Virus record (IMG/VR): IMGVR_UViG_3300032309_000931
Coordinates: 29,876 to 93,875 of that record
Length of the DNA: 64,000 bases
Reading direction: 5' to 3' (one strand)
DNA from: a virus
In this document: positions 1 to 64,000 of the stretch, one piece after another
Numbering within the stretch: position 1 is the stretch's first letter
Layout of the letters: each line of letters starts with the position of its first letter
Translations under genes and position numbers: made by a program
Notes under the pieces: generated by a model
What the model was told of the DNA's origin: nothing
Database searches by the model: none
What the model saw: the letters and a program-made list of their open reading frames with translations, nothing else

Positions 1-1406
1 AGAACACGAGCTGCTTGTGTACCCTCGCCAATTACGTTCTGAAAGAGTGTTGATAGACGTGAGAATTGGAACTTACCAAATAGTTGCTCAATTGCACGAG
101 CACGATTAAGTGGGTCAAGAGTATCCAGTGCTGATGCAAAGTCAATAACGAGACCCTTGATGTCTCCCTTATTTGAATTAACAATTTTCTCAATGTTAAT
201 GCCAAAACCTTGAAGCATTTCTTTTGCTTTTCCAGTTGGATTAATAAGAGCAGCAAGACCAGACTTAAGTGCGTTAGCACCTTCAGATGCATTAATGCCA
301 CCCTCTTTCATAGCGGTCAGGAAGAATGCAAGGTCTTCTACGTCTCCACCAAGTTGCTGAACAACAGGACCAGCTTTTGGGATTGCTTCGGTAAGATCTT
401 CGATAGATGTTACCGACTGGTTTTCAACTGCGTTAAGGAAGTCGATCTTTGAGGCAAGCTGTTCTGTTGCTGTACCAAAAGCATTGGTAATAGACATAGT
501 TGTTTCAAGAGCCTGAGTTTGTTCTACGTTACCCAGAACTGCTAGACGAGTAGCTTCTGAAACCTGTGCAAGAAGTTCTTGTCCAGTCTTACCAGCCGCT
601 GCTGCTTCTGAAGCAAGACCAATAGTCTTTTCAACTTCAATGCCATATTTTGTGTACTCTCCTGCAAGAGCTTTGATAGATGCAACCATATCGTCTGTTT
701 CTTTAACTGTAGTACTAAAGTCACCATAAACACGACGAATTTTAATTACCTGCTTTTCAATCTCCATAAAGGATTTAGCTGCAGATGTGGCAAATAGTGT
801 AAGGGGAATAGTAAAACCAACCATAAGCTGACGACCAGCCCATTGAGTATTTTTACCAAAGTTTAGAAGGTTTGTAGAACCTTGAGTTAGAAGCTGATTA
901 AACAACTGTTGCTTTTGTGCAGCAACCATTGTTCTGGTAGCAAGATTATCCATATCAAGGGATAGTGGTCTAACCTTGATAGATTGCAATGCACCATTTG
1001 CGTCACGACCCATAGAAATATATTGAGTTTGTAAATCTTTAACTCGTTCTATTGCTACCTTTGAGATAGTGTCAAACTCTGACTTGAACGCTCTACCGAA
1101 AGTTTTGCTTGCTCCACCAGCATATCTAAAGTACTGACCCATTGTCAGCTTGTTCTTTTCAAGTGCTGTGGTGAATGCTTCCGTGGTTGAATTTACACGA
1201 GTCATACTGGCTTGGAATTGACCAGTAGCATTTACTGCATTTAGAAGGGATGACTGTAGTTGGGCAGCCTGAGCATTTGCGGTTGCCCCACCACGAGCCA
1301 TCTGAGTGTGAAATAGAGAAATCTCTCTTTGAAGATTTTTGAGAGAAGCAATGGCTGAAGACGTATCAATATTTACGCCAATATTAGCATTTACATCGTC
1401 AACCAT
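1..1406 (-). CDS. tape measure protein (5' part; runs off window)
   Basis: ATG at 1406 (MVDDVNANIGVNIDTSSAIASLKNLQREI...), long helical Ala/Gln-rich frame, lies directly downstream of tail chaperones and major tail gene; absent from ORF track because truncated. Confidence 0.85.
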   Translation of the reverse strand, partial: MVDDVNANIGVNIDTSSAIASLKNLQREISLFHTQMARGGATANAQAAQLQSSLLNAVNATGQFQASMTRVNSTTEAFTTALEKNKLTMGQYFRYAGGASKTFGRAFKSEFDTISKVAIERVKDLQTQYISMGRDANGALQSIKVRPLSLDMDNLATRTMVAAQKQQLFNQLLTQGSTNLLNFGKNTQWAGRQLMVGFTIPLTLFATSAAKSFMEIEKQVIKIRRVYGDFSTTVKETDDMVASIKALAGEYTKYGIEVEKTIGLASEAAAAGKTGQELLAQVSEATRLAVLGNVEQTQALETTMSITNAFGTATEQLASKIDFLNAVENQSVTSIEDLTEAIPKAGPVVQQLGGDVEDLAFFLTAMKEGGINASEGANALKSGLAALINPTGKAKEMLQGFGINIEKIVNSNKGDIKGLVIDFASALDTLDPLNRARAIEQLFGKFQFSRLSTLFQNVIGEGTQAARV

Positions 1407-1429
1407 TCATTTACACCCCTATTTTAAAT

Positions 1430-1741
1430 TTAGCTAATGCCAAGTGCATCTGAGAGTCTTACTCCTGATGCGGCTTCCACAACCTGATATACCGTTGGTA
1501 GATCAATGTTGTCTTCAAGAGCAGCTAGGTCTCCTGCAAGTTCTGGCTTGTACTGCTTCATTGCAATTTGAACACATTCCATAAGAAGATTCATAGACTT
1601 TGCGTTGTCTTCTGCAACTGCTGCAATGCCCTCAAACTTCTTCATAAAATCACGAAGTAGTGAAATCTTTAGTGGTCGAACTGTAATCTCTGTACCGTCA
1701 ATTAGGACGATCTTTGATTCTTCATTAATTGTTGTTGCCAT
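1430..1741 (-). CDS. tail assembly chaperone (short, gpG-like)
   Basis: 103 aa between major tail and tape measure; AGGAGG RBS; paralogous to N-terminus of 1787..2485. Confidence 0.7.
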   Translation of the reverse strand: MATTINEESKIVLIDGTEITVRPLKISLLRDFMKKFEGIAAVAEDNAKSMNLLMECVQIAMKQYKPELAGDLAALEDNIDLPTVYQVVEAASGVRLSDALGIS

Positions 1742-1786
1742 TGTTTCCTCCTTGTTAGGCTTATTAAATTATATCACAAAAGCCGT

Positions 1787-2485
1787 TTAGTTTTCGACTA
1801 GTTTTTCATATCCTAGCCCCATACCAATACCAAATCCAGCCTGTGCAGCATTATGTCCTTGATAAGAAACAATGTCGTTCGGGTCTCCAGTAGCACCACC
1901 ACTAAAGAATTTAGCTTTCTTTTCTTCCCAGATATCCTGTCCACTCTTACCGCCATTTTGTTTATCTAAGTCTACCCCCTGAATACCTGCAAAAAATTTT
2001 TTCTCTTCGTAGTCTAAATCTCTTTTAATGTTTAAAATTGATATTAACTCTGGCATAGATATTGATTTCTCAAGTTCTTCAAAGTCTTTCCAAATACCAA
2101 GCAAAAAAACTTCAGACTCAAGCTTAGCCAGATCAAGATCTTCCCAAGTAGACCCACTTTCGACTGCTTGCTCTTTTACCGTCTCTTCTTCTTTATCATC
2201 ATTAATTTTAATATCTGCACAGATATCCAAAATCTTGTAAATAGTTGGAAGATCTACGCTATCTTCTAAGTCTTCAATTGTTTTTATTGATGGGTAGAAC
2301 TGTTTCATACACACCCTTGCACACTCTGCCAATGCTGAAATTGCTTCGGCATCTCCGTTTGCAATTCTTACTTTTTCGAATGCTACCATAAACTCTCTAA
2401 GGTATTTTAATTTTAGTGGTGTTATATATAGCTCTGTTCCATCTATTAAATGTACAGTGCCTGATTCGTAAATTGTTGTTGCCAT
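1787..2485 (-). CDS. tail assembly chaperone (long, gpGT-like)
   Basis: N-terminal ~95 aa aligns with 1430..1741 (LIDGTE..PLK..LR.FM..FE..MKQ..P..LED..DLPT.Y); position; TGGTACAAT ends 6 nt upstream (leaderless). Confidence 0.7.
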   Translation of the reverse strand: MATTIYESGTVHLIDGTELYITPLKLKYLREFMVAFEKVRIANGDAEAISALAECARVCMKQFYPSIKTIEDLEDSVDLPTIYKILDICADIKINDDKEEETVKEQAVESGSTWEDLDLAKLESEVFLLGIWKDFEELEKSISMPELISILNIKRDLDYEEKKFFAGIQGVDLDKQNGGKSGQDIWEEKKAKFFSGGATGDPNDIVSYQGHNAAQAGFGIGMGLGYEKLVEN

Positions 2486-2505
2486 ATATCTATTGTACCA
2501 AAAAC

Positions 2506-2540
2506 AAAACTGCCCAGAGCCGAAACCCTGAGCAGTTCTG
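2506..2540 (-). terminator. rho-independent terminator after major tail gene
   Basis: imperfect hairpin (AACTGCTCAGGG-TTTCG-GCTCTGGGCAGTT) followed by TTGTTTTT on minus strand. Confidence 0.65.
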
Positions 2541-2551
2541 ATTGTATTAAA

Positions 2552-3253
2552 TTATGATGCGAGTGTGCGGTCTACAATCTTTCCATAAGACGCATTGTCG
2601 TTAGGAAGAAGTCTGAATGAGACTTCGAACATTGTAGCTTCGTCACGCTTAGCTGAAACTGTAACACTCTCGATTGAGAGAGCACGGTATCCAACGTAAA
2701 CACGCTCGATGGATGAACCAGCTGCACAGTCTCCTGTTCCTGGACCAACTGCAACGAGACCACGCTCAACTGGACATTCACCAATGTTTCCTGCACCAAG
2801 GTTAAGAACTCGGTCACCGTCGTAAGTTGGTGTACCGAATGCACTCTGTGATGTGGAGCTAGTGTATGTAGCTGAAAGGTCGCTTGATTGTCCTGCAATT
2901 GCGAAGAGCAAGTTGTCAAGTGTCGCTTCAGCGAATGCTGTGTTAAGGTTAACCTGCATTCCCTGCTTGTAAAGCTTTGCAACGTCGAGAACCTGGTCAA
3001 CCTGTACCTCACCGAAGTCAGGCTGGAAGACAATTTCAAGACCGTTCATTGTGTAACCAACATTACGGAAGTCGACATCATTTGAGAGTGTCTCCTTGTA
3101 AGAAATGTTAGTTTGGAAGTTGGGCAAATCGAGTTCAGCCTGAGTGTTGGTAATACCACCAGTTGTGTTCTGACCGATTGGACCGTCTTCATATGTGAAA
3201 AGTGCTGCTGCACCAACGATGATGTTAGCACTTGTACCACGTGAATATGCCAT
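2552..3253 (-). CDS. major tail (tube) protein
   Basis: NIIVGAA..., VGYT.NGLE..F.PDF.EV.VDQ pattern typical of siphoviral tail tube proteins; GAGGTG RBS; downstream terminator. Confidence 0.8.
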   Translation of the reverse strand: MAYSRGTSANIIVGAAALFTYEDGPIGQNTTGGITNTQAELDLPNFQTNISYKETLSNDVDFRNVGYTMNGLEIVFQPDFGEVQVDQVLDVAKLYKQGMQVNLNTAFAEATLDNLLFAIAGQSSDLSATYTSSTSQSAFGTPTYDGDRVLNLGAGNIGECPVERGLVAVGPGTGDCAAGSSIERVYVGYRALSIESVTVSAKRDEATMFEVSFRLLPNDNASYGKIVDRTLAS

Positions 3254-3318
3254 AATTATTTCACCTCTTTCTTGTTATAGATTTTGGGTGGGTGTTTCCT
3301 CTCTTTAATTATACAGGC

Positions 3319-3906
3319 TTATTGTACAAAAGAGTCTGACTTGTGCCAATCATAGTCGATAATTATTTTATTCCCTGCATAAGTACGAGCAGTACCAAAA
3401 TCAATAATGTCACGAGTTTCTTCAAGTTGATAAATCTTAATTTCGTGGAAGAAGGGAATTAAAAAGTCTGTGCCATCGAAAGTTACTTTATTATGAGTAA
3501 CTCCATCTACCGTGACTGTTCCACTTACCTTAGATGCAATCCAAGCATTAAGATCTTTAGCAGAGTCGTCTCCGTTATCAAGTAAGTCTTGGATCTCTTG
3601 TGTCATTTCAATCAAGTTAACTACCGCTGTTTCTGTAAGTGCATAGAAATAATACAGTAGCTGTTCACACTTAATGTATGGGAATGGTGTGCGACGCATT
3701 TTAAACATTCTGTCAAATACCGCTGCCTGTCCTTGGAAGGTGTATCTTGCCGTAGTTCCTGCTGTTAAAACATCTAGGCTAAAGCTTTCTGCGATGCTAA
3801 AGTCGCTTGGATATGTAGGGAACATTGGAACCGCACCAAATCCTCTACGAGCAAGTTTCTCTTGCAAGTACTTATTAATAAAAATTGGGGGATAGTATAT
3901 TGCCAT
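3319..3906 (-). CDS. putative tail terminator / tail completion protein
   Basis: synteny upstream of major tail; 195 aa. Confidence 0.45.
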   Translation of the reverse strand: MAIYYPPIFINKYLQEKLARRGFGAVPMFPTYPSDFSIAESFSLDVLTAGTTARYTFQGQAAVFDRMFKMRRTPFPYIKCEQLLYYFYALTETAVVNLIEMTQEIQDLLDNGDDSAKDLNAWIASKVSGTVTVDGVTHNKVTFDGTDFLIPFFHEIKIYQLEETRDIIDFGTARTYAGNKIIIDYDWHKSDSFVQ

Positions 3907-4580
3907 TATGTAGTTACTCCTATGTTTGCTACCCAGGTATAGCCTGTTGAGATTCCTACAGACCTACCGCCTCGTTTACCAGCAGACAGATTCTTTTTGT
4001 ATGCTACTGGATTTGTTAAATATTGCATAACGCCACTTGATTTAATAAAAGCTTGCGTAAAATAGTTATTAAAGAATGAGTCAAAGATTCTATTGAATCC
4101 ACCCTGTGCCTCTGTTCCTCCAGGATTCTCAACAACAATCGGGTTCTTGGTAAAAACCTGCTCACCAGCGTCACTGAAGGCTAGTACAGACGCTCTTACT
4201 GGTCTAATGACCACTGGGATACCATCTTCTATGATTCTGGCTTTATTATAAAACGGAACAGTAGAACCTTCTTTAATTGAAGTAGATTGTCTGAAGGTGG
4301 ACTTAATAGAAAGACCAATGCCCGAAATAGTGTAGTCTATATCAAAAAGTCTTGCTGCTGGACTTCCAGTTTGATTCCACTCGTATACGTGGTGAAGAAT
4401 TGCAGGATTTGTTCTTGCAGAAGAATCAATATACTGTTTTAAAAGCTCAATGGCATTAACACCAATTGCAGATAGAATGTGCTTTTTACCTCGCTTAACT
4501 CCTTCTGTAAATCCAATTGAATACTGAATAATGTTATTCATTTCTTTTAAGAATAGTTGATCGTTGAATGTAGTTTGCAC
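3906..4580 (-). CDS. putative neck/tail completion protein
   Basis: synteny, translational coupling. Confidence 0.4.
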   Translation of the reverse strand: MQTTFNDQLFLKEMNNIIQYSIGFTEGVKRGKKHILSAIGVNAIELLKQYIDSSARTNPAILHHVYEWNQTGSPAARLFDIDYTISGIGLSIKSTFRQSTSIKEGSTVPFYNKARIIEDGIPVVIRPVRASVLAFSDAGEQVFTKNPIVVENPGGTEAQGGFNRIFDSFFNNYFTQAFIKSSGVMQYLTNPVAYKKNLSAGKRGGRSVGISTGYTWVANIGVTT

Positions 4581-5029
4581 TAGACATCTACCCCCTGATT
4601 TTCAGAGCGTCTTAGAACAACTTTGTGATACTCAACTGTTCCAAAAGGATTAACGAATGGTGCCTGAGTTGCAATTTCAAAAAGGGTAGACTTTCCATTT
4701 CTAGGTCCAGATGTTTCTATATAAATTGGATTCTCAAATCTGTCACGAATATTTGTTATAAGAATATTGGTAGCTGCATTCTTTGCATCTACGCTTGAAA
4801 TACGAATATCTTTTTTAACTCTACCCAAAAGAATCGTATCTGTTTTTATGTCTGGGTCTGGCTTAATGTCTTCTTTATAAGAAACACCAGCATCATTAAA
4901 AGAACAGACAATTGTTTTGTCCAATACCCAAGACTTTGTTACGTTTCCGTATGCGGTTGTTTCAACAATTGGGTAGTAGATATCCGCCATCATTGGGAAC
5001 ATAAAGTCTGGTGTTTCACAAATAGACAC
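4580..5029 (-). CDS. putative head-to-tail stopper
   Basis: 149 aa beta-rich protein in canonical position. Confidence 0.5.
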   Translation of the reverse strand: MSICETPDFMFPMMADIYYPIVETTAYGNVTKSWVLDKTIVCSFNDAGVSYKEDIKPDPDIKTDTILLGRVKKDIRISSVDAKNAATNILITNIRDRFENPIYIETSGPRNGKSTLFEIATQAPFVNPFGTVEYHKVVLRRSENQGVDV

Positions 5030-5940
5030 TACAGCACCCCTAGTCTTGTAATAGACTTAGCATACTTAGAAAGTATCTTGTCTACAAGAATATTACCTGT
5101 TCCTTCGAATGACTGCTTGTCGAATTGTAGTTTGTACTGATCGGTATTGTAGGCTGTGACATATCGCTTGTAGTAGTCAAGCTGACCGCATTCAATGTCT
5201 GTAATCAAAAGATTGACAGCACGAGCAATATCAGATGGTACCGCTGTATACCCAGATTCTACAATAACTCTATAGTCATATGTTTTAGGGAATCCACCCC
5301 ATACACCAAAGTTTAAATCTAGATAATCTGTGCTTCCAGCAGGAAGAATTAAGTCTGCACTTTCACTTCTATTTAGCTCACCTGTATAGGTTTGAGTTAT
5401 AGCAGTCTTATCTTTTGTAATCTCAAAATTACGTACATAAGCTGTTGGGTTACTTGCATCATAAATAAGAACGTTGTTCTCATATACCTGCAAAATTTTC
5501 TTTGCGTCTACCCATAGTGGTAAGTAATCTGCCCCAAGACCAGTAGTCTCAAAAGTTGTTTTCTTGTAGTAAAATCCTTGAGGAATTACAGAGTCAACAA
5601 TTGCTCTTGCTAATTCTTCATTAACTGTTTTTGTAGCTATGTCAGACGCTGTGTCTGCTAGTGTGTTTGGGTCTAGGTATGGTCTACGAACCTGATAGGT
5701 ATCGTCGTGAATAATATCACCTGATGCATCAGTAATTACAACTCTATAGTCTGTGTCATACTTTCCTGGTAGTGTAATTGTCCACACATAGGCTGCATTG
5801 TCTGTTACGGTTTGTGTAGTTGAGCTAAGGTCTGCCAAGTCAGTAATGGTTGCTGTAAACACCTCATTAGTTGTATAAGTCGCTGGGATAGTGTATGTAA
5901 ACCCAACGCTAGTGTATGGCGATAACCTTAGTAATTCCAT
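5029..5940 (-). CDS. putative head-to-tail adaptor
   Basis: C-terminal SGYTAVPSDIARAV..L pattern typical of adaptors; position after capsid. Confidence 0.55.
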   Translation of the reverse strand: MELLRLSPYTSVGFTYTIPATYTTNEVFTATITDLADLSSTTQTVTDNAAYVWTITLPGKYDTDYRVVITDASGDIIHDDTYQVRRPYLDPNTLADTASDIATKTVNEELARAIVDSVIPQGFYYKKTTFETTGLGADYLPLWVDAKKILQVYENNVLIYDASNPTAYVRNFEITKDKTAITQTYTGELNRSESADLILPAGSTDYLDLNFGVWGGFPKTYDYRVIVESGYTAVPSDIARAVNLLITDIECGQLDYYKRYVTAYNTDQYKLQFDKQSFEGTGNILVDKILSKYAKSITRLGVL

Positions 5941-6404
5941 TAAACTCCGTACTCCCTTGCAACCTCTTCTGGGGTTGCGGTACGCACGTGATCTCGCTTA
6001 AGCCACTTTTCAGCCTCTGCTTTGTCTACTATATTGTACCCTTTGTCAATCTTCCCTACGCCTTCCCACAAGACATTTCGTGTAGAGAACAATGCTACTG
6101 TTTCTTTCTTAACAACTTCAGGCTCTACCACCTTTACTTTTGGTGATTTACTTGCGGCTCCTGAGCCGATAGCACCACTTTCTGTTGGTGTAATTGAACC
6201 AGACTTTTTGCCACCTTTGGCAACGGTACGAGATGAACCGATTACGTTATCTTCATCTGTTTCTGGCATACCCTTTGACTTTTGTTTTAAATCTGCAATT
6301 GATTCTTCTAGTGCTTCTACAGAATTGTCTACTATTTCTTCAATTGTTTCTAGTACTTCTTCAACTGTCTCTTCGACTGTTTCGATAATTGTTTCATTTG
6401 ACAT
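5940..6404 (-). CDS. hypothetical virion-module protein
   Basis: GGAGG RBS, own -10 promoter, acidic N-terminus. Confidence 0.6.
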   Translation of the reverse strand: MSNETIIETVEETVEEVLETIEEIVDNSVEALEESIADLKQKSKGMPETDEDNVIGSSRTVAKGGKKSGSITPTESGAIGSGAASKSPKVKVVEPEVVKKETVALFSTRNVLWEGVGKIDKGYNIVDKAEAEKWLKRDHVRTATPEEVAREYGV

Positions 6405-6439
6405 TAGAAACCTCCTTCAATAATTATATCAGATAGTAA

Positions 6440-6470
6440 GAGAGGCAAGGACCGAAATCCCTGCCTCCCC
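6440..6470 (-). terminator. terminator after major capsid gene
   Basis: GGGGAGGCAGGGA-TTTCGG-TCCTTGCCTCTC hairpin. Confidence 0.6.
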
Positions 6471-6487
6471 TAAGAGTTGAACTCAAA

Positions 6488-7582
6488 TTATGAAGATGAG
6501 TCCTGGCTGTCGCTGTCAACCCAAGCTACAGCGTCTTCCTCTTCCCACTGAAGTCCGAAACGAACGAATACGGTGTATTCGATTGTGTCTTTCTTCGCTA
6601 CGTATTCACGGTTTACAGTGATGTCTCGCTGGAAACCCCAAATGCGGTTTGAAGGGAATGTAAGGTCAACGTAGTTGTCTGGGTAGTAAGGAACTTCCAT
6701 TACTGGAATACCTAGTACACGAGTTGTACGACCCTCTCCTAGAACCTGGTCAGTACCTGCAAGGTATGCATTACGGTACTGCTCGGTCCAGATGTTGTTT
6801 GCTGCTGTACCATTTTGCTTAACGATGTCAGCAAATGTGTCGGTGCTTGCATAGAACTTAAGACCATTCTTGAGAGCACGATACTTTCTTGGTAGAGCAG
6901 AAATGACACCCTGAAGAACCTCTGGAGTCCACGCACCGCTTGTAACGGTTGCAGAATACTCGTGAGCATCTCCACCGAAACGAACCTTGCGAACGAATCC
7001 TTCCATAATGTTAAGGAATGAGTTTCCCCCAGTTCCTGTACCATTGATGGCAAGATCTTCAATGTCATTTGCGAATGCGTTGGTCATTAGACGAACAAGG
7101 TGGTCCTCAAGGGCTGCACCTTCAATGTTGTCTTCTAATGCCTCAGCAGAAACTTCCCAGTCAAGGCGAAGCTTCTTTGTTGTTAGTTCAACCTTAGCAA
7201 AGGTTGCACCTGCGTTTGTGTATGTCGCATCAGCCTGGTTAGCAGCACGAATAACTCGTTCTCCAACGTTGACTTTTTCGAGTTCCATTGTATTGGCTCT
7301 CATTGTGACACGACGACCATCTTTAGCGAGAATAGTACCGTCCCAAACGTAGTCAATAAATCTACGAGCCTGTTCAGGTCGTAGAATACCACTACCTGCA
7401 TCACCCGAAGGATTTACGGCGTTTGATCCAGTTGTAACACCAAAGTTTGCGGTGGGGATGTTTCCAAGTGTATCTGCACCTGGGTTAGCAACACCACCAA
7501 TTCCTCCAGACGCGAATGCACCCTCACCATTGGTTTCGTTTGCACCAGCTCCTGGATAGTTTTTAATAATTTCTTCCGACAT
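6488..7582 (-). CDS. major capsid protein (HK97 fold)
   Basis: GILRPEQARRFIDY, ELTTKKLRLDWEVSAEALEDNIEG, DIEDLAING motifs; start reassigned to MSEEII at 7582 with GGAGGTG RBS. Confidence 0.9.
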   Translation of the reverse strand: MSEEIIKNYPGAGANETNGEGAFASGGIGGVANPGADTLGNIPTANFGVTTGSNAVNPSGDAGSGILRPEQARRFIDYVWDGTILAKDGRRVTMRANTMELEKVNVGERVIRAANQADATYTNAGATFAKVELTTKKLRLDWEVSAEALEDNIEGAALEDHLVRLMTNAFANDIEDLAINGTGTGGNSFLNIMEGFVRKVRFGGDAHEYSATVTSGAWTPEVLQGVISALPRKYRALKNGLKFYASTDTFADIVKQNGTAANNIWTEQYRNAYLAGTDQVLGEGRTTRVLGIPVMEVPYYPDNYVDLTFPSNRIWGFQRDITVNREYVAKKDTIEYTVFVRFGLQWEEEDAVAWVDSDSQDSSS

Positions 7583-7605
7583 TTTGTCACCTCCTAAGTG
7601 ATTTT

Positions 7606-8871
7606 TTATTTGAATAGATCGGCTGTTTTGAGGAAACGTCCGTCCCATAGGGATTTCTCAATCTTGTCTGATTGAGCTTCCTGTACGATCTCGCCTAGAT
7701 CGCCAGACTTGCGGAAAGCGGTATCTGCCTCAACAGCATCAACTCTCTTTCCAAACTCATTAAACTCGCCCTTGGCTTCTGTTACCTCATTTTTTACAGA
7801 GTCAATTGACTTGCTTAGTTGTGCAATTTGTTCGGCTTGTGCCTGAACAACTGCGGTTAGATCGCTAAAGGCTTTTGTAACGGTATCCTTGATTTCAGCA
7901 ACTGCGTCTACAAGAACCTCGTCTGACTTGGATACTGAATCAGCCTTTTCAGCAACTTCTTCATCAGCAACAACCTCTTCAGCTGCCACCTCTTCAGTTA
8001 CTTCTTCAGCTACTTCTTCTGCTACTTCAATATCTGCCTCTGGAGCGACCTCTGCTTCAACAGCGACTTCTTCTACTGTCTCAGCGACTGTTTCATTTAC
8101 TTCATCAGTCATAGGACTTACCTCCTTAGTTATCTTAGAAGTATTAATGCCTTTAGCACTATCTACTAAGAACTTCACCATTTCTGGTTTTTCTGCATCT
8201 GACTTCTCCACAAAGCCGATGTTCTTCATTGTTGCACCACTAGTGGGGCTAACCTCTGAATCGTTTTCTGAAAGCATTACAATACCGTTTGCTTCATCCC
8301 AGAAAACATTTTCAATTTCTACGTCCACGCCATCTCCCTTGATTACGTCAACTCCGTCTACTTTTTCGACAGATAAAACATTTGCAAACTGATTTGCAGG
8401 TGTGTCAACTAGTGACAACTCAATGAGGTCGTAGTCTTTAATAATACGGATAGTTGCATCCATCTTTTCATCGAATGCGTCGTCCCACTTATTCATTCTA
8501 CCGCCAATTGAGAAGCCTGAGAGTGTTCCGTCTAGAACCTTCTCCCAAGTGTCTTGAGCACCCTTTGAAATATATGTAGAGACATAAACTCCTGCATAAA
8601 ACTTTTTTGACTCTGGGTCAAAGAACTTGTCCTCTTTGAATGAAACCATTTTGCCTACTGCTTTTGGCTGGTGCATTTCACGAATGTTGCCACGGAATTT
8701 TTCAAAAGCTTTCATTGAAGCTTCTGGAGTAACAATGTCATTCTGCTTGTCGACGTTATCTAGGGTTGCAAAACCAGAGACGATACGTCGCTCTTCGTCA
8801 ACTTTTGAGAATGGCATTGAAAGGCGAACGTTTTCGCCTTCAGTGTCCCAGTGGGCTTTAGAAATAGTCAT
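7606..8871 (-). CDS. prohead protease fused to scaffold-like acidic region
   Basis: RIVSGFAT..VDKQND, NIREMH, GFSIGG, ELSLVD.PAN HK97 protease motifs; Glu/Ala-rich C-terminus. Confidence 0.85.
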   Translation of the reverse strand: MTISKAHWDTEGENVRLSMPFSKVDEERRIVSGFATLDNVDKQNDIVTPEASMKAFEKFRGNIREMHQPKAVGKMVSFKEDKFFDPESKKFYAGVYVSTYISKGAQDTWEKVLDGTLSGFSIGGRMNKWDDAFDEKMDATIRIIKDYDLIELSLVDTPANQFANVLSVEKVDGVDVIKGDGVDVEIENVFWDEANGIVMLSENDSEVSPTSGATMKNIGFVEKSDAEKPEMVKFLVDSAKGINTSKITKEVSPMTDEVNETVAETVEEVAVEAEVAPEADIEVAEEVAEEVTEEVAAEEVVADEEVAEKADSVSKSDEVLVDAVAEIKDTVTKAFSDLTAVVQAQAEQIAQLSKSIDSVKNEVTEAKGEFNEFGKRVDAVEADTAFRKSGDLGEIVQEAQSDKIEKSLWDGRFLKTADLFK

Positions 8872-8940
8872 ATTAATTAATTATATACTGTTTTTTACAA
8901 CAATGTAATATTGTTCTTACATTTAAAATTATAGCACAAT

Positions 8941-10545
8941 TTATGCAGATGATCTGCCTTCGCCCTGAGCGTTTCTTCCAGTAGTTGTTGATAGACTATC
9001 TGAATTATTATTTGTTCGTTCAGCATCACGCTGTCTATTGTTTGCCAAGTTAGCACGAGCATCCGTTGCTTGACGTGGTGTCATTTGAAATACTTCGTCT
9101 CCGTCTGCACGTTGAGGAAGTCCAAGCTGATCTCTAGCCTCGTTAGGAGTAATAATCTGTGTCTTAACATAGCGTTCTAGAATTTGTGACTGTGAAATCT
9201 CGTCTGTAAGAGTTAACTCATTAAACTTAAACTCTAGGATGTCTGTCTTCTCTTTAATAATCTTGCTAAGAACTTTCTCAAGATTGGTTTGTGCAGGACG
9301 TGCAACCTGTTCCTTAAATGTGCGGTCCTGTGCAAGAGCAGCAGCGATACTTGCGGCATCTCCACCACCGATCTTAGAGAGTGGAACTTGGTGAGCAACA
9401 AGAATGTCGTCACGGTTACGAATGCGGTATTGGTTGAATGATGCTTCCTGTACGCCATTCTCAATTGGCTCCATCTTGAACTCAACCTTGTTTGTATCTG
9501 AGTCGCCAGGAAGTGGAATGTAGAGTGTTCTGTGTGACTGCCCCTTTAGGCTTGTCTGTAGGAAGCGGAACATCTTGTCTTCTGCATCGTCTGAAAGTTT
9601 TGCACCTTTAAGAGTTACGACATAACGAGGTACAGCTTTGTTGCTAAAGTAGTCAATGTTGTATTGTGAAGCAAGCTGATCTCCGTGAAGAGAAGAGATT
9701 GCAGACATAATATCTGGGATTCCGTAGTATGTGTTGAGTGGAGAATATTCCTTGTAATGAATAATCTCATTGGGTCGTGGGTCGTCAGTTACTGGGTTTG
9801 GGTTAACTGCCCCGAAATTTCTGAAGTAGACAACCTTGTTACCGATAATCTGAACGTAGCCATCTTTTAGTCTACGGACTCGCATTGTGGTTGAGGGAAT
9901 GTGACCAACGTATCCAATCTCACCTGTTACTGTGCGACCAACCTCAAGGTATCCATTTCCTGTAGCCTGAACATCTGTATAAAATTTCATCATTGTGTTT
10001 GTAAAAGAATCATCATCGTTGAGTGTTTCTATCCATTCACGCATTGCAATTCTTGCACGTTCAATACGCTTACGTGCTTTTTCTGCAGCCGAATCTGTAG
10101 AACCTTCAATAGCAAACATTGTGCTTTTTGTTGGTTGAAAGTCATAGCCAAGACCAACAATGTTTTCTACCTTTGCATCGATAGCAGCGTGGTTAGCAAA
10201 AGATGTGTCGTAGTAGTTTGCAAGTTCGTAAAGATTCCAGGGTGGGGTAATGACATCAAAAAGACCGTAGCCATTGTGGTAGACAGTTCCAGGATTAATT
10301 TCCTTTGAACGTGCTCCATTAACACCTGAGCTTGTAGCCATTGCACTGTCAAGATATGCTGGTGTAATATCTACAGCTTTTGACATTCTTGTTGCACGAC
10401 GCTTAAAGTTTGCGTTGAGACCAGATAGTGACTTGATACCCTCCCAATCTTTAATGAATGGATCTTGTGCTTTAAACACATTCTCTTCTTCTGCAAGACT
10501 ATCCATCTTTGCACGAATAATGTGTTCCATAGGTTCTTCTCTCAT
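8941..10545 (-). CDS. portal protein
   Basis: TGNGYLE, EIIHYK..SP...YYGIP, YF.N.AVP, ITPNEAR..LGLP motifs. Confidence 0.9.
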   Translation of the reverse strand: MREEPMEHIIRAKMDSLAEEENVFKAQDPFIKDWEGIKSLSGLNANFKRRATRMSKAVDITPAYLDSAMATSSGVNGARSKEINPGTVYHNGYGLFDVITPPWNLYELANYYDTSFANHAAIDAKVENIVGLGYDFQPTKSTMFAIEGSTDSAAEKARKRIERARIAMREWIETLNDDDSFTNTMMKFYTDVQATGNGYLEVGRTVTGEIGYVGHIPSTTMRVRRLKDGYVQIIGNKVVYFRNFGAVNPNPVTDDPRPNEIIHYKEYSPLNTYYGIPDIMSAISSLHGDQLASQYNIDYFSNKAVPRYVVTLKGAKLSDDAEDKMFRFLQTSLKGQSHRTLYIPLPGDSDTNKVEFKMEPIENGVQEASFNQYRIRNRDDILVAHQVPLSKIGGGDAASIAAALAQDRTFKEQVARPAQTNLEKVLSKIIKEKTDILEFKFNELTLTDEISQSQILERYVKTQIITPNEARDQLGLPQRADGDEVFQMTPRQATDARANLANNRQRDAERTNNNSDSLSTTTGRNAQGEGRSSA

Positions 10546-10928
10546 TAGTCTTCAGCTCCGTATAGGTCTAGAGTTTTCTTTGCAGCAATGACTGCTCCAA
10601 GGTCATTCATATTTGGAATGAATCCCTGCTTCATACGGTCAATTTGTTCGGAGTGTGTCTCGTCTGAAATCTGTCGTGTATTTGGGTAGAAGATAGCCTG
10701 ACCCTCTGCTTCTCCATAATATGCAGCGGCATCCATAAGCTTCTTTACACGTTCGTGATCATTCTTGTATGCCTCGATAGAAAGAACGTTGTTGTCGCCA
10801 TCAGTAAATGGCTTGCCGTTTGCTTTTACCCAAATATATGTGCCGAAGTCTGAGTATTCTTCTTTGACCACTGTTAGTCTAGCTTTTCCAAGAGCTTCCT
10901 CAATTGGATCTATTTTTTCCTGTTCCAT
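10545..10928 (-). CDS. hypothetical protein upstream of portal
   Basis: ORF; TGGTATACT ends 7 nt upstream of ATG 10928 (leaderless). Confidence 0.6.
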   Translation of the reverse strand: MEQEKIDPIEEALGKARLTVVKEEYSDFGTYIWVKANGKPFTDGDNNVLSIEAYKNDHERVKKLMDAAAYYGEAEGQAIFYPNTRQISDETHSEQIDRMKQGFIPNMNDLGAVIAAKKTLDLYGAED

Positions 10929-10946
10929 AACCACCAGTATACCATA

Positions 10947-13900
10947 TTATAGCGGTGACACCTTAATTAGTGACGATCTAATACCAAGATATGTGCTATA
11001 GTCATCCTGAGCCATCTCTATAATATACTGATCTTCGTTTGCAACTATTCTACTATTTCCAACATATGCACCATAAATTGCATTAGCATCTAGTTTAATA
11101 TCAATACTTCCCTCGCCACTGATTAGCTGTTGTTCCCATCCACCAGCTGCATCTAAAACTTGTTGCCAAGTATTATTATCTGTATCTGACCAAAGATAAA
11201 AAGAGAAGTTGCTGTTTTCTGTTGATTCATCAATTTGATAATCTGAAATATTGTTTATTATAAATGGACCAGTAATGTCAATTCTATTTGTTGATGCCCC
11301 ACCAAAATCTAGTAAGCCATTAAAGAGTATTCCAATCATATTCCATTCACCATATCTGATTGTTGCGTCTTCTGTTCCATTAACAAAAAATTTAACAACT
11401 GGACTTCCCCCTGTACTTATGATTGTTCCGTTGCTTAATTTTGCTGTTAGTTCTGCATAGTTTGAATCTGTACGGTCTGCATAAACAGTAATGGTATCTT
11501 CATTATATTTAATTCTAAATAACTCTACGTCAGCGGCAAACGGTTTTTCGTACATAGCTGATACAGATAAAACGCTAACCTTATAGTAATCTTTTGCAGA
11601 TTCATTGATCGGAATTTCAATTCCTCTTGTACCGTCAAAAGTTGATCCTAGTAGCTTAACTCCACTTTGCTTAGTAAGATATAAATATGGAGTAGTTCCT
11701 TTATAGATTGAGTATGGATTTTTCTTAGAGTAGTCTCTTGTTCCAGAAGTAGTACCAAATGAATAAATATCTTTTCCAAACCTAGTTCCGATTGGTGTCT
11801 TTGTCGGTGAATAGTTTAGTGCTTGTGATGCAACCTGTAACATTTTTATTTTTACTGGATTTCTTATTATTCCAGGGACAAAAAATTCTATGTGAGTTAC
11901 TAGTCCTAAGTCATTATAATCTCCATATCCACCAGTTGGAAGATATACAATACTTCCATTTATAAACTCATATTTATTATTTAGCCACTCAGTCAACGGA
12001 TCAATAACATTGGTTGATTGAACTGATATGTTTGTTTTTGTTATTTGATTTGTGGATACAACAGAGGTTGCTATTTCTGAAAACTCTACATATGATCTAA
12101 CTGATGAATTAACAACATTGCTCATTTGCGGAACATCAATGTTAAGCTGAAGAAAATCTATAGAGTATGCAGTATTTCCAGACTGGTCGATAGATATATT
12201 TTTATCCATCTGACTTAAAGATATATAGTCTCGCCAGGTTCCATTAACGGCTATGTCTAAACTAAAAGTATTTAAGGTATTGATTCCAAAAAGAGTATAG
12301 CTTGCAATATGCGAATCAAACTCTGAGGTAGTTGCGGTATCGGCTACACCATCAACAAAGTTGTTGCTAATCTTGTTGAGATTGTTTTGATTACAGAATC
12401 CAAACTTGTAAATGTTACCGCTAAAAAGTTTTGGGCTGTCTTCACTGATTGCAGTGCCGCCATTGAATGAAGGTGGTCCACCAAGAAAAACCTTTAACTC
12501 TGATGCGTTATTGAAGAATTTTGACATTTGCCCATTTTCTTCTTCTGTAACGATTGCATCTATATCGATGCCAACAGTAAACTTATTGTTTATTGTAACC
12601 ACGTTAGCAGATACTTTTTCATATGTTGTTATTGCTGGTGAGACAAATCTATATGTAATATCGTTATTATCTAACACTACCTCAAAGTATTCATTTGAAG
12701 AATTAGATATTCTAAAAAGAAGTTCTTCTGATGTTGGAAGAGAGGAAACGGAGAATACTCCATATACTGATTTTACTGGGTCTTGTAATAAGTTAAACTT
12801 ATCGAAATATAAATACCCAGCATAATTAAATGTTGTGTTTGCAACGTTATCTGGAACTATTTTAAAGAAAACATCATTATCTATTAATTCGCCATTAGAT
12901 AGATTAATAGAATTTGATTGACCAGAAAGATTTCTTTGAAGATCATTCCAGTCAGAAACTGTGCGATAATTATCTTCTAGTATAAGTTGTGGCAATTGAT
13001 AGTTTGGTGCAGAAAGAACATTGTTGTCTGTTGAAATATTATCTATAACCCCATTTCTCCATCTACCAGTTCCAGGATAAGTGTAGTTATTTGCATACTT
13101 TGACATTTGATAATCTATAATAACTGGTACGTCAAAATATGAAGAGTTTTTTATTTCTGGCGACTCTACCGATTGCCCTTTTACAAAATGAAGCTTAGCT
13201 TTCTCTATTGGTATTTGATATGGGTAAATAGAAACACAGTCAATCTGGAATGGAACAATATCTGAATATGCATAAAATCCAATCCAGTCTTGATCTTCTG
13301 ATGCAGCATTTAATTTTGTAGGAAACTCAATAGTTCGGTAATCATAGTTAATAGATATTACGGATTCTCCGTTTAAAATTACACCTGCAGAAGTTCCTGT
13401 ATAGTATATGTGAACAAGCATTGGTCTGCCCCACTCACCCACATAGTGAGAGCAAATGTTTTCTCCAATCTTTAAAGATAGAAATCCACCGCTCACATAT
13501 AGCCCATTGTCTCCAGTTATTGGACCAATAATTCTTCTTGGGGTTTGTGTTGAAGGAGAAACTCTAATCCAAGCTTCAAGTGTTAGTCTTTTATTTTTGC
13601 CATTTTCATTTAAAAATCCAAATCCAGGAATTATTAATGATGGGTCTGGAATGTTTGCAAGACTTTGGCTATAATTTTCAGTTCCTGACCACACAAAATC
13701 TATAATGCCTATATCAGTTGAAGAACCGTCAAAGTATGTCCCTGGTGAGCTTGCTCTTTCAAACAAGACAGCATCTACATAATGATTATTATCTGTGGTT
13801 CCAGAAGATGTTTTTTCTATTATTATTCTTACATACTCAGCATTGTTTGGCAAAGTAGATGTTACGGAAATTCTTCTCCAGGCTGTTCTGGATGAAGTAA

Positions 13901-14510
13901 CAGTTGTTCCAGAGCTTGTCCCAACTGTTGTAATGCCATTACTGCCAATCCACGTAATGTTAGCCCTAAAATCTTCCGCTGCCTGATCTGATCTAACGTA
14001 TGCACTAAAAGTATAGTCTTCTGTGTCACCAGATGTGAGTGTGATCAGTTCAGATCGAACATTCCAGCTAGTGGTTGACTGAGTAACCTTTAGAGAATGT
14101 GTTCCAGAATAAGATTGATCTGTTGACAAAACATTTGATAAGGCACCATTTACTGTCCAGCCAGTAACATTAGCCTCAAATGATGGATTTCTCTGTATGT
14201 TTGTTGCTATAGTAATTGTGTTTGGATCAATGCTTGTTACGTTTGTTGCTCCGTATACCATCGGAATACCAGAAGATCTTGCCTTTAGTGTTGATGTTGT
14301 TGCAGATGTTCCCAAGTAATACCCTTGGTTTTTTTCAGATCCATAAGCTAATGCAGGTACTCCATAACTACTGTATGCAACATTTGATGATCCATTAAGT
14401 GCAATGTTTGAGGGAATTGCAGAAAGAGATCCTACTGCAAGATCATCATCTAATGCCCATAGTGCTGTTGGGTTTTCTGCAAAGATTGCATCTGCATATA
14501 AATTAGTCAT
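10947..14510 (-). CDS. large minor tail protein with CBM-like and LamG-like modules
   Basis: start reassigned to MTNLYADA (AGGAGA RBS); NIQRNPSFE..W CBM4-like module, TLEAWIR LamG-like segment. Confidence 0.6.
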   Translation of the reverse strand: MTNLYADAIFAENPTALWALDDDLAVGSLSAIPSNIALNGSSNVAYSSYGVPALAYGSEKNQGYYLGTSATTSTLKARSSGIPMVYGATNVTSIDPNTITIATNIQRNPSFEANVTGWTVNGALSNVLSTDQSYSGTHSLKVTQSTTSWNVRSELITLTSGDTEDYTFSAYVRSDQAAEDFRANITWIGSNGITTVGTSSGTTVTSSRTAWRRISVTSTLPNNAEYVRIIIEKTSSGTTDNNHYVDAVLFERASSPGTYFDGSSTDIGIIDFVWSGTENYSQSLANIPDPSLIIPGFGFLNENGKNKRLTLEAWIRVSPSTQTPRRIIGPITGDNGLYVSGGFLSLKIGENICSHYVGEWGRPMLVHIYYTGTSAGVILNGESVISINYDYRTIEFPTKLNAASEDQDWIGFYAYSDIVPFQIDCVSIYPYQIPIEKAKLHFVKGQSVESPEIKNSSYFDVPVIIDYQMSKYANNYTYPGTGRWRNGVIDNISTDNNVLSAPNYQLPQLILEDNYRTVSDWNDLQRNLSGQSNSINLSNGELIDNDVFFKIVPDNVANTTFNYAGYLYFDKFNLLQDPVKSVYGVFSVSSLPTSEELLFRISNSSNEYFEVVLDNNDITYRFVSPAITTYEKVSANVVTINNKFTVGIDIDAIVTEEENGQMSKFFNNASELKVFLGGPPSFNGGTAISEDSPKLFSGNIYKFGFCNQNNLNKISNNFVDGVADTATTSEFDSHIASYTLFGINTLNTFSLDIAVNGTWRDYISLSQMDKNISIDQSGNTAYSIDFLQLNIDVPQMSNVVNSSVRSYVEFSEIATSVVSTNQITKTNISVQSTNVIDPLTEWLNNKYEFINGSIVYLPTGGYGDYNDLGLVTHIEFFVPGIIRNPVKIKMLQVASQALNYSPTKTPIGTRFGKDIYSFGTTSGTRDYSKKNPYSIYKGTTPYLYLTKQSGVKLLGSTFDGTRGIEIPINESAKDYYKVSVLSVSAMYEKPFAADVELFRIKYNEDTITVYADRTDSNYAELTAKLSNGTIISTGGSPVVKFFVNGTEDATIRYGEWNMIGILFNGLLDFGGASTNRIDITGPFIINNISDYQIDESTENSNFSFYLWSDTDNNTWQQVLDAAGGWEQQLISGEGSIDIKLDANAIYGAYVGNSRIVANEDQYIIEMAQDDYSTYLGIRSSLIKVSPL

Positions 14511-14584
14511 TTTTCTCCTAATTAAGTTTACCACAATACGTGTTTCGTGGTATACTATTAATACAATTAACAGATGGAGAGACA

Positions 14585-15358
14585 ATGCATTTACACATTG
14601 CTACCCCTATGTATGGGGGAAACTGTAAAGGCGTTTACGTTGACGGTCTAATGGCTCTAACCTTTGAGCTTGCACGAAAGGGATATCAAGTATCCTTTTC
14701 CAAGATCTACAACGAAAGCCTTATCACTCGTGCTCGTAACAACCTTGTTTATGAGTTCGAAAAGTCTGGTGCCGACGCACTACTATTCATTGATGCCGAT
14801 GAAGGCTTTAATCATATGGATGTTATCAAGATGATTGAGTCCGACAAAGAAGTTATCGGTGCTATCTACCCAATGAAGAATATCAACTGGGAACAAGTTC
14901 GACAGGCTGCTCTTGAAGGTAAAGAGAATCTTTCTGATTACTCTGGATTCTTTGCTATGAATATGCTACCTGGCGAAAATACGTTTAAGCTTGGTGACCC
15001 AGTTCCTGTAACTGAGGTTGGCACTGGAATGCTTTTCATTAACAAAGAAGTGTTTGAGCTAATGAAGCCACACTGCCCACAGTATATGTTAAATACGTCT
15101 ACTGGAGCATTTAATCCAGATGCAATGGTTACTGAATACTTTGCTACTAGTATTACTGATACTGGGGTATTGTTATCAGAGGATTACCACTTCTGCCGTA
15201 AGTACCGTGAACTTGGAGGTACTGTATATGCAGCTCCTTGGGTAGACATTGTACACGCAGGAGAATATATCTTTAATGGTAAGTTTGCTCACCAGATTAT
15301 GCTTACCGCAGAAAAGGTAGAAGAAGATCCACCAAAGCATAAAACTAAAAAGAAGTAA
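14585..15358 (+). CDS. glycosyltransferase family 2-like protein
   Basis: IATPMYGG, ESLITRARN, LLFIDAD (DxD), GTGMLFI, LSEDYHFC; GGAGA RBS. Confidence 0.75.
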   Translation: MHLHIATPMYGGNCKGVYVDGLMALTFELARKGYQVSFSKIYNESLITRARNNLVYEFEKSGADALLFIDADEGFNHMDVIKMIESDKEVIGAIYPMKNINWEQVRQAALEGKENLSDYSGFFAMNMLPGENTFKLGDPVPVTEVGTGMLFINKEVFELMKPHCPQYMLNTSTGAFNPDAMVTEYFATSITDTGVLLSEDYHFCRKYRELGGTVYAAPWVDIVHAGEYIFNGKFAHQIMLTAEKVEEDPPKHKTKKK

Positions 15359-15361
15359 AAG

Positions 15362-15392
15362 AGAAGCCAGGATTAATTTCCTGGCTTTTTCT
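15362..15392. terminator. bidirectional terminator between convergent genes
   Basis: AGAAGCCAGGA-TTAATT-TCCTGGCTTTT hairpin with A/T-rich flanks. Confidence 0.7.
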
Positions 15393-15584
15393 TTATTCTT
15401 CTATAATGTCTGGCTCTTCTGGTGGGGTAAAAGTATTTCCATTCCAATACCATCCAATGCCAAAGTCTAAGTCTTCTGCAACTGGAACTAGTGTACAGAA
15501 CAAATCTTGTTCAGACTTTTCCTTATCATCTGTAACAATTATGTTTACTACTTGACTGCCCTTAATCATAATGTATTTATTCAT
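15393..15584 (-). CDS. small tail-fibre-associated protein
   Basis: VVNIIV..., GIGW.W.G..F..P pattern seen after Gly-rich fibre genes; AGGAGA RBS. Confidence 0.55.
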   Translation of the reverse strand: MNKYIMIKGSQVVNIIVTDDKEKSEQDLFCTLVPVAEDLDFGIGWYWNGNTFTPPEEPDIIEE

Positions 15585-15592
15585 AGTTTCTC

Positions 15593-16498
15593 CTAATAGT
15601 ATAAAAGTATAGCCCCACTACCACCAGAGCCTCCAGTTCCAGAAGTTCCACCTCCGCCACCTCCACCGCCCAAGCCGCCGTCACCGCCAGCCCCTGCAGT
15701 TGCGTTTGAGCCAGGTGCAAGATATCCAGCACCGCCACCGCCTCTAGAAGTTCCATTTACAACTGCTGTATATGCATTTCCTCCAGCACCACCATAGCCA
15801 GCCCCTCCATTTCCACCATAAGCAGTTCCAGTAGAGGTTGTTCTTCCAGCTCCACCGCCACCTCCAACAAATCCATTACCGCCAGTACCACCAGTAACAG
15901 TTCCTGAAGATTTTGTATTAGGAGCACCACCACCACCGCCACTAAATCCATTACCACCAGAGCCTCCAACAGTATTAGTAGCAGTAATGTTTGATGTGTA
16001 TCCACCACCAGTACCAGCCCACGAAGAGAAACCGTTAATGGCGTTTTCTGTGGCTACAACACCTGGACCACTAAGTGAGAATCCTGCTCCAAATATGTTT
16101 TTTGTAACTGCGGTAGGATTAGCAGACGTACCTGCACCACTGGTTCCAGCTGCAAAAAAACTTGTTGATGCGTAAGTACCGCCTCCAGCAATTAAATGAC
16201 CATAGCTTGATTGTCCACCGACTGCGGCACCGCTGAATGCTCCAGTGCCTCCAGCACCAACTATACAAGTGTTTGCTGCAAATGTCCATCCCCAGATAAT
16301 TCCGCCAGCACCTCCGCCACCACCATTACCAGATCCAGCACTAATTCCTCCACCAGCACCACCACCAATTACTATTGCAAAAACAAGATCAACTCCGTTC
16401 GGTATTGTTACGGATGTTCCAGAAGTAATTGTTTGACGAAGAACAAGACCTTCAGGCACTATGCTGTTGTCAAAACTTTTTGATATGTTAATTGTCAT
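15593..16498 (-). CDS. glycine-rich tail fibre-like protein
   Basis: VIGGGAGGG...GGSGAILLYY Gly-rich domain. Confidence 0.65.
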   Translation of the reverse strand: MTINISKSFDNSIVPEGLVLRQTITSGTSVTIPNGVDLVFAIVIGGGAGGGISAGSGNGGGGGAGGIIWGWTFAANTCIVGAGGTGAFSGAAVGGQSSYGHLIAGGGTYASTSFFAAGTSGAGTSANPTAVTKNIFGAGFSLSGPGVVATENAINGFSSWAGTGGGYTSNITATNTVGGSGGNGFSGGGGGAPNTKSSGTVTGGTGGNGFVGGGGGAGRTTSTGTAYGGNGGAGYGGAGGNAYTAVVNGTSRGGGGAGYLAPGSNATAGAGGDGGLGGGGGGGGTSGTGGSGGSGAILLYY

Positions 16499-16506
16499 AT
16501 TTTATC

Positions 16507-17466
16507 CTAATAGTATATATATAATATACCATTTCCTCCGTTGCCGCCTGTCCCACCAGTTGTTCCATTCGTACCAGCTCCACCACCACCACCGCCACCT
16601 TCTCCGCCTGTACCACCGTTAAGACCAGAGGCATCTCCTCCAACTGCATAAAAACCAGCTCCTCCACCTCCACCGCCATTGGTATTTGATCCAGTAGTTC
16701 CTGCTCCTCCAGCACCACTGTAACCAGAACCACCAGTTCCACCTACACGAGTACTCCCTGCAACGTTTGTTTGTGCTCCACCAGCTCCTCCACCAATAAG
16801 ACCGCTGCCTCCGTTGCCGCCAGTAGCTGTAGTTCCAGCGGTTGTTAGAGGGATATTAGATCCCCCACCTCCACCAGAGATATATCCTCCACCAGCACCA
16901 CCAGCTCCTGTTACTGTAGCACTAGATTTTGAGCCACCACCACCGCCGTTGACAGCATTTCCACCAGCGTTTCCACCTGACCCTCCACTACTCCCAGCAC
17001 CTCCAGCTGGATAACCACTTTCTGAAATACTACCTGCTGATGCACTTAAATTTATACTAATAAATGCACCACCACCGCCGCCGCCACCAATAGTTCCATA
17101 TGTAGTATTGCTTGCATTTGCAATACCACTTGCTCCAGTAGATCCACCAGGAGCAAGTAATCCTCCGTAAAGAGTTGTTTGACCAACTGTTGCGTTTGTA
17201 CTAGCAGACCCACCACTACCACCCAGTCCAATAAAGCATACAGTGTCTGAATTAGCCCAACCAGCACTAAATGCTCCTGCTCCTCCGCCGCCAAGAGCTC
17301 CTCCGCCTCCAGCACCAACCAGCACAGCCCAAACTGTTTTTATATTTTCTGGAATAGCAACAGTACCAACACCATTTGTTGTGTTTGCATAGCGAATAGT
17401 ATGCCTTAATTTAAATCCATAAGGAGTTCCTGGAATAGACTGTGGAGGATAAGAACTAGTTGACAC
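16507..17466 (-). CDS. glycine-rich tail fibre-like protein (paralog)
   Basis: LVGAGGGG...GGNGILYIYY; same architecture as neighbour. Confidence 0.65.
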   Translation of the reverse strand: MSTSSYPPQSIPGTPYGFKLRHTIRYANTTNGVGTVAIPENIKTVWAVLVGAGGGGALGGGGAGAFSAGWANSDTVCFIGLGGSGGSASTNATVGQTTLYGGLLAPGGSTGASGIANASNTTYGTIGGGGGGGAFISINLSASAGSISESGYPAGGAGSSGGSGGNAGGNAVNGGGGGSKSSATVTGAGGAGGGYISGGGGGSNIPLTTAGTTATGGNGGSGLIGGGAGGAQTNVAGSTRVGGTGGSGYSGAGGAGTTGSNTNGGGGGGAGFYAVGGDASGLNGGTGGEGGGGGGGAGTNGTTGGTGGNGGNGILYIYY

Positions 17467-17798
17467 TATGAAATCTCACTTCCAAAAGCGGTAAATGTTA
17501 GATAGTTAGCTACGTTTGTACGGACTGTTAATACATCTGCTGCAGCTAGTGTAATACCAAGTGTAAAGGTTACTGTTGAGTTACCTGCAATTGGTGTGTC
17601 ATAAATAATTGCATTAGAGGTTGCTGCTGCTGCCCCAGCAATTCGTGCAAAAACACGAGCTGAAGCTGTATTAGCATTTGTATTTGTAATTACGAGTGTT
17701 GAAACAATTTCTGATTGTCCAGCACTAACAGTAATAAGATCAGCGTTTGATGTATTACTAGGTGCTGATTGACCTAAAATTTTATATGCGATTGCCAT
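17466..17798 (-). CDS. small virion protein
   Basis: YKILGQSAP...FTAFGSEIS; AGGAGG RBS. Confidence 0.55.
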   Translation of the reverse strand: MAIAYKILGQSAPSNTSNADLITVSAGQSEIVSTLVITNTNANTASARVFARIAGAAAATSNAIIYDTPIAGNSTVTFTLGITLAAADVLTVRTNVANYLTFTAFGSEIS

Positions 17799-17823
17799 AA
17801 TTCCTCCTTATCTAAGTATATCA

Positions 17824-20800
17824 TTATCCACCCATCAAAAGGAAGGGGGAGATTGGTTCTACGTATGCACCCTTAATTTTAACATCTCCAGTAAAATTAT
17901 TAGCACCTGAAAGATAGGATACCCCGATTGAACCTATAGCACCAGATGTAGATGCATTGGCTGTGCCTGTCCACGCATAATCGATACCGTTGGCATCTGG
18001 TGTATTTCCATCAAAGAATGTTCCAGTGTAAGTAGAGGTTAGTTCAAGAATTAGCGAGTCAACAAACAGCGTTACATTATCTCCAGAAACGCTCATTTGA
18101 AAAGTAGTATTACCAGCAGCAGTTGTTGCTGGTGCTTCAATAAACTGCCAAGAAGTAGTTGCGGTAAAATAAACTGTTCTGTTTGCACCATTTCCAAAAT
18201 AAAAATCTACTGTTATGGGTGCAGTTCCAGACTCAATTCTGACCCAAACACCAGCACGATAACTAGTTCCAATTACAACTGCATTTGCTTGGGTATACTG
18301 CATAAGAACGTATGGGTCTTCGCCGTTAGTCATTGCACGTACAGAATAAGTGCCAGATTGAGGATTTTCTGTGACTCTATCTGTACCACTGTACCCCGAA
18401 GCCCAGCCAGCCACATTTGTTTCAAGATTAGGGTTTGTGATAAGATTGGTGCGAGTAAATGGAGTAAGGAAAGACTGGGCATTAACATTGCCGCTCATAC
18501 TTATATTAGTACCAGCAACATTGCCAGTAAATGTAGCACCTGAAAGATTGGCTACCCCAGCTTCTTCAGCTGTTTGATTAATCCAAAGACTAGATGCAGA
18601 GTTATAAGCTAAAAGTTCGTTGTCTGCTGGCGTACCGTCAATCGCTACGTCGTGTAACCACTCAAGGTGGTGATTTCCTGGAATAATACGTACAGCAATC
18701 TGTCCAGTTGATGCGTGTCTAATAGTAATAAATGCAACTGCAAGGTCGTGCTGTGGACGAACCTTAGTTAGTTTTCCTGCAACGGTGGGGTGTGCATAAA
18801 GAATATCCCCCTCTGCCCAAGTTTCGTCACCAACAGCGATAGCACTGGCAGTATCTCCTCTTGTGTCTATTCCAACAAGAGTTCCAAAACTAATAACTTC
18901 ACCATTTACACCATTAGAAATGTTTGCTGTTGCCATTCCCATTACACGAAGTTCAGAGTCTTGTGTTCCAGTAGTTGAATGTGGTGCTACGTCAATGCGA
19001 CCACTTGGTTCCGCACCTGAAGCTGATACTAGTGTTCCCTTGGAAATTGTTGAGCCAGTGTTGTTACGAACTAAGTAATAAATTTTTTCAGCATAATCAA
19101 CTGAGAATGTTACTGTGTCTGATGTTGCATTGCCAACAATTGACATTCCACTACCAGGAGTAATTGTGAGGGTATCTGTAGAAGAGTCGGCAACTACTGA
19201 AGTACCGTTTGCAGAAATGGTTTCAAATGAATTTCCACTACTACCAGCAATAGTAATGTTACCACCAAGGGCAACAGCATTTCCATTAATAGTAATAGAG
19301 TTGTTTACTAATGAAGAGTTTGGAATTGATGTAAGACTTGCACCGCTACCGCTAAAAGTTGTAGCACTAACCACGTTTGCAGCAAAACTACCATTTGCAT
19401 CACGAGCAACGATAGTTGAAGCACCGTTAGCAGAGTTTGCTGATGTACGTGCATTTGCAATAGTTCCAGTTGTGATTGTAGAGGCGTTAGTGTTTCCGAT
19501 CAGGGTAGTTGCATTTACTGTTACTGCATTAACATTGCCACTCATACTTATGTTAGTACCAGCAATATTTCCAGTAAAAGTACCACCTGCAAGTGTTGCC
19601 AATCCTACTGCTGACCCTGTAGCGGTTGATGTTGAAGCATTGGCTGTGCCAGTCCAAGCATAATCTACAATGCTAGTATCTGGAGTATTACCGTCAAAGA
19701 ATGTGCCATTATATGTTGAAGATAGTTCTACAATTGCTGAGTCAGCAAAAAGTGTTCCGCTAAAACCTGCATAAGTATTTGGTGGAGTTACCCTTAATTG
19801 TAAGTTACCATTAGAGGTGGCGGTCACAGGACCTACTTGAACAAACTGCCACGAAGTAGTTGCAGTAAAATTAGTAAATGATGATGAAGCTCCTGCTTCA
19901 AGAGTAAGTCGCATACCAAAAGTTCCAGAAGCAATTCTTACCCAGATACCAGCACGGTAACTTGTTCCAACTGTTAAAGCATTTGCTCTAGTATAGATGG
20001 GACCAAGGTCACCATCTTCGTCTGGTGTTGCTGCTAGACACCAAGAGCCAGTTTGTGGCGTTGTGCTGACCCGACTAACAGAACCGTAAAAAGCTGTCCA
20101 ATCAGTTGCGTTTGTTTCAAAATTAGGATTTGCAACAAGGTTAGTGCGAGTAAAAGCTGCAGTGCTAAAAGACTGGGCAGAAACAGAGGTCGCAGAAACA
20201 GATGGGGCAGTAATAAGATTAGCAGTAACATTACCAGTAACATTTACAGATGTTCCAATTGCTGCCCCAATATTTGGGGTAGTTAAAACTGGACTTGTAG
20301 AAAATACTAATGTGCCAGTACCAGACTCGTCTGTAACAGCATTTAAAAGATTTGTGCTTGAAGGACTAGCAAGGAATGTTGAAACATTAAATCCAAGACC
20401 AGTTACATTTGCAAGTGCCACGTTTCCATTAAAGTTAGGTGCAGTAACATTACCAGCAAAAGTAGCACCAGAAAGATTTGCCACACTAACTGTGCCTGTG
20501 CCTGTGGTAGTTGATGTAGATGCATTTGCTGTACCAGTCCACGCAGCACCTGGGGTATTGCCATCAAAGAAGCCTTCGTAACTTGATGTTGTTTCAACTA
20601 TTACAGAGTCAACAAAAGTTACTGCATAGTCTGAACCGCTTGCTGGTCTAAGTGTAATGTAGCAAACGCCAGACCCTCCAGCAACAACAGTTGATGTAAT
20701 TTGTGTCCAACTTGTTCCAACAGAAACAATACTTTCTGATGTAGTAGAGCCTCCATAAAAACTAAAGCTAATATTCTTTGTTCCAGAATCAATTCTCACC

Positions 20801-21108
20801 CACAAAGAAACGGTATATGAAACACCTGAAATTAAAGTTCCAGCACCTGCGGTGTATCCTAAAAATGTTGGATAGTCAGCCTGAGCACACCACGTGCCAT
20901 TTTTAGGATTTGTACTTGTTCTTACCAGGGTTGACTCATCGTCAACGCCCCAGCCAGTTAGGTTTGTTTCAAAGTTAGGATTTATAACAAGATTAGTACG
21001 AGGAGATGGAACGTTAAAAGACTGGGCAGAAACAGCACCATCAAAAGTACCGTTTCCTCCAACCTCTAAGCCATTTTTGACCTTAAAGTTTTTATTAGTA
21101 GTTGCCAA
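17824..21108 (-). CDS. long tail fibre / receptor-binding protein with three CBM-like repeats
   Basis: three RTNL..NPN.ETN...FFDGNTP...AWTGTANASTS modules; Thr/Ser/Asn-rich shaft. Confidence 0.7.
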   Translation of the reverse strand: MATTNKNFKVKNGLEVGGNGTFDGAVSAQSFNVPSPRTNLVINPNFETNLTGWGVDDESTLVRTSTNPKNGTWCAQADYPTFLGYTAGAGTLISGVSYTVSLWVRIDSGTKNISFSFYGGSTTSESIVSVGTSWTQITSTVVAGGSGVCYITLRPASGSDYAVTFVDSVIVETTSSYEGFFDGNTPGAAWTGTANASTSTTTGTGTVSVANLSGATFAGNVTAPNFNGNVALANVTGLGFNVSTFLASPSSTNLLNAVTDESGTGTLVFSTSPVLTTPNIGAAIGTSVNVTGNVTANLITAPSVSATSVSAQSFSTAAFTRTNLVANPNFETNATDWTAFYGSVSRVSTTPQTGSWCLAATPDEDGDLGPIYTRANALTVGTSYRAGIWVRIASGTFGMRLTLEAGASSSFTNFTATTSWQFVQVGPVTATSNGNLQLRVTPPNTYAGFSGTLFADSAIVELSSTYNGTFFDGNTPDTSIVDYAWTGTANASTSTATGSAVGLATLAGGTFTGNIAGTNISMSGNVNAVTVNATTLIGNTNASTITTGTIANARTSANSANGASTIVARDANGSFAANVVSATTFSGSGASLTSIPNSSLVNNSITINGNAVALGGNITIAGSSGNSFETISANGTSVVADSSTDTLTITPGSGMSIVGNATSDTVTFSVDYAEKIYYLVRNNTGSTISKGTLVSASGAEPSGRIDVAPHSTTGTQDSELRVMGMATANISNGVNGEVISFGTLVGIDTRGDTASAIAVGDETWAEGDILYAHPTVAGKLTKVRPQHDLAVAFITIRHASTGQIAVRIIPGNHHLEWLHDVAIDGTPADNELLAYNSASSLWINQTAEEAGVANLSGATFTGNVAGTNISMSGNVNAQSFLTPFTRTNLITNPNLETNVAGWASGYSGTDRVTENPQSGTYSVRAMTNGEDPYVLMQYTQANAVVIGTSYRAGVWVRIESGTAPITVDFYFGNGANRTVYFTATTSWQFIEAPATTAAGNTTFQMSVSGDNVTLFVDSLILELTSTYTGTFFDGNTPDANGIDYAWTGTANASTSGAIGSIGVSYLSGANNFTGDVKIKGAYVEPISPFLLMGG

Positions 21109-21161
21109 GTATCATCACCTTAGTAAATTATACCAGATAATGATACTCGACAACTAACTAA

Positions 21162-22457
21162 TTAGAGTTCGATGTATGTTTTGATTACTTTAAATGTAGT
21201 TCCAGCTGTGGTTGTAGCAGTTAAACGAACATATGATGCTTCTCCACTTTCGTAGGCTGCAGTATATTCTGCAAGAGATGCATTTGAGAACATATTTGCA
21301 TACTCAGTAATGTATACATTATTGCCTGAATCATAAGTTACAAGTAATTCTGTAACTTCAACATCACCAGCTTTGTAAGCCTGAATAATGTATTTTGCTG
21401 TTCTATAAACATCAACATCAAATGCGTCTACACTAACTGTTGTGCTTGATGATGTTACTGTTCTACTGTCAATAAGCCCATTTACTAACTCTACCGACCC
21501 AACCTGAAGTTGTGCAGTAGCATTTGTACCAATTGTAACTGTGTCACTTGTTGAATTTACATTTACTGTAATAGCACCAGAACCAGTGAAGGTTAGAGTA
21601 TCGTTTGAGCTATCTGGTGTTGCAGTTGTTGCCCCATCTGAAATAGTGTTGAATAGGTTAACACTTCCACTAGTTGTAATTGCTGCTTCTGTGGCTGCAC
21701 CTGCACTATCTCCAGGTGTTGAAAGATACCAAGCGTTCGCTGTCTCATTCCAGTAAATTTTTGCATTGGTATAAGATCCACGCTCAACTTCAATACCAGC
21801 GTCAAGATTTGGTACTCCAGTAAAGTTGGTGTTAAGCATAACAATGTTATCTTCAACAGCAAGGGTATCTGTATTAAGAGTTGTAGTTGTACCACTAACT
21901 GTTAGGTTTCCTGTAACAGTAAGGTTGTTACCAATTGTTACGTTGTCTGGAAGACCGATTGTTACTGAACCAGTACCTGCAGAAACTTCAATCTCATTTG
22001 CAGTTCCAGAAACTCCTGTTACACCAGAGTTGGTAATTGTAATGGTATCGCTTGTTGCATTTCCTGCAATGGTAATACCAGTGCTTGGTGTAATGGTAAT
22101 TGTGTCAGAGTTATTAGCTGCGACAATTGATGTTCCATTTGCAATGAATGTTTTAAAGATGTTTTGCGATGAACCAAGGTCTGAGTTAGAAATTGTGATT
22201 GTATCGCTTGTTGCGTTACCCACAATTGTAATTCCAGTGCTTGGTGTGAGTGTAAGTGTATCAGTGCTGCTATCTGCAACTACTGATGTTCCGTTAGCAC
22301 TAATTGTTCCAAATGTGTTTGGAGCAGCTGGATATGCTACGGTAGCTTCGGTAAGAATGTTTGAGCTGTTGATGGTTCCGTTTGTACCTGTAATGGTTAC
22401 GTTACCGTCAACAGTCAGACCGTTCTTAACTCTAAAGTTTTTGTTTACGGTTGCCAT
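21162..22457 (-). CDS. tail fibre-like virion protein
   Basis: MATVNKNFRVKNGL N-terminus paralogous to 17824..21108; internal F.TI.ANGTS..A..S.DT.T.TP repeats; AGIEVERG; YRTAKYIIQ C-domain. Confidence 0.65.
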   Translation of the reverse strand: MATVNKNFRVKNGLTVDGNVTITGTNGTINSSNILTEATVAYPAAPNTFGTISANGTSVVADSSTDTLTLTPSTGITIVGNATSDTITISNSDLGSSQNIFKTFIANGTSIVAANNSDTITITPSTGITIAGNATSDTITITNSGVTGVSGTANEIEVSAGTGSVTIGLPDNVTIGNNLTVTGNLTVSGTTTTLNTDTLAVEDNIVMLNTNFTGVPNLDAGIEVERGSYTNAKIYWNETANAWYLSTPGDSAGAATEAAITTSGSVNLFNTISDGATTATPDSSNDTLTFTGSGAITVNVNSTSDTVTIGTNATAQLQVGSVELVNGLIDSRTVTSSSTTVSVDAFDVDVYRTAKYIIQAYKAGDVEVTELLVTYDSGNNVYITEYANMFSNASLAEYTAAYESGEASYVRLTATTTAGTTFKVIKTYIEL

Positions 22458-22472
22458 TTTATTATCTCCTTA

Positions 22473-22919
22473 TTATGCCTTTAATCCCATACGAGCGAAT
22501 CGTACAGTGATTGGCGTTACGGCAGGATTTGGGGTAACTACAAGAGTTACGTTTGCTCCTACCTGAGAGACGCTAACGGTTCCAATATCCCCATCATTGT
22601 CTATTGATCCATATTGACTAACGTTAACGTTTGTTCCGTCAATAAGGATTGTTAATTCGGTTGCAAAGAATTTATTTGCACCGCCTGTAATTTTAGAAAT
22701 AGAAACTATGTACTTAACCATTCTCCAACTAGATGCTGGGAAGGTGTCTACTGTAGTTGCATTCTCAATTCCATTAATTGTTTCTTCGTTATTACCACTT
22801 GACCCAAGCTCTGTTGCTTGAGCTGCAAGTGTGTCAATTAATAGTGCGTAGTCGGCACCGTTTGGGACATCACCAGTTTCAAACTTAGCTTTAATTTCTG
22901 CGAGGGTAGGTCTAGGCAT
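22473..22919 (-). CDS. virion protein
   Basis: KAKFETGDVP...DY..LID N-terminus; WRMVKY domain similar to C-terminus of 21162..22457. Confidence 0.55.
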   Translation of the reverse strand: MPRPTLAEIKAKFETGDVPNGADYALLIDTLAAQATELGSSGNNEETINGIENATTVDTFPASSWRMVKYIVSISKITGGANKFFATELTILIDGTNVNVSQYGSIDNDGDIGTVSVSQVGANVTLVVTPNPAVTPITVRFARMGLKA

Positions 22920-22946
22920 AATACATTAATTATATCATTAATGTTT

Positions 22947-23255
22947 TTATAAAATGTAGTTACTTACACCAACAATAGCAATACCAATGGGTGCTGGATT
23001 TCCTGGTCCATACCCTGCGATTCCAATGTCTGTAAATCTTACATAAAAAGGAATAACATCAATAGCTCTGGCGGTATAAACAATATCTTGAACTGTTGTA
23101 AGTGGATATCCCACTGTTGTAACTTTTGCATCGTGAATAATGTCTGTAATCTTTGCAGAATGTGCCTCACCTGTTACAGAAGTATTTGAGTATGAGGTTT
23201 GTACCACGGAACCAAGGTATCCAGGCTTAATGTCACTAATAACTGCTTTAGCCAT
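22947..23255 (-). CDS. hypothetical virion protein
   Basis: coupled ORF in structural block. Confidence 0.55.
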   Translation of the reverse strand: MAKAVISDIKPGYLGSVVQTSYSNTSVTGEAHSAKITDIIHDAKVTTVGYPLTTVQDIVYTARAIDVIPFYVRFTDIGIAGYGPGNPAPIGIAIVGVSNYIL

Positions 23256-23659
23256 TAGCTCATTCCTGAATTAGTAATATCCTCAATTACAATCATACTG
23301 CCCTGGCAGACTGTCCAAATTCTTGTAGCATCTTTAATTTCAATATCAAACAGGTCGCCAGTCTCTAGACGGTTTGTTTGTGATGCGGTTAGCTTTACTG
23401 TAAATTCTCCAACACCATCTCCTGCAACTGCAGCAGGTGTAACAGTTGTAATAAGTGTGGCAGCGTCTGTCATTTCTGGTACTGTCTGTTCTACTGTTGG
23501 ACGTTTAATCTGCATTGATTTAGTCCAAGATGTAACATTGAGTGCAGCCTTTGTATCGTCAGTTACATAGACACGAAATGCGGCGGTATCTCCACGAACT
23601 ACAGTCCAAGTTACAAGTGGTGGAACATTTCCAACAGGATAATTTTTACGAGTTGCCAT
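23255..23659 (-). CDS. putative baseplate/virion protein
   Basis: VTWTVVRGDT..F; paralog of 25173..25544. Confidence 0.5.
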   Translation of the reverse strand: MATRKNYPVGNVPPLVTWTVVRGDTAAFRVYVTDDTKAALNVTSWTKSMQIKRPTVEQTVPEMTDAATLITTVTPAAVAGDGVGEFTVKLTASQTNRLETGDLFDIEIKDATRIWTVCQGSMIVIEDITNSGMS

Positions 23660-23679
23660 AGTATTTAAATTATATCACA

Positions 23680-24657
23680 CTATGTGATGTTAGACCATCC
23701 AGAGCCATTCCAAATTTTTATTTGAGCACCAGATGTCCAGGTACTGCCATTCCAAACCTTTATTTCACTTTGTGACCAACCTGACCCATTCCAAACTTTT
23801 GGACCACCAGGAAGTGTTTGTGCGGTAACAGTAGAACTTCTTTGTCCAACCACTGCTGTTATAGAAGCATAGTTAGATGATGTATGATCATTGGTAACAG
23901 CGTTAAGTGCGGCAATTTGAAAATCATAAGATGTATTTCTTGTAAGACCAGTTACATTATAAGATCTTGTAGTACTTCCAGTATTTCCAACTAAAACTGA
24001 CCAGGCACTTGATGAAGATAGCTTATAGTTAATTCTATATCCAGTAATTGCAGTACCACCATTATCTGACGGAGCATTCCAGGAAAGTGTAAGTGTATTT
24101 ATCGAAACATTTGATGATGTTGGTGATAGTGGTGCAGATGGTATTGTTTGAAACGCCAGGTAACCACTAATGCTACCAGTATGGGTTGTTGCAGATGGAA
24201 GGGTTCGATATGTAGCTCCAGTAGCATTTGCAGATCTAGCAAAAGTAAATGTCGAGCCAGAAGTAGTTCTAACTCCATATCCATACTCTGTACCAGCATT
24301 AAGAATATATCCAGTCATACCAGAGTCTGTATATGTTGTAGTTGTATTTGTTAACGCCTTAGCACTACCATAATATGTTCCAGTTATACCCATCTGTACT
24401 GATATTCCTGAACCATATGCACCAGCTGTAGAGTTGTAGCCACCTAATCTTAAAGATATTTCAGAAAGTCTAATTGGATAATTTGTGGCTGCTACCGTTC
24501 CTCCAGACTGAAATGCACCAGACTGAATGGCATCGGTTGTTAGAGGTGTTATTACTGAATAAGCCTCATCCCCAGCACCAAGGCTAAAAATATATGCCGC
24601 AGACGATCCAGTTGTATCCCCAGTACCATCTCCAACACTATATCCAAATGTAGCCAT
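23680..24657 (-). CDS. fibronectin type III domain virion protein
   Basis: PSAP..LSWNAPSDNGGTAITGYRI..GLTRNTSYDFQIAALN FN3 signature; three K(V/I)WNGS.W C-terminal repeats. Confidence 0.8.
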   Translation of the reverse strand: MATFGYSVGDGTGDTTGSSAAYIFSLGAGDEAYSVITPLTTDAIQSGAFQSGGTVAATNYPIRLSEISLRLGGYNSTAGAYGSGISVQMGITGTYYGSAKALTNTTTTYTDSGMTGYILNAGTEYGYGVRTTSGSTFTFARSANATGATYRTLPSATTHTGSISGYLAFQTIPSAPLSPTSSNVSINTLTLSWNAPSDNGGTAITGYRINYKLSSSSAWSVLVGNTGSTTRSYNVTGLTRNTSYDFQIAALNAVTNDHTSSNYASITAVVGQRSSTVTAQTLPGGPKVWNGSGWSQSEIKVWNGSTWTSGAQIKIWNGSGWSNIT

Positions 24658-24665
24658 TGATTATC

Positions 24666-25046
24666 CTAGTAGTCTACCCAGATATCTCCAGCTGTAAGAT
24701 TTGCTGTAGCTGGTTCATTTGTAGAAACAATAATTTTTCTAGTTTCGCCAATAGCTGTTGTATTAACATTAAATCCAGCAGTGGTTGTTCCATACCAGAT
24801 GGCACCCTTGATTGCTGAAGATGCCTGTCCAACTAAATTAATTGCAGTATTTGCTGAAGTAGCTGAAGACGTAATTGTTCCTGTAGACGAAATTGCACCA
24901 GTAAAAGCTTGACCAGCAGTATTTGCTTTTGATGCAATGTCGTCAGCAATACTTACGTGATAATTTGAGAATGCTGCAACAATATTAGCATTTTCTCCTA
25001 GATCTGGAATAGTTCCAGTAATTCCTGAGCTTGTGTTTGATCCCAT
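24666..25046 (-). CDS. small virion protein
   Basis: C-terminal VST.EP....GDIWV pattern of tail-associated proteins; leaderless. Confidence 0.55.
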   Translation of the reverse strand: MGSNTSSGITGTIPDLGENANIVAAFSNYHVSIADDIASKANTAGQAFTGAISSTGTITSSATSANTAINLVGQASSAIKGAIWYGTTTAGFNVNTTAIGETRKIIVSTNEPATANLTAGDIWVDY

Positions 25047-25059
25047 AAAATTAATTATA

Positions 25060-25173
25060 TCAGAAAACTAGAGATGTAGTTTTGTTTTTGTAAACTGTAG
25101 GAACTCCGCCTACTGTTACTTTAATTACTGGAGGTAATGAGGTTTTAGAATCTACAATTTTGATAACTGCCAT
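25060..25173 (-). CDS. 37-aa hypothetical protein
   Basis: TAATG-coupled to upstream gene; MAVIKIVDSKTSLPPVIKV... Confidence 0.5.
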   Translation of the reverse strand: MAVIKIVDSKTSLPPVIKVTVGGVPTVYKNKTTSLVF

Positions 25174-25544
25174 TAGAGGCTACCCCCAACATCTCCAACT
25201 ACACTAATAGTTCCAACGATAGGAGTCCAGATTTCTGTACCAGTATCTATCTGTAGGTCGAATAATAATTCTGCTACGATTGATCCGTATGTGTTACCCC
25301 ACTCAACAGTAACATCTGATGGTGCTGTAATTGTCAAAACGTTTGCAGCAAAAGAAGTTTCAAGCTCATACTCTGTATCTGTCTTTGGGTTAAAGGCAAC
25401 TGCCACAAAGTCCCAACCAGTTGTTGTATAAGATGTAGTTTCATCATCATTTAAAAATGAAACTTTAATAGAAGAGCTATCACCACGGACAACTTTCCAG
25501 GTAACACGAGCAGGGTCAGACCCAAAGAATTCTTGAAGTGCCAT
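25173..25544 (-). CDS. putative baseplate/virion protein
   Basis: VTWKVVRGDS; paralog of 23255..23659. Confidence 0.5.
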   Translation of the reverse strand: MALQEFFGSDPARVTWKVVRGDSSSIKVSFLNDDETTSYTTTGWDFVAVAFNPKTDTEYELETSFAANVLTITAPSDVTVEWGNTYGSIVAELLFDLQIDTGTEIWTPIVGTISVVGDVGGSL

Positions 25545-25569
25545 ACCTTTATTATAACATAATTAAAGA

Positions 25570-25617
25570 CTGACACTCAGGATGGTGGGTATGAGAGACG
25601 AACCTGAGTGCCAGCCA
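25570..25617 (-). ncRNA. candidate small hairpin RNA / terminator
   Basis: ~14-bp stem with 21-nt loop; own TGATATAAT immediately upstream. Confidence 0.35.
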
Positions 25618-25635
25618 TTATTTAATTATATCAGA

Positions 25636-26334
25636 TCAATCAATAGTTATGTAAAACAAAGAACTACCTTTTTCCATCTGAATAAGAGTTCGTTGATGAG
25701 CATCAAAATTTCTGTCTGCTTCTATAACTCTAACAAATGTTGGTCTACCAAGCCAGGAATTTAGTAGTTCTAAATCTCTAACATAAGTATCCCTATAAGG
25801 ATTAAGTGCGTCAATCACTTTACCGTCACCGATATAAATACCGATGTGGTGGAAGTAACGCCCCCATCCCCATCCTACAAGGTCTCCAGGTAGAACATTT
25901 GCTTGATCAACTCTTGGACCCAAAGCCATAATTGATGAAGCTGAATGCCTAACATCAATTCCTAGCTGATTTGCCAAGACGTGTTTAACAAATCCACTAC
26001 AGTCAAAACCTCTTGTAGTTGAACCACCATACCAGTATGGAGTTCCTTGGAAAGATACAGCGTATGCAACAAATTTTGACTGTACAGATTCAGGATCAGC
26101 AATGCGATCTGCTTCTGCTTTCATAACTTGTTCATATGCTGCGTCATATTTAATTTTATATTCTGCTTGTGCAGATTGTACTGTCTCTCGTAATTCAGCT
26201 CCCGAAAGAACTGACCTAGAAATAGTGACATCATCTGCCACGGCATCTGGAGAAGAGCATACGCTCAGCCCAAATAGTATTGATAAAACAATAGAACTTA
26301 ATAAAAAGCTCTTTAGTCTAGGATTTGTTTTCAT
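25636..26334 (-). CDS. NlpC/P60 (C40) peptidoglycan endopeptidase, secreted
   Basis: GTPYWYGG..GFDCSGFV, PGDLV, HHIGIYIGDGKVIDA; signal peptide; GGAGGAGG RBS. Confidence 0.9.
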   Translation of the reverse strand: MKTNPRLKSFLLSSIVLSILFGLSVCSSPDAVADDVTISRSVLSGAELRETVQSAQAEYKIKYDAAYEQVMKAEADRIADPESVQSKFVAYAVSFQGTPYWYGGSTTRGFDCSGFVKHVLANQLGIDVRHSASSIMALGPRVDQANVLPGDLVGWGWGRYFHHIGIYIGDGKVIDALNPYRDTYVRDLELLNSWLGRPTFVRVIEADRNFDAHQRTLIQMEKGSSLFYITID

Positions 26335-26625
26335 ATTTCAGATACCTCCTCCTCTTATAAAGAGAAAACACCTTATTGGCTAAGGCGTTGTAGGTTCAAG
26401 TATAACAGAGTTTATTCGATATTGCAAATTGCAACTGTTACGAAATGTTACACCAGTAATTTACAGGTATTTTGATATCAGAGTTGACAGGGGTTGCTGA
26501 GGTGTGTTATATTACTATAATGGGGGGGAATAGAAGTATAAGAAAAAACAAAATAGAAGAAAGAAACCCCTAAGAAAAGTTCTTCGAAAACAAGTCAAAT
26601 CAAGTCCGAAGGACATTAGTGTTAC

Positions 26626-26916
26626 TTATTTTTTGCTAATGTAATTGACGAACATCTCAGTTAACTTGTCAATCTTATCATCTAGCTTTTCGTGAAATTT
26701 TTCACCTTGTTGATTCTGAACTTTTAAATCTAGAATATCTTGTTCAAGTCTAGTTACTTGATCTTTCATTGATGAACCACTATTAGGTTTAAGTTCTTTT
26801 TTGATATCATCGAAGTAGTGTCTGACTAACCATCTTACTCCTGTTGCTGTGATAGTAATAATAGTAGCAGCACTAATTGTTATACCAAGAATCATCTGAA
26901 AAACCTCTAAAGCCAT
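26626..26916 (-). CDS. membrane-anchored coiled-coil protein
   Basis: N-terminal TM, KELKPNSGSSMKDQV.RLE. Confidence 0.55.
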   Translation of the reverse strand: MALEVFQMILGITISAATIITITATGVRWLVRHYFDDIKKELKPNSGSSMKDQVTRLEQDILDLKVQNQQGEKFHEKLDDKIDKLTEMFVNYISKK

Positions 26917-27120
26917 AGTATAACTATTATAAACTATCTTTTACTACATCTTGATATAAAGTTCTCCGACAATAACTAGATATAGTGTCATTAAAGCGAA
27001 GCGGAAAATTCGGCGGCGAATAGAGTATCCCAAACACCCTATCCCCAAACAAGGATAAAGAAACATCCAATACAGGGGCAATATGTGTTAACACACCGAA
27101 TGTGTTGATATACTAGATAT

Positions 27121-27330
27121 ATGACCGATGAACAAAAGCCTGTAATGCCTTGGGACCTACTTAATCCAAACCAGCCTCGTAGCACAAAAGAACTTAAAGC
27201 AGAGCGTCTTGCCATATGTGCAGAATGTCCTTTATATAATTCATTTGCCCATACGTGTACAATATGTAAATGTTTTATGAAGATGAAGACTAAACTTGCT
27301 CACGCTTATTGTCCTATACATAAATGGTGA
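27121..27330 (+). CDS. Cys-rich small protein (DUF6171-like)
   Basis: RLAICAECP..CTICKCFM..KT.L....CP..KW; TGATATACT ends 6 nt upstream. Confidence 0.65.
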   Translation: MTDEQKPVMPWDLLNPNQPRSTKELKAERLAICAECPLYNSFAHTCTICKCFMKMKTKLAHAYCPIHKW

Positions 27331-27453
27331 ATACACATCAGGCAAGCGTTGCTTGCTGTATACCGTTGAAAAATAGACCATCTCGTATCCAAGTACCAAA
27401 ATATATTCTAGCTCGTTAGAGAGCCTCTGAGAGCTTTATGATATAATTATTCT

Positions 27454-27627
27454 ATGGAAACAAATTATATGCACAAGGACTGGCTCACCGAACAATTTGT
27501 AGAGCTAAAGAAAACATCTCGTCAGATCTCAAGAGAGATTAATGTATCAAGAAAGATTATTAACGTATGTCTATTGAACTTTGGTCTTATTACAAGAGAT
27601 GAATTGGAAGATTCTGATCTACCGTGA
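27454..27627 (+). CDS. small helix-turn-helix DNA-binding protein
   Basis: KDWL..QFVELKKTSRQISREINVSRKII...L.NFGL; TGATATAAT upstream; not in ORF track. Confidence 0.6.
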   Translation: METNYMHKDWLTEQFVELKKTSRQISREINVSRKIINVCLLNFGLITRDELEDSDLP

Positions 27628-27780
27628 CAAATAGTGACATCTTCATTTTGATCATTTGCTTTGCACCTGTTGCAGCAGTGGCTATTGGGTTATTGTCTTT
27701 CTATTATGCATTTAGAGTTGATCAGGATGTATTTAGTGGAGATCTAGACTTCGATACCGTCGATTTCTAAAACATCCAAA

Positions 27781-28005
27781 TCTGAATAATTTTTTATTTG
27801 TCGTATGCGACGAATTCTGAATATTTTTTTTTATTTTTGGATTTAGACATTTTCTGAATAATTTGATTATGTGTATGATACACGATCTGAGAGAATAAAA
27901 CACTAAATCTTAGTGAGCACACTGCCTAAGCACTGCCTCTAATCGAGAATTGACTACTGGTGCCACCTAATAAATAGGAATAGTACTAGTGACTAGTGCC
28001 ACCTA
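27781..28005. repeat. short direct repeats at left edge of cassette region
   Basis: TCTGAATA at 27781, 27816, 27853; CACTGCCT x2; GTGCCACCTA at 27960 and 27996. Confidence 0.6.
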
Positions 28006-28010
28006 GTAAT

Positions 28011-28172
28011 CTAGGCTAGTGGAATCCAAGACCCACACTCTAGGCACGTGTCCGTAGCAACGTGGAACCAAGATTCTTCGTCACACACTACGCAGTCAGC
28101 GATAGCGTATCCTTCAACGTGCTGTCCACTAGCGAGCATTTCGTCACATTCTTCTGAGAGTAGCATTTCCAT
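28011..28172 (-). CDS. 53-aa CxxC..CxxC zinc-binding micro-protein (inverted cassette)
   Basis: MEMLLSEEC...CVVC...CLEC; AAAGGACA RBS and TGTCCG-N10-TAGTAT promoter on minus strand. Confidence 0.7.
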   Translation of the reverse strand: MEMLLSEECDEMLASGQHVEGYAIADCVVCDEESWFHVATDTCLECGSWIPLA

Positions 28173-28422
28173 TTGTCTGTCCTTTGTTTGTGTTTCTTTG
28201 ATATCTAAATACTATGTCATAGCACGGACATATAACTACCAATACCGCACATATTTAGGTGAACAATAGGTTAACAAATTTTGCGCCCCCCACGCAACAT
28301 TCTTGCGTGTTTTTACGACTTACGCAATAAATCCCCAAATAGCCTGTTTTTAGCCCTATTCTGGTAGTTTTATGTCGGTGGTCGATGTTACACTAAATAT
28401 ATAAACAAACAGAGAAACCAAA

Positions 28423-28487
28423 GAGAGTGAGCCTCTCAGAGCAAATAAGACCCAAAGGGTATGAGCCTCTCAGAGCAAATAAATCTC
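28423..28487 (+). ncRNA. tandem RUGAGC-hairpin-CAAAUAAR structured element (2 units) in 5' leader
   Basis: GAGA[GTGAGC CTC TCA GAG CAAATAAG]ACCC AAA GGGT[ATGAGC CTC TCA GAG CAAATAAA]TCTC. Confidence 0.5.
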
Positions 28488-28513
28488 AAGGTTTCAGATA
28501 AGGATAGAAAATA

Positions 28514-28624
28514 ATGAATGAATTTCACGGAAATTGCCAAAAGTGTGGCACTTGGAATCGAATTGCGTTTGTAGGTTCGATGTCCCTTAGCCAATTGCTT
28601 TGCAAGGCTTGCCGTAACAAGTAA
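28514..28624 (+). CDS. 36-aa zinc-finger micro-protein
   Basis: MNEFHGNCQKC...LLCKACRNK; AAGGA RBS. Confidence 0.75.
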   Translation: MNEFHGNCQKCGTWNRIAFVGSMSLSQLLCKACRNK

Positions 28625-28816
28625 GCCCCATAGCTTGTGCATAAGTTATCCACAGGCGGCGCACCACCATATCTAGTAACATACTGACATTTACGTACTA
28701 CATATAGATTCCCCTGAATTATAACAAAATGGTAACATAGCGTAACAATAGGGCATATCGATTAGTTATATGTCGGTGGTCTGTGTTAGGCTGTAGACAT
28801 AAAGAAAGGAAATGAA

Positions 28817-28939
28817 ATGAACGAATTTCACGGTAACTGCCAGAACTGTAAGGTCTGGACAAAGGTAGCCTTCAATGGCTCAATGGGTCTGAGTGAGTTG
28901 CTCTGCTCGCTCTGCCGTATGACACAGGCTACCAAGTAG
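28817..28939 (+). CDS. 40-aa zinc-finger micro-protein (paralog of 28514..28624)
   Basis: MNEFHGNCQNC...LLCSLCRMTQATK; AGAAAGGA RBS. Confidence 0.75.
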   Translation: MNEFHGNCQNCKVWTKVAFNGSMGLSELLCSLCRMTQATK

Positions 28940-28991
28940 TTTCGTGTCGTACCTCTAGGCTATACTGATAACAACAAGTAAGGACAAACAA

Positions 28992-29171
28992 ATGGAAATC
29001 GAAAACGAAATCGACATCAACGAAGTTGAGGACATCAACATCAACACTCTCACGCCTAAGCAAATGGCACTACGCCTAAACGCTCTCGTTCGTTTGGCTC
29101 AGGGTGAAACATTCACTACCCACGATTTTGAGGAAGCCCTAACGCTCACTCGCAAACTGGCTAAGCGATAG
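28992..29171 (+). CDS. 59-aa hypothetical protein
   Basis: own promoter, AAGGACA RBS. Confidence 0.7.
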   Translation: MEIENEIDINEVEDININTLTPKQMALRLNALVRLAQGETFTTHDFEEALTLTRKLAKR

Positions 29172-29179
29172 GGGAACCA

Positions 29180-29269
29180 ATGCTAGTCTCAAACATCGCC
29201 ACAGTAATTTGTGTGCTACTAATCGGATACCTAATAATCTACATCGCTCAGGAGATAAGCAATGACTAA
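29180..29269 (+). CDS. 29-aa hydrophobic (single TM) peptide
   Basis: MLVSNIATVICVLLIGYLIIYIAQEISND. Confidence 0.5.
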   Translation: MLVSNIATVICVLLIGYLIIYIAQEISND

Positions 29270-29351
29270 ATGTAAAGAGTGTAAGCGTAACCTAACTGTA
29301 ATAATCGAAAACTATCCTGATTTGTGTTGGTCGTGTGTGATGGAACAGTAG
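29262..29351 (+). CDS. 29-aa CxxC..CxxC micro-protein
   Basis: MTKCKEC...LCWSCVMEQ; AGGAGA RBS. Confidence 0.6.
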   Translation: MTKCKECKRNLTVIIENYPDLCWSCVMEQ

Positions 29352-29520
29352 GCGGATCGACTTATCCACAGCCCCCGAAAAGTTATCCACAGGGGGGCGC
29401 AAACTTATCCACAGCCTGTTAGTAACTTAGTTACGAATTGTTACGAACTTTCCCTAAAATTCCCTAGTTTTATGTCGGTGGTCAATGATAAAATGTAAAC
29501 ATACAAGCAAAGGACAAAAA

Positions 29521-29637
29521 ATGAACTGGTATCAAGTACTCGTAGAGTATGATGAAATGATTGGCACAATCTATGTTGCGGCAGATGAATTGGAAGCATT
29601 CAAGGCAAAGTATAAAGTGCTAAGCGTAATCATCTAG
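29521..29637 (+). CDS. 38-aa hypothetical protein
   Basis: promoter + AAAGGACA RBS. Confidence 0.7.
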   Translation: MNWYQVLVEYDEMIGTIYVAADELEAFKAKYKVLSVII

Positions 29638-29693
29638 GGTTTCGTGTCGGTGGTCGCTGGTATACTAATAACATAAACAAGAAAAGGACAATA

Positions 29694-29834
29694 ATGACAA
29701 AGAGTCGATACACAACCGTACTGGTGGAAATGCCAGACAAGATTTTTTTCCAAGCAATCCACATCTATGATTGGGCTAAGGAAATCGAATACTTGAAATC
29801 TCAGGGTGCTACTTCTATCACTATAGCCAAGTAG
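29694..29834 (+). CDS. 46-aa hypothetical protein
   Basis: promoter + AAAGGACA RBS; stop abuts a DnaA box. Confidence 0.7.
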   Translation: MTKSRYTTVLVEMPDKIFFQAIHIYDWAKEIEYLKSQGATSITIAK

Positions 29835-29843
29835 TTATCCACA

Positions 29844-29893
29844 GGGGTATCGAATGAGCCTGTAGTTATCCACAGCAAATAAGTCGATACCCC
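29844..29893 (+). ncRNA. RUGAGC/CAAAUAAR structured element
   Basis: GGGGTATCGA[ATGAGC CTGT AGTTATCC ACAG CAAATAAG]TCGATACCCC. Confidence 0.5.
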
Positions 29894-30026
29894 CAAAGTT
29901 ATCCACAGGCTGCGCCCCACGCAAGTTTATTGCGTCTTTATGAAGATAGTTGCGTTTTCCCTGAATTGGGGGGTTTTATGTCGGTGGTCGGCTGTATACT
30001 GATAACATAGACAGAAAAGGACAACT

Positions 30027-30206
30027 ATGACAAATCAACTCCCAGAAAACAAGGCAACTGCCGAACAGTATGAAACTCTCAAATCGCTTATCACAAAGCG
30101 TTACCCTGACGCAGACCTGCTTCACATCTACGCTTCACTCTCAGGCGTACTTTCAGTAGGCGTATCTGAAGAGGCTATGGCACGACTTATCGAACTACAC
30201 CAGTAG
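30027..30206 (+). CDS. 59-aa hypothetical protein
   Basis: promoter + AAAGGACA RBS. Confidence 0.7.
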   Translation: MTNQLPENKATAEQYETLKSLITKRYPDADLLHIYASLSGVLSVGVSEEAMARLIELHQ

Positions 30207-30258
30207 TTTCGTGTCGGTGCTCACCAGTATAATTGTAATACAAGCAGAAAAGGAAAAA

Positions 30259-30492
30259 ATGGAACAACTAATCGGAACAAACGTAAAAACACACAACCAC
30301 GCTTATCTTGGTGAGGTTCGCAACGTGTCTAGACTGTTTGTAAAGCCTATCTATCGTCACCTGAGAGGCATTGAGGCTAACGAGCCTTATGTTGCCTACG
30401 CTGTCGAAATCGAAGGCTCGGACAGTCCTAAAGGCTGGACAACGCTTATCGCTCGTGATGAAGCAGACATCCTGAAGCGTTACGCAGTCTAA
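30259..30492 (+). CDS. 77-aa hypothetical protein
   Basis: start reassigned to MEQLIG after AAAAGGA RBS. Confidence 0.7.
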   Translation: MEQLIGTNVKTHNHAYLGEVRNVSRLFVKPIYRHLRGIEANEPYVAYAVEIEGSDSPKGWTTLIARDEADILKRYAV

Positions 30493-30499
30493 TCCGTAA

Positions 30500-30541
30500 G
30501 GGGAGAGAGTGAGCCTCGCAAGAGCAAATAAATCTCTCCCC
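30500..30541 (+). ncRNA. RUGAGC/CAAAUAAR structured element
   Basis: GGGGAGAGA[GTGAGC CTC GCAA GAG CAAATAAA]TCTCTCCCC, GNRA tetraloop. Confidence 0.5.
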
Positions 30542-30704
30542 AAACAGGATACATTCCAAAATGGGAATGTGTGTCAATCTCAAAAAAATGCGCCCCCCCC
30601 CACCCCTAGCCTTAATTACGAATTAAGAAAACAAATCCCAGATTCCCGAATTAGATGTCGGTGGTCAATGTTATACTGTATACATAACGAAAGGACATAA
30701 GCAA

Positions 30705-30971
30705 ATGGCTTACTCAAACACTCACGCAGATTTCTACCAGACGGCTATGGGGACTATGGTCACAGAGCCTCAGTCGGCTTGGGATACCTCTACTCACTGT
30801 GCAGACTGTGGCGTTCAGTACGCTTACTGTGGCTGCCCCAACGAGGACATTGACGAGCCTGTTGATGGCTTTGCTGTCTGTGCTGTCTGCGACTATACCG
30901 TTCGTGGACTATTCTATCTCAATGGGGATTCAACTGGTCGCTGTGCTGGATGCCATAACTCTATTCGATAG
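30705..30971 (+). CDS. 88-aa double zinc-finger-like protein
   Basis: CADC..CGC..CAVC..CAGC; promoter + RBS. Confidence 0.7.
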   Translation: MAYSNTHADFYQTAMGTMVTEPQSAWDTSTHCADCGVQYAYCGCPNEDIDEPVDGFAVCAVCDYTVRGLFYLNGDSTGRCAGCHNSIR

Positions 30972-31110
30972 GAGTTATCCACAGGCTGGGGCGCAGCTTT
31001 TGATCCTAGACATAATTACGTAAGCATTAAAAATACCCTGGAAATTTCCCTAGTTTTATGTCGGTGCTCAGATGTATAATTATATTATCAACCAAACAAA
31101 GGACAAAGTA

Positions 31111-31662
31111 ATGACTACTCTCACCGCTAACGAAATTCACACCGCAACTGCTACAGATTTGTACCGTGACCTGATTGTTCGTGCTACTCTTGGACAGGTC
31201 GAACAGGCTAGTGTCTGGTATCACGAAGCACAAGAAGTTGCCCAAGAGGTTGCTCGTAATCTGGACACAACGCTAGAGGTTGGTGCTAGTGTCGTATCTG
31301 CGTTTTCTCCTCGTGAGCGTTGGGCAAGCAACATCGAAAAGGCTGTGGCGTTCTCACTTGGACACACGCCTAAAGGATTGGGCAACAACCTCAAAATGGC
31401 ACAGTCCTCGCTGACTGCTGGATTCTATGCCCTCAAGGGTCTCAAGACTAATGCGTTTGCTCGTGCCATTGCTGGAGATACTGACGCTGTTGTGATTGAC
31501 ATTTGGATGATGAGAGCGGCAGGTATGGAAACTGATAGCCCAACTCAAGGACAGTATTTCGCACTCTCACTTGCTTGCCGTAATGTCGCTAAAGAATTTG
31601 GGCTTACTCCTCGCACCGCACAGGCTCTGATTTGGATTCTCGTGAGAGGCTCAGCAATCTAA
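31111..31662 (+). CDS. conserved phage protein, possibly HhH DNA-glycosylase-like
   Basis: WY..A..SP...W..N, G.KT.AF..I, V.ID.W, AQA..W pattern; start after AAAGGACA. Confidence 0.45.
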   Translation: MTTLTANEIHTATATDLYRDLIVRATLGQVEQASVWYHEAQEVAQEVARNLDTTLEVGASVVSAFSPRERWASNIEKAVAFSLGHTPKGLGNNLKMAQSSLTAGFYALKGLKTNAFARAIAGDTDAVVIDIWMMRAAGMETDSPTQGQYFALSLACRNVAKEFGLTPRTAQALIWILVRGSAI

Positions 31663-31778
31663 GGGCTACCCCGAAAGGGGTTGCGCCCCACGCAGCTTTC
31701 TTGCGTAATTACGAACAATTTTTGTTTTTCCCTAAATTTGGGTAGTTATGTGTCGGTGCTCTGATGTATACTAATACT

Positions 31779-31943
31779 ATGAAGAAAAAGAACCCAACTC
31801 ACAAAGGTATTGAGAACAAGCCCTACATTGAGGCTATGCGTGAATTGCGTAGGTCTAACGCAGCCACTACCCACGACAACCGCCCTAACCGTTTGCGTAC
31901 TCGCAAAGCAATCAAAACCCAAGCAATCAAGGAGAACGAATAA
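31779..31943 (+). CDS. 54-aa basic protein (leaderless)
   Basis: ATG 6 nt after TATACT; MRELRRSNAATTH..RP.R.RTR. Confidence 0.7.
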   Translation: MKKKNPTHKGIENKPYIEAMRELRRSNAATTHDNRPNRLRTRKAIKTQAIKENE

Positions 31944-32110
31944 TGGAATGTGAATTCTGCACTAATGAAAAACTGGCTACCGTTTCGGTTATGCACCTGC
32001 GTGACCGTATCGAACAAGCCGCCTGTGGCAAGTGTGCCAACGACCTATCTGATGAAAAGTGGGTAGTCACTCACGAATTCGACACATCTATCTGGGATTT
32101 TGCAGGGTAG
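31943..32110 (+). CDS. 55-aa CxxC..CxxC micro-protein
   Basis: MECEFC...ACGKC; TAATG coupling. Confidence 0.7.
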   Translation: MECEFCTNEKLATVSVMHLRDRIEQAACGKCANDLSDEKWVVTHEFDTSIWDFAG

Positions 32111-32165
32111 TTATGTGTCGGTGGTCTAGGTTATAATAGTAATACGAACAAAGAAAAGGACAGAA

Positions 32166-32339
32166 ATGAAAAAGTACAACTTCACTGGTTTCGCATTCGG
32201 TAGTAACGGAGAAATGGTTTTCCGTATTGAGGTTCTGAACCACACCGAAAACGGAACAAATGTTTCCACCCAAATCGATTTGGAACTCACACCAGAGGAA
32301 CGAACCGAACTCATCACCCAACTTATCTCAATCAAGTAG
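32166..32339 (+). CDS. 57-aa hypothetical protein
   Basis: promoter + AAAGGACA RBS. Confidence 0.7.
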   Translation: MKKYNFTGFAFGSNGEMVFRIEVLNHTENGTNVSTQIDLELTPEERTELITQLISIK

Positions 32340-32390
32340 TTTGGTGTCGGTGCTTCACGCTATAATAGAACTACGAACAAAGGACAATAA

Positions 32391-32570
32391 ATGAAAGACA
32401 CAATCAACCGTTCAGGTGAGGTAATCGAAAATCTCACAATCGCACAGGGTGACCGCCGTTATGCTTACGCATTTGCGTTTGGATTTGCGTGGTCTTTGCT
32501 CTCGGAAAAGAACCGTAAAGAGTTGCTGAAAATCTCAGAACGAAAAGCACAAGAAAAGGACAACGACTAA
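32391..32570 (+). CDS. 59-aa hypothetical protein
   Basis: promoter + AAAGGACA RBS. Confidence 0.7.
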   Translation: MKDTINRSGEVIENLTIAQGDRRYAYAFAFGFAWSLLSEKNRKELLKISERKAQEKDND

Positions 32571-32767
32571 TGACAAAGTATCCAGAAATCGAAGTACAAC
32601 TTACAGGACAAGACGGCAACGCATTCGCAATTATGGGTGCGGTATCTCGTGAACTCCGCAAGGCTGGGGTATCCAAAGAGGAAATCAACGAATACACTAC
32701 GCAATCTATGTCTGGCGACTATGACAACCTTTTGCGTACTGCTATGGCTTGGGTGAGTGTATCCTAA
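32570..32767 (+). CDS. 65-aa conserved phage protein
   Basis: LTGQDGNAFAIMG.V...LRKAG....MSGDYDNLL; coupled. Confidence 0.75.
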   Translation: MTKYPEIEVQLTGQDGNAFAIMGAVSRELRKAGVSKEEINEYTTQSMSGDYDNLLRTAMAWVSVS

Positions 32768-32946
32768 TGATGACACGCAAAGACTATGTAGCCGTTTCAG
32801 AATTGCTGAACACCTACGCTCTCAAAATAGATGAGCAAACATTCGACCTACTCATTCACGACTTTGCTGGACTGATGGCAAAGGACAATGAGCGTTTCAT
32901 CGCTGACCGTTTCATCTCCGCTTGCTGGAATGGCGAGAATGCTTGA
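32767..32946 (+). CDS. 59-aa conserved phage protein
   Basis: MTRKDY..., DN.RF..DRF..AC; TAATG coupling. Confidence 0.7.
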   Translation: MMTRKDYVAVSELLNTYALKIDEQTFDLLIHDFAGLMAKDNERFIADRFISACWNGENA

Positions 32947-33123
32947 GATTATTGTTATCACGCTGGGGGTATTGGCAGTACTCCTGGCGTGGTTCAATGA
33001 CTAAAATTTTGCGCCCCCCTGCCCTCACAAACCTATTACTAACCTTACGATCTTTTTCCCGAAATTCACAGAGTTTGATGTCGGTGGTACTTGGTATAAT
33101 AGAAACATAACGAAAGGACACTA

Positions 33124-33429
33124 ATGAACGACGGAACATACCTCAACCTTGACGGAAAGTTTATTCTCTCTCACGCCAAGTCTGGCTATTGGGTAGCCGT
33201 TCACAAGTACGACAGCCTTGACGACACTATTTCAGGGGATTACGTAGGCGTGTGGACAAATCCCGAAACTGGCGTTATGTACCTTGACCGTAGCGTTTGG
33301 GTGTCTGACTTGGACAACGCTATCGCTCTGGGTAAGTCACAAGGACAATTGGCTATCTGGGACTGTGCCAATGAAACAGAAATCTGGCTCAACGAATACT
33401 TTGCCGATGTATTCAAAGACGAAGTTTGA
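33124..33429 (+). CDS. 101-aa hypothetical protein
   Basis: promoter + RBS; YVGVW..YLD..Q.AIWD. Confidence 0.75.
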   Translation: MNDGTYLNLDGKFILSHAKSGYWVAVHKYDSLDDTISGDYVGVWTNPETGVMYLDRSVWVSDLDNAIALGKSQGQLAIWDCANETEIWLNEYFADVFKDEV

Positions 33430-33457
33430 TGTCGGTACTCCCCTGTATAATTAGACT

Positions 33458-33568
33458 ATGAACGAACAATTTATCGAATGCCCCCAATGTGGCGACACAG
33501 TAATCGAATCCGATATGCGTGAGGTAGGCGTATGTTGGGAATGTGACTATCTACCAGAGGAGAAATAA
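33458..33568 (+). CDS. 36-aa CxxC..CxxC micro-protein (leaderless)
   Basis: ATG 6 nt after TATAAT; CPQC..CWEC. Confidence 0.7.
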   Translation: MNEQFIECPQCGDTVIESDMREVGVCWECDYLPEEK

Positions 33569-33847
33569 ATGGGAAGAATGTTTGTAGAGAGTATCAAGGA
33601 ACTTGGCGATATCGAATTAGAGGATATGGTGAGTATGCACTTCAGTAGCAATTGCTACCCCCCAATTCCACAGTTTATGGTGCAGTCAGCGGTAGCCGCT
33701 ATCAACGCTTGCAACTATGGTGACTACAATGAGGTAATCCAATTGCCACACGGAGTCACTTACAGGGGTAGTGAGTTTGTTGATGCAGCCACCTATGTCG
33801 AAGCACACCGCCTTGAGGGATTCGTAGAATGGGAGTATGAGGACTAA
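33569..33847 (+). CDS. 92-aa hypothetical protein
   Basis: GAGGAG RBS; H..SNCYPPIP. Confidence 0.7.
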   Translation: MGRMFVESIKELGDIELEDMVSMHFSSNCYPPIPQFMVQSAVAAINACNYGDYNEVIQLPHGVTYRGSEFVDAATYVEAHRLEGFVEWEYED

Positions 33848-33936
33848 TGGACTGGGAAAACGTAATTGACTGGAAAGTTGTTGACAGGTTGACAGACGAA
33901 CAGGTATCCGCTATACTGGATATGTTCGACAAGTAA
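33847..33936 (+). CDS. 29-aa hypothetical peptide containing an internal TTGACA-N17-TATACT promoter
   Basis: TAATG coupling; TTGACA 33889, TATACT 33912. Confidence 0.5.
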   Translation: MDWENVIDWKVVDRLTDEQVSAILDMFDK

Positions 33937-33943
33937 GGATAAA

Positions 33944-34117
33944 ATGACTGACTATATACTCAAATATCAGGTATGGAATGGACACGAGGACGGTAAGTTG
34001 GCAACGTTCCGTCACTTGGAACAGGCACAACTGTTTGTCGATAGCGTGAGAGCATTCTATCCCAAGGTATTTGTTTATGATGTTTTGACTGGACAACGAT
34101 TGGTGAGTGCAGACTAG
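33944..34117 (+). CDS. 57-aa hypothetical protein
   Basis: AAGGA RBS. Confidence 0.6.
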   Translation: MTDYILKYQVWNGHEDGKLATFRHLEQAQLFVDSVRAFYPKVFVYDVLTGQRLVSAD

Positions 34118-34238
34118 GAGCTGCGCCCCCCTCGTTACCAAACATCTATTAAGAATTACGAATAATTATCCAGATTCCCAGAGTTATATGTCGGTGGTCA
34201 GGGGTATACTTATAAGACAGACAAGAAAAGGACACACA

Positions 34239-34640
34239 ATGGGACAATACCACAGCATTTACAACCTTGACAAGCAAGAGGTTATTCACCCACACGACAT
34301 TGGTCTTGGGGCAAAGCAGCGTGAACACACAGGTCACACTGCCTCACTGTCAGATATGATGTATATCCTGACAACCTGCTCACCTATGCGTGGCGGAGGG
34401 GATTTCGTAGCAGAGGTTATGAAGGACTTCATTGGGCGTTGGGCAGGTGACCGTTGCGTAGTTATTGGTGACTATGCTGAACCTAGTGACTTGCCAGATG
34501 TGGATTTCTCTACCCTCAAAGATTTCACAGATATTTCTGGAGAAGCACGAGCCTTTATCTTTGAGGTATATGGTATCCATTTCCGAACGGTTGACTATGG
34601 TTTGGAAAGAGTTTACCCTGAGAATTCAGACAGAGTTTGA
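34239..34640 (+). CDS. 133-aa conserved phage protein
   Basis: start MGQYH after AAAGGACA; GRWAGDR.V.IGDY. Confidence 0.75.
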   Translation: MGQYHSIYNLDKQEVIHPHDIGLGAKQREHTGHTASLSDMMYILTTCSPMRGGGDFVAEVMKDFIGRWAGDRCVVIGDYAEPSDLPDVDFSTLKDFTDISGEARAFIFEVYGIHFRTVDYGLERVYPENSDRV

Positions 34641-34689
34641 TGTCCGTGGTAGACGGTATAATTGTAGTAACAACAACGAGAGGACAACT

Positions 34690-34950
34690 ATGTTAGACAA
34701 AGCATTTGCTCTAAAGAAAGTAACCGAAGACATAACTACAGACCCAATGGTTATGTACGCTGGCTTTCTTGTAATGCAAGCAGAAACCGAAGACGAGCGT
34801 AACTCTGCTCTGAACAACTTTGGACAAACAATCACAGGACTTATGGCATTTGCTATGTCGGAACTCCTGCTGTCGGAAGAGGACTTCACCGCCCTCACCG
34901 AAACAATTGGGGAACTTATCGAAATTGGTGAAATTGGAGAAGAGGACTAA
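34690..34950 (+). CDS. 86-aa acidic hypothetical protein
   Basis: promoter + GAGGACA RBS. Confidence 0.7.
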   Translation: MLDKAFALKKVTEDITTDPMVMYAGFLVMQAETEDERNSALNNFGQTITGLMAFAMSELLLSEEDFTALTETIGELIEIGEIGEED

Positions 34951-35093
34951 TGTCTGAAATTATAATTAGGCTTGACACCGCTCACGCAGAGACCCTCATT
35001 GGGTTTCTTGGAGAGTTCTTGGATGGAGAGTTCGCTGAGGAAGAGTGCTTCATCAACTTGTACAACAAACTAGTAAGGGAGATGAACTACTAA
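34950..35093 (+). CDS. 47-aa hypothetical protein
   Basis: TAATG coupled both sides. Confidence 0.6.
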   Translation: MSEIIIRLDTAHAETLIGFLGEFLDGEFAEEECFINLYNKLVREMNY

Positions 35094-35491
35094 TGGAAAA
35101 CCAGCACCCAGTACTTTCACAACTCAATCAAGAAGTCTCAGACCTGAAGCAGCAGGTGGAGTTCCTTCGAAGTGAACGTGACCGTCTTTTGGCTAACTAC
35201 TCACAGGACGTAGAGAACACTCGTGCAATTCTTATCGAAGCAATTGTCGACGGAACAGACGTTAGGACGTTGGCAAACTCTATCGCTGATGTGTTTGCTA
35301 TCTCGCTCCTCAAGTCAGTCACAGTATCAATGGTGATGAATGTTGAAGCGACAATGGTGGTTCCTGCTGACTACGACATTAGCAACCTTGAAATTGGGGA
35401 TGTTCAGGTTCATTGCTACAACTCAGATGTTGAAGACTTTAGCGTTGAATCATTTGACATCATTGACATCGAAGAGGCTAAGTATACATAA
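35093..35491 (+). CDS. 132-aa coiled-coil hypothetical protein
   Basis: start MENQHP, AAGGGAG RBS. Confidence 0.7.
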   Translation: MENQHPVLSQLNQEVSDLKQQVEFLRSERDRLLANYSQDVENTRAILIEAIVDGTDVRTLANSIADVFAISLLKSVTVSMVMNVEATMVVPADYDISNLEIGDVQVHCYNSDVEDFSVESFDIIDIEEAKYT

Positions 35492-35502
35492 TAGCTAGGT
35501 TC

Positions 35503-35576
35503 CCACTGTGGTATTCTTGTCCTTTCCTGCAGTGGTGATAGGTCCTGGATATGACCTTTATAAACTGTCCTTTCTT
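35503..35576 (+). ncRNA. anti-SD hairpin plus H-type pseudoknot
   Basis: CCACTGTGG-TATTCTTGTCCTTT-CCTGCAGTGG then GGTC CTGGATAT GACC..TAAAC TGTCC TTTCTT. Confidence 0.5.
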
Positions 35577-35757
35577 AGTACCCTGCCGAGATCGGTGGAC
35601 CTGCGCCCCCCTGCCCCAGCAAACAAGTTACGAACTGTTACAAAAATCCCCTGATTTGATTTGTTTTATGTCGGTGGTCATTGGTATACTTGTATTACAG
35701 GCAGGGAGATGAAGTCGGAAGTCCCCACAAAAAAAATAAAAAAGTTTGAGAATAGAC

Positions 35758-35786
35758 TTGACAAACTCTCTCCCAGCCTGTATAAT
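35758..35786 (+). promoter_or_regulatory. consensus sigmaA promoter
   Basis: TTGACA-N17-TATAAT. Confidence 0.8.
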
Positions 35787-35842
35787 AGTAATAACGAAGC
35801 AAACAAAACAGTTGGCTCACTACAAGGAAGCAGGTAACACAA

Positions 35843-35989
35843 ATGGGAGAAATCCAAATCGGTTCACAGTTCACCACGCAGAAGTCAGGCGTTGTCGGAA
35901 CGGTTCAGGAAATCGTCAAGAACGCAAACGGCACAAGCCGTGTTCGCCTCACCGTCAATGGTGCAGACCGCTGGACTACCGTAAAGTAG
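35843..35989 (+). CDS. 48-aa beta-rich (SH3-like) micro-protein
   Basis: MGEIQIGSQFTTQKSGVVGTVQEIV...RWTTVK behind consensus promoter. Confidence 0.7.
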   Translation: MGEIQIGSQFTTQKSGVVGTVQEIVKNANGTSRVRLTVNGADRWTTVK

Positions 35990-36120
35990 TCTAGTTTGGG
36001 GAGGTAGGAGGAACGGCTCTGAATACCTAGTAGACTACCTCCCCCACTTACAACTCAATAGTTTCGTGTCAGACCCCAATGATACAATGGATACATAAGC
36101 CAATAGAAAGGACTAAACCA

Positions 36121-36576
36121 ATGGCTCGTTCACTCTCCGTGAAAATCCCAACCGCAACTCTTATCGCTGATGTTGAGGCAACTATTGCCAAGATTGAGGC
36201 AGAGATGGCTACATACCCTGCCGATATGGAAGCATACCGCAAGGCAAGCAAGGCACACCAAGACTTGGTTCTCAAAGCAGTTATTGAGGCAATCAAGAAC
36301 CCTGACAACATTGGTGACACCTATGACCAGAACGCTCTTGTTCGTGTCAGTAGCAACCGCTATGGTCGTAACGGCGTTAGCATTGAGGTAAACACCGATT
36401 TGCTCAACCTGCCTAGCGAACCTGAATGTCCAACTAACCCTAACGAGAAAACTCACTATGGGCGTGAATACACCACCAAGTTGGACTTGCTCAAGAAAAA
36501 CCTCAAGGTTCTCAAAATGACTAACCAAGAGGAAGTCAATGCCTCCACTTACAATACTGTAATGGAACTTCTCTAA
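36121..36576 (+). CDS. 151-aa hypothetical protein
   Basis: start MARSLSVK after AGAAAGGA RBS and motif promoter. Confidence 0.75.
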   Translation: MARSLSVKIPTATLIADVEATIAKIEAEMATYPADMEAYRKASKAHQDLVLKAVIEAIKNPDNIGDTYDQNALVRVSSNRYGRNGVSIEVNTDLLNLPSEPECPTNPNEKTHYGREYTTKLDLLKKNLKVLKMTNQEEVNASTYNTVMELL

Positions 36577-36584
36577 CGAGAAAT

Positions 36585-36680
36585 GTGCTGGGTATCACTA
36601 GAAACTGCCTCCTGAATTGGGGTAGCGACTAGACAGGTAAAATAATTTCGCTCTAACCTGAGTATGTGGTTAAACTGCTC
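36585..36680 (+). ncRNA. two CU..WAAAC-UG H-type pseudoknots flanking a third pseudoknot-like element
   Basis: 36585-36610 and 36656-36680 with compensatory pairing. Confidence 0.5.
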
Positions 36681-36706
36681 ACCCTATAACTACACAGAGA
36701 AACATT

Positions 36707-36778
36707 GGCTTCATAGTGAAAAGGTTATCACACTACCCTGTCGAGGTAGAAGTTAGGGTTCGAGTCCCTATGAGGTCG
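36707..36778 (+). tRNA. tRNA-Asp(GTC)
   Basis: GGCTTCA/TGAGGTC acceptor, CTACC-CTGTCGA-GGTAG anticodon arm, TTCGAGT T-loop; no encoded CCA. Confidence 0.85.
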
Positions 36779-36886
36779 CTTCCCTTGAAATAGAGGGTGA
36801 GTTGCTAGTTGCAGATGATACTAGATAGGTTAGAGATACTAGGGTGAGATGATGTCCTCTATTCCGAAGTAAACTTTCACACACTA

Positions 36887-36938
36887 ATCCCCTGCGAAGC
36901 GTCTGGATAGATTGCTGGTAGCAGGGGATTTTTGTTTT
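36887..36938 (+). terminator. terminator
   Basis: ATCCCCTGC...GCAGGGGAT followed by TTTTGTTTT. Confidence 0.65.
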
Positions 36939-37080
36939 GGGGAATCGAGCTGCGCCCCGACTTTGTTAGAACATACTTATTACGGATTGGTTACGAAAGC
37001 CCCAAAAATGTTCCCGAAACTTGTTTTATGTCGGTGGTCAGGAGTATAATAGAACTAACAACGAAAAAGAAAGGTATGAA

Positions 37081-38103
37081 ATGGCTCACGAATTAGAAAT
37101 CGGTGCTAACGGCGAGGTTGCTTTTGCTTCCTTGCGTGAACCTGCTTGGCACAAGTTGGGTACTGTCTTTGAAGACGAGGTATCAACTTCAGAAATGCTC
37201 AAGTTGGCTCACTTGGACAACTGGAATGTTCGCCTTGAGGAATTGACTTTCCCTGAAGGCTATGTCTCAGACAAGACAAACTACTTTGTTTGTCGCACTA
37301 ACCCATTCGACAAGACACAGAATGATGTGCTTGGCGTTGTGGGTGAACGCTATCACACTATGCAGAACGAGGACTTGTTCACCTTTGGTGACAACCTGCT
37401 TGACGGTGGTGGCAAGTGGGAAACCGCTGGCTCAATCAAGGGTGGGCGTGTAGTCTTTGGCTCTCTCGCTCTTGACAACGAAATGGTGCTTGACCCCAAT
37501 GGTCGTGCTGACAAGGTAGACAGTTACCTCCTTATCAACACCAGTCACGATGGCTCTATCTCCATTATGGCTTCGATTACCCCTGTGCGAGTTGTGTGTG
37601 CAAACACTCTCAACCTTGCTCTTGGTGGTGGCGTAGGCAAGTGGCGTAATGTCAAGCAGTCGTTCAAAATTCGTCACACTCAGACGGCAGAGGGCAAGGT
37701 TCAAGTTGCTCGTGAAGCACTTGGTTTGGCTCAGACTTACCTTGACGAGTTCTCCGTTATGGCTAACGCTATGATTGAGACTGAGGTTACTAAGTCAGAG
37801 TTTGACCAGATTGTTGCTCTTGCTTACCCTGCCCCTGAGAAAGACGCTAAGGGTTCGTTCAAGAAGCACAACGACAAGATTGAACTCATCAACGACATCT
37901 ATGTTGGTGACTACAACAACACGATTGCTGGTACTGCTTGGGGTACGCTCAACGCTCTCACAGAACGCCTTGACTGGTATCGCTCTGCTCGTGGTGGCAA
38001 CAACGAAAGTATCCTTGCTGGTGCTAGTGGACTTGACCCTGCTCTCAATGCAGAAAAGAACCGCTTGGCTCGTATTGTCGCAAGCGTAATGCTGGGAGTG
38101 TAA
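37081..38103 (+). CDS. DUF932 / TIGR03299 phage-plasmid family protein
   Basis: MAHELE..PAWHKLG, LGVVGERY..QN, ETAGS..GG..VF, SHDGS, TPVRVVCANTL, RHT, GTAWG..NALTE. Confidence 0.85.
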   Translation: MAHELEIGANGEVAFASLREPAWHKLGTVFEDEVSTSEMLKLAHLDNWNVRLEELTFPEGYVSDKTNYFVCRTNPFDKTQNDVLGVVGERYHTMQNEDLFTFGDNLLDGGGKWETAGSIKGGRVVFGSLALDNEMVLDPNGRADKVDSYLLINTSHDGSISIMASITPVRVVCANTLNLALGGGVGKWRNVKQSFKIRHTQTAEGKVQVAREALGLAQTYLDEFSVMANAMIETEVTKSEFDQIVALAYPAPEKDAKGSFKKHNDKIELINDIYVGDYNNTIAGTAWGTLNALTERLDWYRSARGGNNESILAGASGLDPALNAEKNRLARIVASVMLGV

Positions 38104-38109
38104 TCCCTA

Positions 38110-38136
38110 ACTGCTAGGCAACAGTCTAAACTGCCT
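38110..38136 (+). ncRNA. H-type pseudoknot (4th copy)
   Basis: ACTG CTAGGCAA CAGT CTAAAC TGCCT. Confidence 0.5.
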
Positions 38137-38316
38137 CCCCTTTGGGGGATCGACTGGGGATAAGTTATGCACAGGAGCTGCGCCCCAAAAATTCTAACAT
38201 AGATAACTAATCATAAAAAAACAATTACGAACCTCGTAAAAAATCTCCCGAATTCCTCTTGTTATATGTCGGTGGTACGCAGTATAATTGAGGTATCCCC
38301 TAATGGAAGGTATGAA

Positions 38317-38529
38317 ATGAAGAAGTTTGATATTCGTGCTACCTATGAGTATGTAGCAGAAGGTATCATTGCTGAAGATGAAGATGCGGCTTATAACATC
38401 TTCCTTGCAAATCTCAACGACTACTACTCTGGCACAGAAGACCTAGAGATTGAAGAAGACGGAGATGTTTGCGAAGACTGTGAGCAAGACATTGACGAGT
38501 GTGATTGTGAGGAAGAAGATGCTGACTGA
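38317..38529 (+). CDS. 70-aa acidic protein with C-terminal Cys cluster
   Basis: promoter + GGAAGG RBS; CEDC..CDC. Confidence 0.7.
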   Translation: MKKFDIRATYEYVAEGIIAEDEDAAYNIFLANLNDYYSGTEDLEIEEDGDVCEDCEQDIDECDCEEEDAD

Positions 38530-38585
38530 ACACTGTGTACCCAATGACAATGACCTGTGTATGTTCTGTGGAGAGGATATGAGTA

Positions 38586-38828
38586 ATGTCTACTACTGAT
38601 GATTGGAAGCCTGATATGTTTATTACATACCGCTTCGTTTCCGACTTTGCTATTGTGACGTTCAACGTTCCAGGTATGGCTGAGTGGGACGACGAGCAAT
38701 GGGATTCTGTAGCACACACAGACCTTGCCTCATATGTGACTGAGCCTGAAGCATACTGGGAAGACGAGCAATGGCAAGTTGAAGACGGTAGGGAGCAGTA
38801 CGAGACATATGGAAGGGTATCCCTATGA
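38586..38828 (+). CDS. hypothetical protein
   Basis: GAGGA RBS. Confidence 0.65.
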   Translation: MSTTDDWKPDMFITYRFVSDFAIVTFNVPGMAEWDDEQWDSVAHTDLASYVTEPEAYWEDEQWQVEDGREQYETYGRVSL

Positions 38829-38995
38829 GTGATAACCTAGAGACTTATTATGAAGTCAACGAACGTGAAGTAGCCAAACAAGAGATTACGAGCAAGATTG
38901 ACGAATTGCTGGAATCGAGTTCTATGTCGTACCTCGATGCTAAAATAGGACTAAACCTAATAAAGACATTCATCAAATTTATGGACGAGGAGTAA
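38825..38995 (+). CDS. 56-aa hypothetical protein
   Basis: ATGA overlap; contains internal motif promoter at 38925. Confidence 0.6.
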   Translation: MSDNLETYYEVNEREVAKQEITSKIDELLESSSMSYLDAKIGLNLIKTFIKFMDEE

Positions 38996-38996
38996 G

Positions 38997-39158
38997 ATGA
39001 AGACCTATCAAGTAGAATACAATGCTACCTATTGGGTAGAAGCAGATAGCGAAGAGCAAGCAATCGAACTGGCTATCATTCAGCACGAAGATATGCCTGA
39101 CGGTGATTGGGAAGCAATGATTGACCCCTATGACAGCAATAACTTTGGAGATAAGTAA
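38997..39158 (+). CDS. 53-aa hypothetical protein
   Basis: GAGGAG RBS; MKTYQVE..VEADSEEQA. Confidence 0.65.
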   Translation: MKTYQVEYNATYWVEADSEEQAIELAIIQHEDMPDGDWEAMIDPYDSNNFGDK

Positions 39159-39394
39159 TGATTACTTGGGACGAATGGGAAGATACCTATAAGCCTACTA
39201 CCCCTTTGGCTATCGAAGACCTATCAGAGATTGACAAGGACTTAGACTATCACTACATCTGGACTATGGTGGACGGTGACGGACGGTATGCTGACCTGTA
39301 CTCTGGTATTTATATCGTCAACCGTCTTGGTTACTTTGTTACTGAAGTACCGTGGACAGAAGAAGTATTCGTGACTGACCAAAAGGATATCTAA
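39158..39394 (+). CDS. hypothetical protein
   Basis: IWT.VDGD..G...VNRLGYFVTEVPW. Confidence 0.7.
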   Translation: MITWDEWEDTYKPTTPLAIEDLSEIDKDLDYHYIWTMVDGDGRYADLYSGIYIVNRLGYFVTEVPWTEEVFVTDQKDI

Positions 39395-39716
39395 TGAAGT
39401 GTGAACTAGAAAGTTGCAGCAAAGTCGGAAGGTATGAAGATGTAGAAGAGTTCTACATTCTTTGTGAAGAACACTATGAGCAAGTAGTGAAAGGAACCAT
39501 ATATGGATAATCAGATCGTTTCTTATATCAATGACCAGCTACCAGAAATTCTTGAGAGCCGTGACTATGCACTTGCTAATGATGATTTCGAATCTGAATA
39601 TTTGGATGGTATTGTAATGGCATATCAACATATCATTGATAAGTTCTCTTACGAACGCCCTTGACAAAATCCCGAAATCTTGGTACAATAGTATAACCCC
39701 TAACAAAAGGAAAACA

Positions 39717-40235
39717 ATGCACGTTCTACAATACATCGCAATAAAAGCAGATAGCCCTGAAGAAGCAATTGATAGTGTTCGTTCAACTCTAGAATCAATG
39801 CTAGGCAATGACGGTTCCACTAGTTCCTGGTACGACTGGTTCATCACTGGCGGTGGACGATTCAATCCCAATGCTGAACCATACAAAGACGGAGAAACTA
39901 ATATGGTTGTTTCTTCTAAGGATAGTAAAGCATTCGAAAAGATTCTGGATGAATCAATTGAGGCACGTCTCTCGGAATTCCGTCGGTATGTCGAAGAGTG
40001 GAAGCGTAGCAATATCAATCTTGATTCTTACTTTGAAGAGTATGACGGTGCTATGGACTACTCTATGAAACTGTACTCTCTTGGCAAGATTATTGATATG
40101 GCTCAAGGTGAGTGGGACTTCAACTCTTACTTCTTTGACCTTCACAACTGGTCAACCAATCCTGTTCATATGACTAAAGACCGTATCAACAATGACGGTG
40201 TTTGGTTCCTCGTCCCTGTGGACTTCCACTTCTAA
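39717..40235 (+). CDS. 172-aa conserved phage protein
   Basis: start MHVLQYI; TTGACA-N17-TACAAT at 39661-39689; WYDWF..GGGRF, VPVDFHF. Confidence 0.75.
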   Translation: MHVLQYIAIKADSPEEAIDSVRSTLESMLGNDGSTSSWYDWFITGGGRFNPNAEPYKDGETNMVVSSKDSKAFEKILDESIEARLSEFRRYVEEWKRSNINLDSYFEEYDGAMDYSMKLYSLGKIIDMAQGEWDFNSYFFDLHNWSTNPVHMTKDRINNDGVWFLVPVDFHF

Positions 40236-40243
40236 GGAGAATA

Positions 40244-40387
40244 ATGAAAGAATATACTATTGAAGTTACCCACACTCCCACTGGTCAGTACTTCACCCTT
40301 ACCGCCTCATATGACGAGGACTATGACTACGAGTCAATCGTAGAAGATATCGCTAAAGACCTTAGCATTGATGTAGAGGAGAACTAA
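40244..40387 (+). CDS. 47-aa hypothetical protein
   Basis: AAGGAG RBS. Confidence 0.6.
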   Translation: MKEYTIEVTHTPTGQYFTLTASYDEDYDYESIVEDIAKDLSIDVEEN

Positions 40388-40749
40388 TGAGAGGCACACG
40401 TATACTGGACCTGAACATCTTCTACCGTGAAAGCTGGTCTAAGGAGACTGGTAGTACCTGGAGCGAAACGTTTACCATCGAACCATACATCCGTGAGGAA
40501 GACGACGAGGGTATTCGAAACATTGAGACTAACTATCTTATTGAATGTGATGAATACGAGACTGCATATCTTGCTAAGCAATTCCCTGAAGAGGAGTACG
40601 GCAGTGACTTCTGGATATTTGCAGACGAAGTTGACATTCCTACACGTCGTATTGCGAAGGTACTCAAAGAGATCGATTTAAGCCAAGATTATTTTCCACG
40701 GTCAGCAGTACACGCATTAACAATCACAGAGCCTGTCACAATGAAGTGA
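40387..40749 (+). CDS. hypothetical protein
   Basis: GAGGAG RBS, coupled. Confidence 0.65.
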   Translation: MRGTRILDLNIFYRESWSKETGSTWSETFTIEPYIREEDDEGIRNIETNYLIECDEYETAYLAKQFPEEEYGSDFWIFADEVDIPTRRIAKVLKEIDLSQDYFPRSAVHALTITEPVTMK

Positions 40750-40863
40750 CGGACACGTAGACGTTGAATGGGGGTTCCGTCTACAAATTGGTGGGGACGC
40801 AAGTTTTTATTTCCTTTCAGACTTGCGTTCCTGCCTCACTTTTGGTATAATTGACTGAGGAGT

Positions 40864-41067
40864 ATGATGAGAAAAGTAGTAACCAACGAGGAGAAAGTGG
40901 CAAAGCGATTATCAGATTCGATTTCAGACTTGCGTTTGGACTTGGAAATGATTTCACTTTACCTTTCACAGATTTCACCAAATGTAACAATCAACCGTAT
41001 TCTGCTTATGGCAGAGTTTCTAAAAGAAGAAAAAGAGGGAACACAAAATGACTACGACTACCTTTGA
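40864..41067 (+). CDS. hypothetical protein
   Basis: TTGCGT..TGGTATAAT promoter, GAGGAG RBS. Confidence 0.65.
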   Translation: MMRKVVTNEEKVAKRLSDSISDLRLDLEMISLYLSQISPNVTINRILLMAEFLKEEKEGTQNDYDYL

Positions 41068-41323
41068 GAACAAGTGCGTTATCCTGTCTGACCTTTGGCT
41101 GAACTATCGCTATGACAAAGAGTTTGCCGACTTTATCGAATACAATGATATGGGCTTGCCACTTGCCTACACCTTGTCTGAGGGAATTGTCAATGGTACA
41201 GATATGTCTACCAAGTTTATTGACGAGACTTTTGACCTTTTGCTTAGTGGTCTAGAGATTGAGGACACAGGCTTTGAGAGTCTAGACGAGTTGTTGTCTA
41301 CTGGTGGTAGTCTACAAGAATAA
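41048..41323 (+). CDS. hypothetical protein
   Basis: GAGGGA RBS; F..YND.GLPLAY. Confidence 0.7.
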   Translation: MTTTTFENKCVILSDLWLNYRYDKEFADFIEYNDMGLPLAYTLSEGIVNGTDMSTKFIDETFDLLLSGLEIEDTGFESLDELLSTGGSLQE

Positions 41324-42100
41324 TTATCCACAGGGGGGTAGCTCTATCCACAGAGTTATCCCCAGGTGGGCGCACTTTGTTATAACATACTAACAAACAT
41401 ACCATTTACGAACAGGCATTAAGAACTCCCAAATATATTTCCCAAATTTTACAGACATTACGAGGGACTTCAAAAAATCGCTGAAAGTTTGGAGGGTATC
41501 AGATGATGTCCTATTCTCCCTATATATAATACATATACCTATAGACATTACGATCTTATGTTTGATACCCCCGAAATGTGGATATGTCTAATAGGATTGT
41601 TTGGTATAGATATTTGGGGGCAGCTAAGTATAAGCATTTCCCCCTATATAACTATAAACAAATACATTACGAACCCTTGATTATTTTTCCCAGATTTGTG
41701 GATATTTCTGATATAAAATAGGATGTTTTGACATATTTATACACAATATATAGGGATTTTTGGGCATAATTATACTATATATAGGGGTTGACAAATGGGA
41801 TATTTTGTGGTAGATAGGAGGTTTGGATGTGGGGACACTATATGTTGTGGTTGGGATTACGATCCGCTACGATATGTGGGCTCTATATCTCAAACAACTT
41901 TCCAAACATCCTCTTTCAGTCAGATAATATCCATATCAGTAAGATGATTGTGGATAACTCTGTGGATAAATGTGTCCAAATCAGCCGCAGGATACGTTCT
42001 AAGGAGCTATATCCTCTGATGTCAAACAGGTGTGTATGCTCAAAACCATCTAGTCATATAGGTGATTATAGATACTATAGGTTATAGGTTATATAGGGAA
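41324..42100. other. AT-rich non-coding ori/terminus-like region
   Basis: inward-facing DnaA boxes at both ends, five (A)TTACGA repeats, CCCTATATA/TATATAGGG inverted repeats, at + to - strand switch. Confidence 0.55.
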
Positions 42101-42108
42101 TGGGGCTA

Positions 42109-42657
42109 TCACTTGATACCGCCAAAAATTGTAGCCTTGATGTCATACCATTCATCACCCAGGATAGAGAAGTATGTTGTGTCTCTCCAGGTCCCATTGG
42201 ATCTTAATTTGTTATGACGCTTTGTTCCTTCATAGGTAGCACCTAGACGGAGTATTGCCTTCTGAGATCTTTCATTGAGAGCATCAGTCTTGAACATTAC
42301 TCTCTCGCATTCTAGCTTTTCAAATGCATACTTCAGCATTAGGTATTTACTGTGTGTGTTTATATAGGTTCTCCATACTGACTCTGAATACAACGTACCC
42401 CCAATTTCTGCTGAGTGGTCTTCCTTAGAATAGTCAACGAATGATGTTGTGCCAACGATAGCGTTGGCGTTCTTATCTATTACCGCAAACGATTTGTGTT
42501 TTCTAAGTTGTTTGACAATTCGTTTGTAGTCGCCTAAGCCTTGTGGTGTCTCCCACAACAGATTCTCAAATACATTATCGTTGCAGCCTATGCTAACATA
42601 AAGATCAAAAGCGTGTTCCATCTTCAACGGAACTAGTTTGACTAGGGAGGTTTCCAT
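42109..42657 (-). CDS. GNAT N-acetyltransferase (RimJ/RimL family)
   Basis: AEIGGT..W.T.IN..KYLML.YAFE.L..RV.FKTD..N.RSQ.AI.RLGA..EG..R. Confidence 0.85.
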   Translation of the reverse strand: METSLVKLVPLKMEHAFDLYVSIGCNDNVFENLLWETPQGLGDYKRIVKQLRKHKSFAVIDKNANAIVGTTSFVDYSKEDHSAEIGGTLYSESVWRTYINTHSKYLMLKYAFEKLECERVMFKTDALNERSQKAILRLGATYEGTKRHNKLRSNGTWRDTTYFSILGDEWYDIKATIFGGIK

Positions 42658-42723
42658 AGTATTATTATATAGCAAATGAGGGGCAGCTTATGCTACCCCC
42701 CACTGTTTGCGTCTACCTCCGAA

Positions 42724-42978
42724 TTAGAATGGAGACTCGTCCCAAGGATCTTCGAAAACCTCGTTGTCGGGCTTGTCATTAGCCTGTGCTAGAGCAGTGC
42801 GAAGAATAGTAATTACGTTTTCTACTTCCTCTGCATTAAGGTTTACCTCTCCAGCGTGTCCCCTACTACCATCAACTACTAGCTTAACGGTAGGTTCATT
42901 GTTTCCCCATTGCTTCCATCCAAAAGCATAGACAGCTGGGTATGTGCGTTCAATTTCATTTTTATCTGGGTTGTACAT
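42724..42978 (-). CDS. hypothetical protein
   Basis: AGAAAGG RBS. Confidence 0.6.
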   Translation of the reverse strand: MYNPDKNEIERTYPAVYAFGWKQWGNNEPTVKLVVDGSRGHAGEVNLNAEEVENVITILRTALAQANDKPDNEVFEDPWDESPF

Positions 42979-43072
42979 TATGTACCTTTCTGTTTGTATG
43001 TATCTATTATATCAATTTGTTGCTTGCTTGTCAAGCTTGGGTCCTCTATACCGCCGAACTTTTCCGCCGAGC

Positions 43073-43270
43073 TTATTCTCCACGTATAAGTGCAACAACA
43101 TCAGAGATGTCTGAGAATTCGTAATGCCATTCATCTTTAGATTCTAGTAGTGCGGTAATCCGTTCACGCTCTTGACTACGAATATATTCTGTAAAGGCAT
43201 TGATCTGCTCCACGTCTTCGTGTGAGAATGCATTGTTAAGCACAAGCATATTGTGTTCAAACTTAATCAT
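43073..43270 (-). CDS. hypothetical protein (ERERI..LL type)
   Basis: GAGGGAG RBS. Confidence 0.55.
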   Translation of the reverse strand: MIKFEHNMLVLNNAFSHEDVEQINAFTEYIRSQERERITALLESKDEWHYEFSDISDVVALIRGE

Positions 43271-43496
43271 CGTTTTCTCCCTCAATAAGTTTAATATAGT
43301 CTTTAGTTATAAAGATAAAGTTGTTGAGTTGTTCTTCAAAAAATCCATTGTCGTTATCAAGTTCTACTTGCAATGTTTTTATCTGACGCTCAAGCAATTC
43401 AATTATGCGTTTACGTTCATCTAAACGGACGCTTGCCTCAAACTGTTCAGCCTTACGTTTCTGCTGTTCAGCATAGTGGTCGTATGGTTTATTCAT
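43263..43496 (-). CDS. hypothetical protein (ERKRII.LL type)
   Basis: TAATG coupled. Confidence 0.55.
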   Translation of the reverse strand: MNKPYDHYAEQQKRKAEQFEASVRLDERKRIIELLERQIKTLQVELDNDNGFFEEQLNNFIFITKDYIKLIEGENDD

Positions 43497-43975
43497 TATG
43501 CCGCCTCGTGTGTAACCCAGTAGTACTGACAAGTATCACAGCAGGGCTTGTTGTCTGCATCACTTACTGCATCGATAAAGTCATAGTAGTACAGGGGATC
43601 TTTCTTATATAGATTAGCTTTGTGTGTAGTAACGATACGAGACATCTTGTCCTCGTCCCCCCACCACTCTGGAGCACCCATACCCCAGTCAGGGAATCGA
43701 TCTGCGTGAAGGTTCCAAAGGTTCTCCTCGTTCTTGTCAGTCTTGATGCCACGAGTCTTGGCTTCATCAACCATTGTCATTACGTACCCAAACAATGAGA
43801 ACTCGTGACCACGCCACATCTTTACAGCAGGATGATTACGCCATCCAGCACGAGGGTCAGGGTTGCCAAGAACCTTAAGGATCTGGTAGCCTTCAAGGAT
43901 TTGCTTGTTGAGTCGTCGATTGTCTAAGACTTCTGCTGACTTGTTAAAGTCTGCATAAGGCAAAAAGGTTTGCAT
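43496..43975 (-). CDS. MSMEG_6728 family / pyrimidine-dimer DNA glycosylase-like protein
   Basis: MQTFLPY.DF..SA.VLD.RRL.KQ..E..QIL, W.NHPA.KMW.G, H..NL..KDP.YY. Confidence 0.8.
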   Translation of the reverse strand: MQTFLPYADFNKSAEVLDNRRLNKQILEGYQILKVLGNPDPRAGWRNHPAVKMWRGHEFSLFGYVMTMVDEAKTRGIKTDKNEENLWNLHADRFPDWGMGAPEWWGDEDKMSRIVTTHKANLYKKDPLYYYDFIDAVSDADNKPCCDTCQYYWVTHEAA

Positions 43976-44015
43976 TGTCTCTCCTATGTGTTATGTATCT
44001 ATTATACAGGTCAGG

Positions 44016-44195
44016 CTATTCTATGTCAAGTGATAGTTCCATAAAGAATACCTGCATAACATCGTCACTTATTCTACCCTGCTGATGTAATGTAGAAACA
44101 AGCTTAAGCATTTTAATCTGTTCTAACAGTCTTCCTTCTTCGATAGAAGACTTTACAATATTGTTGTATACTTCTTCAAGCTTATTGTTAGTCAT
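44016..44195 (-). CDS. hypothetical protein
   Basis: GAGGA RBS before MTNNKL. Confidence 0.5.
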   Translation of the reverse strand: MTNNKLEEVYNNIVKSSIEEGRLLEQIKMLKLVSTLHQQGRISDDVMQVFFMELSLDIE

Positions 44196-44319
44196 AGCAT
44201 TCCTCGTGTGCTTCCCAGAAGTCTTGTATCTGTTGTGGATGCAGTAGATTAGTGACAGACTTGCCACAGATACACAATAGGTGATTGTCTGCCTGTACCT
44301 TAAACTTTACCAACTAATG

Positions 44320-44571
44320 TTATCTCTCATTGTTAGCACCACGGTTCATTCCTGAAATGTACCCTGCCTGAAACGCAAGAATCTCTGCTTTATTTGGCAT
44401 ACGATCAATTTCCATAATCCAGTCTGCCATATCCTGCTTAGCTTTACGCATTACAGTTTCTAGAACTTTCTTGTTATCTCTACGTACCTTACGATCCATA
44501 TACCTGTCTCCAATATCTAAGGTTATAAGTGTAGCCACCCATACAAAGCATCCAGCCATTAGTAATGCCAA
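44320..44571 (-). CDS. membrane-anchored hypothetical protein
   Basis: N-terminal hydrophobic segment. Confidence 0.5.
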   Translation of the reverse strand: MALLMAGCFVWVATLITLDIGDRYMDRKVRRDNKKVLETVMRKAKQDMADWIMEIDRMPNKAEILAFQAGYISGMNRGANNER

Positions 44572-44716
44572 CTGGGTCTACCTCTACTACCTCTTTTGTT
44601 TCATAGTGCTTAAGCTTTATCATTTAGGCTACCCTCTTTCTTTACAATAATGATTCTCTTTGTTTCTCCATAGCTGGTTCCTGCTGGTGAACCAAAATGT
44701 ACAATTGTTTTAGCCA

Positions 44717-44923
44717 TTAGATGTTCTCAATTTCTACGATAAGGTTTTCAAGGAAATCAATCAGGTCACGGTTATCGTTTGCATAAGCTTCTGTGATCTT
44801 ACGCTCAAGTAGTTCGATAACCTTTTCGCTCTGTCTCATTTCTCCCTCGTGAATAACTGCGTTTACAATTTCTTTTTCGGCTTTGTTCATATCTTTAATG
44901 TCTAGGTTTACATAGTTAGCCAT
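44717..44923 (-). CDS. hypothetical protein
   Basis: AAAGGGAG RBS, coupled. Confidence 0.55.
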   Translation of the reverse strand: MANYVNLDIKDMNKAEKEIVNAVIHEGEMRQSEKVIELLERKITEAYANDNRDLIDFLENLIVEIENI

Positions 44924-45165
44924 TAAAACTCTCCCTTTCTAATAGACCCAATGATTGCAGTACAGGCAGCAACAGCACCACTGAGGTAGGCTCCAGTATC
45001 TGGATGTCCTTGCTTGTAAGCAGCCTCAGCTTCAAGAATGCCGTTCTCCATTCGAGACTCTACGAGATCAACAAGCATAGTCTTCATTCTCTGAGCACCA
45101 CGCTTCATCATTAGTTCATCTCTACGTTTAAGATTGCTAGGTGTGGGTATAAATATTTTTCTCAT
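44923..45165 (-). CDS. hypothetical protein
   Basis: ORF track; promoter-like upstream. Confidence 0.55.
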   Translation of the reverse strand: MRKIFIPTPSNLKRRDELMMKRGAQRMKTMLVDLVESRMENGILEAEAAYKQGHPDTGAYLSGAVAACTAIIGSIRKGEF

Positions 45166-45322
45166 ACCCCTATTATCTCACTCCTCGTTGAGTTTGTCAA
45201 GTACCAAAGCAATAAGGTTATCGCCTGTAATGTAGTGCTTTTCGCCATCTACATCAATGCGGTAAGTGCGGTCTTCGTATATTGGATATTCAAATTGTGT
45301 CATACTTTATTATACCAGACAG

Positions 45323-45586
45323 CTAGGCTGCATTGATTAAAGCCTGTTCACGATAATAGGTTCTTAGTTTATGACAGTTAGAACAAACAACGTCACACTT
45401 CTTAACCTCTGCCCAAGCTTTCTCAGAGCCATACTTTTTTAGCACACGATAGACATTGCCAAACTTACGCTCACCTGGTCTGTGATCAAACTCTAGCACA
45501 AAGTGAGGGTAGTCCAATCCGCAGTCAGAACATCCTTGGTCCTCTTTATATTTTTGGAGGGCTGGAAGTTGCTCTGTAATTGACAT
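45323..45586 (-). CDS. HNH endonuclease-like protein
   Basis: CSDC..LEFDH..KCDVVCSNCH..RT. Confidence 0.8.
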   Translation of the reverse strand: MSITEQLPALQKYKEDQGCSDCGLDYPHFVLEFDHRPGERKFGNVYRVLKKYGSEKAWAEVKKCDVVCSNCHKLRTYYREQALINAA

Positions 45587-45629
45587 TAATACCATTATAC
45601 CTACTGTTATAATAGAAGTAAGAGATTGG

Positions 45630-46331
45630 ATGTTAATTTTGGATTACGTTTATGTATGTCGCCCTGGTGCTAATGAAGAGTTAAGGTACTCGATTAGATC
45701 TACCGTTGCTAATTTACCACCTGGACGCATCTGGGTGGTTGGTGGCAAGCCAGACTGGTACACAGGAGACTATATCTATGTTAAGCAAACTGGTATGGGG
45801 CATCCCAATGTTTGGAAACAGTTAGAGGTTATCTGCAGAACAGAAGAGATAAGCGATGACTTTGTTCTAATGAATGATGACTTCTTTACTGTAAAGAAAT
45901 TAGACAAGGTTGAATACTTTTATTCTGGAACAATAGAGCAGGTGCTTGGAGACTATTCAGATTCAGGACAGACTAACTATGGATACCAAAGACTGTTTAG
46001 CAAAACGCAAAACTATTTAAGAAGAAGAGGCATCACAAGTCAGTTAGATTACGAACTGCACGTCCCTATGCCTATGAACAAGGCAAAGCTTCTTGAAGTA
46101 CTAAACTATAAGACATTGCACAGATCAACATATGGAAATGTCTACAATGTTGGTGGCACAAAGACTTATGATGTAAAGGTTTATAGCACTACAGAATTAA
46201 AAGGTAAGTTCTATGACCTTGTTAAAGAAGACTTAAACTATTTGTCTAGTCACGATTCAAACTTTGACTTCATCCTTGACTTTATTTTAAAGGATATGTT
46301 TCCAGATCCTTCTCCGTATGAGTCCCCCTAG
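45630..46331 (+). CDS. Stealth-like / glycosyltransferase-associated protein
   Basis: NEELRYSIRS, FVLMNDDFF, YELHVPMP. Confidence 0.55.
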   Translation: MLILDYVYVCRPGANEELRYSIRSTVANLPPGRIWVVGGKPDWYTGDYIYVKQTGMGHPNVWKQLEVICRTEEISDDFVLMNDDFFTVKKLDKVEYFYSGTIEQVLGDYSDSGQTNYGYQRLFSKTQNYLRRRGITSQLDYELHVPMPMNKAKLLEVLNYKTLHRSTYGNVYNVGGTKTYDVKVYSTTELKGKFYDLVKEDLNYLSSHDSNFDFILDFILKDMFPDPSPYESP

Positions 46332-46394
46332 AGAGATTCGAACTCCCGACCTGTAGGGTAGAAACCTATTGCTCTTCCGCTGAGCTATAGAGGG
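46323..46394 (-). tRNA. tRNA-Arg(TCT)
   Basis: CCCTCTA/TAGGGGG acceptor; loop TTTCTAC; GGGAG-TTCGAAT-CTCTC. Confidence 0.8.
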
Positions 46395-46410
46395 GTATTT
46401 AGTTGTAGCG

Positions 46411-46484
46411 TAGGGTGTGTGGGACTCGAACCCACGATCTCCGTGTTATGAGCACGATGCCTTAACCAGCTTGGCGAACACCCT
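46411..46484 (-). tRNA. tRNA-CAT (elongator Met or Ile2)
   Basis: AGGGTGT/ACACCCT acceptor; TCGTG-CTCATAA-CACGG. Confidence 0.85.
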
Positions 46485-46491
46485 GAGTATG

Positions 46492-47130
46492 CTAAAGACT
46501 GATAGCCTTAGCAAATACTACTCTAGATGCCATCTTAGATGCACTAATAATTGCTACTGGTGCAGCAACACTAAGAATTACACCTGCCCACATCTGAGGG
46601 TTAGTCCATTGGTATTGCCAAAAGTCTAGGGTATGGAATCCGTTAGCGGCAACTGCAATTGCACCGAACATAAACATACCCCAGAATGCACCCCCTGCTC
46701 GTTCAGGATTTCCATCTTCATCAATGCGAGACTTCAAGACAAGGTACGCAATGAGAAATAAGACATACATCAATTCAATAAAGAAGAAGAACAGTGTAGC
46801 CATCCAAGGTGCTGATAGCCCTACATACTCTGCTACTGCTGTGATACCGTTGAAAGATACTACAGCAGATGCAAAGAATGCAATTACAATACCAACTATC
46901 CAGGTCCAAAGAACAATTCCCTGGTCTACCTGGACCTTAGATGCACGTTTAGACTCTTGTCGTGAGTACAGTGCAAGCCTTGCCTTCTGAGCTTTTGATT
47001 GTGCATTCTGCTTTGTTGTCTTACGCCTTGTTCTTGTTGCCACCTGCTTGTCTTCAATTGTTGCAGGAATCACGATCTCAGGCTCATTACCAAAGTAAGA
47101 ACGTGGATAGCTATTGTCTGGTGTACTCAT
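46492..47130 (-). CDS. multi-TM membrane protein
   Basis: four hydrophobic segments. Confidence 0.65.
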   Translation of the reverse strand: MSTPDNSYPRSYFGNEPEIVIPATIEDKQVATRTRRKTTKQNAQSKAQKARLALYSRQESKRASKVQVDQGIVLWTWIVGIVIAFFASAVVSFNGITAVAEYVGLSAPWMATLFFFFIELMYVLFLIAYLVLKSRIDEDGNPERAGGAFWGMFMFGAIAVAANGFHTLDFWQYQWTNPQMWAGVILSVAAPVAIISASKMASRVVFAKAISL

Positions 47131-47137
47131 AGTATTA

Positions 47138-47839
47138 TTATACTCCTAATGAATTAAATGTTGCAGGGAATGCTTGTGCAGAAAGATTACGAACCGCCTT
47201 TGCATACTCCTGAATTTCTACCTGTGCATCGTGTCCAAGACGTTGATCAAGGAATGTCATAACTCCCTGAAGAGATACCGTCCAACGCCAGCGTACATAC
47301 ATACCATATGCAGGAAGAAATAGACGTGCTTGCTCTGGAGCAATTCCGTCTTCAAGTGCTGCGTGATACATCTCTAAACCAGATTCTATATATTGCTCTA
47401 GATAGTTAGTGTGAATGCTTCCAACATATTCATCTAATGGTTCACCGCTACCCTGCTTGCTATTCTCTGGCTTGCTACGCCATTGTCTAAAGTTTGGCAC
47501 ATAGAACTCTTCATCCTCAGTAACGTAACGCCTTGAGGACTCGTTCCAACCATTCTGATCGTCTACGTGGGTAGATGATACTGCATACTTCCACCATTGA
47601 CGTGCAACAAAGAGTGGTGCATAAACCTCAAATGTTAGAGCAGCGTGGCGAAATGGACTTGTATGCCCCTCACGAACAAGGAATTCTAAAAGCTTTGCAT
47701 CTTTTTCATTAAAGCCTTCGGACTCTTTGTCATAGGATACACGAGCAGCATTAACTACAGATGTATCATTACCAAGTTGATCAACGAGGCGAACATATCC
47801 TTTGTCAAGTACGCTGATCTTAATCTTCTTCACCTTCAA
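47138..47839 (-). CDS. thyX: flavin-dependent thymidylate synthase
   Basis: VVNAARVSY, GHTSPF.H, FVARQW, NESSRRY, EQAR..LP, AQ.EI..YA. Confidence 0.9.
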   Translation of the reverse strand: MKVKKIKISVLDKGYVRLVDQLGNDTSVVNAARVSYDKESEGFNEKDAKLLEFLVREGHTSPFRHAALTFEVYAPLFVARQWWKYAVSSTHVDDQNGWNESSRRYVTEDEEFYVPNFRQWRSKPENSKQGSGEPLDEYVGSIHTNYLEQYIESGLEMYHAALEDGIAPEQARLFLPAYGMYVRWRWTVSLQGVMTFLDQRLGHDAQVEIQEYAKAVRNLSAQAFPATFNSLGV

Positions 47840-48113
47840 TTACTGCAATAATGTCGTTATATGAAATGATTACATAGTCTGTGTCTTCGTGTCGAACTTC
47901 TGTACCGCTGTACTTTGCAAAGATTATCTTCTGCCCTACCTCAAGTGGGATGGGTACGTGTACGCCATTCTTAGTTGTGACACCTGTTCCTACAGCAACG
48001 ACAATAGCCTCTTGTGGCTTTTCCTTGTCCCCTGTGATGATAATGCCAGACTTAGTTACCTGAGCATCTTCGATAGTCTTAATAGCTACCTTGTCTTCTA
48101 GTGGTTGAATCAT
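47820..48113 (-). CDS. groES: co-chaperonin GroES
   Basis: IQPLEDKV, TKSGII, KEKPQEA.VVAVG.G, FAKYSGTEV, DIIAVI. Confidence 0.92.
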   Translation of the reverse strand: MIQPLEDKVAIKTIEDAQVTKSGIIITGDKEKPQEAIVVAVGTGVTTKNGVHVPIPLEVGQKIIFAKYSGTEVRHEDTDYVIISYNDIIAVIEGEED

Positions 48114-48319
48114 TAGTACCCTTCCTCGTGGTTAATACCGTGCTTTTCGTCGATGTATTTGTGAATCTTGCGTAAAGCAACAGCTTTTGAAATTGCATAT
48201 CCAGCAATTAGAAATACGGCATTCCAGAAAAACTCTGCTGCCATATGCTCTATGCCAAACGTAATCTCAATGATTGTGCTAAGAAGGCTCTCGCCCTCCT
48301 CTGCGTGTTCGTCGTGCAT
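48113..48319 (-). CDS. small membrane protein
   Basis: one TM; AGGAGA RBS. Confidence 0.6.
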   Translation of the reverse strand: MHDEHAEEGESLLSTIIEITFGIEHMAAEFFWNAVFLIAGYAISKAVALRKIHKYIDEKHGINHEEGY

Positions 48320-48333
48320 TGTCTCTCCTAATG

Positions 48334-49026
48334 CTACATTGTTGTATTTCTATTGTACAGGCTATCCTTAATTTTGTCAACCTCAAGTACGCTTTCAACA
48401 TATTCAAATATTTTGTTTGGACCAGAAGTAATTACTTCTAAAAGACCCTTAAGGTGTCCAGCGTTTTTAAGATCAAAGGCAAGATTATGCCCATATCCAT
48501 CTCCAAAATTAAAAATATACTGTGGATACTTATGTAAAAATCTTACATCATTTACATCGTTAGTAGAAACAAACAGGTAGTATTTTTTACCGTGTATACT
48601 TAAACAATCATTTATTGTAGGATGAATCCACTTCTTTATCCTTGTTGCATATGGGGCATACTCTGAGTCACGTACCACTCTTGGGTGAATAGAAAATTGA
48701 GGATTAAATGCAACTACATACCTAGTATTTAAGTATTGTGCAGATAAAACACTATTTGTTCCCCCCATAGATACCCCAATTGAGTAAGACTCTTTATCTT
48801 TTATTATATTGTTAACAATTTCAGATATAGATTTCCAGTCAAGCCTGTTGCCCCAAGAGCTTTTCTTGTCCATTATAAATATAACGCTAAATATTTTTGA
48901 TAAAGAATAAAAGTCTAAAGTTTCAGGACTATTCATTCCTAAGCTATTAAAACAAATAAAAATAATGTCAGTATTCTTATTTATAAAAAATATGCTTGTT
49001 GTCTTATTATCTAGCAGTGTTTCCAT
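48334..49026 (-). CDS. alpha/beta hydrolase-like protein
   Basis: GVSMGG nucleophile elbow, FNPQ, C-terminal GH; markedly AT-rich. Confidence 0.6.
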   Translation of the reverse strand: METLLDNKTTSIFFINKNTDIIFICFNSLGMNSPETLDFYSLSKIFSVIFIMDKKSSWGNRLDWKSISEIVNNIIKDKESYSIGVSMGGTNSVLSAQYLNTRYVVAFNPQFSIHPRVVRDSEYAPYATRIKKWIHPTINDCLSIHGKKYYLFVSTNDVNDVRFLHKYPQYIFNFGDGYGHNLAFDLKNAGHLKGLLEVITSGPNKIFEYVESVLEVDKIKDSLYNRNTTM

Positions 49027-49036
49027 AAAAGTATGT

Positions 49037-50164
49037 TTAGGAAGCTCTGAGGGTGTTCATTCTGTGGGAAACAATTGTGTCCGTTGGCTTTCCATCACGG
49101 TATAAACGAATGACTGCAGCAGGATTATCTGGTGTACCATTAATGGTTACGTCAGTTCCTGGAACATTGTATGATCCATTACGAATAATTCTGGTAATCT
49201 TTCCTGTTGCTCTACCGCCAGAAGAATTCCAGCTAACCATAGAGCCAACGCCGATTGCCTTGACTACCATTCTTTGTGACTTGGTGTAATCTTTACCAAA
49301 ATCAGCAAACAATGCTTTATCTCTCATACGCTCAACGATACCTCGTGACCAAGAGAATCCTGCATCTCCCCCCCAAGCGTCCCACATAATGCGACCATTG
49401 CTAGGGTTAGCGGTGTTGTTAAAGTCTTTGCCCTTCTTGTCTACCTCGTGGCGTGAGAAGAATGAGAACATACGTCTAACTACACTGAGAGACATTGCTC
49501 TTCCTGCTACGATGTCGGATGCTCTACCCCAACCAACTGGAGTACCTGCACCTGTAGCCTTACCATCTTCTTTCCACTTAAGAGCACGACGTGCAGCAGC
49601 CTTCATACCACCTGTTGGGCTAAAAGTCTCTGCCTTAAACATCATATCCATTTCTTCGTCTTCTTCACTCATAGAGTGTCCCTGTAGTTCGTCAAGGACT
49701 GTAGCATCTTGGTACATCATACCAATGCTGTATGCTGTCTCTTGCCACATACCCTGGTCCTCTTCTTCAAAAACTCTAACAGACATTGCTGGGTTTTCTG
49801 GTGGCATAGACTCTATGGCATACTCTGTACCTGGTTCTCCAAGAGTTCCGCCTTCCCACATTATGTGCTCAACACGTCCGTGGACCACACCCTCTGTAGT
49901 CATTCCCATCACGTAGTCACCTTCTTTAATGTGACCATCTTTTTTCATTTCATTACGATGGCGACCCATACGTTCGTCTTCTTCATCATCCATTCCAGAA
50001 TGTCCAGATTTTGGATCGATGTTGCCCTCACTAACATTGATGGCATAAATTTGATTAGCAGCTTCTTCAGCTGTCTTGTGGCAACCCATTACTGTTCCGT
50101 CGTCTTTAACGGCTGGGTAACCTGAGCAACCGTAAGACCCTTTTTCTCCAACGCTATATGGCAT
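49037..50164 (-). CDS. multidomain phage protein (head-associated-type domain, DUF2945-like C-terminus)
   Basis: GCH.T..EA..Q..A; A.RAL.W..GTPVG..RA..L..V.RM.SFFSRH..W..WGGD.G..W; VGSMVSWNSSGG.A.G.I. Confidence 0.5.
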   Translation of the reverse strand: MPYSVGEKGSYGCSGYPAVKDDGTVMGCHKTAEEAANQIYAINVSEGNIDPKSGHSGMDDEEDERMGRHRNEMKKDGHIKEGDYVMGMTTEGVVHGRVEHIMWEGGTLGEPGTEYAIESMPPENPAMSVRVFEEEDQGMWQETAYSIGMMYQDATVLDELQGHSMSEEDEEMDMMFKAETFSPTGGMKAAARRALKWKEDGKATGAGTPVGWGRASDIVAGRAMSLSVVRRMFSFFSRHEVDKKGKDFNNTANPSNGRIMWDAWGGDAGFSWSRGIVERMRDKALFADFGKDYTKSQRMVVKAIGVGSMVSWNSSGGRATGKITRIIRNGSYNVPGTDVTINGTPDNPAAVIRLYRDGKPTDTIVSHRMNTLRAS

Positions 50165-50192
50165 ACAAATATTATATCACAAAAAAAATAGA

Positions 50193-50274
50193 GTTCCTCA
50201 CACCGAAATCCGCTGCAGTTAGCCACGGTCTTATAATTTGGGTAACTAGTCCATCCTAAGATAGTGTGAGGAAC
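50193..50274 (-). ncRNA. candidate standalone structured ncRNA (~82 nt)
   Basis: 11-bp terminal stem GTTCCTCACAC/GTGTGAGGAAC, TATACT 6 nt upstream, T8 tract downstream. Confidence 0.55.
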
Positions 50275-50329
50275 ACTTATAGTATACACCACAATATGAT
50301 AAAATAGAACTACAACAGAAGAGGTTATT

Positions 50330-51283
50330 TTGGCAAAGATTACATTCTTGGGAAACTTCCAGGTAGAGTTTAGTAGTGAGAATCATCACGCAAAATCATT
50401 AGAGGCACTGGGTCATACCGTAGTTAAGTTCCAAGAGGGACGAGGCACTACAATGGGCAAGGTGTTTCGTGAAGCATCAACATCTGACCTGTTTGTTTGG
50501 GTTCATACTCACGGATGGAATACTCCTGGTCAGGAAAGAGTAGATATTCTTAGAGAATTAAAGTATGCTGGAGTCCCCACTATGACTTATCATTTAGATT
50601 TATGGTTTGGTCTTAAGCGTCAGAATGATCTTCAGGATGATCCGTTTTATAAAAATATTGGTCACTTCTTTGCAACAGATAAACTTATGGCTGATTGGTT
50701 TAATGAAAACACTGCGGTCAAAGGGCATTTTCTTCCTGCTGGTGTCTTTGGTCCTGAGTGTTATTTGCATTCAGACTATGACGGTACATTTGATTATGAT
50801 GTTATTTTTGTTGGTAGCAAGAACTATCATCCTGAGTACCCATATCGTCCACAATTAGTAAGCTTTCTGCGTGAAACATACGGCGATAGGTTCTTGCACG
50901 TTGGTGGAGACGGAGACACAGGAGTTGTGAGAGGCGACGATCTTAATCGTATCTATGCTCGTAGCAAGATTGCAATTGGTGACACACTTAACCTTAACTT
51001 TAACTATCCCTATTACTCTTCAGATAGATTATTTGAGTCTACTGGTCGTGGTGGCTTTACTATCTACCCCAACATTCTTGGGCTTGACGCTTTCTTTAAA
51101 GACAAAGAGGAAATTGTTTTCTATGAGCACGGAGATCTAAAGGATCTAAAGACAAAGATAGATTATTATCTTGAGCACAATGAAGAGCGAGAAGCAATTA
51201 GACTTGCTGGACACAAACGTGCGAAGAACGAACACACCTATCTAAATAGGTGGGATACAATTATTAAGGAGCTTGGGCTATGA
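50330..51283 (+). CDS. glycosyltransferase (GT-B, CgeB-like)
   Basis: DVIFVGS, Y..SKI..G, SDRLFE..G.GGF, I...GH.R...EHTY..R. Confidence 0.8.
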   Translation: MAKITFLGNFQVEFSSENHHAKSLEALGHTVVKFQEGRGTTMGKVFREASTSDLFVWVHTHGWNTPGQERVDILRELKYAGVPTMTYHLDLWFGLKRQNDLQDDPFYKNIGHFFATDKLMADWFNENTAVKGHFLPAGVFGPECYLHSDYDGTFDYDVIFVGSKNYHPEYPYRPQLVSFLRETYGDRFLHVGGDGDTGVVRGDDLNRIYARSKIAIGDTLNLNFNYPYYSSDRLFESTGRGGFTIYPNILGLDAFFKDKEEIVFYEHGDLKDLKTKIDYYLEHNEEREAIRLAGHKRAKNEHTYLNRWDTIIKELGL

Positions 51284-51972
51284 AATATGTTGCTTGTCTT
51301 CCTTTCAAAGTAAAGGAATTTCGTGACGAGTTTATAAAAACTTGTAAGTTTGATAGTTTGTTAGAAGTGGATAACACTGAAAATAACATTGGCATTATGG
51401 CAAGTTATAATTTAGGAATACAAAAAATGTACGCTGAGGATGCAGACTGGCTAATTGCTATGAGTGCTGCAATTAGATTTGGAGAACCTGGTGGACTTGA
51501 TGCTATCGAATATCTAAAAAACACAGAATATAAAATTGTTGAAGGGGCTGAACTGTATGGTTGGCACTTCATTGCTTTTCACCGTAGTATAATAGATGCA
51601 GTTGGAGAATGGGACACTAATTTTACTCCATATGGTTACGACGATATAGACTTTAGCATCAGAATACAAAAGTTATTTAAAGACTCGCACCCTGGAGACT
51701 ATGGATCATTCCTATGGACAAAACAAAAATTTGATATTTCTGACACTATTATGGCACATAGCATTAAAGTAGGTGGACTAACATCATCTCCTGAGCACGA
51801 AGAGGCTTTGAGACAATACTTTGAGGCTAAGTGGGGTCTTCCACCAGGTCAGGGATCTATAGATGATGTTTATGATTATCCATTTAATGATTCAAGCAAC
51901 AGCCTTAAGTATTTTCCAAAAGACGAAAGTGAACAATATCATATATCAAATTTTGAAAAGAAGGCAAATTGA
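51280..51972 (+). CDS. glycosyltransferase family 2-like
   Basis: N.GI.AS.N.G, VGEWD.NF.PYGYDD.DF..R. Confidence 0.7.
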   Translation: MKYVACLPFKVKEFRDEFIKTCKFDSLLEVDNTENNIGIMASYNLGIQKMYAEDADWLIAMSAAIRFGEPGGLDAIEYLKNTEYKIVEGAELYGWHFIAFHRSIIDAVGEWDTNFTPYGYDDIDFSIRIQKLFKDSHPGDYGSFLWTKQKFDISDTIMAHSIKVGGLTSSPEHEEALRQYFEAKWGLPPGQGSIDDVYDYPFNDSSNSLKYFPKDESEQYHISNFEKKAN

Positions 51973-52814
51973 TAGCCTACTCTTTTACTCCAAAAGGAAA
52001 AGGCTTCCCAGACGATAAGTGGGACTTTGGATTTTTGCAAGAAGCTTTTACAAGAAACGATGTAGAGGTTGTTAAGGTAAGCAAACTTCCAGAGGCAGAC
52101 AGAGCATTTGTAGTAGTGCCTGGTTTTGAATGGACTGGTCTTGAAGATGTTCTTAATGAGAATCTATCTAGAATTAAAAGACTTGTTTTGTTTGTTACAG
52201 CAGATGAACTTGGTGTATTTGGTATTGATAAGATCTCTCACCCTAATGCGGAGATTTGGATTCAATACCCCTACCCTCGCCACCAAGCATATAACAAGCT
52301 ACCACTCGGAGTTCCAAATCACAAGGACAACGTTATTCCAGACTACCCAGAAAAAACAATAGATGTTTACTTTGCTGGTCAGGTAACGCACCAACGTAGG
52401 CAACAGCTTGCACAAGCATTAAAGAAGCTTCCAAACGCCTTGTATAGGCTTACAGAGGGCTTTACACAAGGTGAGACACCAAAGGACTACTACAAGATGT
52501 TAGCTTCTGCCAGATTTGCTCCTGCTCCTGCTGGTAACGCTACGATTGATTCGTTTAGATTTTATGAAGGATTAGAGATGTTGGCTTTACCAATTGCTGA
52601 CAAGGTAAGTAGTGTTGGTGAAGCATACGGATTCTGGGAGATTCTATTTAAAGATATGCCAATACAACAGGTTACTGACTGGAACAAGCTTAGACTTCTT
52701 ATCCCAGATTTACTAAATGATTATCCAGCCAATATGCATAGAGCTGTTTCTTGGTGGATCAAGCAAAAGAGAGATTTTGCATATAAGATAATGGAGCAAA
52801 TAAATGAACATTAA
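51969..52814 (+). CDS. glycosyltransferase (GT47/exostosin-like)
   Basis: DVYFAGQ..H.RR, Y...L.SARF.PAP.G...DSFRFYE.LE. Confidence 0.7.
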   Translation: MIAYSFTPKGKGFPDDKWDFGFLQEAFTRNDVEVVKVSKLPEADRAFVVVPGFEWTGLEDVLNENLSRIKRLVLFVTADELGVFGIDKISHPNAEIWIQYPYPRHQAYNKLPLGVPNHKDNVIPDYPEKTIDVYFAGQVTHQRRQQLAQALKKLPNALYRLTEGFTQGETPKDYYKMLASARFAPAPAGNATIDSFRFYEGLEMLALPIADKVSSVGEAYGFWEILFKDMPIQQVTDWNKLRLLIPDLLNDYPANMHRAVSWWIKQKRDFAYKIMEQINEH

Positions 52815-53541
52815 AGATATCACAGTTGTTATACCTACATCTGTTATTCCAAGTCATCCAAGTACTGAAATTATTGAAGAGACAATTAATACTATTCGTG
52901 TACATCTTCCAAACAATGAAATCATAATTCAGATCGATGGATTGCGTGATGAAAGATTAGATTGGAAAGAAAGATATGATGAATATAAAAATAGAATATT
53001 GTGGAAATGTTTGCACGAATGGAAAAATGTTTTACCAGTAATATTTGATGAACATTTACATCAAACAGATATGATGAGACAAACAATAGATTTAATTAAA
53101 ACTCCAGCATTGCTTTACGTTGAGTCCGATACTCCACTTACGCCAGATCTTTCTATAGATTGGCAATCGTGCCTTGATATGCTTGATTCTGGAAAAGCAA
53201 ACACAATTAGATTTCATTTTGAGTCTATAATTCCTGATCCACATCAACACCTTATGCTAGGTGTACAAGATGGTTTTATGAAAACTATACAGTGGAGTCA
53301 ACGTCCCCACCTTAGCACTGTTCCTTATTATCGAAAAACTGTGCTAGGCAATGTTCCAGAAAAAACCTTTATAGAAGATACCTTTCACGGATACGTGCAA
53401 GACAGACCTTGGGAACGTAATAAACTTTGGATATACTATCCAGACAATGGCAACAACATTAAACGATCCTACCATCTTGACGGACGAGCTGGCACAAGAA
53501 AATTTACATCTGATGATCTTAGTTGGGAGTATACAGAATGA
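52804..53541 (+). CDS. glycosyltransferase family 2-like
   Basis: ITVVIPT, IDG, LLYVESD. Confidence 0.65.
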   Translation: MNIKDITVVIPTSVIPSHPSTEIIEETINTIRVHLPNNEIIIQIDGLRDERLDWKERYDEYKNRILWKCLHEWKNVLPVIFDEHLHQTDMMRQTIDLIKTPALLYVESDTPLTPDLSIDWQSCLDMLDSGKANTIRFHFESIIPDPHQHLMLGVQDGFMKTIQWSQRPHLSTVPYYRKTVLGNVPEKTFIEDTFHGYVQDRPWERNKLWIYYPDNGNNIKRSYHLDGRAGTRKFTSDDLSWEYTE

Positions 53542-54572
53542 AACTAGGAATGATAGTAAGAGCAGACAACACTGGTCTGGGTAATCAAACATATGAATTA
53601 ACACAGATGTTAAATCCCCACAAAATTATGATTATTGATTTTACAGATTATAATGGTAACCAACAGCACTTTGATTGGTATGCAGAACGTGACTACACAA
53701 TATGCAGAGGCTTCCCGACTGATGAAGAAATGAACAGTTTTCTAGACGAGATAGATGTTTTATTAAGTTGTGAAACATTTTATAATGACGAGACTCCAGA
53801 CTTAGCAAGAAAGAAAAATGTAAAAACATTTTTGCAATACAATTACGAGCTATTTGGAAACTTAAAAAGAGAAAAGAAACCACTGGCAAATGTCCTACTT
53901 TCTCCAAGTCCCTGGATGATTGAGAAAGTACACAAAAGATTTTCTAACCAAGCAGTGGTACTTCACCTTCCACCACCTACAAGACCAGAACTGTTTGAGA
54001 ATGCTTTAGAGGTTAACTCTTCAAAGGATCATAAGAGGATCCTGCATATTGCTGGCAAAGCGGCAGCAAATGATCGAAATGGAACAGAGAGTGTACTTGA
54101 GATGATGAGGCATTCTAAGGCAGATTTTGAATTAGTCATAAAGAGTCAGACACCAATCGATAGCAAAAGGCTAGACTCACGAATCACTGTTGAGATTGAC
54201 AATGTAAAAGATAGACAAGATATGTATACTGGTTTTGACGGTATGGTTCTTCCTAGAAGGTATGCTGGTTTATGTTTACCTATGAACGAAGCTTTGCTTA
54301 GTGGTCTACCAGTTTTTATGACAGATATTTCTCCAAATAACATTACCCTTCCAAAAGAGTGGTTAACTGTTTCTGAAGAGCTTGGTATAATGAGACTAGC
54401 TTCTCCTATTATTTATTACGACGTTGATGCAAGAAAACTTGCAGAAAAAATTGACGCATATGTAAACTTAAAAGATAAGAGTTTTGAAAAGCAACGTGCT
54501 TTTAATATTGGACACAAGTTGTTTGCACCAGAATTATTAAAGTCTAAATACTTACAGATTTTAGGGCAATAA
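53538..54572 (+). CDS. glycosyltransferase family 4
   Basis: D.TGLG.QT, LPRRY.GLCLP..EAL..G.PV..TD. Confidence 0.8.
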   Translation: MKLGMIVRADNTGLGNQTYELTQMLNPHKIMIIDFTDYNGNQQHFDWYAERDYTICRGFPTDEEMNSFLDEIDVLLSCETFYNDETPDLARKKNVKTFLQYNYELFGNLKREKKPLANVLLSPSPWMIEKVHKRFSNQAVVLHLPPPTRPELFENALEVNSSKDHKRILHIAGKAAANDRNGTESVLEMMRHSKADFELVIKSQTPIDSKRLDSRITVEIDNVKDRQDMYTGFDGMVLPRRYAGLCLPMNEALLSGLPVFMTDISPNNITLPKEWLTVSEELGIMRLASPIIYYDVDARKLAEKIDAYVNLKDKSFEKQRAFNIGHKLFAPELLKSKYLQILGQ

Positions 54573-54602
54573 AAAGTGGGCTACCGAAATAGCCCACCTC
54601 TT
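54572..54602. terminator. bidirectional terminator
   Basis: AAAAA GTGGGCTA-CCGAAA-TAGCCCAC CTCTT between convergent genes. Confidence 0.7.
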
Positions 54603-54611
54603 AATATTTAG

Positions 54612-54854
54612 CTACTTCTTTGCAGCTGGCTTCTTAGCTGTCTTTGCTGCTGTAGCAACATCATCAGCCGACGGAAGACGACCAAAAGCTGGGTCGTTGG
54701 GGTTGACGTAACGGATAATTACTGGCAACAGTGCAGCCCAGAGTGCGTTAGCAAGCTGTGAGGGATCGGTAACCCCTGCAGCATAGAGTGCGATTCCAGC
54801 AGCCAATAGGCTACGTCCATACGATGCAAGTAGTGCGACTAATTGCTTATTCAT
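54612..54854 (-). CDS. putative holin
   Basis: two TMs, RYVNPND.AFG, basic C-tail; AAGGAG RBS. Confidence 0.55.
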   Translation of the reverse strand: MNKQLVALLASYGRSLLAAGIALYAAGVTDPSQLANALWAALLPVIIRYVNPNDPAFGRLPSADDVATAAKTAKKPAAKK

Positions 54855-55269
54855 TGTTTTCTCCTTGTTTGTTTTCTTCAGGTAAAAGTTTTTGTAGTTC
54901 ACGGTATGCGGTTAGAATATCTTCTAGACCTTCAGCGTGTGGACTACCAATTACCCTGCCATATTTGTCAAAATACTCAAGTCGTGGACCTGCGTTTTCA
55001 ACAAAGCTATTTAGACCGTTTTGAACTGTTTCAATATATTCAAAAGCCCAGTCTCTTGATTCAGATAGAAATCTTACAAACCCTTCAGTCTGTTCGATAT
55101 TTTTATCTAAATGTTTTGCTTCTATTTTTTCTGCAATCTCTTGGTTATCAATAAAAGCTTGAATGAGTCTTTCTGCAATAGCCTTCGATATGAGTCTTTG
55201 TCTAATCAACATTGCAAATAGTATAATTACTAATACTGACAGCGTTGCAATTGAGATTATTTCTATCAC
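54847..55269 (-). CDS. membrane-anchored hypothetical protein
   Basis: N-terminal TM; F..FLSESRDWAFEYIE.VQ. Confidence 0.6.
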   Translation of the reverse strand: MIEIISIATLSVLVIILFAMLIRQRLISKAIAERLIQAFIDNQEIAEKIEAKHLDKNIEQTEGFVRFLSESRDWAFEYIETVQNGLNSFVENAGPRLEYFDKYGRVIGSPHAEGLEDILTAYRELQKLLPEENKQGENNE

Positions 55270-55511
55270 TGCTGTACTGCCCTTCTTGTTAATTGAACAA
55301 TTGCACCATTGTCTTCTAGTGCAGATTTTACTCTTACCATATATTCTACAGCAGCACGTTTGTCTGTGTCAAGTAGTTTCATAAATTTAATTTCATCCGC
55401 TACCAACTCAATCCAACTAATGCCTTCAGTATTATGCTCAATAATATCTAGACCAAATCCCTTTGGTGCAGTAATTGAATGAACGGCACGTTTCATTTCA
55501 TCTGTATACAC
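55266..55511 (-). CDS. hypothetical protein
   Basis: AGGAGG RBS, GTG start. Confidence 0.65.
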   Translation of the reverse strand: MYTDEMKRAVHSITAPKGFGLDIIEHNTEGISWIELVADEIKFMKLLDTDKRAAVEYMVRVKSALEDNGAIVQLTRRAVQQ

Positions 55512-55519
55512 AATACCTC

Positions 55520-55804
55520 CTAATCGTTTGTTAGATTTTTCCAGGTCTCAGCCCAGTCAGCCTTTGACCTATGCCTATTAAATTCTCGTGAGATCTTACC
55601 ATTTTCAAGATATACACCGCCCCAGACTCCCCAACCTTTTTGTGAGACTCCAGTAGCAAAGCATAACCTGGCAACAGGACAACCTGCACAAAGATTATCT
55701 ATCCCTACTCTGAGATCAAGATCTTCTTCGTACTTGTCAAAGAATAGGTTTGTGTCGTATCCATCACAACGTGCTTTAGATTTCCAGTTTTCACTTTGCA
55801 TCAT
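55520..55804 (-). CDS. whiB: WhiB-family Fe-S transcription factor
   Basis: W...A.C...DT.LFF, C..CPV...C, GVWGG. Confidence 0.88.
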   Translation of the reverse strand: MMQSENWKSKARCDGYDTNLFFDKYEEDLDLRVGIDNLCAGCPVARLCFATGVSQKGWGVWGGVYLENGKISREFNRHRSKADWAETWKNLTND

Positions 55805-56012
55805 TTCCCACAAACTTGGATGGGATATCCCAGCCATCAAACTTTATGTTATAACGCTTCTGGATATTCCAGCTACCGTTACGGAATAGACCATTAGGCT
55901 TCATCCATCCAGTCGGAGATGGTGTGATCTCTTTTACGGTCCACCCATCCCACTCAAGAGACTTATTGTTTTCTACAATTGTCTCCATTTGTTCTAGAGA
56001 GTTAATCTTCAT
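55791..56012 (-). CDS. hypothetical protein
   Basis: AGGAGA RBS; L.WDGW.V. Confidence 0.65.
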   Translation of the reverse strand: MKINSLEQMETIVENNKSLEWDGWTVKEITPSPTGWMKPNGLFRNGSWNIQKRYNIKFDGWDIPSKFVGNDAK

Positions 56013-56382
56013 TATCTTCTCCTATTGTGTATATTACTTTTTTGATTTCTGCCGCATCAATTACTGATTGGCAACGGATGCAAGGCTTGCTGTCTCTATC
56101 CATACCCTTGGCATTTACCCTGGCTACATATATAACAGCACCCTTGACATTCCAATTTGCATCCCTGATTGCATCTACTTCTGCGTGAACAGAACAATGT
56201 GTTTTGATGTGCTCAGGTGATACGTAATAAGGATTATTACGATCCTTATTATAGCCTGTACCGATTACTCGTCCAGACTTTACTACTACCGCACCGTGCA
56301 TTCTACGAGACTTCGACTTCGAAGCAAAGTATCTTGCTACAGATAGGTAAGCTTTTTCTCTGTTACTCAGGTCGTACTCCAT
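56002..56382 (-). CDS. cytidine/deoxycytidylate deaminase family protein
   Basis: HGAVVV..G.N, HAE, SKPC..C. Confidence 0.85.
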   Translation of the reverse strand: MEYDLSNREKAYLSVARYFASKSKSRRMHGAVVVKSGRVIGTGYNKDRNNPYYVSPEHIKTHCSVHAEVDAIRDANWNVKGAVIYVARVNAKGMDRDSKPCIRCQSVIDAAEIKKVIYTIGEDNED

Positions 56383-56732
56383 TAGTATCTAAAAATCCCA
56401 ACGTCAATGTCTTTGTCTTCCGCCTCACGGACAAGATCAGACGTTGACTCCTTTGGCTGACTAAAGAAAGCAAAGTAGTCCATAGTGTGTATGCTTTCTT
56501 TTAGTGCCTTTGGTGGAAGCTTAAATACTCTAGTACGAATACCCTGAGCCTTTAGGCTACGTTCAGTGATATTAATGAACTCCATTGCAAAAGAATTAAC
56601 CTTTGCTGGACCAGCCGTATAGATAAGAAACTCTTCGTCACCTTCTTTAATTTCTGAAAGAGCTACACGCATTGCACGTAGGAATACGCTATAGTCCTCA
56701 AAGGATTTAGTCCCTTGAATACCAACCTTCAT
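56382..56732 (-). CDS. SLOG/YspA-like hypothetical protein
   Basis: MKVGIQGTKSFEDY N-terminus. Confidence 0.45.
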   Translation of the reverse strand: MKVGIQGTKSFEDYSVFLRAMRVALSEIKEGDEEFLIYTAGPAKVNSFAMEFINITERSLKAQGIRTRVFKLPPKALKESIHTMDYFAFFSQPKESTSDLVREAEDKDIDVGIFRY

Positions 56733-56733
56733 C

Positions 56734-57123
56734 TTACAATCCTTCTTTTAGTTTCTCAACGATAAACATTATCTTGTTTAATTGTACCTTATCCATAGTC
56801 ATTGTGTCAACCTCTATGGCTGTATCTTTTTCAATTTCTCCATTGATTACTTTTGCAACAAACACAGCATTATTTTTAATCCAGTACGCCTCTTCTTCAA
56901 TAATAAGAATGCGTAGGTTGATGCTGTCAAAGTATTTCATTGATTGTGTAGTTGCTGCAGGAAATGACTCGTCTTTCATAAAAATGTTTTTAATCAATTC
57001 ATTGGTACGGCTTTGTGATGCAAAAATTTTAATACCATTTTTAGGAATAAGGTTTCGCAGAGACCATCTGTATGTCAGCATTATTGACATCGCAGTTATT
57101 ATTGATCCAAATAAATATTCCAA
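56734..57123 (-). CDS. hypothetical protein
   Basis: N-terminal TM; AYWIKNN.V..A. Confidence 0.6.
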   Translation of the reverse strand: MEYLFGSIITAMSIMLTYRWSLRNLIPKNGIKIFASQSRTNELIKNIFMKDESFPAATTQSMKYFDSINLRILIIEEEAYWIKNNAVFVAKVINGEIEKDTAIEVDTMTMDKVQLNKIMFIVEKLKEGL

Positions 57124-57144
57124 AATAGCACCTAATTAATTATA

Positions 57145-57474
57145 CTACGAGTGTTCAGACATTGATCTAATGAAAGCTAATAGATTTGCCTTAATATCTT
57201 CTGGCAAACTATCTACTTCATCTTTATCAAACGCTTTCTCTGTTAGTCTTACAATTGGATTATTTACAGTAATATCCATACTAATAAAACCTTTTTGCCA
57301 AAGAAACATTATTTCTTCGTACATTTTTTGCCTAATTGCATTGTACAGGTCTACATCTATGTCTTGTAACTTATCTGTAAACTTGTACAAAAACTGTCCA
57401 GAGTCTGTTAATCCAGATACTTCAACACCGCCATTAAGTATTAGTTCATCTAATTTGCTAATGTCTTCATCCAT
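57145..57474 (-). CDS. hypothetical protein
   Basis: TAATG coupled. Confidence 0.6.
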   Translation of the reverse strand: MDEDISKLDELILNGGVEVSGLTDSGQFLYKFTDKLQDIDVDLYNAIRQKMYEEIMFLWQKGFISMDITVNNPIVRLTEKAFDKDEVDSLPEDIKANLLAFIRSMSEHS

Positions 57475-57695
57475 TAATTCTCACCTTTAGTTCTATTTTC
57501 AACAAGCTGCTCACGCTCGTCAATGATCTCAAAAGCAAACTCTTCTAGCTTAGTCTTGTCTGCCTTATTGTAGTGGTGTCCACAAAGCATTAGCTCTCCT
57601 GCAACACCCTTAACGTGTACATAGGCTTGTGAGGGACAGGCATCACAACGATCATTTGCTGTAAGTGTCCATTGGACTGTCTCTAGTTCTGTCAA
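57474..57695 (-). CDS. small actinobacterial zinc-binding protein
   Basis: LTANDRCDAC..QAYV, L.LCGHH. Confidence 0.7.
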   Translation of the reverse strand: MTELETVQWTLTANDRCDACPSQAYVHVKGVAGELMLCGHHYNKADKTKLEEFAFEIIDEREQLVENRTKGEN

Positions 57696-57703
57696 TGTGT
57701 CTC

Positions 57704-57880
57704 CTACTTGTCGGTGGAATAAAAACCAGAGCCTTTAAAACTAACCCCTACCTTAGAGTATACCCTAGTTAGCTCAGAATTGCAAGTCTTGCAGGTATAT
57801 CCAGGGTCATCTTCTGTCATCCCTCTACTAACAGTAGTCATAGTGTCACATTGCTGACACTTGTATTCGTAATAAGCCAT
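57704..57880 (-). CDS. FmdB-family zinc ribbon protein
   Basis: YEYKCQQC..CKTC...L.RVYS..GV.FKGSGFYSTD. Confidence 0.85.
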   Translation of the reverse strand: MAYYEYKCQQCDTMTTVSRGMTEDDPGYTCKTCNSELTRVYSKVGVSFKGSGFYSTDK

Positions 57881-57950
57881 TGTTATCCTTAAATAGTAAT
57901 CCCCCCCAGAAAATTCCAGGGGGAATACCATTATACTACAGATTCGCTAA

Positions 57951-58613
57951 TTAGCCAATAGCTGCCCAAGTCTTTGGACCAACGATGCCATCGGCAACGA
58001 GTCCCTTAGAGGTTTGGAAAGCAACTACTGCAGCGTGTGTCTTGGGACCGAAGTCACCATCTGCTGCTGTACCGATCTTGCCTTGAAGATAAACAACGTC
58101 TGGACCCTTTGAACCCTTCTTGAGAGTTGCACGTCTTCCAGGGTTAGCGGCAGCCTTTGCTGCGGCAGGTGCTGCTGGTGCAGCTGCGTTTCCGCCCTGT
58201 CCAGCTAGGAATGCCTCGTAGTCAAAGTTTGCTCCACCTGCACCGTGTCTTCCCATAATACGAGCTGAGAAGTGGAGGTGTGGACCGTAGCCACGTTCCT
58301 TTCCTAGTCCTGAAGCACCAGAAAGTCCAAGGACCTGACCCTGCTTCACGGCTTGACCTGGTGTGACATCAACACGGCTTAGGTGAAGGTAGTCAAAGTT
58401 GTAACCGTCTGAGGTGGTGTCAAGAAACACCATACGTCCTCCAGCACCTGAAATTGTTGTTGTTGTTCCAACTACTACACCGTCTGCAACGGCTACCACA
58501 GGTGTTCCTACCCCTACAACATAATCAGTTCCAGGGTTGACAGACTTACGTGCTTGGTGGGCTGCGAAGTTGTCTGAAATTCCAGCATTAACTGGACGAA
58601 TAAATCTTGGCAT
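57951..58613 (-). CDS. endolysin: M23 peptidase + peptidoglycan-binding domain
   Basis: GTDY..GTPVVAVADG, YLHLS, GPHLHF; LKKGSKGPDV..LQ, DGDFGPKT, DGIVGPKTW. Confidence 0.88.
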   Translation of the reverse strand: MPRFIRPVNAGISDNFAAHQARKSVNPGTDYVVGVGTPVVAVADGVVVGTTTTISGAGGRMVFLDTTSDGYNFDYLHLSRVDVTPGQAVKQGQVLGLSGASGLGKERGYGPHLHFSARIMGRHGAGGANFDYEAFLAGQGGNAAAPAAPAAAKAAANPGRRATLKKGSKGPDVVYLQGKIGTAADGDFGPKTHAAVVAFQTSKGLVADGIVGPKTWAAIG

Positions 58614-58679
58614 ATTTTTTATTTCTCCTTAAGGTTTTTAGTCATTATCTGACTTAATACCATTATACCAGAGTGTTTG

Positions 58680-58752
58680 TGTCCCCCCACAGGATTGAAC
58701 TGTGGACCCACAGATTAAAAGTCTGTTGCTCTACCAACTGAGCTAGAGGGAC
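58680..58752 (-). tRNA. tRNA-Lys(TTT)
   Basis: canonical cloverleaf, ACAGA-CTTTTAA-TCTGT. Confidence 0.9.
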
Positions 58753-58757
58753 AATTG

Positions 58758-58834
58758 TGCCGTGCCGAAGAATCGAACTTCGCTATCCAAAGGAAAGAGA
58801 TTTACAGTCTCCTGTGTGTCCCAGCACTCACGGC
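58758..58834 (-). tRNA. atypical tRNA-Tyr(GTA), reduced D-arm
   Basis: GGAGA-CTGTAAA-TCTCT, long variable arm, CGAAG-TTCGATT-CTTCG; D region GTG-CTGGGA-CAC. Confidence 0.7.
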
Positions 58835-58838
58835 AGAG

Positions 58839-58925
58839 CGGAAATAGTAGGATTCGAACCTACGGTAGAGTTTCCCCTACTCGTCATTAGCAGTGACGTG
58901 CTTTAGACCTCTCAGCCATATTTCC
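58839..58925 (-). tRNA. tRNA-Ser(GCT)
   Basis: CGTCA-CTGCTAA-TGACG, long variable arm. Confidence 0.9.
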
Positions 58926-58926
58926 G

Positions 58927-59000
58927 AGCCATCTGTGAGATTCGAACTCACGACTTCGATATTACAAGTATCGCACTCTGACCAACTGAGTTAAGACGGC
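58927..59000 (-). tRNA. tRNA-Thr(TGT)
   Basis: CGATA-CTTGTAA-TATCG canonical. Confidence 0.9.
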
Positions 59001-59383
59001 ATTCTCCAAGATCTTCCATTACCCTTATTTAATGCCCTATACGTTGATGTTAGGGAATGGCAATTTGGACAAATTAATCTTAGATTATCTATTTTGTTAT
59101 TATTATGATTGCCGTCAATGTGATCTGCTTCCAGTGGAACTATGTTAGTAAATGGATTTACTTCACACCAACCACATTGCTGACATTTGTTGTTATTAAT
59201 TTCTCTTAAATATCTTTTTACATATGCTGACACAACACCAGATGCCCTACCACCATCCATAAGTCCTACAAGCCATTTAGATATATAGTCTTTGTACTGG
59301 TAGTCTGCTTGACATTGATTGCTGCAATACTTGTAGCTATTCCTTGCCATTTCACCATTACAACTTAAACACTTATTCTGCAT
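58991..59383 (-). CDS. HNH endonuclease inside tRNA cluster
   Basis: CLSC..YCS..C; KCQQCG, LEADHIDG..NN..DNLRLICPNCHS. Confidence 0.88.
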   Translation of the reverse strand: MQNKCLSCNGEMARNSYKYCSNQCQADYQYKDYISKWLVGLMDGGRASGVVSAYVKRYLREINNNKCQQCGWCEVNPFTNIVPLEADHIDGNHNNNKIDNLRLICPNCHSLTSTYRALNKGNGRSWRMPS

Positions 59384-59424
59384 ACCATAATTATATCATA
59401 GATGTGGTCTGCATAACAACTTTG

Positions 59425-59496
59425 CTCCCCCTCGTGGATTCGAACCACGAACCAATTCATTAACAGTGAAACGCTCTGCCGTTGAGCTAAGGAGGA
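59425..59496 (-). tRNA. tRNA-Asn(GTT)
   Basis: TCCTCCT/AGGGGGA acceptor; loop CTGTTAA. Confidence 0.88.
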
Positions 59497-59558
59497 ATAG
59501 ACAAACCCTCTTAAGTTATATGTTTATTATACATCAACCTAAGAGGGCTGTCAAGTTA

Positions 59559-59804
59559 CTATGATTGTGGCGGTGTGTTTTTTCTGAATGCTGCATTAAT
59601 TTCTAAATCGGAAAGCTTGCCATCGTTAAGGTATCCACGAGAAAGATCCTCAAGAACATTGGCAACACCCATAACTCCAGCAAGGATTGCTGTTTGTAGT
59701 GTGTCAATTCCAATGATAGCACCAGCACCAATTGTTGTCAATGCGGATACCAAGAATAATGCAATGATTCTTCCTGTTACTTTTTTAATTGTGTTTGTAT
59801 TCAT
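59559..59804 (-). CDS. small membrane protein (holin-like)
   Basis: two TMs; L.DGKL...EINAAF. Confidence 0.55.
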   Translation of the reverse strand: MNTNTIKKVTGRIIALFLVSALTTIGAGAIIGIDTLQTAILAGVMGVANVLEDLSRGYLNDGKLSDLEINAAFRKNTPPQS

Positions 59805-59809
59805 ACATA

Positions 59810-59995
59810 TCACTCCTTCCCTTTTGGATTTCTTAGTCTGAATGTTATGATCCAAACTGCAAGAGTTATTAGAATTAGATTTCCTGTTACCTCTCTTGCA
59901 GACCCTTCTAGTAGTAGCCAAGCGATAGCCATACCGAGAAGTGTCCACGACTGCTCAATCATATCCTTGAGCAAATCTGTAATAAATTTCTTCAT
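59810..59995 (-). CDS. small membrane protein
   Basis: WTLLGM.IAW..LEGSA; AAGGAGG RBS. Confidence 0.65.
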   Translation of the reverse strand: MKKFITDLLKDMIEQSWTLLGMAIAWLLLEGSAREVTGNLILITLAVWIITFRLRNPKGKE

Positions 59996-61300
59996 TTATA
60001 TCCTCCTTAGCGATGTTGACGACATTGCTGACATTGTACCAATCTGGGCTACCTGACCAACAATGACTGCCGCAACAACTGTTTTGCTTGCAGTTTCACG
60101 AGATTCTGGACTCATATCTGAACCAACGTTTCCTGCAAAGTTAATTAAATCTGTTAACCCTTGAGCTATATCTCCAATTAATGGAACTGCTGCAAGCTCT
60201 TCATCAAGTACTATGTCGTCTGCCTGTGCTGCAAAGAATAGTGCATCCAAGGCTTCTTCATATTCTTCAGACCCTGGTTCTGATGTAGTTAAAGTTTGAT
60301 AAGCATCATTGATTATCTGTGTTACTTCTTCTTCTGTTAATTCTTGTGGTGATTGTGTTAGCAATTCTTCAGTTGTAAGATCAGTTGGTATTGTTGGCTC
60401 TTCTTCAACTACCGTTGGATTTTCTGGATTATCTTTGTCTGTTGGCTCACTTGGAGGCACAGGAATAAATGGTTCTTCTGGGTCTACAGGAGGATCTACT
60501 GGTGGCTCAGGGTCCACAGGAGGCTCTGTAGGCTCTGGTGTTGGTTCTACGGTTGGTTCTGGTGTAGGCTCTACAGTAGGCTCAGGAGTAGGCTCTACAG
60601 TGGGTTCTGAGGTAGGTTCTACAGTTGGCTCAGGGGTTGGTTCTGGGGTGGGTTCTACTGGTGGCTCTGGTGTTGGTGGAACAACTGGAGGCTCTGTTAC
60701 CTGAGTAAATCCTGCCTGTTCTAGACTGACAATACTTCTGTCGTGTAGACGAGCACCAGTTCTTAATTGAGTTTGTGTGCTCCAGTCTGTCCCATCTACC
60801 ATATATGTTAGTTGATAAGATCCATCTGTACTCTTAATTGCTGTAACTGTAATGTTTGTTGTATCTGGTGTACCCTGATTCCAAATTGGTCTAGCGGAAA
60901 TGTCGATTTGAAAACCTGCATCGCTAACTGTAATCTTTAAGTGTTCGTCTGTTCTCCAGTTTGGGTATACAACCCAGTCCATTGATAGGATTGAGATTGA
61001 TGGTGTCATTGGATAATCGTGGTATGTGCCATCTGGCTGTCCGAATGTTATTGTCGAGTTTGTTGTTGCATAAATCGTTGAGTATTCTACTCCATCAAAT
61101 ACGATTGGTGTTGATAGTGGAATTCTGTAGGATGAATCGTCTCCACCACAAGTGTTAAAAGTTACTACCTCGCCAGAACTAGGTGTGTAGATCTGGTGAT
61201 CATATACACAAGCCTCAGCTTCTGCAGGTAGGGCAAAGAACAACACGGCAGTTACTGCCAGCATTGTTGACAAACTCACGATAGATAGTAATCGTTTTAT
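59996..61300 (-). CDS. secreted/membrane protein with Pro-Thr-Glu linker repeats
   Basis: signal peptide, beta-rich N-domain, EPTPEPTV repeats; start possibly ATA 61300 (ORF track GTG 61279). Confidence 0.7.
   Translation of the reverse strand: MKRLLSIVSLSTMLAVTAVLFFALPAEAEACVYDHQIYTPSSGEVVTFNTCGGDDSSYRIPLSTPIVFDGVEYSTIYATTNSTITFGQPDGTYHDYPMTPSISILSMDWVVYPNWRTDEHLKITVSDAGFQIDISARPIWNQGTPDTTNITVTAIKSTDGSYQLTYMVDGTDWSTQTQLRTGARLHDRSIVSLEQAGFTQVTEPPVVPPTPEPPVEPTPEPTPEPTVEPTSEPTVEPTPEPTVEPTPEPTVEPTPEPTEPPVDPEPPVDPPVDPEEPFIPVPPSEPTDKDNPENPTVVEEEPTIPTDLTTEELLTQSPQELTEEEVTQIINDAYQTLTTSEPGSEEYEEALDALFFAAQADDIVLDEELAAVPLIGDIAQGLTDLINFAGNVGSDMSPESRETASKTVVAAVIVGQVAQIGTMSAMSSTSLRRI
60470..60690 (-). 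repeat. degenerate 12/24-bp coding tandem repeats (EPTP/EPTV)
   Basis: repeated GGCTC/GGTTC units. Confidence 0.8.
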
Positions 61301-61405
61301 TTTCCTTCACTCCTAAGTAAGCCTGGGGAAGCTTAACTATATAATTATACCATTATTTACATAAAGAAAAGGGCTGCCTAAGCAGCCCAATCCTAATATA
61401 TTTAG

Positions 61406-62365
<960 letters not shown>

Positions 62366-64000
62366 CTAAAGCATACAACTTACACACTCTGAAACGTCAG
62401 TGCCTTCTAGAGCCATCTGTCGAATTCTGATGTAGTAAATTGTTTTGATTCCCTTACTAAAGGCATAAATCTGTGCCTTATTAATGTCACGTGTTGTAGC
62501 AGTATCCTTGAAGAACAGGGTCAGTGATAGCCCCTGGTCTACGTGCTGTGTTGCAGCAGCGTAGGTATCAATGATTGCCTCTGGTCCAATCTCGTATGCA
62601 TCTGCAAAGTATTCACGATTATCGTTTGTAAGGAATGGTGCAGGGTAGTAGACACGACCAAGCTTGCCTTCCTTACGAATCTCAATCTGAGAAGCGATAG
62701 GGTGAATAGATGATGTTGAGTTATTGATGTATGAGATTGATCCTGTAGGTGGTACTGCCTGAAGGTTCTGATTGTAGATGCCGTGCTTCTTTACCAACTT
62801 AGCGAGCTCAGCCCAATCCTGTTGTGTTGGGATTTCAATATTTGCATTAGTGAATAGCTTGGCAACCTTCTTGGTTGCTGGCTTCCACTCTTGCTCGATG
62901 TACTTAGTAAAGAATTCACCAGTTGCATACTTAGACTTTTCAAATCCATCGAATGGGCTTCCAGTCTCTTTGGCAAGCTTGTTAGATGCCTTTAGAGCGT
63001 GGTACAACACAGTGTAGAAATAGATGTTGGTGAAGTCAATCCCCTCTTCAGAGCCGTAGTGAATCTGCTCACGACCAAGGTAGCCGTGTAGGTTCATCTG
63101 ACCAAGACCAATAGCACGAGACTTCTTGTTACCCTCAGCAATCGACATTACAGATTCAATGTATGACATATCTGCAACCGCTGTCAATGCACGGATTGCT
63201 ACCTCAATAGTCTTACCAAAGTCTTTGCCATCCATAACTGCAGCAATGTTTAGTGAACCAAGGTTGCAAGAGATATCTTTGCCAATGCTGTCGTAGCTCA
63301 GGTCTGCGTTGTATGTGGTTGGTGTGTTAACCTGAAGAATCTCAGAGCAAAGGTTAGACATATTGATCCGACCATCAATTGGGTTGGCATCGTTTACTGT
63401 GTCTTCATAGACAATGTATGGATACCCTGACTCAAACTGAAGCTCTGCAATACGCTCAAACAAGACACGAGCCTTGATCTTGCTCTTACGAATCTCAGGG
63501 TTGTCAACCATTTCCTGATACTTCTCAGTAATAGAAATATCGCTCATTGGTACTCCGTAGATACGCTCAACATCATATGGTGAGAAGAGATACATATCAT
63601 CGTTAGTCTTAGCAAGATCAAGTGTGACATTTGGAATAACAACACCAATACTAAGAGTCTTGATACGCATCTTCTCGTCTGCATTCTCACGCTTAGTGTC
63701 TAAGAAGTTAAGGATATCTGGGTGGTGTGCGTTTAGGTATACTGCCCCAGCCCCCTGACGAGCACCTAGCTGGTTGGCGTAGGAGAATGAGTCTTCGAGA
63801 AGCTTCATTATTGGAATGACCCCAGAAGACTGGTTCTCAATCTTCTTGATTGGAGCACCTGCTTCACGAAGGTTTGTGAGGTTTAGTGCTACACCACCGC
63901 CACGCTTTGACAGCTGGAGTGAGGAGTTGATTGCACGAGCAATCGATTCCATGTTATCCTCAATACGGAGTAGGAAGCAAGAAAAAAACTCTCCCCTTTG
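62366..64000 (-). CDS. nrdE: class Ib ribonucleotide reductase alpha subunit (5' truncated)
   Basis: [40 protein letters not shown]-terminal CVSCML. Confidence 0.96.

Follow-up and report, generated by a model that had tools for sequence, protein, structure and literature searches.

Promoters that depend on PafBC, the RecA-NDp promoters of actinobacteria, follow the consensus tGTCgg(N10)tA(N3)T, with a -26 element in place of the -35 (PMC8635444), and single-stranded DNA (ssDNA) is the PafBC trigger (PMC11804915). In T4-type phages, composite promoter/terminator cassettes that mediate modular shuffling are known as PeSLs (PMC2839356, PMC4122927). Both descriptions bear on a gene array in a 64,000-nucleotide stretch of DNA (the window, to which coordinates refer unless another genome is named) from the IMG/VR record IMGVR_UViG_3300032309_000931, which is 93,875 bp long and 87% complete. 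The original prediction took this array for a plug-in cassette system and knew of no description of its combination of GCGC, DnaA boxes, TTACGA, and a non-canonical promoter. As judged from its exact match to the published consensus, the promoter core is of the known PafBC class (PMC8635444), and the PeSL idea was likewise already known (PMC2839356, PMC4122927). On balance, we think it probable that the array consists of 12 autonomous transcription modules, each with a PafBC-type core within a composite boundary, and that the boundaries are mosaic joints. In our reading, the array would thus be PeSL-like, with promoter cassettes shuffled at boundaries and wired to the host's ssDNA alarm.

The host is likely to be an actinobacterium, as suggested by a phage-encoded WhiB gene that scores above the Pfam cut-off, by leaderless starts on a conserved +1 A, and by a portal that shares ~47% identity with those of Streptomyces phages. 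One Streptomyces phage whose portal is related lacks such an array, so the array is not a general actinophage trait. The block probably comprises small accessory or host-takeover genes, presumably expressed early, of an uncultured ~94-kb lytic phage.

Anatomy of the array

The plus strand at 28.5-41.3 kb carries 12 modules with ~42 small genes, whose starts are SD-led or leaderless, and 13 boundaries, in which the elements follow a fixed order: stop codon, DnaA boxes and/or hairpin, GCGC, TTACG, TCCC, core, -10, SD, and ATG. The anticipated ~40 open reading frames, 12 modules, and 13 boundaries were thus recovered, and the positions of the elements relative to TGTC bear out the conserved order. 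An inverted cassette, also foreseen, lies at the left edge (28011..28230, minus strand), where TGTCCG (28230-28225) and a -10 TAGTAT (28214-28209), separated by N10, are followed by an SD and head a 53-aa ORF (28172-28011).

Boundary B1 (28241..28513) contains GCGCCCCCC at 28283, a hairpin with a T-run at 28291-28309, two copies of TTACG, the core TGTCGG at 28373, and a long leader in which a GAGCC...GCAAATAA RNA motif occurs twice. It opens module 1 (28514..28624), a 36-aa CxxC...CxxC peptide with a paralogue in the next module; the products of 28514 and 28817 are identical at 23/34 positions, in line with the predicted paralogy of adjacent peptides. B2 (28625..28816) has a DnaA box at 28646, a reversed-type GCGC at 28659, TTACG, and a core at 28771, and module 2 (28817..29351) has four genes of 40, 59, 29, and 29 aa with an internal TGTCGT-N10-TATACT at 28945-28966. 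DnaA boxes at 29362, 29383, and 29405 surround GGGGGGCGC at 29397 in B3 (29352..29520), which continues with a GTTACG-N4-GTTACG direct repeat and a core at 29473; module 3 (29521..29834) follows with two genes (38 and 46 aa) and a short promoter at 29645-29666 over a stop codon. Similarly, B4 (29835..30026) has boxes at 29835, 29866, and 29899, GCGCCCC at 29912, an ACGCAA/TTGCGT hairpin, and a core at 29979, and it precedes module 4 (30027..30492; two genes of 59 and 77 aa, short promoter 30212-30233). B5 (30493..30704) combines two RNA hairpins, GCGC and then a C-run at 30590, TTACGAA, and a core at 30656 ahead of an 88-aa Cys-rich protein (module 5, 30705..30971). In B6 (30972..31110), a DnaA box at 30975, GGGGCGC at 30991, TTACGTAA, and a core at 31059 lead to a 183-aa DUF7178 protein (module 6, 31111..31662). 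B7 (31663..31778) contains a CCCC-GAAA-GGGG hairpin, GCGCCCC at 31683, a second hairpin, TTACGAA, and a core at 31751; because its -10 lies 6 nt upstream of the ATG, the start at 31779 is leaderless. Module 7 (31779..33004) has six genes (54-65 aa, 38 aa) and short promoters at 32116-32137 and 32345-32366.

In the right part of the array, B8 (33005..33123) carries GCGCCCCCC at 33011, 6 nt past the stop codon, with TTACGAT and a core at 33079 but no hairpin. Module 8 (33124..34117) has five genes, a short promoter at 33430-33451 with a leaderless start at 33458, and a canonical TTGACA-17-TATACT at 33889-33917. B9 (34118..34238; GCGCCCCCC at 34123, TTACGAA, core at 34189) precedes module 9 (34239..35491), with four genes of 133, 86, 47, and 132 aa and a TGTCCG short promoter at 34641-34662. 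B10 (35492..35708) has GCGCCCCCC at 35603, GTTACG-N4-GTTACA, and a core at 35669. Module 10 (35709..36779) comprises a possible 42-aa ORF at 35709, a 48-aa gene (35843-35989), a 151-aa gene (36121-36576), and a tRNA-Asp (36707-36779), together with a perfect SigA-type TTGACA-17-TATAAT at 35758-35786 and a variant TGTCAG promoter at 36067-36088. B11 (36780..37080) contains an intrinsic terminator-like hairpin with a T-run, GCGCCCC at 36952, ATTACG-N5-GTTACG, and a core at 37029, and module 11 (37081..38103) is a single 340-aa DUF932 protein. B12 (38104..38316) shows a conserved hairpin, the DnaA-like box TTATGCACA at 38165, GCGCCCC at 38180, TTACGAAcctCGTAA, and a core at 38267. Module 12 (38317..41323) has 13 genes and no internal PafBC-type promoter, although a SigA-type promoter with TG (39661-39689) and an extended -10 (near 40850) are present. 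The array ends at B13 (41324..41470), with a DnaA box at 41324 and two one-mismatch boxes in a strong hairpin, GCGC at 41370, TTACGAA, and TCCCAAAT; TCCC is present too, but the TGTC core is absent, as expected for a last boundary predicted to lack its promoter. A pair of perfect minus-strand DnaA boxes (41949..41969) lies just downstream of converging minus-strand genes.

Promoter core and upstream elements

Across the whole 93,875-bp genome, the plus strand carries 17 copies of TGTCGG-N10-TANNNT, all at 28373-38267, and the minus strand none; three weaker variants start at 34641 (TGTCCG), 28945 (TGTCGT), and 36067 (TGTCAG). With up to 3 mismatches allowed, TAGTTTTATGTCGGTGGTC was found 13 times against 0.01 expected, whereas sigma-70-type promoters were not enriched (20 found versus 24.9 expected). 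The -10 is TAnnnT, often preceded by TGn, and there is no -35. In 74 related IMG/VR loci (1.16 Mb), the gene strand carries ATGTCNG-N10-TANNNT 544 times and the opposite strand 17 times, compared with at most 47 for each other spacer from 6 to 14. TGTC-N-G is constant in every repeated core variant of the family while the positions after it drift, which fits the GTC read-out described for PafBC (PMC8635444). Inside modules, further genes carry only the short promoter, as had been proposed, and six of these bare cores (29645, 30212, 32116, 32345, 33430, and 34641) share bases with the stop codon of the gene before them (TAG of TAGTTT, or TGA). The two leaderless starts (31779 and 33458) coincide exactly with the conserved +1 A.

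From this match we infer PafBC dependence. Every module is headed by a composite control element of ~100-130 nt, whose core would act as a PafBC-type hybrid promoter (-26 TGTCGG, exactly 10 nt, TAnnnT -10). The SigA housekeeping polymerase would read the core only with the host WYL-domain PafBC placed between sigma region 4 and DNA ('sigma adaptation'). The bare cores over preceding stops would restart transcription inside modules, two of them yielding leaderless mRNAs. As PafBC is switched on by ssDNA, the phage most likely plugs its genes into the host DNA-damage/foreign-DNA alarm.

The boundary appears to be more than a copied host promoter, because TCCC, TTACG, and GC-word elements have not been reported upstream of host PafBC promoters. 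GCGC lies 66-68 nt upstream of TGTC at 7/12 boundaries (range 66-112), TTACG 32-60 nt upstream at 10 boundaries (-80 at B2, none at B4), and TCCC 12-22 nt upstream at 10/12, taking the form TCCCnAAAT ~15-20 nt upstream at module heads. Likewise, over 696 promoters of the family, the peak positions are -30..-1 for TCCC, -50..-30 for TTACG, -90..-50 for GC runs, and -110..-50 for DnaA boxes, and TTACG and GC runs co-occur (odds ratio 6, p 1e-20). The (G/A)TTACG half-sites, one or two per boundary with a 10-11-nt period and ~35-45 nt upstream of TGTC, look like an OmpR-family regulator site such as that of MtrA, and the GTTACG repeats resemble the MtrA consensus kTrACC-N5-GTkACn (PMC5650626). Perfect TTATCCACA DnaA boxes number 11 against 0.95 expected, nine of them on the plus strand within the array. 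Boxes (up to 1 mismatch) are present at 6/13 boundaries (B2, B3, B4, B6, B12, and B13) and hence not at every one. Host DnaA may bind them; together with the RNA hairpins that are also often found upstream, they would be part of the preceding module's 3' end. Classical hairpin-plus-T-run terminators were not enriched (9 found versus 10.1 expected).

The GC word, module joints, and alternative readings

GCGC has exactly 13 copies genome-wide, where an order-2 Markov model predicts ~74 and base composition ~159, and all copies are intergenic, one per boundary. The predicted form GCGC(CCC) needs correction as to orientation: GCGCCCC is found at 9 boundaries and the reversed word at 4. In G000, GCGC is at boundaries in 13/13 cases and CYCGRG is absent, whereas the close relative G001 has no GCGC but 14 copies of CCCGAG/CTCGGG, all within its early block; CCCGAG occupies the equivalent positions and no others, and orthologous boundaries show the swap directly. 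GCGC itself is thus not a required part. G002 has 12 GCGC, with its GCGCCC copies confined to the early block, and G007, complete with terminal repeats, has 16 copies of GCCCGACC, all at 3.6-14.4 kb. The GC word is lineage-specific and excluded from the rest of the genome.

The word also lies at the points of module exchange between related phages. Gene order differs among relatives, with modules 31111-31662 and 31779-33004 in opposite order in L002-L006, and among six close relatives block reordering or insertion affects 5/11 full boundaries versus 2/30 other junctions. Breakpoints do map to the motif, in that homology stops no more than ~10 nt from the GC word at B4, B6, B7, B8, and B9. The idea of the boundary as both expression unit and exchange point is supported by these counts; neither a recombinase nor catalysed exchange was detected. 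When all 74 loci serve as subjects, homology ends are enriched only about twofold at GCGC, the comparison of all junctions with and without a promoter was not significant (15/17 versus 13/20, p 0.14), and single genes are gained or lost at promoter-less junctions too. The joints may lie at the GC word only because it directly follows the stop codon upstream, and selection for intact units may yield the same pattern without a special mechanism. In the reading we favor, the GC word would be the leading element of a unit that moves with its downstream genes upon reordering, gain, or loss, which would make the boundaries the mosaic joints of a hyperplastic region, like the PeSLs of T4-type phages, and the word might take an active part in recombination.

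It is possible, though we lean against it, that the boundaries are ordinary promoter and 3'-end DNA with no exchange function, joints surviving where transcription units stay whole; within that account, the GC word would be a structural GC clamp or terminator part whose sequence is set by the restriction sites the host tolerates. CCGG, GGCC, CATG, and CGCG are purged from the genome, and the purged sites differ among relatives, so restriction pressure shapes these words; both GCGC and CYCGRG are palindromes of the restriction type, and the turnover at promoter-less junctions and the missing recombinase agree with this account. A generic clamp, however, needs neither an identical word at all 13-16 boundaries in either orientation nor its total exclusion from the other ~80 kb (four genomes, three words). 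Moreover, the word is not consistently in a hairpin (B8 and B9 have none), and terminator-like hairpins show no enrichment. We consider it improbable that the word is recognized by a lineage-specific nicking or cutting activity, as at the fixed nick sites known from T5, tf, and phiKMV-like phages. Phage nick words have ~9-17 copies at positions kept between relatives while the word differs, co-evolution with the nickase has been proposed, and the major T5 nick consensus is R/GCGCRGG (PMC3517423). The 13-16 exclusive copies, the lineage-specific word, and the joints at it are similar. If so, breaks would turn the joints into recombination hot spots and could provide the nearby promoters with ssDNA, the activator of PafBC. 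Known nick sites nevertheless lie on one strand, against 9 forward and 4 reverse here; no nickase candidate was found, the sole HNH gene is private to this genome, and in neither the three whole genomes nor the 75 loci does any gene follow the word type. An integron-like, site-specific cassette system whose own recombinase would work on the GC word is very hard to credit: a single short, conserved word at each cassette joint, small orphan genes, and variable order would fit, but the record contains no tyrosine recombinase, attC-like imperfect inverted repeats are absent, every cassette has its own promoter, and the word differs between close relatives.

Two further accounts are each unlikely in our view. 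The PafBC-like box could be read without host PafBC by a factor that the phage supplies, whether a virion-delivered protein, a very early one, or a phage-modified polymerase. The positions after TGTC-N-G are lineage-specific (GTGG, TGACC, AGACC) and could track such factors, extra conserved bases (AA before TGTC; TAGTTTTA here) exceed the host consensus, and an activator might lie outside the 87% of the genome recovered. That record, however, revealed no WYL domain, sigma-70 region 2, or recognizable activator of the phage's own; the first-expressed genes cannot need a product of the same block, save one packaged in the virion, and the match to the host consensus spans the invariant bases and the exact N10 spacer. 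Alternatively, the boundaries could be mainly decoys or sensors for host cell-cycle proteins (DnaA or MtrA), with the promoter secondary, titration halting host replication or the incoming DNA being kept at the membrane, a role proposed earlier for the injection-stop region of T5. The excess of perfect boxes, two triplets among them, their family-wide recurrence at -110..-50, and the MtrA-like repeats point this way; T5-like phages carry 8 conserved DnaA boxes in the first-injected region (bioRxiv 10.1101/866236), and the array adjoins a genome end in the complete relative with terminal repeats. Against this, fewer than half of the boundaries have a box, G002 has five in total, relatives carry them in both orientations, most boundaries have a single TTACG half-site, and the fixed spacing of TCCC, TTACG, and the GC word looks like promoter architecture.

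Conservation across the family

The left half of the block is hypervariable across the family. The micro-ORFs are conserved for the most part, 33/42 at the protein level somewhere in the family, while nine had no detectable relative in this comparison. The DUF932 protein of module 11 is the most conserved gene of the block, present in 75/75 loci.

Small genes of the array and their promoter core

A simple gene call aware of both SD and leaderless starts placed about 42 plus-strand genes at 28514-41323, in 12 modules flanked by 13 boundaries (B1 to B13) with a fixed order of elements, which confirms the predicted modular array with stereotyped boundaries. Protein-level relatives were found within the phage family for 33 of the 42 ORFs, including very small ones of 29, 48, and 53 aa; the nine orphans are micro-ORFs located in the left, hypervariable part. 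Among the ORFs of the array, only DUF932 (37081-38103) and DUF7178 (31111-31662) were detected above the Pfam cut-offs. The inverted cassette is real and carries its own minus-strand promoter, TGTCCG-N10-TAGTAT. Moreover, neighboring peptides of 36 and 40 aa are paralogues, and the final boundary lacks the promoter core, both as claimed in the original prediction.

The promoter core is strongly overrepresented. The 19-nt promoter word occurs 13 times at three or fewer mismatches against 0.01 expected, and TGTCGG-N10-TANNNT is found 17 times in the whole genome, always on the plus strand and always at 28373-38267, beside three weaker core variants in the window. Across 74 related IMG/VR loci, ATGTCNG-N10-TANNNT is present at 544 sites on the gene strand versus 17 on the opposite strand, and replacing N10 by spacers of 6-9 or 11-14 nt returned 2-47 sites each. 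Every repeated core variant in these loci retains TGTC-N-G, while the bases that follow differ by lineage (GTGG, CGTGG, TGACC, AGACC), a pattern in line with the GTC read-out described for PafB. The promoter model also includes a TGn extended -10 and, seven bases past the -10, a conserved A. At 31779 and 33458 this A is the first base of the start codon, implying leaderless mRNAs, a trait common in actinobacteria. The -35 position reads AGTTTT or similar, so that there is no -35 element. Promoters of the sigma-70 type are not enriched (20 found versus 24.9 expected), and the few good ones are at 35758, 33889, and 39661.

The original prediction considered this promoter non-canonical and undescribed. 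It matches, however, the published consensus of PafBC-dependent (RecA-NDp) promoters of Mycobacterium and other Actinobacteria, tGTCgg(N10)tA(N3)T, in which a -26 element replaces the -35 (PMC8635444). The phage and host promoters share an identical consensus, with tGTCgg and tAnnnT separated by exactly 10 nt, a GTC that is invariant family-wide, the absence of a -35, and an actinobacterial setting (WhiB and leaderless mRNAs). They differ in that the phage promoters stand in arrays of lytic phages, about 20 per genome, and drive small orphan genes, whereas the host promoters drive repair genes. In addition, the phage promoters have extra conserved bases and upstream TCCC, TTACG repeats, a GC-rich word, and DnaA boxes, for which no counterpart has been described in host promoters. 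In the host, PafBC takes a position between the DNA and region 4 of SigA while the SigA holoenzyme reads the promoter, a mode termed "sigma adaptation" (PMC8635444), and PafBC itself is switched on by single-stranded DNA (PMC11804915).

From this likeness in sequence we infer that the core promoters depend on PafBC. The array genes are probably expressed early. Neither a WYL domain nor a sigma-70 domain or sigma factor was found in the phage record. Because TTACGAAC lacks a second half-site, it was not accepted as a LexA (Cheo) box. No report of phage promoters of the PafBC class was found in the literature searched, and a whole phage gene block on PafBC-type promoters, with its presumptive dependence on PafBC, would therefore be new. 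The first 50 kb of Streptomyces phage Evy, the phage with the nearest related portal, contain no PafBC-type array, and they include a similar-looking block of small genes. If the promoters depend on PafBC, uncultured lake-type actinophages, an abundant family, would run a gene block on a WYL-domain, single-stranded DNA-sensing activator of the host, and we know of no earlier case of a lytic phage that runs a whole gene block on such an activator. The DNA-damage or foreign-DNA alarm of the host would then be the phage's own "on" switch, and sigma adaptation would gain relevance to infection biology.

Upstream elements and the GC word

Over 696 family promoters, the upstream elements occupy fixed places relative to the core: TCCC at -30 to -1, TTACG at -50 to -30, a GC-rich run at -90 to -50, and DnaA boxes at -110 to -50. 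In the present record, TCCC is 12-22 nt ahead of TGTC at ten boundaries, and TTACG is 32-60 nt ahead of TGTC at ten boundaries. TTACG and the GC run co-occur in the family set (odds ratio 6, p 1e-20), suggesting that full module heads make up about a quarter of the promoters, the remainder being bare cores, which lack the upstream elements. The order and spacing proposed for the boundary hold, except that DnaA boxes are present at only six boundaries. These boxes are 9-mer repeats matching TTATNCACA, and perfect TTATCCACA copies number 11 against 0.95 expected. Two perfect minus-strand boxes, 12 nt apart, lie at 41949-41969 just downstream of converging minus-strand genes and face the box cluster at 41324-41364, so that inward-pointing boxes flank the convergence zone at 41.3-42.0 kb.

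The TTACG element consists of a (G/A)TTACG half-site that is doubled with a 10-11-nt period at B3, B10, and B11 as well as in orthologous boundaries of five related loci (L002-L006). When doubled, it has the layout of OmpR-family operators, two 6-nt direct repeats (GTnACn) about 5 nt apart in the MtrA type, and it resembles the MtrA consensus, kTrACC-N5-GTkACn (PMC5650626). The element is a candidate MtrA-like (OmpR-family) site, a reading that stays a lead because most boundaries show one clear half-site only. The motifs suggest protein binding at both the DnaA boxes and the TTACG elements. Reading TTACGA and a downstream TAnnnT as a second sigma-A promoter was rejected, as its spacing to -10-like hexamers is inconsistent.

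The GC word of this record is GCGCCCC. The whole genome contains only 13 copies of GCGC, one in each boundary, versus about 74 expected from an order-2 Markov model, and GCGC precedes TGTC by 66-68 nt at 7 of 12 boundaries; the word is, however, reversed at four boundaries. Other four-base palindromes are depleted as well (CCGG 0, GGCC 0, CATG 1 against 300 expected, and CGCG 1), a clear restriction-avoidance signature, and GCGC is likewise purged from the genome except at the 13 boundaries. Comparison with close relatives, whose DUF932 proteins are 90-93% identical, shows that the word itself changes. The close relative G001 (91.7 kb) has no GCGC but 14 copies of CCCGAG/CTCGGG, all within the early block. 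Orthologous boundaries carry CCCGAGCC in place of GCGCCCC between conserved flanks. CYCGRG is absent from the present genome and from the related G002. Because G001 tolerates CATG (93 copies) and lacks GCGC, the restriction-avoidance profile differs between near-identical phages. GCGCCC is confined to the early block in G002 and in three further relatives (G003, G005, and G006). The genome of G007, which is complete and has terminal repeats, holds 16 copies of GCCCGACC, all at 3.6-14.4 kb and close to a genome end; there the whole early array lies within about the first 15 kb beside that end and is transcribed toward it. Yet other words are found in further lineages.

Forward and reverse copies of the word number 9 and 4 in the present genome, 10 and 4 in G001, and 13 and 3 in G007. 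With both orientations in use and no consistent hairpin, the GC word looks like a DNA-level site whose reader would differ in specificity between lineages. Two RNA-level readings were considered. Stable hairpins are present at B1, B4, B5, B7, B11, B12, and B13. That the word is part of a conserved terminator hairpin was rejected, because the folds do not agree with one another and no hairpin is present at B8 or B9; nor are classical terminators (hairpin plus T-run) enriched. A C-tract for Rho utilisation is unlikely, since the 4 of 13 copies that are reversed would be G-rich in RNA. Returning to the DNA-level site, domain searches, comparison of the present genome with G001 and G002, and a scan of 75 loci yielded no reader. 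Whole-genome comparison of these three for genes that track GCGC versus CCCGAG returned only ThyX, GroES, a pyrimidine-dimer glycosylase, an M23 peptidase, and unknowns, and the presence or absence of ORF families over the 75 loci was not strongly associated with word type. A putative function would be that the word is recognized by an activity that nicks or cuts DNA, either phage-borne or an exploited restriction-type enzyme of the host. Breaks at the boundaries would then produce single-stranded DNA that activates the adjacent PafBC promoters, as well as recombination hot spots, making the array self-triggering and self-shuffling, and the DnaA boxes together with the MtrA-like repeats could provide an added read-out of the host cell cycle; we regard this proposal as improbable.

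Exchange of modules and likeness to known systems

Alignment with six close relatives revealed that gene order is not identical and that reordering maps to boundaries. The modules at 31111-31662 and 31779-33004 are in reverse order in five of the six, and other genes head their own module in one phage and are module-internal in another. Reordered or inserted blocks whose two flanks are conserved were found at 5 of 11 full boundaries versus 2 of 30 other junctions. At exchange boundaries, homology of the upstream gene stops at its stop codon and homology of the downstream unit starts no more than about 10 nt from the GC word, implying that the unit of GC word, TTACG, TCCC, promoter, and genes travels together. 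These results support the proposed role of the boundary as an exchange point. However, when all presence/absence edges were counted, promoter junctions were not significantly more broken (p 0.14), and homology ends were enriched only about twofold at GCGC once distant relatives were included. Selection for intact units, without a catalysed event, could give the same picture. Overall, the original interpretation is partly supported: the array is a shuffled set of autonomous promoter cassettes, but both the promoter class and the cassette concept have known counterparts.

The cassette concept, like the promoter class known from hosts, has a precedent. Promoter-early stem-loops (PeSLs) are composite promoter/terminator cassettes through which the hyperplastic regions of T4-type phages undergo modular shuffling (PMC2839356, PMC4122927); recombination between PeSLs yields mini-circles. 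Both systems have a repeated regulatory cassette beside the small non-essential ORFs of a hypervariable early region, and in both the cassettes mark where close relatives differ by insertion, deletion, replacement, or reordering. However, the present phages belong to another phage group and infect another host phylum, and their promoter is of the PafBC type, with a -26 box and no -35, whereas that of PeSLs is of the sigma-70 type. A stem-loop stands at only about half of the boundaries, and sites with a hairpin and T-run are not enriched. Moreover, PeSL joints lie within the promoter repeat, whereas the present joints are found about 70 nt ahead of the promoter, at a GC word that the genome carries nowhere else. 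Such a lineage-specific word at each module head, at the mosaic joint, is the second new element. The words (GCGC, CCCGAG, GCCCGACC), kept at module heads and purged elsewhere, offer a testable handle on the shuffling of "ORFan" regions and extend the PeSL idea beyond T4-type phages. The boundary element could also be of use in actinobacteria, as a compact promoter cassette that DNA damage induces.

SPO1, T5, and T7 also have early or host-takeover modules in which many small genes are packed densely behind strong, repeated promoters close to a genome end; these are ordinary host sigma-A/sigma-70 promoters. Unlike the present array, those modules have neither an activator-dependent hybrid promoter nor an exclusive junction word. 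The first-step-transfer/injection-stop region of T5-like phages contains eight conserved DnaA boxes (bioRxiv 10.1101/866236). In both cases a large lytic phage has clusters of consensus boxes in its early region, and in the complete relative the array lies beside a genome end. The boxes here, however, are dispersed between operons and vary in number among relatives, whereas those of T5-like phages lie in one untranslated region, and two-step injection is not known for this family. The GC word itself resembles the fixed single-strand nick sites of T5 (R/GCGCRGG), tf/LUZ24-like phages (TACTRTGMC), and phiKMV-like phages (PMC3517423). In each case a short word occurs in about a dozen copies and is otherwise absent, with conserved positions and a varying sequence, and the T5 word also contains GCGC. 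Known nick sites, however, are physical, ligase-repairable nicks in virion DNA and are on one strand only, whereas the GC word is in both orientations, is confined to the early block, and is tied to promoters. No nickase candidate was identified. An integron gene-cassette array, which has the tyrosine recombinase IntI, imperfect inverted repeats (attC), and cassettes that lack promoters, was rejected, as there is no PF00589 match, every module has its own promoter, and no attC-like repeats were seen.

The phage record, its host, and further elements

The window spans bases 29876-93875 of an IMG/VR virus record, a single sequence of 93,875 bp that is 87% complete by CheckV. The minus strand at 1-26 kb encodes structural proteins (portal, protease, and major head protein), and the portal is about 47% identical to those of Streptomyces phages (Stanwilliamsviridae). 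The host is probably an actinobacterium, because the record encodes a WhiB-family protein above the Pfam cut-off (55520-55840, among minus-strand genes), and WhiB serves as a marker of actinobacterial phages (PMC10914622). Searching the phage GroES against 185,579 species genomes gave no host lead, since the only matches were about 50% identical and belonged to Chloroflexi and Firmicutes. The whole block had no megablast match among GenBank phages. Neither an integrase (PF00589 tyrosine recombinase) nor a C5 methyltransferase was found in the record. Its sole HNH endonuclease gene (130 aa, 58991-59383, minus strand), in the middle of a tRNA cluster, is private to this genome and is probably a homing-type insertion, as both close relatives lack it. 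Seven minus-strand tRNAs are located at 46.3-46.5 and 58.7-59.5 kb, in addition to a tRNA-Asp(GTC) at 36707-36779, within the early array between a 151-aa gene and B11, which was the sole match of an Rfam search of 27-43 kb.

Genes for a T4 endonuclease V-type pyrimidine-dimer glycosylase, ThyX, and GroES are present on the minus strand at 43496-43975, 47138-47839, and 47820-48113, respectively; the glycosylase is absent from G001. A UV-repair enzyme beside promoters of the DNA-damage type may be more than coincidence. Two RNA-like elements were also seen. A motif of GAGCC, a small hairpin, and GCAAATAA, enclosed by variable outer stems, occurs in four copies in 5' leader and 3' regions, including 28414-28490, 29845-29890, and 30500-30545; one copy has a DnaA box in its inner loop, and the motif is also present in relatives. 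In addition, a short stem that closes an 8-nt loop lies directly after two stop codons, that of the DUF932 gene (38107-38140) and that of the 151-aa gene (about 36585-36615). AAAC comes next, then bases complementary to those of the loop, and the whole possibly forms an H-type pseudoknot.

Follow-up and report, generated by a model that had tools for sequence, protein, structure and literature searches.

The DNA analysed here, a window of 64 kb, belongs to the 94-kb genome of an uncultured freshwater phage of actinobacteria, and the palindrome GCGC is found there only as part of a short word repeated at the joints of an array of small gene cassettes. Our best explanation, to which we give a probability of roughly 0.6, is that GCGC is kept in this junction word by purifying selection for a sequence-specific role and not as a restriction site. 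The phage encodes WhiB and uses host PafBC-type promoters, and its relatives are found in lake metagenomes.

Exact counting gave 13 GCGC in the window against about 113 predicted from base composition, in agreement with an earlier note that had located the 13, found none elsewhere and put the expectation on the order of 100. The whole 93,875-bp genome contains the same 13 and no others, where 74 are expected from a second-order Markov model and 159 from base composition. All 13 are intergenic under the ORF calls made here, and as intergenic DNA constitutes 29% of the array the probability of this by chance is about 1e-7, which upholds the claim that GCGC is confined to cassette boundaries. CCGG and GGCC are absent from window and genome, but CATG, also reported as seemingly absent, is present once (window position 63950), and CGCG, which had not been listed, occurs once. 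The purge is ongoing, since about 2,100 sequences one step away from GCGC and an identity of 82.6% to sister genome G004 (17% divergence) predict tens of new GCGC, and none was found outside the boundaries in any of the five genomes examined. There are 24 runs of at least 7 nt with only G and C in the genome, and 13 of them are at cassette joints, namely 12 junction words and a run at 29371 that pairs with the reverse word at 29397 in the predicted fold; the remaining runs contain none of the four palindromes.

The array and two of its features are located as follows.

28100..41400, plus strand: early "host-takeover" cassette array with about 37 small ORFs, also a palindrome desert
37021..38103, plus strand: gene for a DUF932 protein, used as bait for finding relatives
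41324..42100, no strand: AT-rich segment without ORFs, with DnaA-type boxes, closing the array (ATAT/TATA density 29–36 per 2 kb)

Sliding counts of palindromes fall sharply at about 28.1 kb and rise again at about 41 kb. In a codon-shuffle test of the array ORFs, all eight most depleted of the 256 tetramers are palindromes, and the most depleted set also takes in TTAA, AGCT, GATC and ACGT. GATC and AGCT, with 2 copies each against 34 and 38 expected, are not at background rate in these ORFs, TTAA is found twice against 31, and ACGT and TGCA are likewise depleted in the array, while control ORFs have GATC and TTAA at the expected frequency. The depletion is specific both for palindromes and for the region. 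Between 28.2 and 39.5 kb GATC and AGCT are restricted to the intergenic places that had been named, except that one GATC is located at 35590 and not at 35589, and the first copies in ORFs beyond this stretch are found at 39514 and 39537. The proposed clustering of the two words at boundaries proved to be a weaker purge and not an enrichment, with 5 GATC and 8 AGCT seen and roughly 14 expected from composition. Relatives show the same regional desert with their own word list each, and the avoided sets are not alike between sister phages, so the signature of restriction-site purging is present as presumed.

The DUF932 protein shows 54% identity to gp5 of Streptomyces phage Jay2Jay, located in the 11.4-kb terminal repeat of that phage; this repeat likewise contains arrayed small genes, and a GC-rich word separates hairpin from promoter there. 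The array studied here probably corresponds to the long direct terminal repeat found in Stanwilliamsviridae phages, and this assignment, like that of first entry into the cell, rests on synteny with a relative only 47–54% identical in the compared proteins. The AT-rich segment is a candidate for the physical genome end.

All 13 GCGC read TGCGCC, nine forward and four reverse, usually with a C-run, and the word is common to every full cassette boundary.

28282..28291, plus strand: TGCGCCCCCC, 90 nt upstream of promoter 28373
28658..28663, minus strand: reverse word (GGCGCA), immediately following the DnaA-type box TTATCCACAGG
29392..29401, minus strand: reverse word (G-run and GCGCA), after a DnaA-type box
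29911..29918, plus strand: TGCGCCCC, follows a DnaA-type box; promoter 29979 is 67 nt downstream
30589..30601, plus strand: TGCGCC and a long C-run; promoter 30656 is 66 nt downstream
30988..30995, minus strand: reverse word (GGGGCGCA), after a DnaA-type box, overlapping AGCT
31682..31689, plus strand: TGCGCCCC, pivot of the DUF7178-cassette transposition
33010..33019, plus strand: TGCGCCCCCC, pivot of the same transposition
34122..34131, plus strand: TGCGCCCCCC, with AGC in front, so that AGCT arises; L005 has AGCC-GCGCC at the orthologous boundary
35602..35611, plus strand: TGCGCCCCCC
36951..36958, plus strand: TGCGCCCC, boundary A, upstream of the DUF932 gene (alignment A1)
38179..38186, plus strand: TGCGCCCC, boundary B (alignment A2)
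41367..41374, minus strand: last word (GGGCGCA), after three DnaA-type boxes, at the end of the array and followed only by a decayed promoter module

The word marks exactly where the 3' trailer of a cassette, with hairpins and DnaA-type boxes, meets the promoter module of about 100 nt that belongs to the next, and among all joints it is the only sequence held in common at that spot, with 8–10 identical G/C-rich letters. In five cases AGCT is found at most 11 nt from a GCGC. At boundary 34123 AGCT-GCGCC corresponds to AGCC-GCGCC in L005, indicating that this AGCT comes from a C-to-T change that removed CGCG, and the remaining AGCTGCGCC cases look to have the same origin.

The promoters beside the word, for which tGTCgg(N10)tA(N3)T is the published PafBC consensus (PMC8635444), are the following.

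28373..38288, plus strand: 17 PafBC-type promoters (TGTCGG-N10-TANNNT)
starts of the first nine: 28373, 28771, 29473, 29645, 29979, 30212, 30656, 31059, 31751
starts of the last eight: 32116, 32345, 33079, 34189, 34641 (TGTCCG variant), 35669, 37029, 38267

GCGC is located 66–113 nt upstream of 12 of the 17 and not, as the earlier note had it, upstream of each; the distance from word to TGTCGG is 66–68 nt in seven of the 12 and 76, 77, 87, 90 and 112 nt in the others. No GCGC word precedes the five "internal" promoters, which directly adjoin a stop codon, and the 13th GCGC (41370), at the array end, has no such promoter.

The expected conservation of boundary GCGC in relatives is found in sister genomes G004, with 12 GCGC that are all in its array, and G003, where CCGCGCC is present nine times and CGCGCC ten times in the array only, but G001 has no GCGC in 91.7 kb. 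Instead it carries 12 CCGAGCC, of which 11 mark orthologous boundaries in its array; this word holds CCCGAG, an AvaI-type CYCGRG site, likewise limited to the array. At boundary A the orthologues show CCGCGCC (L005, L012) or CCGAGCC (L003, L004, L006) in alignment A1. In G002 the word is GGGCCC, with 13 copies in the array only, and is built on GGCC, which is mildly under-represented in that genome (140 against 219 expected). At orthologous boundaries the one-letter variants CCGCGCC and CCGAGCC go with an unchanged architecture and act as pivots in the same way, indicating that GCGC itself and the compatible ends from a GCGC cutter are dispensable, and the loss of GCGC by a single-letter change in sister phages argues that the word is kept for a job of its own and not as a restriction-site island. 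Boundaries A and B have the same flanking genes in all genomes and a genome-specific word, so the word changed there without cassette exchange. Divergence in parallel with the word type was seen in a single gene, a 245-aa ORF (52804–53541) that is located in a glycosyltransferase cluster and gave no family match.

Homology blocks between arrays stop just before the word and begin at or just after it, so that the word is the pivot of cassette exchange; the HSP ends are not independent of each other, as an orthologous junction can enter the count through more than one genome pair. A DUF7178 cassette has moved between the two joints at 31682..31689 and 33010..33019, genomes of 82% identity are very different in the cassettes they contain and in cassette order, and paralogous joints can have longer flanks in common (AATTTTGCGCC twice, GAGCTGCGCC three times). 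The phage encodes RecA, and no integrase, resolvase or other site-specific recombinase was found among its genes. The suggestion that the sites supply compatible ends for cassette reshuffling is thus retained as to the pivot but not as to the ends. The pivot pattern could also mean that recombination alone maintains the word, without a binding factor.

Under the preferred reading the lineage would be under continuing restriction-enzyme pressure that has removed CCGG, GGCC, CATG, CGCG and GCGC genome-wide and would have purged the 13-kb early-gene array additionally of AGCT, GATC and TTAA and, to a large extent, of ACGT and TGCA. Since the array matches a long terminal repeat in a cultured relative, it is probably the first DNA to enter and must work unprotected, as in the first-step-transfer DNA of T5. 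The surviving GCGC form the centre of the 7-nt word at the joints, N-TGCGCC followed by a C-run, which purifying selection for a sequence-specific role at the level of double-stranded DNA would hold against the purge. Most likely the word is the binding site of a putative factor that acts with the promoter module or insulates it, although no reader protein was identified, and it would double as crossover point since no other sequence is common to all joints there. Restriction, the presumed selective agent, would press on the word too, giving by single substitutions CCGCGCC, then TGCGCC (CGCG lost), and CCGAGCC (both lost).

That recombination alone explains the word is unlikely. It would then be GC-rich microhomology joined by phage RecA-type recombination without a protein reader, uniform because every present joint was made or recently homogenised by exchange there, and a compatibility tag for one cassette pool. 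The pivoting blocks, the common letters, the differences in cassette content and order, the longer paralogous flanks and RecA in the absence of a site-specific recombinase are all consistent with this, and the PeSL motifs of T4-type phages are a precedent (PMC2839356), yet the word is genome-specific at boundaries A and B between constant genes, the much longer conserved promoter core ought to be the favoured crossover site, and second-order selection for shuffling is weak against the restriction cost of 13 sites. We regard as improbable a T5-like site at which an enzyme encoded by the phage nicks or cuts, with breaks that would make joints recombination hot spots and could give single-stranded DNA beside each PafBC-dependent promoter. 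T5 nick sites hold GCGC in an asymmetric 7-mer (PMC3517423), T5 too has a terminal repeat, pre-early genes and DnaA boxes (bioRxiv 10.1101/866236), single-stranded DNA switches PafBC on (PMC11804915), and the word is genome-specific and a pivot of exchange. It does not match the T5 consensus, however, and is found on both strands (9:4) whereas T5 is nicked on one, and no nickase candidate fits, the sole HNH gene (58991–59383) being missing from G004 that shares the word.

Retention of the sites as such, for sacrificial cutting, as decoys or for sensing methylation, was proposed in the earlier note and is very improbable, also where such sensors would time early expression. The sites are retained against an active purge, at joints in three sister genomes, and the AvaI-type site in G001 might be read the same way, but the retained unit is the asymmetric TGCGCC at 13 of 13 sites, and a sister lineage with the same architecture and no GCGC already weakens the idea. 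GGCC is only mildly avoided in G002, AGCT and GATC are depleted at boundaries, no DNA methyltransferase of the three main Pfam families is encoded by the phage, and cuts in a terminal repeat would be expected to destroy the redundancy needed for replication; nothing was found in support of any of these roles. It is equally hard to credit a sequence-unspecific GC clamp or remnant of a terminator stem, where any G/C-only patch would do and would almost inevitably contain G/C-only palindromes. More than half of the long G/C-only runs (13 of 24) are at joints, some words can pair with nearby G-runs in predicted folds, and Jay2Jay joints are GC-rich hairpins followed by a GC word, but the other genomic runs avoid all four palindromes, indicating that GCGC is not forced. 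The words are moreover identical within a genome and differ by one letter between genomes, one variant having an A, and their predicted pairing is inconsistent (probability 0.18–0.99, with changing partners).

The closest known systems for the array are the first-step-transfer (pre-early) DNA of T5/BF23-type phages and the leading injected region of Autographiviridae. In T5-like phages restriction acts only via sites in first-step-transfer DNA (PMC10644984), and the early-injected region decides restriction sensitivity (PMC12455610). Like the T5/BF23 pre-early DNA, the array is a block of roughly 10–13 kb of small early genes with DnaA boxes that probably belongs to a long terminal repeat, and restriction sites have been removed from it more completely than from the genome remainder, but the present phage is an unrelated Stanwilliamsviridae-like actinophage with host PafBC-type promoters, and the rest of its genome is heavily purged too. 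The T5 nick-site consensus R/GCGCRGG (PMC3517423) is likewise an asymmetric 7–8-nt site with GCGC inside, and T5 has a long terminal repeat, as is probable here, but the flanks are different and the sites of the present phage are on both strands. PeSLs (promoter-early stem-loop cassette joints) of T4-type phages are likewise repeated promoter-plus-structure motifs that flank small variable ORFs in a hyperplastic region, with breakpoints of insertion, deletion and replacement at the motif (PMC2839356, PMC4122927). Unlike these, the joint here has a separate short genome-specific GC word as pivot, about 67 nt upstream of a promoter of another class. The host-takeover module of Bacillus phage SPO1 consists of many short operons with a strong promoter each, and we know of no junction word or regional site purge described for it. 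With about 13 kb of small early genes in a terminal repeat (PMC6873191, PMC10531801) it resembles the present array, but it differs in host phylum and promoter type. The depletion itself is like restriction-site avoidance in other phages, palindrome-specific, beyond codon usage and with word lists that differ between close relatives, and the survival of one avoided palindrome only inside a repeated functional word is an unusual exception to it. Thirteen sites, or 26 if the array is duplicated, would still weigh heavily on a phage that meets a GCGC cutter, and with a binding site the benefit of the word must outweigh this load or the sites must be shielded.

Exact counting gave 13 GCGC in the window, at 28283, 28659, 29397, 29912, 30590, 30991, 31683, 33011, 34123, 35603, 36952, 38180 and 41370, precisely where the earlier note had placed them, and the whole genome contains the same 13, compared with 74 expected from a second-order Markov model and 159 from base composition. 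All are located at joints between the cassettes of the early-gene array (about 28.1–41.4 kb), a confinement that is real and beyond chance. Each of the 13 sites belongs to the word TGCGCC, which is forward in nine cases and reversed (GGCGCA) in the other four, and in most cases a C-run comes after it. Each full boundary carries a single such word, with no exception, and the 13th word marks the end of the array. A full boundary comprises a 3' trailer that contains hairpins and in many cases TTATCCACAGG boxes, then TTACGAA repeats, a TCCCNGAAT box and the promoter, and 12 words are found 66–113 nt upstream of a promoter, seven of them at 66–68 nt and the others at 76, 77, 87, 90 and 112 nt, with distance classes near 67, 76 and 87 nt. 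Helical phasing of this spacing was considered and rejected, the periodicity being weak (R about 0.4) and the distances non-independent. No word accompanies the five promoters that lie directly against the stop codon of the ORF before them, which indicates that the word is a feature of the joint and not of the promoter core, and its presence in both orientations makes a role in double-stranded DNA likelier than one in RNA. Between 29371 and 29400 the reverse word at 29397 and a GCCCCC at 29371 can form a hairpin (pair probability 0.99) with a DnaA-type box as its loop; this hairpin is apparently not conserved, the matching G-run being missing in the relatives examined.

The window constitutes bases 29,876–93,875 of a 93,875-bp virus record that is 87% complete. 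The portal protein shows 47% identity to Streptomyces BE-cluster phages (family Stanwilliamsviridae), close relatives come from Lake Mendota and Lake Baikal assemblies, and a megablast of the array against deposited phages gave no close relative. Among the encoded proteins are WhiB, RecA, a DnaB-type helicase, a DnaG-type primase, ribonucleotide reductase, ThyX and dCMP deaminase. In the array, 17 plus-strand promoters have the form TGTCGG-N10-TANNNT, which is that of the published PafBC consensus tGTCgg(N10)tA(N3)T (PMC8635444). In an actinobacterial MAG from Lake Baikal (G008) the ATGTCGGTG promoter core is found 56 times, spread over many contigs, against 6 for the reversed control (about 9-fold), which suggests an organism with a large PafBC-type regulon. 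From the relatedness of the phage, the WhiB gene, the PafBC-type promoters and this excess of ATGTCGGTG we conclude that the host is an actinobacterium. Further features of the array and of genes discussed below are as follows.

29645, 30212, 32116, 32345 and 34641, plus strand: "internal" PafBC-type promoters without upstream module
33889, 35463, 35758 and 39661: near-consensus sigma-70-type promoters (TTGACA-17/18-TATAAT-like), beside the PafBC-type ones
36707–36779: tRNA-Asp gene between two cassettes
38.3–41.3 kb: distal third of the array, with no PafBC-type promoter
43496–43975 and 47138–48113: pyrimidine-dimer glycosylase and ThyX regions
50330–54572, plus strand: cluster of at least three glycosyltransferase-like genes and two ORFs without family match
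52804–53541: ORF of 245 aa
58991–59383: HNH gene

At four or more of the five internal promoters (34641 is less clear) the TAG stop of the preceding ORF stands at a constant distance of about 8 nt ahead of TGTCGG, in a stereotyped overlap of stop codon and promoter, TAG-TT-N3-TGTCGG.

The array is at the same time a desert of palindromes, with abrupt edges at about 28.1 kb and 41 kb. There are 37 called ORFs, all on the plus strand, with an intergenic share of 29% of the region 28.2–41.4 kb, and the intergenic DNA holds 13/13 GCGC, 8/10 AGCT, 5/7 GATC and 6/8 TTAA. ORF sequences were compared with synonymous-codon shuffles and all 256 tetramers ranked; the eight most depleted are all palindromes, with z from -4.4 to -7.3.

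Palindromes in the array: density per kb (array; rest of genome), where given, and number seen in array ORFs against that expected after synonymous-codon shuffling.
TTAA: 0.53; 6.42; 2 against 31
GATC: 0.44; 2.86; 2 against 34
AGCT: 0.62; 4.15; 2 against 38
CATG: 0 against 24
ACGT: 16 against 38
GCGC: 0 against 14
GGCC: 0 against 15
CGCG: 0 against 12.5

ACGT and TGCA are present in the array at about half or less of their level elsewhere, and GATC and TTAA are at expectation in control ORFs outside it. The depletion is specific to palindromes, goes beyond codon usage and composition, and varies between lineages, as restriction-driven avoidance should. The same regional desert is found in the relatives, each with its own list of words; in one related locus (L003) CATG is low in the array only. 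The earlier note had described GATC and AGCT as boundary sites, and between 28.2 and 39.5 kb there is indeed none of either inside an ORF (the GATC read at 35589 is at 35590), but neither is enriched at the boundaries, where the purge is merely weaker than in ORFs; the same is true of TTAA. TCGA shows the opposite trend, with 4.0 per kb in the array and 1.6 elsewhere.

Outside the array the purge is genome-wide and differs by lineage. CCGG and GGCC are absent, as had been thought from the scan by eye, and CATG nearly so, with one copy at 63950; CGCG, which was not on that list, also has one. These four have the lowest observed/expected ratios of the genome, followed by CGGG and, in sixth place, GCGC. 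CATG occurs 0–1 times in this phage (G000) and in the related record G004, compared with 93 and 241 times in the related records G001 and G002, and GGCC is missing from four genomes while G002 has 140. In the actinobacterial MAG taken as a host proxy (57% G+C) the palindromes are at normal frequency. G000 and G004 share 82.6% identity over 70 kb, and in either genome about 2,000 words are a single step from GCGC, so that neutral change should have given tens of new GCGC per lineage. All five genomes are free of GCGC away from the joints, indicating that the purge of GCGC is still active.

The fate of the junction word under this pressure could be followed in twelve related loci, retrieved using the array's DUF932 protein as bait, and then in four whole records (G001–G004).

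GCGC counts and junction words in the five genomes.
G000 (this phage): GCGC 13 against 74 expected; TGCGCC, 13 copies; array only
G004: GCGC 12 against 71 expected; TGCGCC, 10 copies, and two variants; array only
G003 (partial): GCGC 11 against 39 expected; CGCGCC, 10 copies (CCGCGCC, 9), with CGCG overlapping GCGC; array only
G001: GCGC 0 against 62 expected; CCGAGCC, 12 copies; 11 in the array
G002 (103-kb genome): GCGC 0 against 93 expected; GGGCCC, 13 copies; array only

GCGC is thus conserved at the boundaries in G004 and G003 and absent from G001 and G002. At two orthologous boundaries, where the flanking genes are constant in all genomes, three words align in one register, and their states follow from single-letter changes: CCGCGCC has both CGCG and GCGC, TGCGCC has lost CGCG, and CCGAGCC has lost both. 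Six of the seven positions are kept across the variants, and within one genome the same version stands at every joint. Such one-letter variants at the same place indicate that GCGC as such is dispensable and that restriction pressure reaches the word. At boundary 34123 the related locus L005 has AGCC-GCGCC where this phage has AGCT-GCGCC, so the AGCT beside GCGC here is a by-product of a C-to-T change, and the AGCT at the other AGCTGCGCC joints probably arose likewise. The conservation profile was anchored on the word and hence circular, and only its flank identity was used: between orthologous joints the flanks show about 78% identity, at which an unconstrained hexamer is expected to survive in about 1/4 of the joints. 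All full boundaries keep the word, and it is therefore under purifying selection, maintained while selection against GCGC continues. One 7-letter joint word in three purge states among sister phages (CGCG with GCGC, GCGC only, neither) constitutes a natural experiment that sets constraint against restriction, and the three states gauge how strongly the word is needed. In L007 and L008, more distant relatives that belong to G002, the joint word is GGGGGCCCCC, a perfect palindrome, and the promoter core has the variant TGTCAG (AAAATGTCAGACC).

The earlier note had taken the GCGC sites for islands of retained restriction or methylation sites that might serve as sacrificial cut points, methylation sensors, decoys or points of cassette reshuffling. 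The retention is confirmed, but since GCGC is the core of the junction word the restriction and methylation reading mostly fails, and of the proposed functions only reshuffling at the sites survives, with no need for GCGC itself. When the array is compared with G001, G003 and G004, blocks of homology begin 0 to +5 or -3 to -7 nt from the words at 28283, 29912, 31683 and 33011, and stop 2–3 nt short of word 33011. A DUF7178 cassette that here lies between words 30991 and 31683 is in G001 and G003 inserted exactly at the counterpart of word 33011. When eight arrays are compared in all pairs, HSP ends are concentrated at -30 to -1, with none at 0 to +4, six at +5 to +9 and almost none at +10 to +75, and HSP starts are most frequent at 0 to +9. 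Of the 606 starts, 43 lie within -5 to +9, a zone of 15 nt that represents 1.1% of the sequence, these counts not being independent events. The pivot is the same inside the GCGC-free group. The cassette content varies between genomes, and the 12 full boundary modules carry hairpins or trailers. This resembles the PeSL joints of T4-type phages (PMC2839356), as here too a repeated promoter and structure motif flanks small variable ORFs and the rearrangement breakpoints fall at the motif. It differs from integron-like cassette sites in that no site-specific recombinase is encoded; no match to the integrase and resolvase families PF00589 and PF00239 was found in the phage, which has RecA instead. 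With the word at the exact pivot, word-to-word is a precise unit for the study of early-gene shuffling in actinophages.

The probable place of the array in the genome may bear on why it should be purged so strongly. Its DUF932 protein shows 54% identity to gp5 of Streptomyces phage Jay2Jay, whose gene belongs to an array of small genes transcribed toward the genome end; it lies in the initial 11.4 kb of that genome, a stretch repeated at the right end. By this comparison the array is probably the counterpart of the Jay2Jay terminal repeat, collapsed in the assembly, and if so the first-entering end would carry the array either way and each site would count twice. In T5-like phages restriction works only via sites in the first-step-transfer DNA (PMC10644984), and a picture matching an array-first reading is found in Autographiviridae (PMC12455610). 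Like the first-step-transfer region of T5, the array avoids sites more strongly than the rest of the genome, and DnaA-type boxes, which are present in the T5 repeat too (bioRxiv 10.1101/866236), also occur in the array, a likeness to the injection-stop region of T5. The desert probably delimits the 13 kb of DNA that has to function in this uncultured phage before protection, and such deserts may aid in reading the early regions and anti-defence genes of metagenomic phages. In Jay2Jay itself (L013, 900–10500) many joints have a GC-rich hairpin, a GC word of the type CCGGCCCGG-ACA and a promoter-like TTGTAT...TAGACT, which is not of the PafBC type.

As to what reads the word, a bound factor is favoured, given its fixed distance to the promoter with classes about 10 nt apart, its independence of orientation and its uniformity within each genome. 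Such a factor would act together with the promoter module or insulate it, and exchange at the word would follow from this. The word might instead be the target of lineage-specific nicking or cutting, by analogy with the GCGC-type nicks of T5; with a strand break or a single-stranded stretch placed some 100 nt upstream of every early promoter that depends on PafBC, the phage would bring its own trigger of the host's ssDNA-alarm activator, and the breaks would drive whole-cassette exchange between co-infecting relatives that share the word. We consider this improbable. The T5 nick sites read R/GCGCRGG (PMC3517423) and the flanks of the word, T-GCGC-CCC, mismatch on either strand; T5 nicks lie on one strand, whereas the words are nine forward and four reverse. 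No nuclease fitting as reader was found among the phage genes, and the HNH gene is absent from G004, which shares the word. Clusters of Dam-type methylation-sensor sites are found at P1 pac and at Mu mom, for example. A cluster of this kind does not fit, as the site is not conserved: G001 and the loci L004 and L006 keep the boundary without GCGC. The phage record (87% complete) has no match to the DNA methyltransferase families PF00145, PF01555 and PF02086.

A hairpin or terminator was rejected, the terminator scan being at chance level and the folds pairing the word inconsistently; Rfam matched only the tRNA. A mini-origin, with a DnaA box and the GC cluster as unwinding element, was likewise rejected since a DnaA box precedes just 6 of the 13 words. 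Nor does the word behave as a Chi-like or host motif, the words being at expectation in 235 kb of the actinobacterial MAG, at 57% G+C a poor proxy, which carries a related phage contig. The 245-aa ORF tracks the word type, with 83–84% identity in the two GCGCC-word genomes and 54% in the CCGAGCC-word genome, but it is part of the glycosyltransferase cluster and matches no family. A DenV-type glycosylase with ThyX was dismissed as reader because the region is mosaic. The gene for the glycosylase, of the T4 endonuclease V type for pyrimidine dimers, is present in G000 and G004 only, and ThyX with its adjoining ORF in G000, G004 and G002, being missing from G001 and G003.

Genome-wide in this phage, CCCG is always followed by A (21/21) and CGGG always preceded by T (4/4), so that CCCGB/VCGGG is missing though non-palindromic. 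Several 6-bp palindromes free of the avoided tetramers are likewise absent or rare in G000 and G001, namely GTGCAC (0 against 13 expected), GCTAGC (0 against 8.5), GACGTC (0 against 5.8), CGTACG (0 against 5.6) and GGTACC (2 against 14), and all five are at expectation in G002.

Follow-up and report, generated by a model that had tools for sequence, protein, structure and literature searches.

Introduction

Actinobacterial PafBC promoters, also called RecA-NDp promoters, carry a '-26 element' and a SigA -10 hexamer and have no -35 (PMC8635444). ChIP-seq of PafBC yielded a 22-nt motif, tGTCgg(N10)tA(N3)T, whose 5' part lies at -23 to -28 (PMC8635444), and this 5' element has also been given as TTGTCGGTG (PMC8682763). 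The architecture is known from recA, imuA' and other genes of the DNA-damage regulon in Mycobacterium smegmatis and M. tuberculosis, with an invariant GTC, either G or A allowed at position 5, and frequent leaderless starts. An activator box likewise takes the place of the -35, at a fixed distance from the -10, in the middle promoters of phage T4, which combine a MotA box at -30 with a -10. There AsiA and MotA act by 'sigma appropriation', in which the activator bridges DNA and sigma region 4.

Three further phage systems invite comparison. Cluster A mycobacteriophages, which are temperate, carry stoperators (the L5 gp71 sites), repressor sites with an asymmetric motif of ~13 bp that occur in many copies genome-wide, co-oriented with transcription and not tied in position to a -10. 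The early promoters of T4 and those of the SPO1 host-takeover module are dense, strong and near-identical, each serving one or few small early genes, and are read directly by the host primary holoenzyme via -35 and -10. SOS/LexA-controlled phage promoters couple phage expression to the host DNA-damage signal through a repressor that is removed by RecA-stimulated self-cleavage, mainly in prophage induction. In the literature we found no report of phages using PafBC promoters.

Results

The phage studied here is a freshwater actinobacterial phage of ~94 kb (record completeness 87%), all 93,875 bases of which were scanned; coordinates refer to the window, the stretch of 64,000 nucleotides that was analysed. 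Its sequence places the host among the actinobacteria. The phage WhiB named by the first-pass annotation was recovered (PF02467, E = 2.8e-10), and all WhiB matches in cultured phages (294 of 294) fell in phages of Mycobacterium, Streptomyces or Rhodococcus; DUF932 matches were mostly in actinophages.

55520 to 55837, minus strand: WhiB-like gene, marking an actinobacterial host

Twenty-two sites, 21 on the plus strand and one on the minus strand, lie between 28209 and 38946 (10.7 kb), and every one of them consists of TGTC followed after exactly 12 nt by TAnnnT, the copy number and invariant geometry reported in the first pass. In the window the loose pattern TGTC-N12-TAnnnT gave 38 matches against 13.4 expected, and the strict pattern TGTCRGT-N9-TAnnnT gave 19 against 0.47 expected by chance, a count reached in none of 100 shuffles. 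A weight matrix that used only the flanks and the -10 hexamer, its TGTC columns being masked, was then scanned over all 93,875 bases and recovered exactly the 21 plus-strand sites (28373 to 38925) and the single minus-strand site (28230 down to 28209). Each site so found carried TGTC, and the GTC triplet, the bases read by PafB, was invariant in 22 of 22. Three loose matches, at 34348, 34951 and 36345, were discarded as false members, being at chance level and without flank conservation. Over the whole genome TGTCGGTG occurred 20 times on the plus strand, 16 of them inside the array at the fixed spacing, and not once on the minus strand. The following promoters are predicted from the pattern match and the masked weight matrix.

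28209 to 28230, minus: PafBC-type promoter, TGTCCGTGCTA variant, sole leftward copy; would drive a 53-aa gene, 28011-28172 (minus), ATG 36 nt past the -10
28373 to 28394, plus: PafBC-type promoter, first rightward copy; leader of ~120 nt in which a GAGCCTCTCAGAGCAAAT element is duplicated, no ORF with a ribosome-binding site nearby
28771 to 28792, plus: PafBC-type promoter; gene 28817-28939 (40 aa)
28945 to 28966, plus: PafBC-type promoter, variant TGTCGTACCTC; gene 28992-29171 (59 aa)
29473 to 29494, plus: PafBC-type promoter; gene 29521-29637 (38 aa)
29645 to 29666, plus: PafBC-type promoter; gene 29694-29834 (46 aa)
29979 to 30000, plus: PafBC-type promoter; gene 30027-30206 (59 aa)
30212 to 30233, plus: PafBC-type promoter; gene 30259-30492 (77 aa)
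30656 to 30677, plus: PafBC-type promoter; gene 30705-30971 (88 aa)
31059 to 31080, plus: PafBC-type promoter; gene 31111-31662 (183 aa, DUF7178)
31751 to 31772, plus: PafBC-type promoter; leaderless gene 31779-31943 (54 aa), a layout that recurs in the relative L071
32116 to 32137, plus: PafBC-type promoter; gene 32166-32339 (57 aa)
32345 to 32366, plus: PafBC-type promoter; gene 32391-32570 (59 aa)
33079 to 33100, plus: PafBC-type promoter; gene 33124-33429 (101 aa)
33430 to 33451, plus: PafBC-type promoter (TGTCGGTACTC); leaderless ORF 33458-33568 (36 aa), then 33569-33847
34189 to 34210, plus: PafBC-type promoter; gene 34239-34640 (133 aa)
34641 to 34662, plus: PafBC-type promoter (TGTCCGTGGTA); gene 34690-34950 (86 aa)
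35669 to 35690, plus: PafBC-type promoter without an ORF behind it; short A-rich stretch, then the canonical promoter at 35758
36067 to 36088, plus: PafBC-type promoter, variant TGTCAGACCCC; gene 36121-36576 (151 aa)
37029 to 37050, plus: PafBC-type promoter; gene 37081-38103 (340 aa, DUF932)
38267 to 38288, plus: PafBC-type promoter; gene 38317-38529 (70 aa)
38925 to 38946, plus: PafBC-type promoter, variant TGTCGTACCTC, among the two weakest copies; the gene that follows with a ribosome-binding site is 38997-39158 (53 aa)

The full conserved block, tAGTTtta-TGTCGGTGgTC-N5-(g/t)TATAMT, is longer than first described, and is followed by a conserved A 7 nt past the -10 and then by a AAAGGACA ribosome-binding site. 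Its -10 hexamer, TATAMT and often extended by TGn, is of the housekeeping SigA type. When TTGACA was sought with a spacer of 16 to 18 nt, 20 of the 21 plus-strand sites matched at best 2 or 3 of its 6 letters, the same level as at random positions, in keeping with the earlier remark that the -35 is not TTGACA-like. The two ORFs that had been proposed to be leaderless (31779 and 33458) start with an ATG exactly 6 nt past the -10 hexamer, and the A of each ATG coincides with the conserved A; these observations fit the anticipated +1 at 6-7 nt past the -10 and together place TGTCGG at -28 to -23. The 21 plus-strand sites shared on average 76% pairwise identity over the block and 83% over the -10, against 33% for the spacer, 27% for upstream sequence and 25% for coding sequence, and none of the 29 array proteins was paralogous to another; conservation in the array is limited to the functional parts. 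The three canonical promoters noted earlier, at 33889, 35758 and 39661, were found again together with a fourth at 35463.

33889 to 33917, plus: canonical promoter of sigma-A type, TTGACA-17-TATACT, lying among the array sites
35463 to 35492, plus: canonical-type promoter, TTGACA-18-CATAAT
35758 to 35786, plus: perfect canonical promoter, TTGACA-17-TATAAT (12/12)
39661 to 39689, plus: canonical promoter, TTGACA-17-TACAAT with TG extension, just past the array

The first-pass annotation had read the sites as a non-canonical class of activator-dependent promoters, served perhaps by WhiA with WhiB or by a phage or alternative sigma factor, the helix-turn-helix at 27454 being named as well. A -35-less, apparently activator-dependent promoter with a housekeeping-type -10 and invariant geometry is still what the sequence suggests; the class, however, has been described, as TGTCGG-N10-TAnnnT is by its letters the published PafBC/RecA-NDp consensus (PMC8635444, PMC8682763), with which it shares the invariant GTC, the position of the 5' element, the SigA -10, the missing -35, the G or A at position 5 and the leaderless starts. 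The proposed activators fared less well. No sigma-70 region 2 or sigma-70 family protein was found among the phage proteins, which leaves a phage sigma factor without a candidate, and Pfam gave no support to the helix-turn-helix at 27454. That WhiA, working with WhiB, binds GACAC opposite GTGTC and so activates the promoters is suggested by the phage WhiB and by the GTGTC of some copies; yet of the 21 plus-strand sites only 7 have G immediately 5' of TGTC, the other 14 having A, and among 228 sites from other phages 9% have G there. Because GTGTC/GACAC is thus not conserved, and with the conserved bases (GGTG, from which the variants TGTCGTACCTC and TGTCAGACCCC deviate past the GTC core) lying on the 3' side of TGTC, where WhiA does not explain them, we regard this circuit as exceedingly improbable.

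On these grounds we consider it likely that the 22 sites are host-PafBC-dependent 'sigma adaptation' promoters of the RecA-NDp type, co-opted by phages. They depart from the PafBC regulon in being carried by a virus, where 22 share one genome and form a mostly one-way array; in preceding small genes of unassigned function and not repair genes; and in their near-consensus TATAAT, often with TGn, and lineage-specific A/T-rich extensions upstream of TGTC. Here that extension, tAGTTtta (-36 to -29), falls outside the published consensus, and the base before TGTC is A or G in the phage versus the mycobacterial t.

The surplus conservation (tAGTTtta upstream, gTC downstream) could instead mean that a phage-encoded DNA-binding factor reads the -36 to -18 block and activates, or sets the timing of, transcription by the host RNA polymerase, as MotA/AsiA do at T4 middle promoters. 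Candidates would be one of the many small early-region proteins whose function was not recognised, in a record that is itself incomplete, or the phage's WhiB, if it acted on domain 4 of SigA, although nothing in the sequence points to an action of WhiB on the motif. A domain search found no WYL/PafBC protein in the phage either, and the T4 parallel is imperfect: in T4 both factors are phage-encoded and sigma region 4 is remodelled, whereas here a host-activator box occurs with no phage factor found, and the MotA box (TGCTTtA) and its spacing differ from the phage motif.

Other phages bear on the same question. Two scans of IMG/VR identified at least 111 contigs of uncultured phages with four or more co-oriented copies (4 to 17); among the matches listed in the second scan, 835 sites lay on the major strand and 9 on the minor strand, with 12 for the reversed control. 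The pooled sites read aaaTGTC(G/A)Gtgg...tGnTAtAaT, reproducing the R of tTGTCRgtg. The motif is thus conserved across divergent phages, some of these contigs having no detectable gene in common with the present phage, and while the upstream extension varies by lineage (AGTTT here, TTTACAA or AAA elsewhere), TGTCRG stays constant. Nothing would oblige a phage-specific factor to retain the PafBC core, its spacing and the R position so exactly in such contigs, and we judge this explanation unlikely. Four cultured actinophages that were examined lacked the arrays, which are therefore not a general actinophage habit.

On the host side, of 301 genomes from the class to which an Aquiluna MAG belongs, 264 contained TGTCGGTG-N8-TAnnnT, typically in 5 to 20 copies compared with 0 to 1 for the reversed control. 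In five complete actinobacterial genomes (1.3 to 1.5 Mb) the motif precedes recA, carD, a dnaE2-like polymerase gene, a DUF6504 gene and a LexA-boxed LysM gene, and tandem WYL genes (pafB-pafC) adjoin tatC; one tandem WYL protein matches the PafBC structure 6SJ9 (E = 2.5e-41). PafBC is presumably present in the true host as well.

These genomes hold only 3 to 5 strict sites each, compared with the 19 of the phage, a disparity that raises the thought that 22 strong sites on each replicating genome mainly soak up PafBC and blunt the host damage and defence response, transcription being secondary; PafBC is reported, in work cited by PMC12848934, to affect mycobacteriophage resistance. The sites nevertheless precede genes, either at the distance that a ribosome-binding site requires or in exact register with a leaderless start, with the conserved +1 A, all of which a pure decoy could do without. 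Titration as the main role is thus very unlikely; it is compatible with PafBC-dependent transcription and not an alternative to it.

The asymmetry, number and co-orientation of the sites also recall stoperators, and a protein bound to the element, which falls between -35 and -10, would stand in the way of RNA polymerase and keep the cassettes off. Stoperators are scattered genome-wide, however, whereas 22 of 22 sites here are locked to a promoter at one fixed -10 distance within one region; no integrase was found in the phage and no repressor was identified, and operators would not explain why the motif is that of the PafBC activator. We hold repression of -10-only promoters to be quite improbable.

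Discussion

If the sites are PafBC promoters, the host PafBC heterodimer, constitutively present, would be activated once its WYL domains bind single-stranded DNA, and would then slot in between the promoter and domain 4 of SigA ('sigma adaptation'), so that host RNA polymerase starts ~7 nt past the -10. During infection the single-stranded DNA might come from end processing, phage nucleases or phage replication, for example, and because it activates PafBC it would turn on some 20 independent small-gene cassettes, with no phage-encoded activator or sigma factor needed. The few canonical TTGACA promoters of the region would provide PafBC-independent, possibly immediate-early, expression.

Timing counts against this scheme, as a lytic phage would need single-stranded DNA before early transcription, unless the trigger comes from the canonical promoters or from the entry of the DNA itself. 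The near-perfect TATAAT hexamers with TGn might also fire without an activator. The array resembles the early promoters of T4 and SPO1 in layout, but its sites have an activator element and no -35. As with LexA, phage expression would be tied to host DNA damage; PafBC, unlike LexA, is an activator switched by single-stranded DNA, and it would act across the gene array of an apparently lytic phage. Should this hold, the occurrence of the same arrays in more than 100 other phage contigs suggests that phages use a damage sensor of their host to switch on their own genes.

The promoter array has one geometry and one location

The first-pass annotation had described 22 copies of a noncanonical promoter between window positions 28209 and 38946. 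The loose pattern TGTC-N12-TAnnnT was indeed enriched, with 38 matches in the window vs 13.4 expected, and the tighter TGTCRGT-N9-TAnnnT gave 19 matches vs 0.47 expected, a number that none of 100 shuffles came near. We then scanned all 93,875 bases of the record with a weight matrix made of the flanks and the -10 hexamer, in which the four TGTC columns were masked against circularity. The scan returned 21 sites on the + strand (28373 to 38925) and one on the - strand (28230 down to 28209), the number first counted, with TGTC present in 22/22, and no further copy of comparable score was found in the whole 94-kb record. Three loose matches, at 34348, 34951 and 36345, were considered as array members and rejected as chance matches.

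The proposed single spacing, 10 nt from TGTCGG to TAnnnT, held in all 22 sites. TGTCGG itself was found in 17 of them (the other forms being TGTCGT, TGTCCG and TGTCAG), and the -10 hexamer, TATAAT or TATACT in most copies, was of the SigA type (TAnnnT). The core of the motif was thus as first described, but its extent was not, as the aligned copies revealed a longer conserved block, tAGTTtta-TGTCGGTGgTC-N5-(g/t)TATAMT. Downstream of the hexamer we observed a conserved A at 7 nt and a leader ending in AAAGGACA-N4-6-ATG. The sequence TGTCGGTG occurred 20 times on the + strand (16 of them within the array) and never on the - strand. As had been noted, the -35 position was not TTGACA-like: in all but one of the 21 + strand sites the best match reached 2 or 3 of 6, which is the background distribution. 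The canonical TTGACA-N17 promoters reported at 33889, 35758 (12 of 12) and 39661 were found again, together with an additional one at 35463, making four interspersed canonical promoters of the TTGACA-N17/18 type.

The sites behave as promoters

Compared pairwise, the 21 + strand sites were on average 76% identical across the block and 83% across the -10 hexamer, against 33% for the 5-nt spacer, 27% for the upstream flank and 25% for the downstream coding sequence. Gene duplication was considered as the origin of the repeated promoters and rejected, the 29 array proteins having no paralogues among them and the flanks being at random identity. The sites behave as promoters, not as duplication leftovers. 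An ATG with a ribosome-binding site lay 23 to 36 nt after 17 + strand sites and after the - strand site, and at 38925 the next such ATG lay 50 nt past the hexamer. The two leaderless genes that the annotation had proposed (sites 31751 and 33430) were borne out, their ATG standing exactly 6 nt past the hexamer and its A aligning with the A conserved in the other copies. Sites 28373 and 35669 had no ORF nearby.

Site 28373, the first rightward promoter, is followed by a leader of ~120 nt (window 28395-28480) that lacks a convincing ORF and contains a duplicated GAGCCTCTCAGAGCAAAT element; the orthologous promoter of L071, a related phage contig, has a similar leader. The region may encode a small RNA or fold into a structured leader. 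Behind site 35669 (window 35691-35786) there is, about 50 nt downstream, an A-rich run and then a canonical promoter, TTGACA-17-TATAAT, the only perfect 12-of-12 of the region, so that two promoters of different classes stand in tandem.

Two further elements, semi-conserved, were observed upstream of the promoter wherever a real intergenic spacer exists, as well as before the canonical promoter at 39661 and in the spacers at 41.4-41.7 kb, and both recur in the phage contigs L071 and L043. Possible roles are those of a boundary, a terminator or a binding site for a second factor.

Upstream elements and leaderless starts lacking TGTC
Window 29431, 29441, 30616, 31709, 34156, 35628, 36991, 38225, 39649, 41406 and 41667: TTACGAA element, ~40-45 nt before TGTC
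Window 29957, 31728, 33056, 41439 and 41687: TTCCCnRAWTT (TTCCC..AATT) box, ~20 nt before TGTC
Window 27100-27125: leaderless start at ATG 27121, 6 nt after TATACT
Window 27435-27457: leaderless start at ATG 27454, 6 nt after TATAAT

Since the starts at 27121 and 27454 are leaderless and lack TGTC, leaderless genes are not confined to the TGTC class. The gene at 27454 had been annotated as an HTH protein; Pfam finds no such domain in its 57-aa product.

The array matches the PafBC-dependent promoter of Actinobacteria

The RecA-NDp promoter is the PafBC-dependent promoter of the actinobacterial DNA-damage regulon, PafBC being a host heterodimer with WYL domains. Its motif was originally written tTGTCRgtg-N8-TAnnnT, a form that the phage consensus, TGTCGGTG-N8-TAnnnT, also fits. 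The in vivo PafBC consensus is the 22-nt tGTCgg(N10)tA(N3)T, the 3' part of which is a SigA -10 and the 5' part of which lies at -23 to -28 (the '-26 element'), with no -35 consensus; its GTC triplet is strictly conserved across Actinobacteria and read by two PafB arginines (PMC8635444). TGTCGG is the highly conserved 5' sequence, and TTGTCGGTG a perfect 5' element (PMC8682763). The phage sites have the same core (GTC in 22/22), the same spacing and -10 type, and likewise no -35. If the conserved A is +1, TGTCGG falls at -28 to -23, the same position as well. The upstream extension AGTTT, which is lineage-specific, is not explained by the PafBC model. The promoter class that the annotation had called noncanonical is already known (PMC8635444), and the best-supported reading of these sequence comparisons is that the phage promoters would be recognised by host PafBC.

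Variant -26 elements occur as discrete types (sites 28945, 38925 and 36067). TGTCGTACCTC is found twice in the phage, TGTCGTAGGTC in L071, TGTCAGACC(C/T) in the phage and in the contigs L071 and L079, and TGTCAGACCCC-N7-TAnnnT in two actinobacterial MAGs of ~59% GC (G011 and G132; loci L171, L176, L180 and L185). These variants may constitute a second affinity class or a second specificity.

The annotation had also proposed WhiA, whose GACAC box reads GTGTC on the other strand. TGTC is preceded by a G in only 7 of the array's 21 + strand copies, and among 228 sites from other phages the share is 9%; promoters bound by WhiA are the less consistent explanation. So is a repressor operator: the stoperators of cluster A mycobacteriophages are scattered genome-wide and independent of -10 hexamers, whereas all 22 phage sites are confined to 10.7 kb and keep one constant distance to a -10.

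The phage brings its own replication and repair genes

The phage is represented by an IMG/VR record of 93,875 bases and ~40% GC, estimated to be 87% complete. It encodes a 2445-aa tape measure protein, portal and terminase, a large DNA polymerase, a DnaB-like helicase, a UvsX-like recombinase, a class I ribonucleotide reductase, a pyrimidine-dimer glycosylase, glycosyltransferases, 8 tRNAs and a WhiB-like protein.

Genes of the phage referred to in the text
Window 43496-43975, - strand: pyrimidine-dimer DNA glycosylase
Genome 6547-7557, - strand: UvsX/RecA-like recombinase
Window 50453-54572, + strand: five-gene block, three genes with glycosyltransferase-family Pfam matches (only the first, Glyco_trans_1_2, exceeding the curated Pfam cut-off) and two without a Pfam match

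DNA-repair genes of its own stand out in a phage with promoters that mimic those of the host damage regulon, and the five-gene block resembles the glycosyltransferases reported in freshwater actinophages.

In the phage DNA (87% complete) we found no match to a WYL domain, to sigma-70 region 2, to a tyrosine integrase or to a serine recombinase. As neither type of recombinase was matched, the phage looks lytic. The result for sigma-70 region 2 leaves the phage sigma factor, which the annotation had offered as an option, without a candidate, and by its predicted gene content the phage supplies no PafBC homologue and no sigma factor. Another phage-encoded factor could read the sites in the manner of T4 middle promoters, where a MotA box, TGCTTtA, is centred at -30; the phage block, by comparison, is tAGTTttaTGTCGGTGgTC, without TGCTT, and neither MotA nor AsiA was among the Pfam matches of 30 phage proteins. 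A phage-encoded factor is less consistent with the data than PafBC.

Similar arrays are found in other phages

The 11-kb array gave no Megablast match among 50,697 phage records, and the most specific form of the motif, TGTCGGTGGTC-N5-KTATAMT, had no match in an exact IMG/VR scan. Relaxed patterns did find arrays. A scan of IMG/VR with TGTCGGTG-N-T-N6-TATAMT yielded at least 119 loci, 24 of those listed carrying 4 to 16 co-oriented copies, and a second scan with the 18-base A-variant AATGTCAGTG-N5-TGN-TATAAT yielded at least 117 new loci, 87 of which were listed with 4 to 17 co-oriented copies. In the second scan (1.05 Mb), the major strand carried 835 sites and the minor strand 9, and the reversed control gave 12. 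Taken together, the two scans found at least 111 IMG/VR contigs with 4 to 17 co-oriented promoters each, and the pooled consensus of their sites was aaaTGTC(G/A)Gtgg...tGnTAtAaT. The first-scan arrays ranged from those of close relatives (L071 and L090, with 17 to 27 genes in common) to those with zero detectable common genes, which indicates that the motif stays constant while its surroundings diverge.

The G fraction per locus at position 5 had a variance of 0.088 vs 0.017 expected (maximum 0.028 in 2000 simulations), demonstrating that the choice of G or A is strongly lineage-specific among the phages. It parallels a G/A split among small actinobacterial genomes, a parallel that is suggestive only, because shared phage ancestry could also yield this pattern. 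Four cultured actinophages, Jay2Jay, Weasels2, NiceHouse and BillNye, which include the best cultured DUF932 and WhiB relatives, showed neither arrays nor enrichment.

A pure decoy, like the phage factor, the operator and the WhiA-bound promoter, is less consistent with these observations than PafBC: all four fit more poorly with the exact identity to the PafBC motif, with its conservation across unrelated phages and with its promoter-locked placement.

The host is probably an actinobacterium bearing pafBC

An actinobacterial host is supported by the WhiB-like protein, the DUF932 homologues and the leaderless starts. Among cultured phages, 294/294 WhiB matches were in phages of Mycobacterium, Streptomyces or Rhodococcus, and the homologues of the DUF932 gene were mostly from actinophages. 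The closest WhiB relatives lay on contigs of lake and reservoir MAGs, and on the basis of these relatives we infer that the phage group is freshwater. The contigs had been binned into Chitinophagaceae, Beijerinckiaceae, Arenimonas, Acidimicrobiaceae and Aquiluna MAGs; L128, L129, L133 and L134, for instance, are short contigs with close WhiB relatives in Chitinophagaceae, Beijerinckiaceae and Arenimonas MAGs from Lake Mendota and the Rimov reservoir. Most, including those in non-actinobacterial MAGs, are probably mis-binned phage contigs, and so their bins are unusable as host evidence. The strict motif was not enriched in the Aquiluna or Acidimicrobiaceae MAGs themselves.

For the host side, we sampled 301 genomes of the class containing an Aquiluna MAG with a WhiB-bearing contig. 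TGTCGGTG-N8-TAnnnT was present in 264 of them, typically in 5 to 20 copies vs 0 to 1 for the reversed control, and 121 genomes contained 56 matches to the longer phage form, TGTCGGTGGTC-N5-TAnnnT, vs 1 to its control. These two tallies, and no other result, include eight genomes that carry an unpublished flag (G264, G008, G037, G031, G044, G033, G025 and G016). Five complete genomes of 1.3 to 1.5 Mb had 3 to 5 strict sites each, at loci of 44 to 51% GC, preceding recA, carD, a dnaE2-like PHP polymerase, a DUF6504 gene and a LysM gene, the promoter of the last having a LexA box as well; in other small genomes TGTCAGTG is used at the same genes, e.g. carD. In each of the five, a pair of neighbouring WYL genes (coding for 327 and 303 aa in one genome) precedes tatC, as in the mycobacterial pafB-pafC-tat arrangement, and one WYL protein matched the PafBC crystal structure 6SJ9 (E = 2.5e-41) as well as the M. 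smegmatis chains in the RNAP complex. Judging from genome size, GC content and habitat, these small actinobacterial genomes would be close to the real host.

In streamlined genomes (loci L140 and L146-L151), several PafBC-type promoters are directly followed by a LexA box, TCGAAC-N4-GTTCGA, and retain a -35-like hexamer, TTGCA. Such promoters belong to both the SOS and the PafBC type, whereas the phage copies have neither the LexA box nor the -35-like hexamer.

Proposed mechanism and implications

To our knowledge, 'sigma adaptation', the mode of action of PafBC, has been described only for the chromosomes of Actinobacteria, as a response to DNA damage. Literature searches pairing PafBC or RecA-NDp with phage, mycobacteriophage or actinophage did not turn up any description of such promoters in phages; what they returned was confined to studies of host WYL regulators of defence systems and the citation of a 2025 paper in ACS Infectious Diseases, reportedly on pafBC and mycobacteriophage resistance. 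The promoter class is known, and its arrays in phage genomes were not found in this literature. The first Nanopelagicales phages to be isolated have a sigma factor of their own, and the paper describing them does not mention such promoters (PMC10202952).

PafBC is constitutively present and is activated by ssDNA binding to its WYL domains (PMC11804915), upon which it adapts RNAP-SigA to -35-less promoters with a -26 element (PMC8635444). Infection would supply the ssDNA that activates host PafBC, and the activated PafBC would adapt RNAP-SigA to the -35-less promoters of the phage, with the interspersed canonical promoters allowing a first, PafBC-independent expression. Some firing without the activator might also arise from the near-consensus extended -10 elements, and the many strong phage sites may compete with the host regulon. 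Overall, we consider it reasonably probable that the ssDNA-sensing PafBC of the host runs the early programme of diverse uncultured low-GC phages, with the ssDNA of infection as the switch, and that the promoters, present in hundreds of copies as the phage replicates, could at once draw PafBC off the damage and defence regulon of the host.

The arrays would provide a sequence signature for phages that infect PafBC-bearing actinobacteria, hosts that include abundant lake lineages lacking CRISPR spacers for host prediction (PMC10202952). Their hundreds of natural promoter variants would define the tolerance of PafBC and might serve as compact damage-inducible parts for actinobacterial genetics. 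They also raise the questions of how the ssDNA signal arises in an infected cell and whether a regulator that has been linked to phage resistance is titrated by phages. If the proposed mechanism is true, viruses exploit PafBC, and this would be the first case of viral co-option of sigma adaptation and a host-encoded counterpart of the sigma appropriation of T4.
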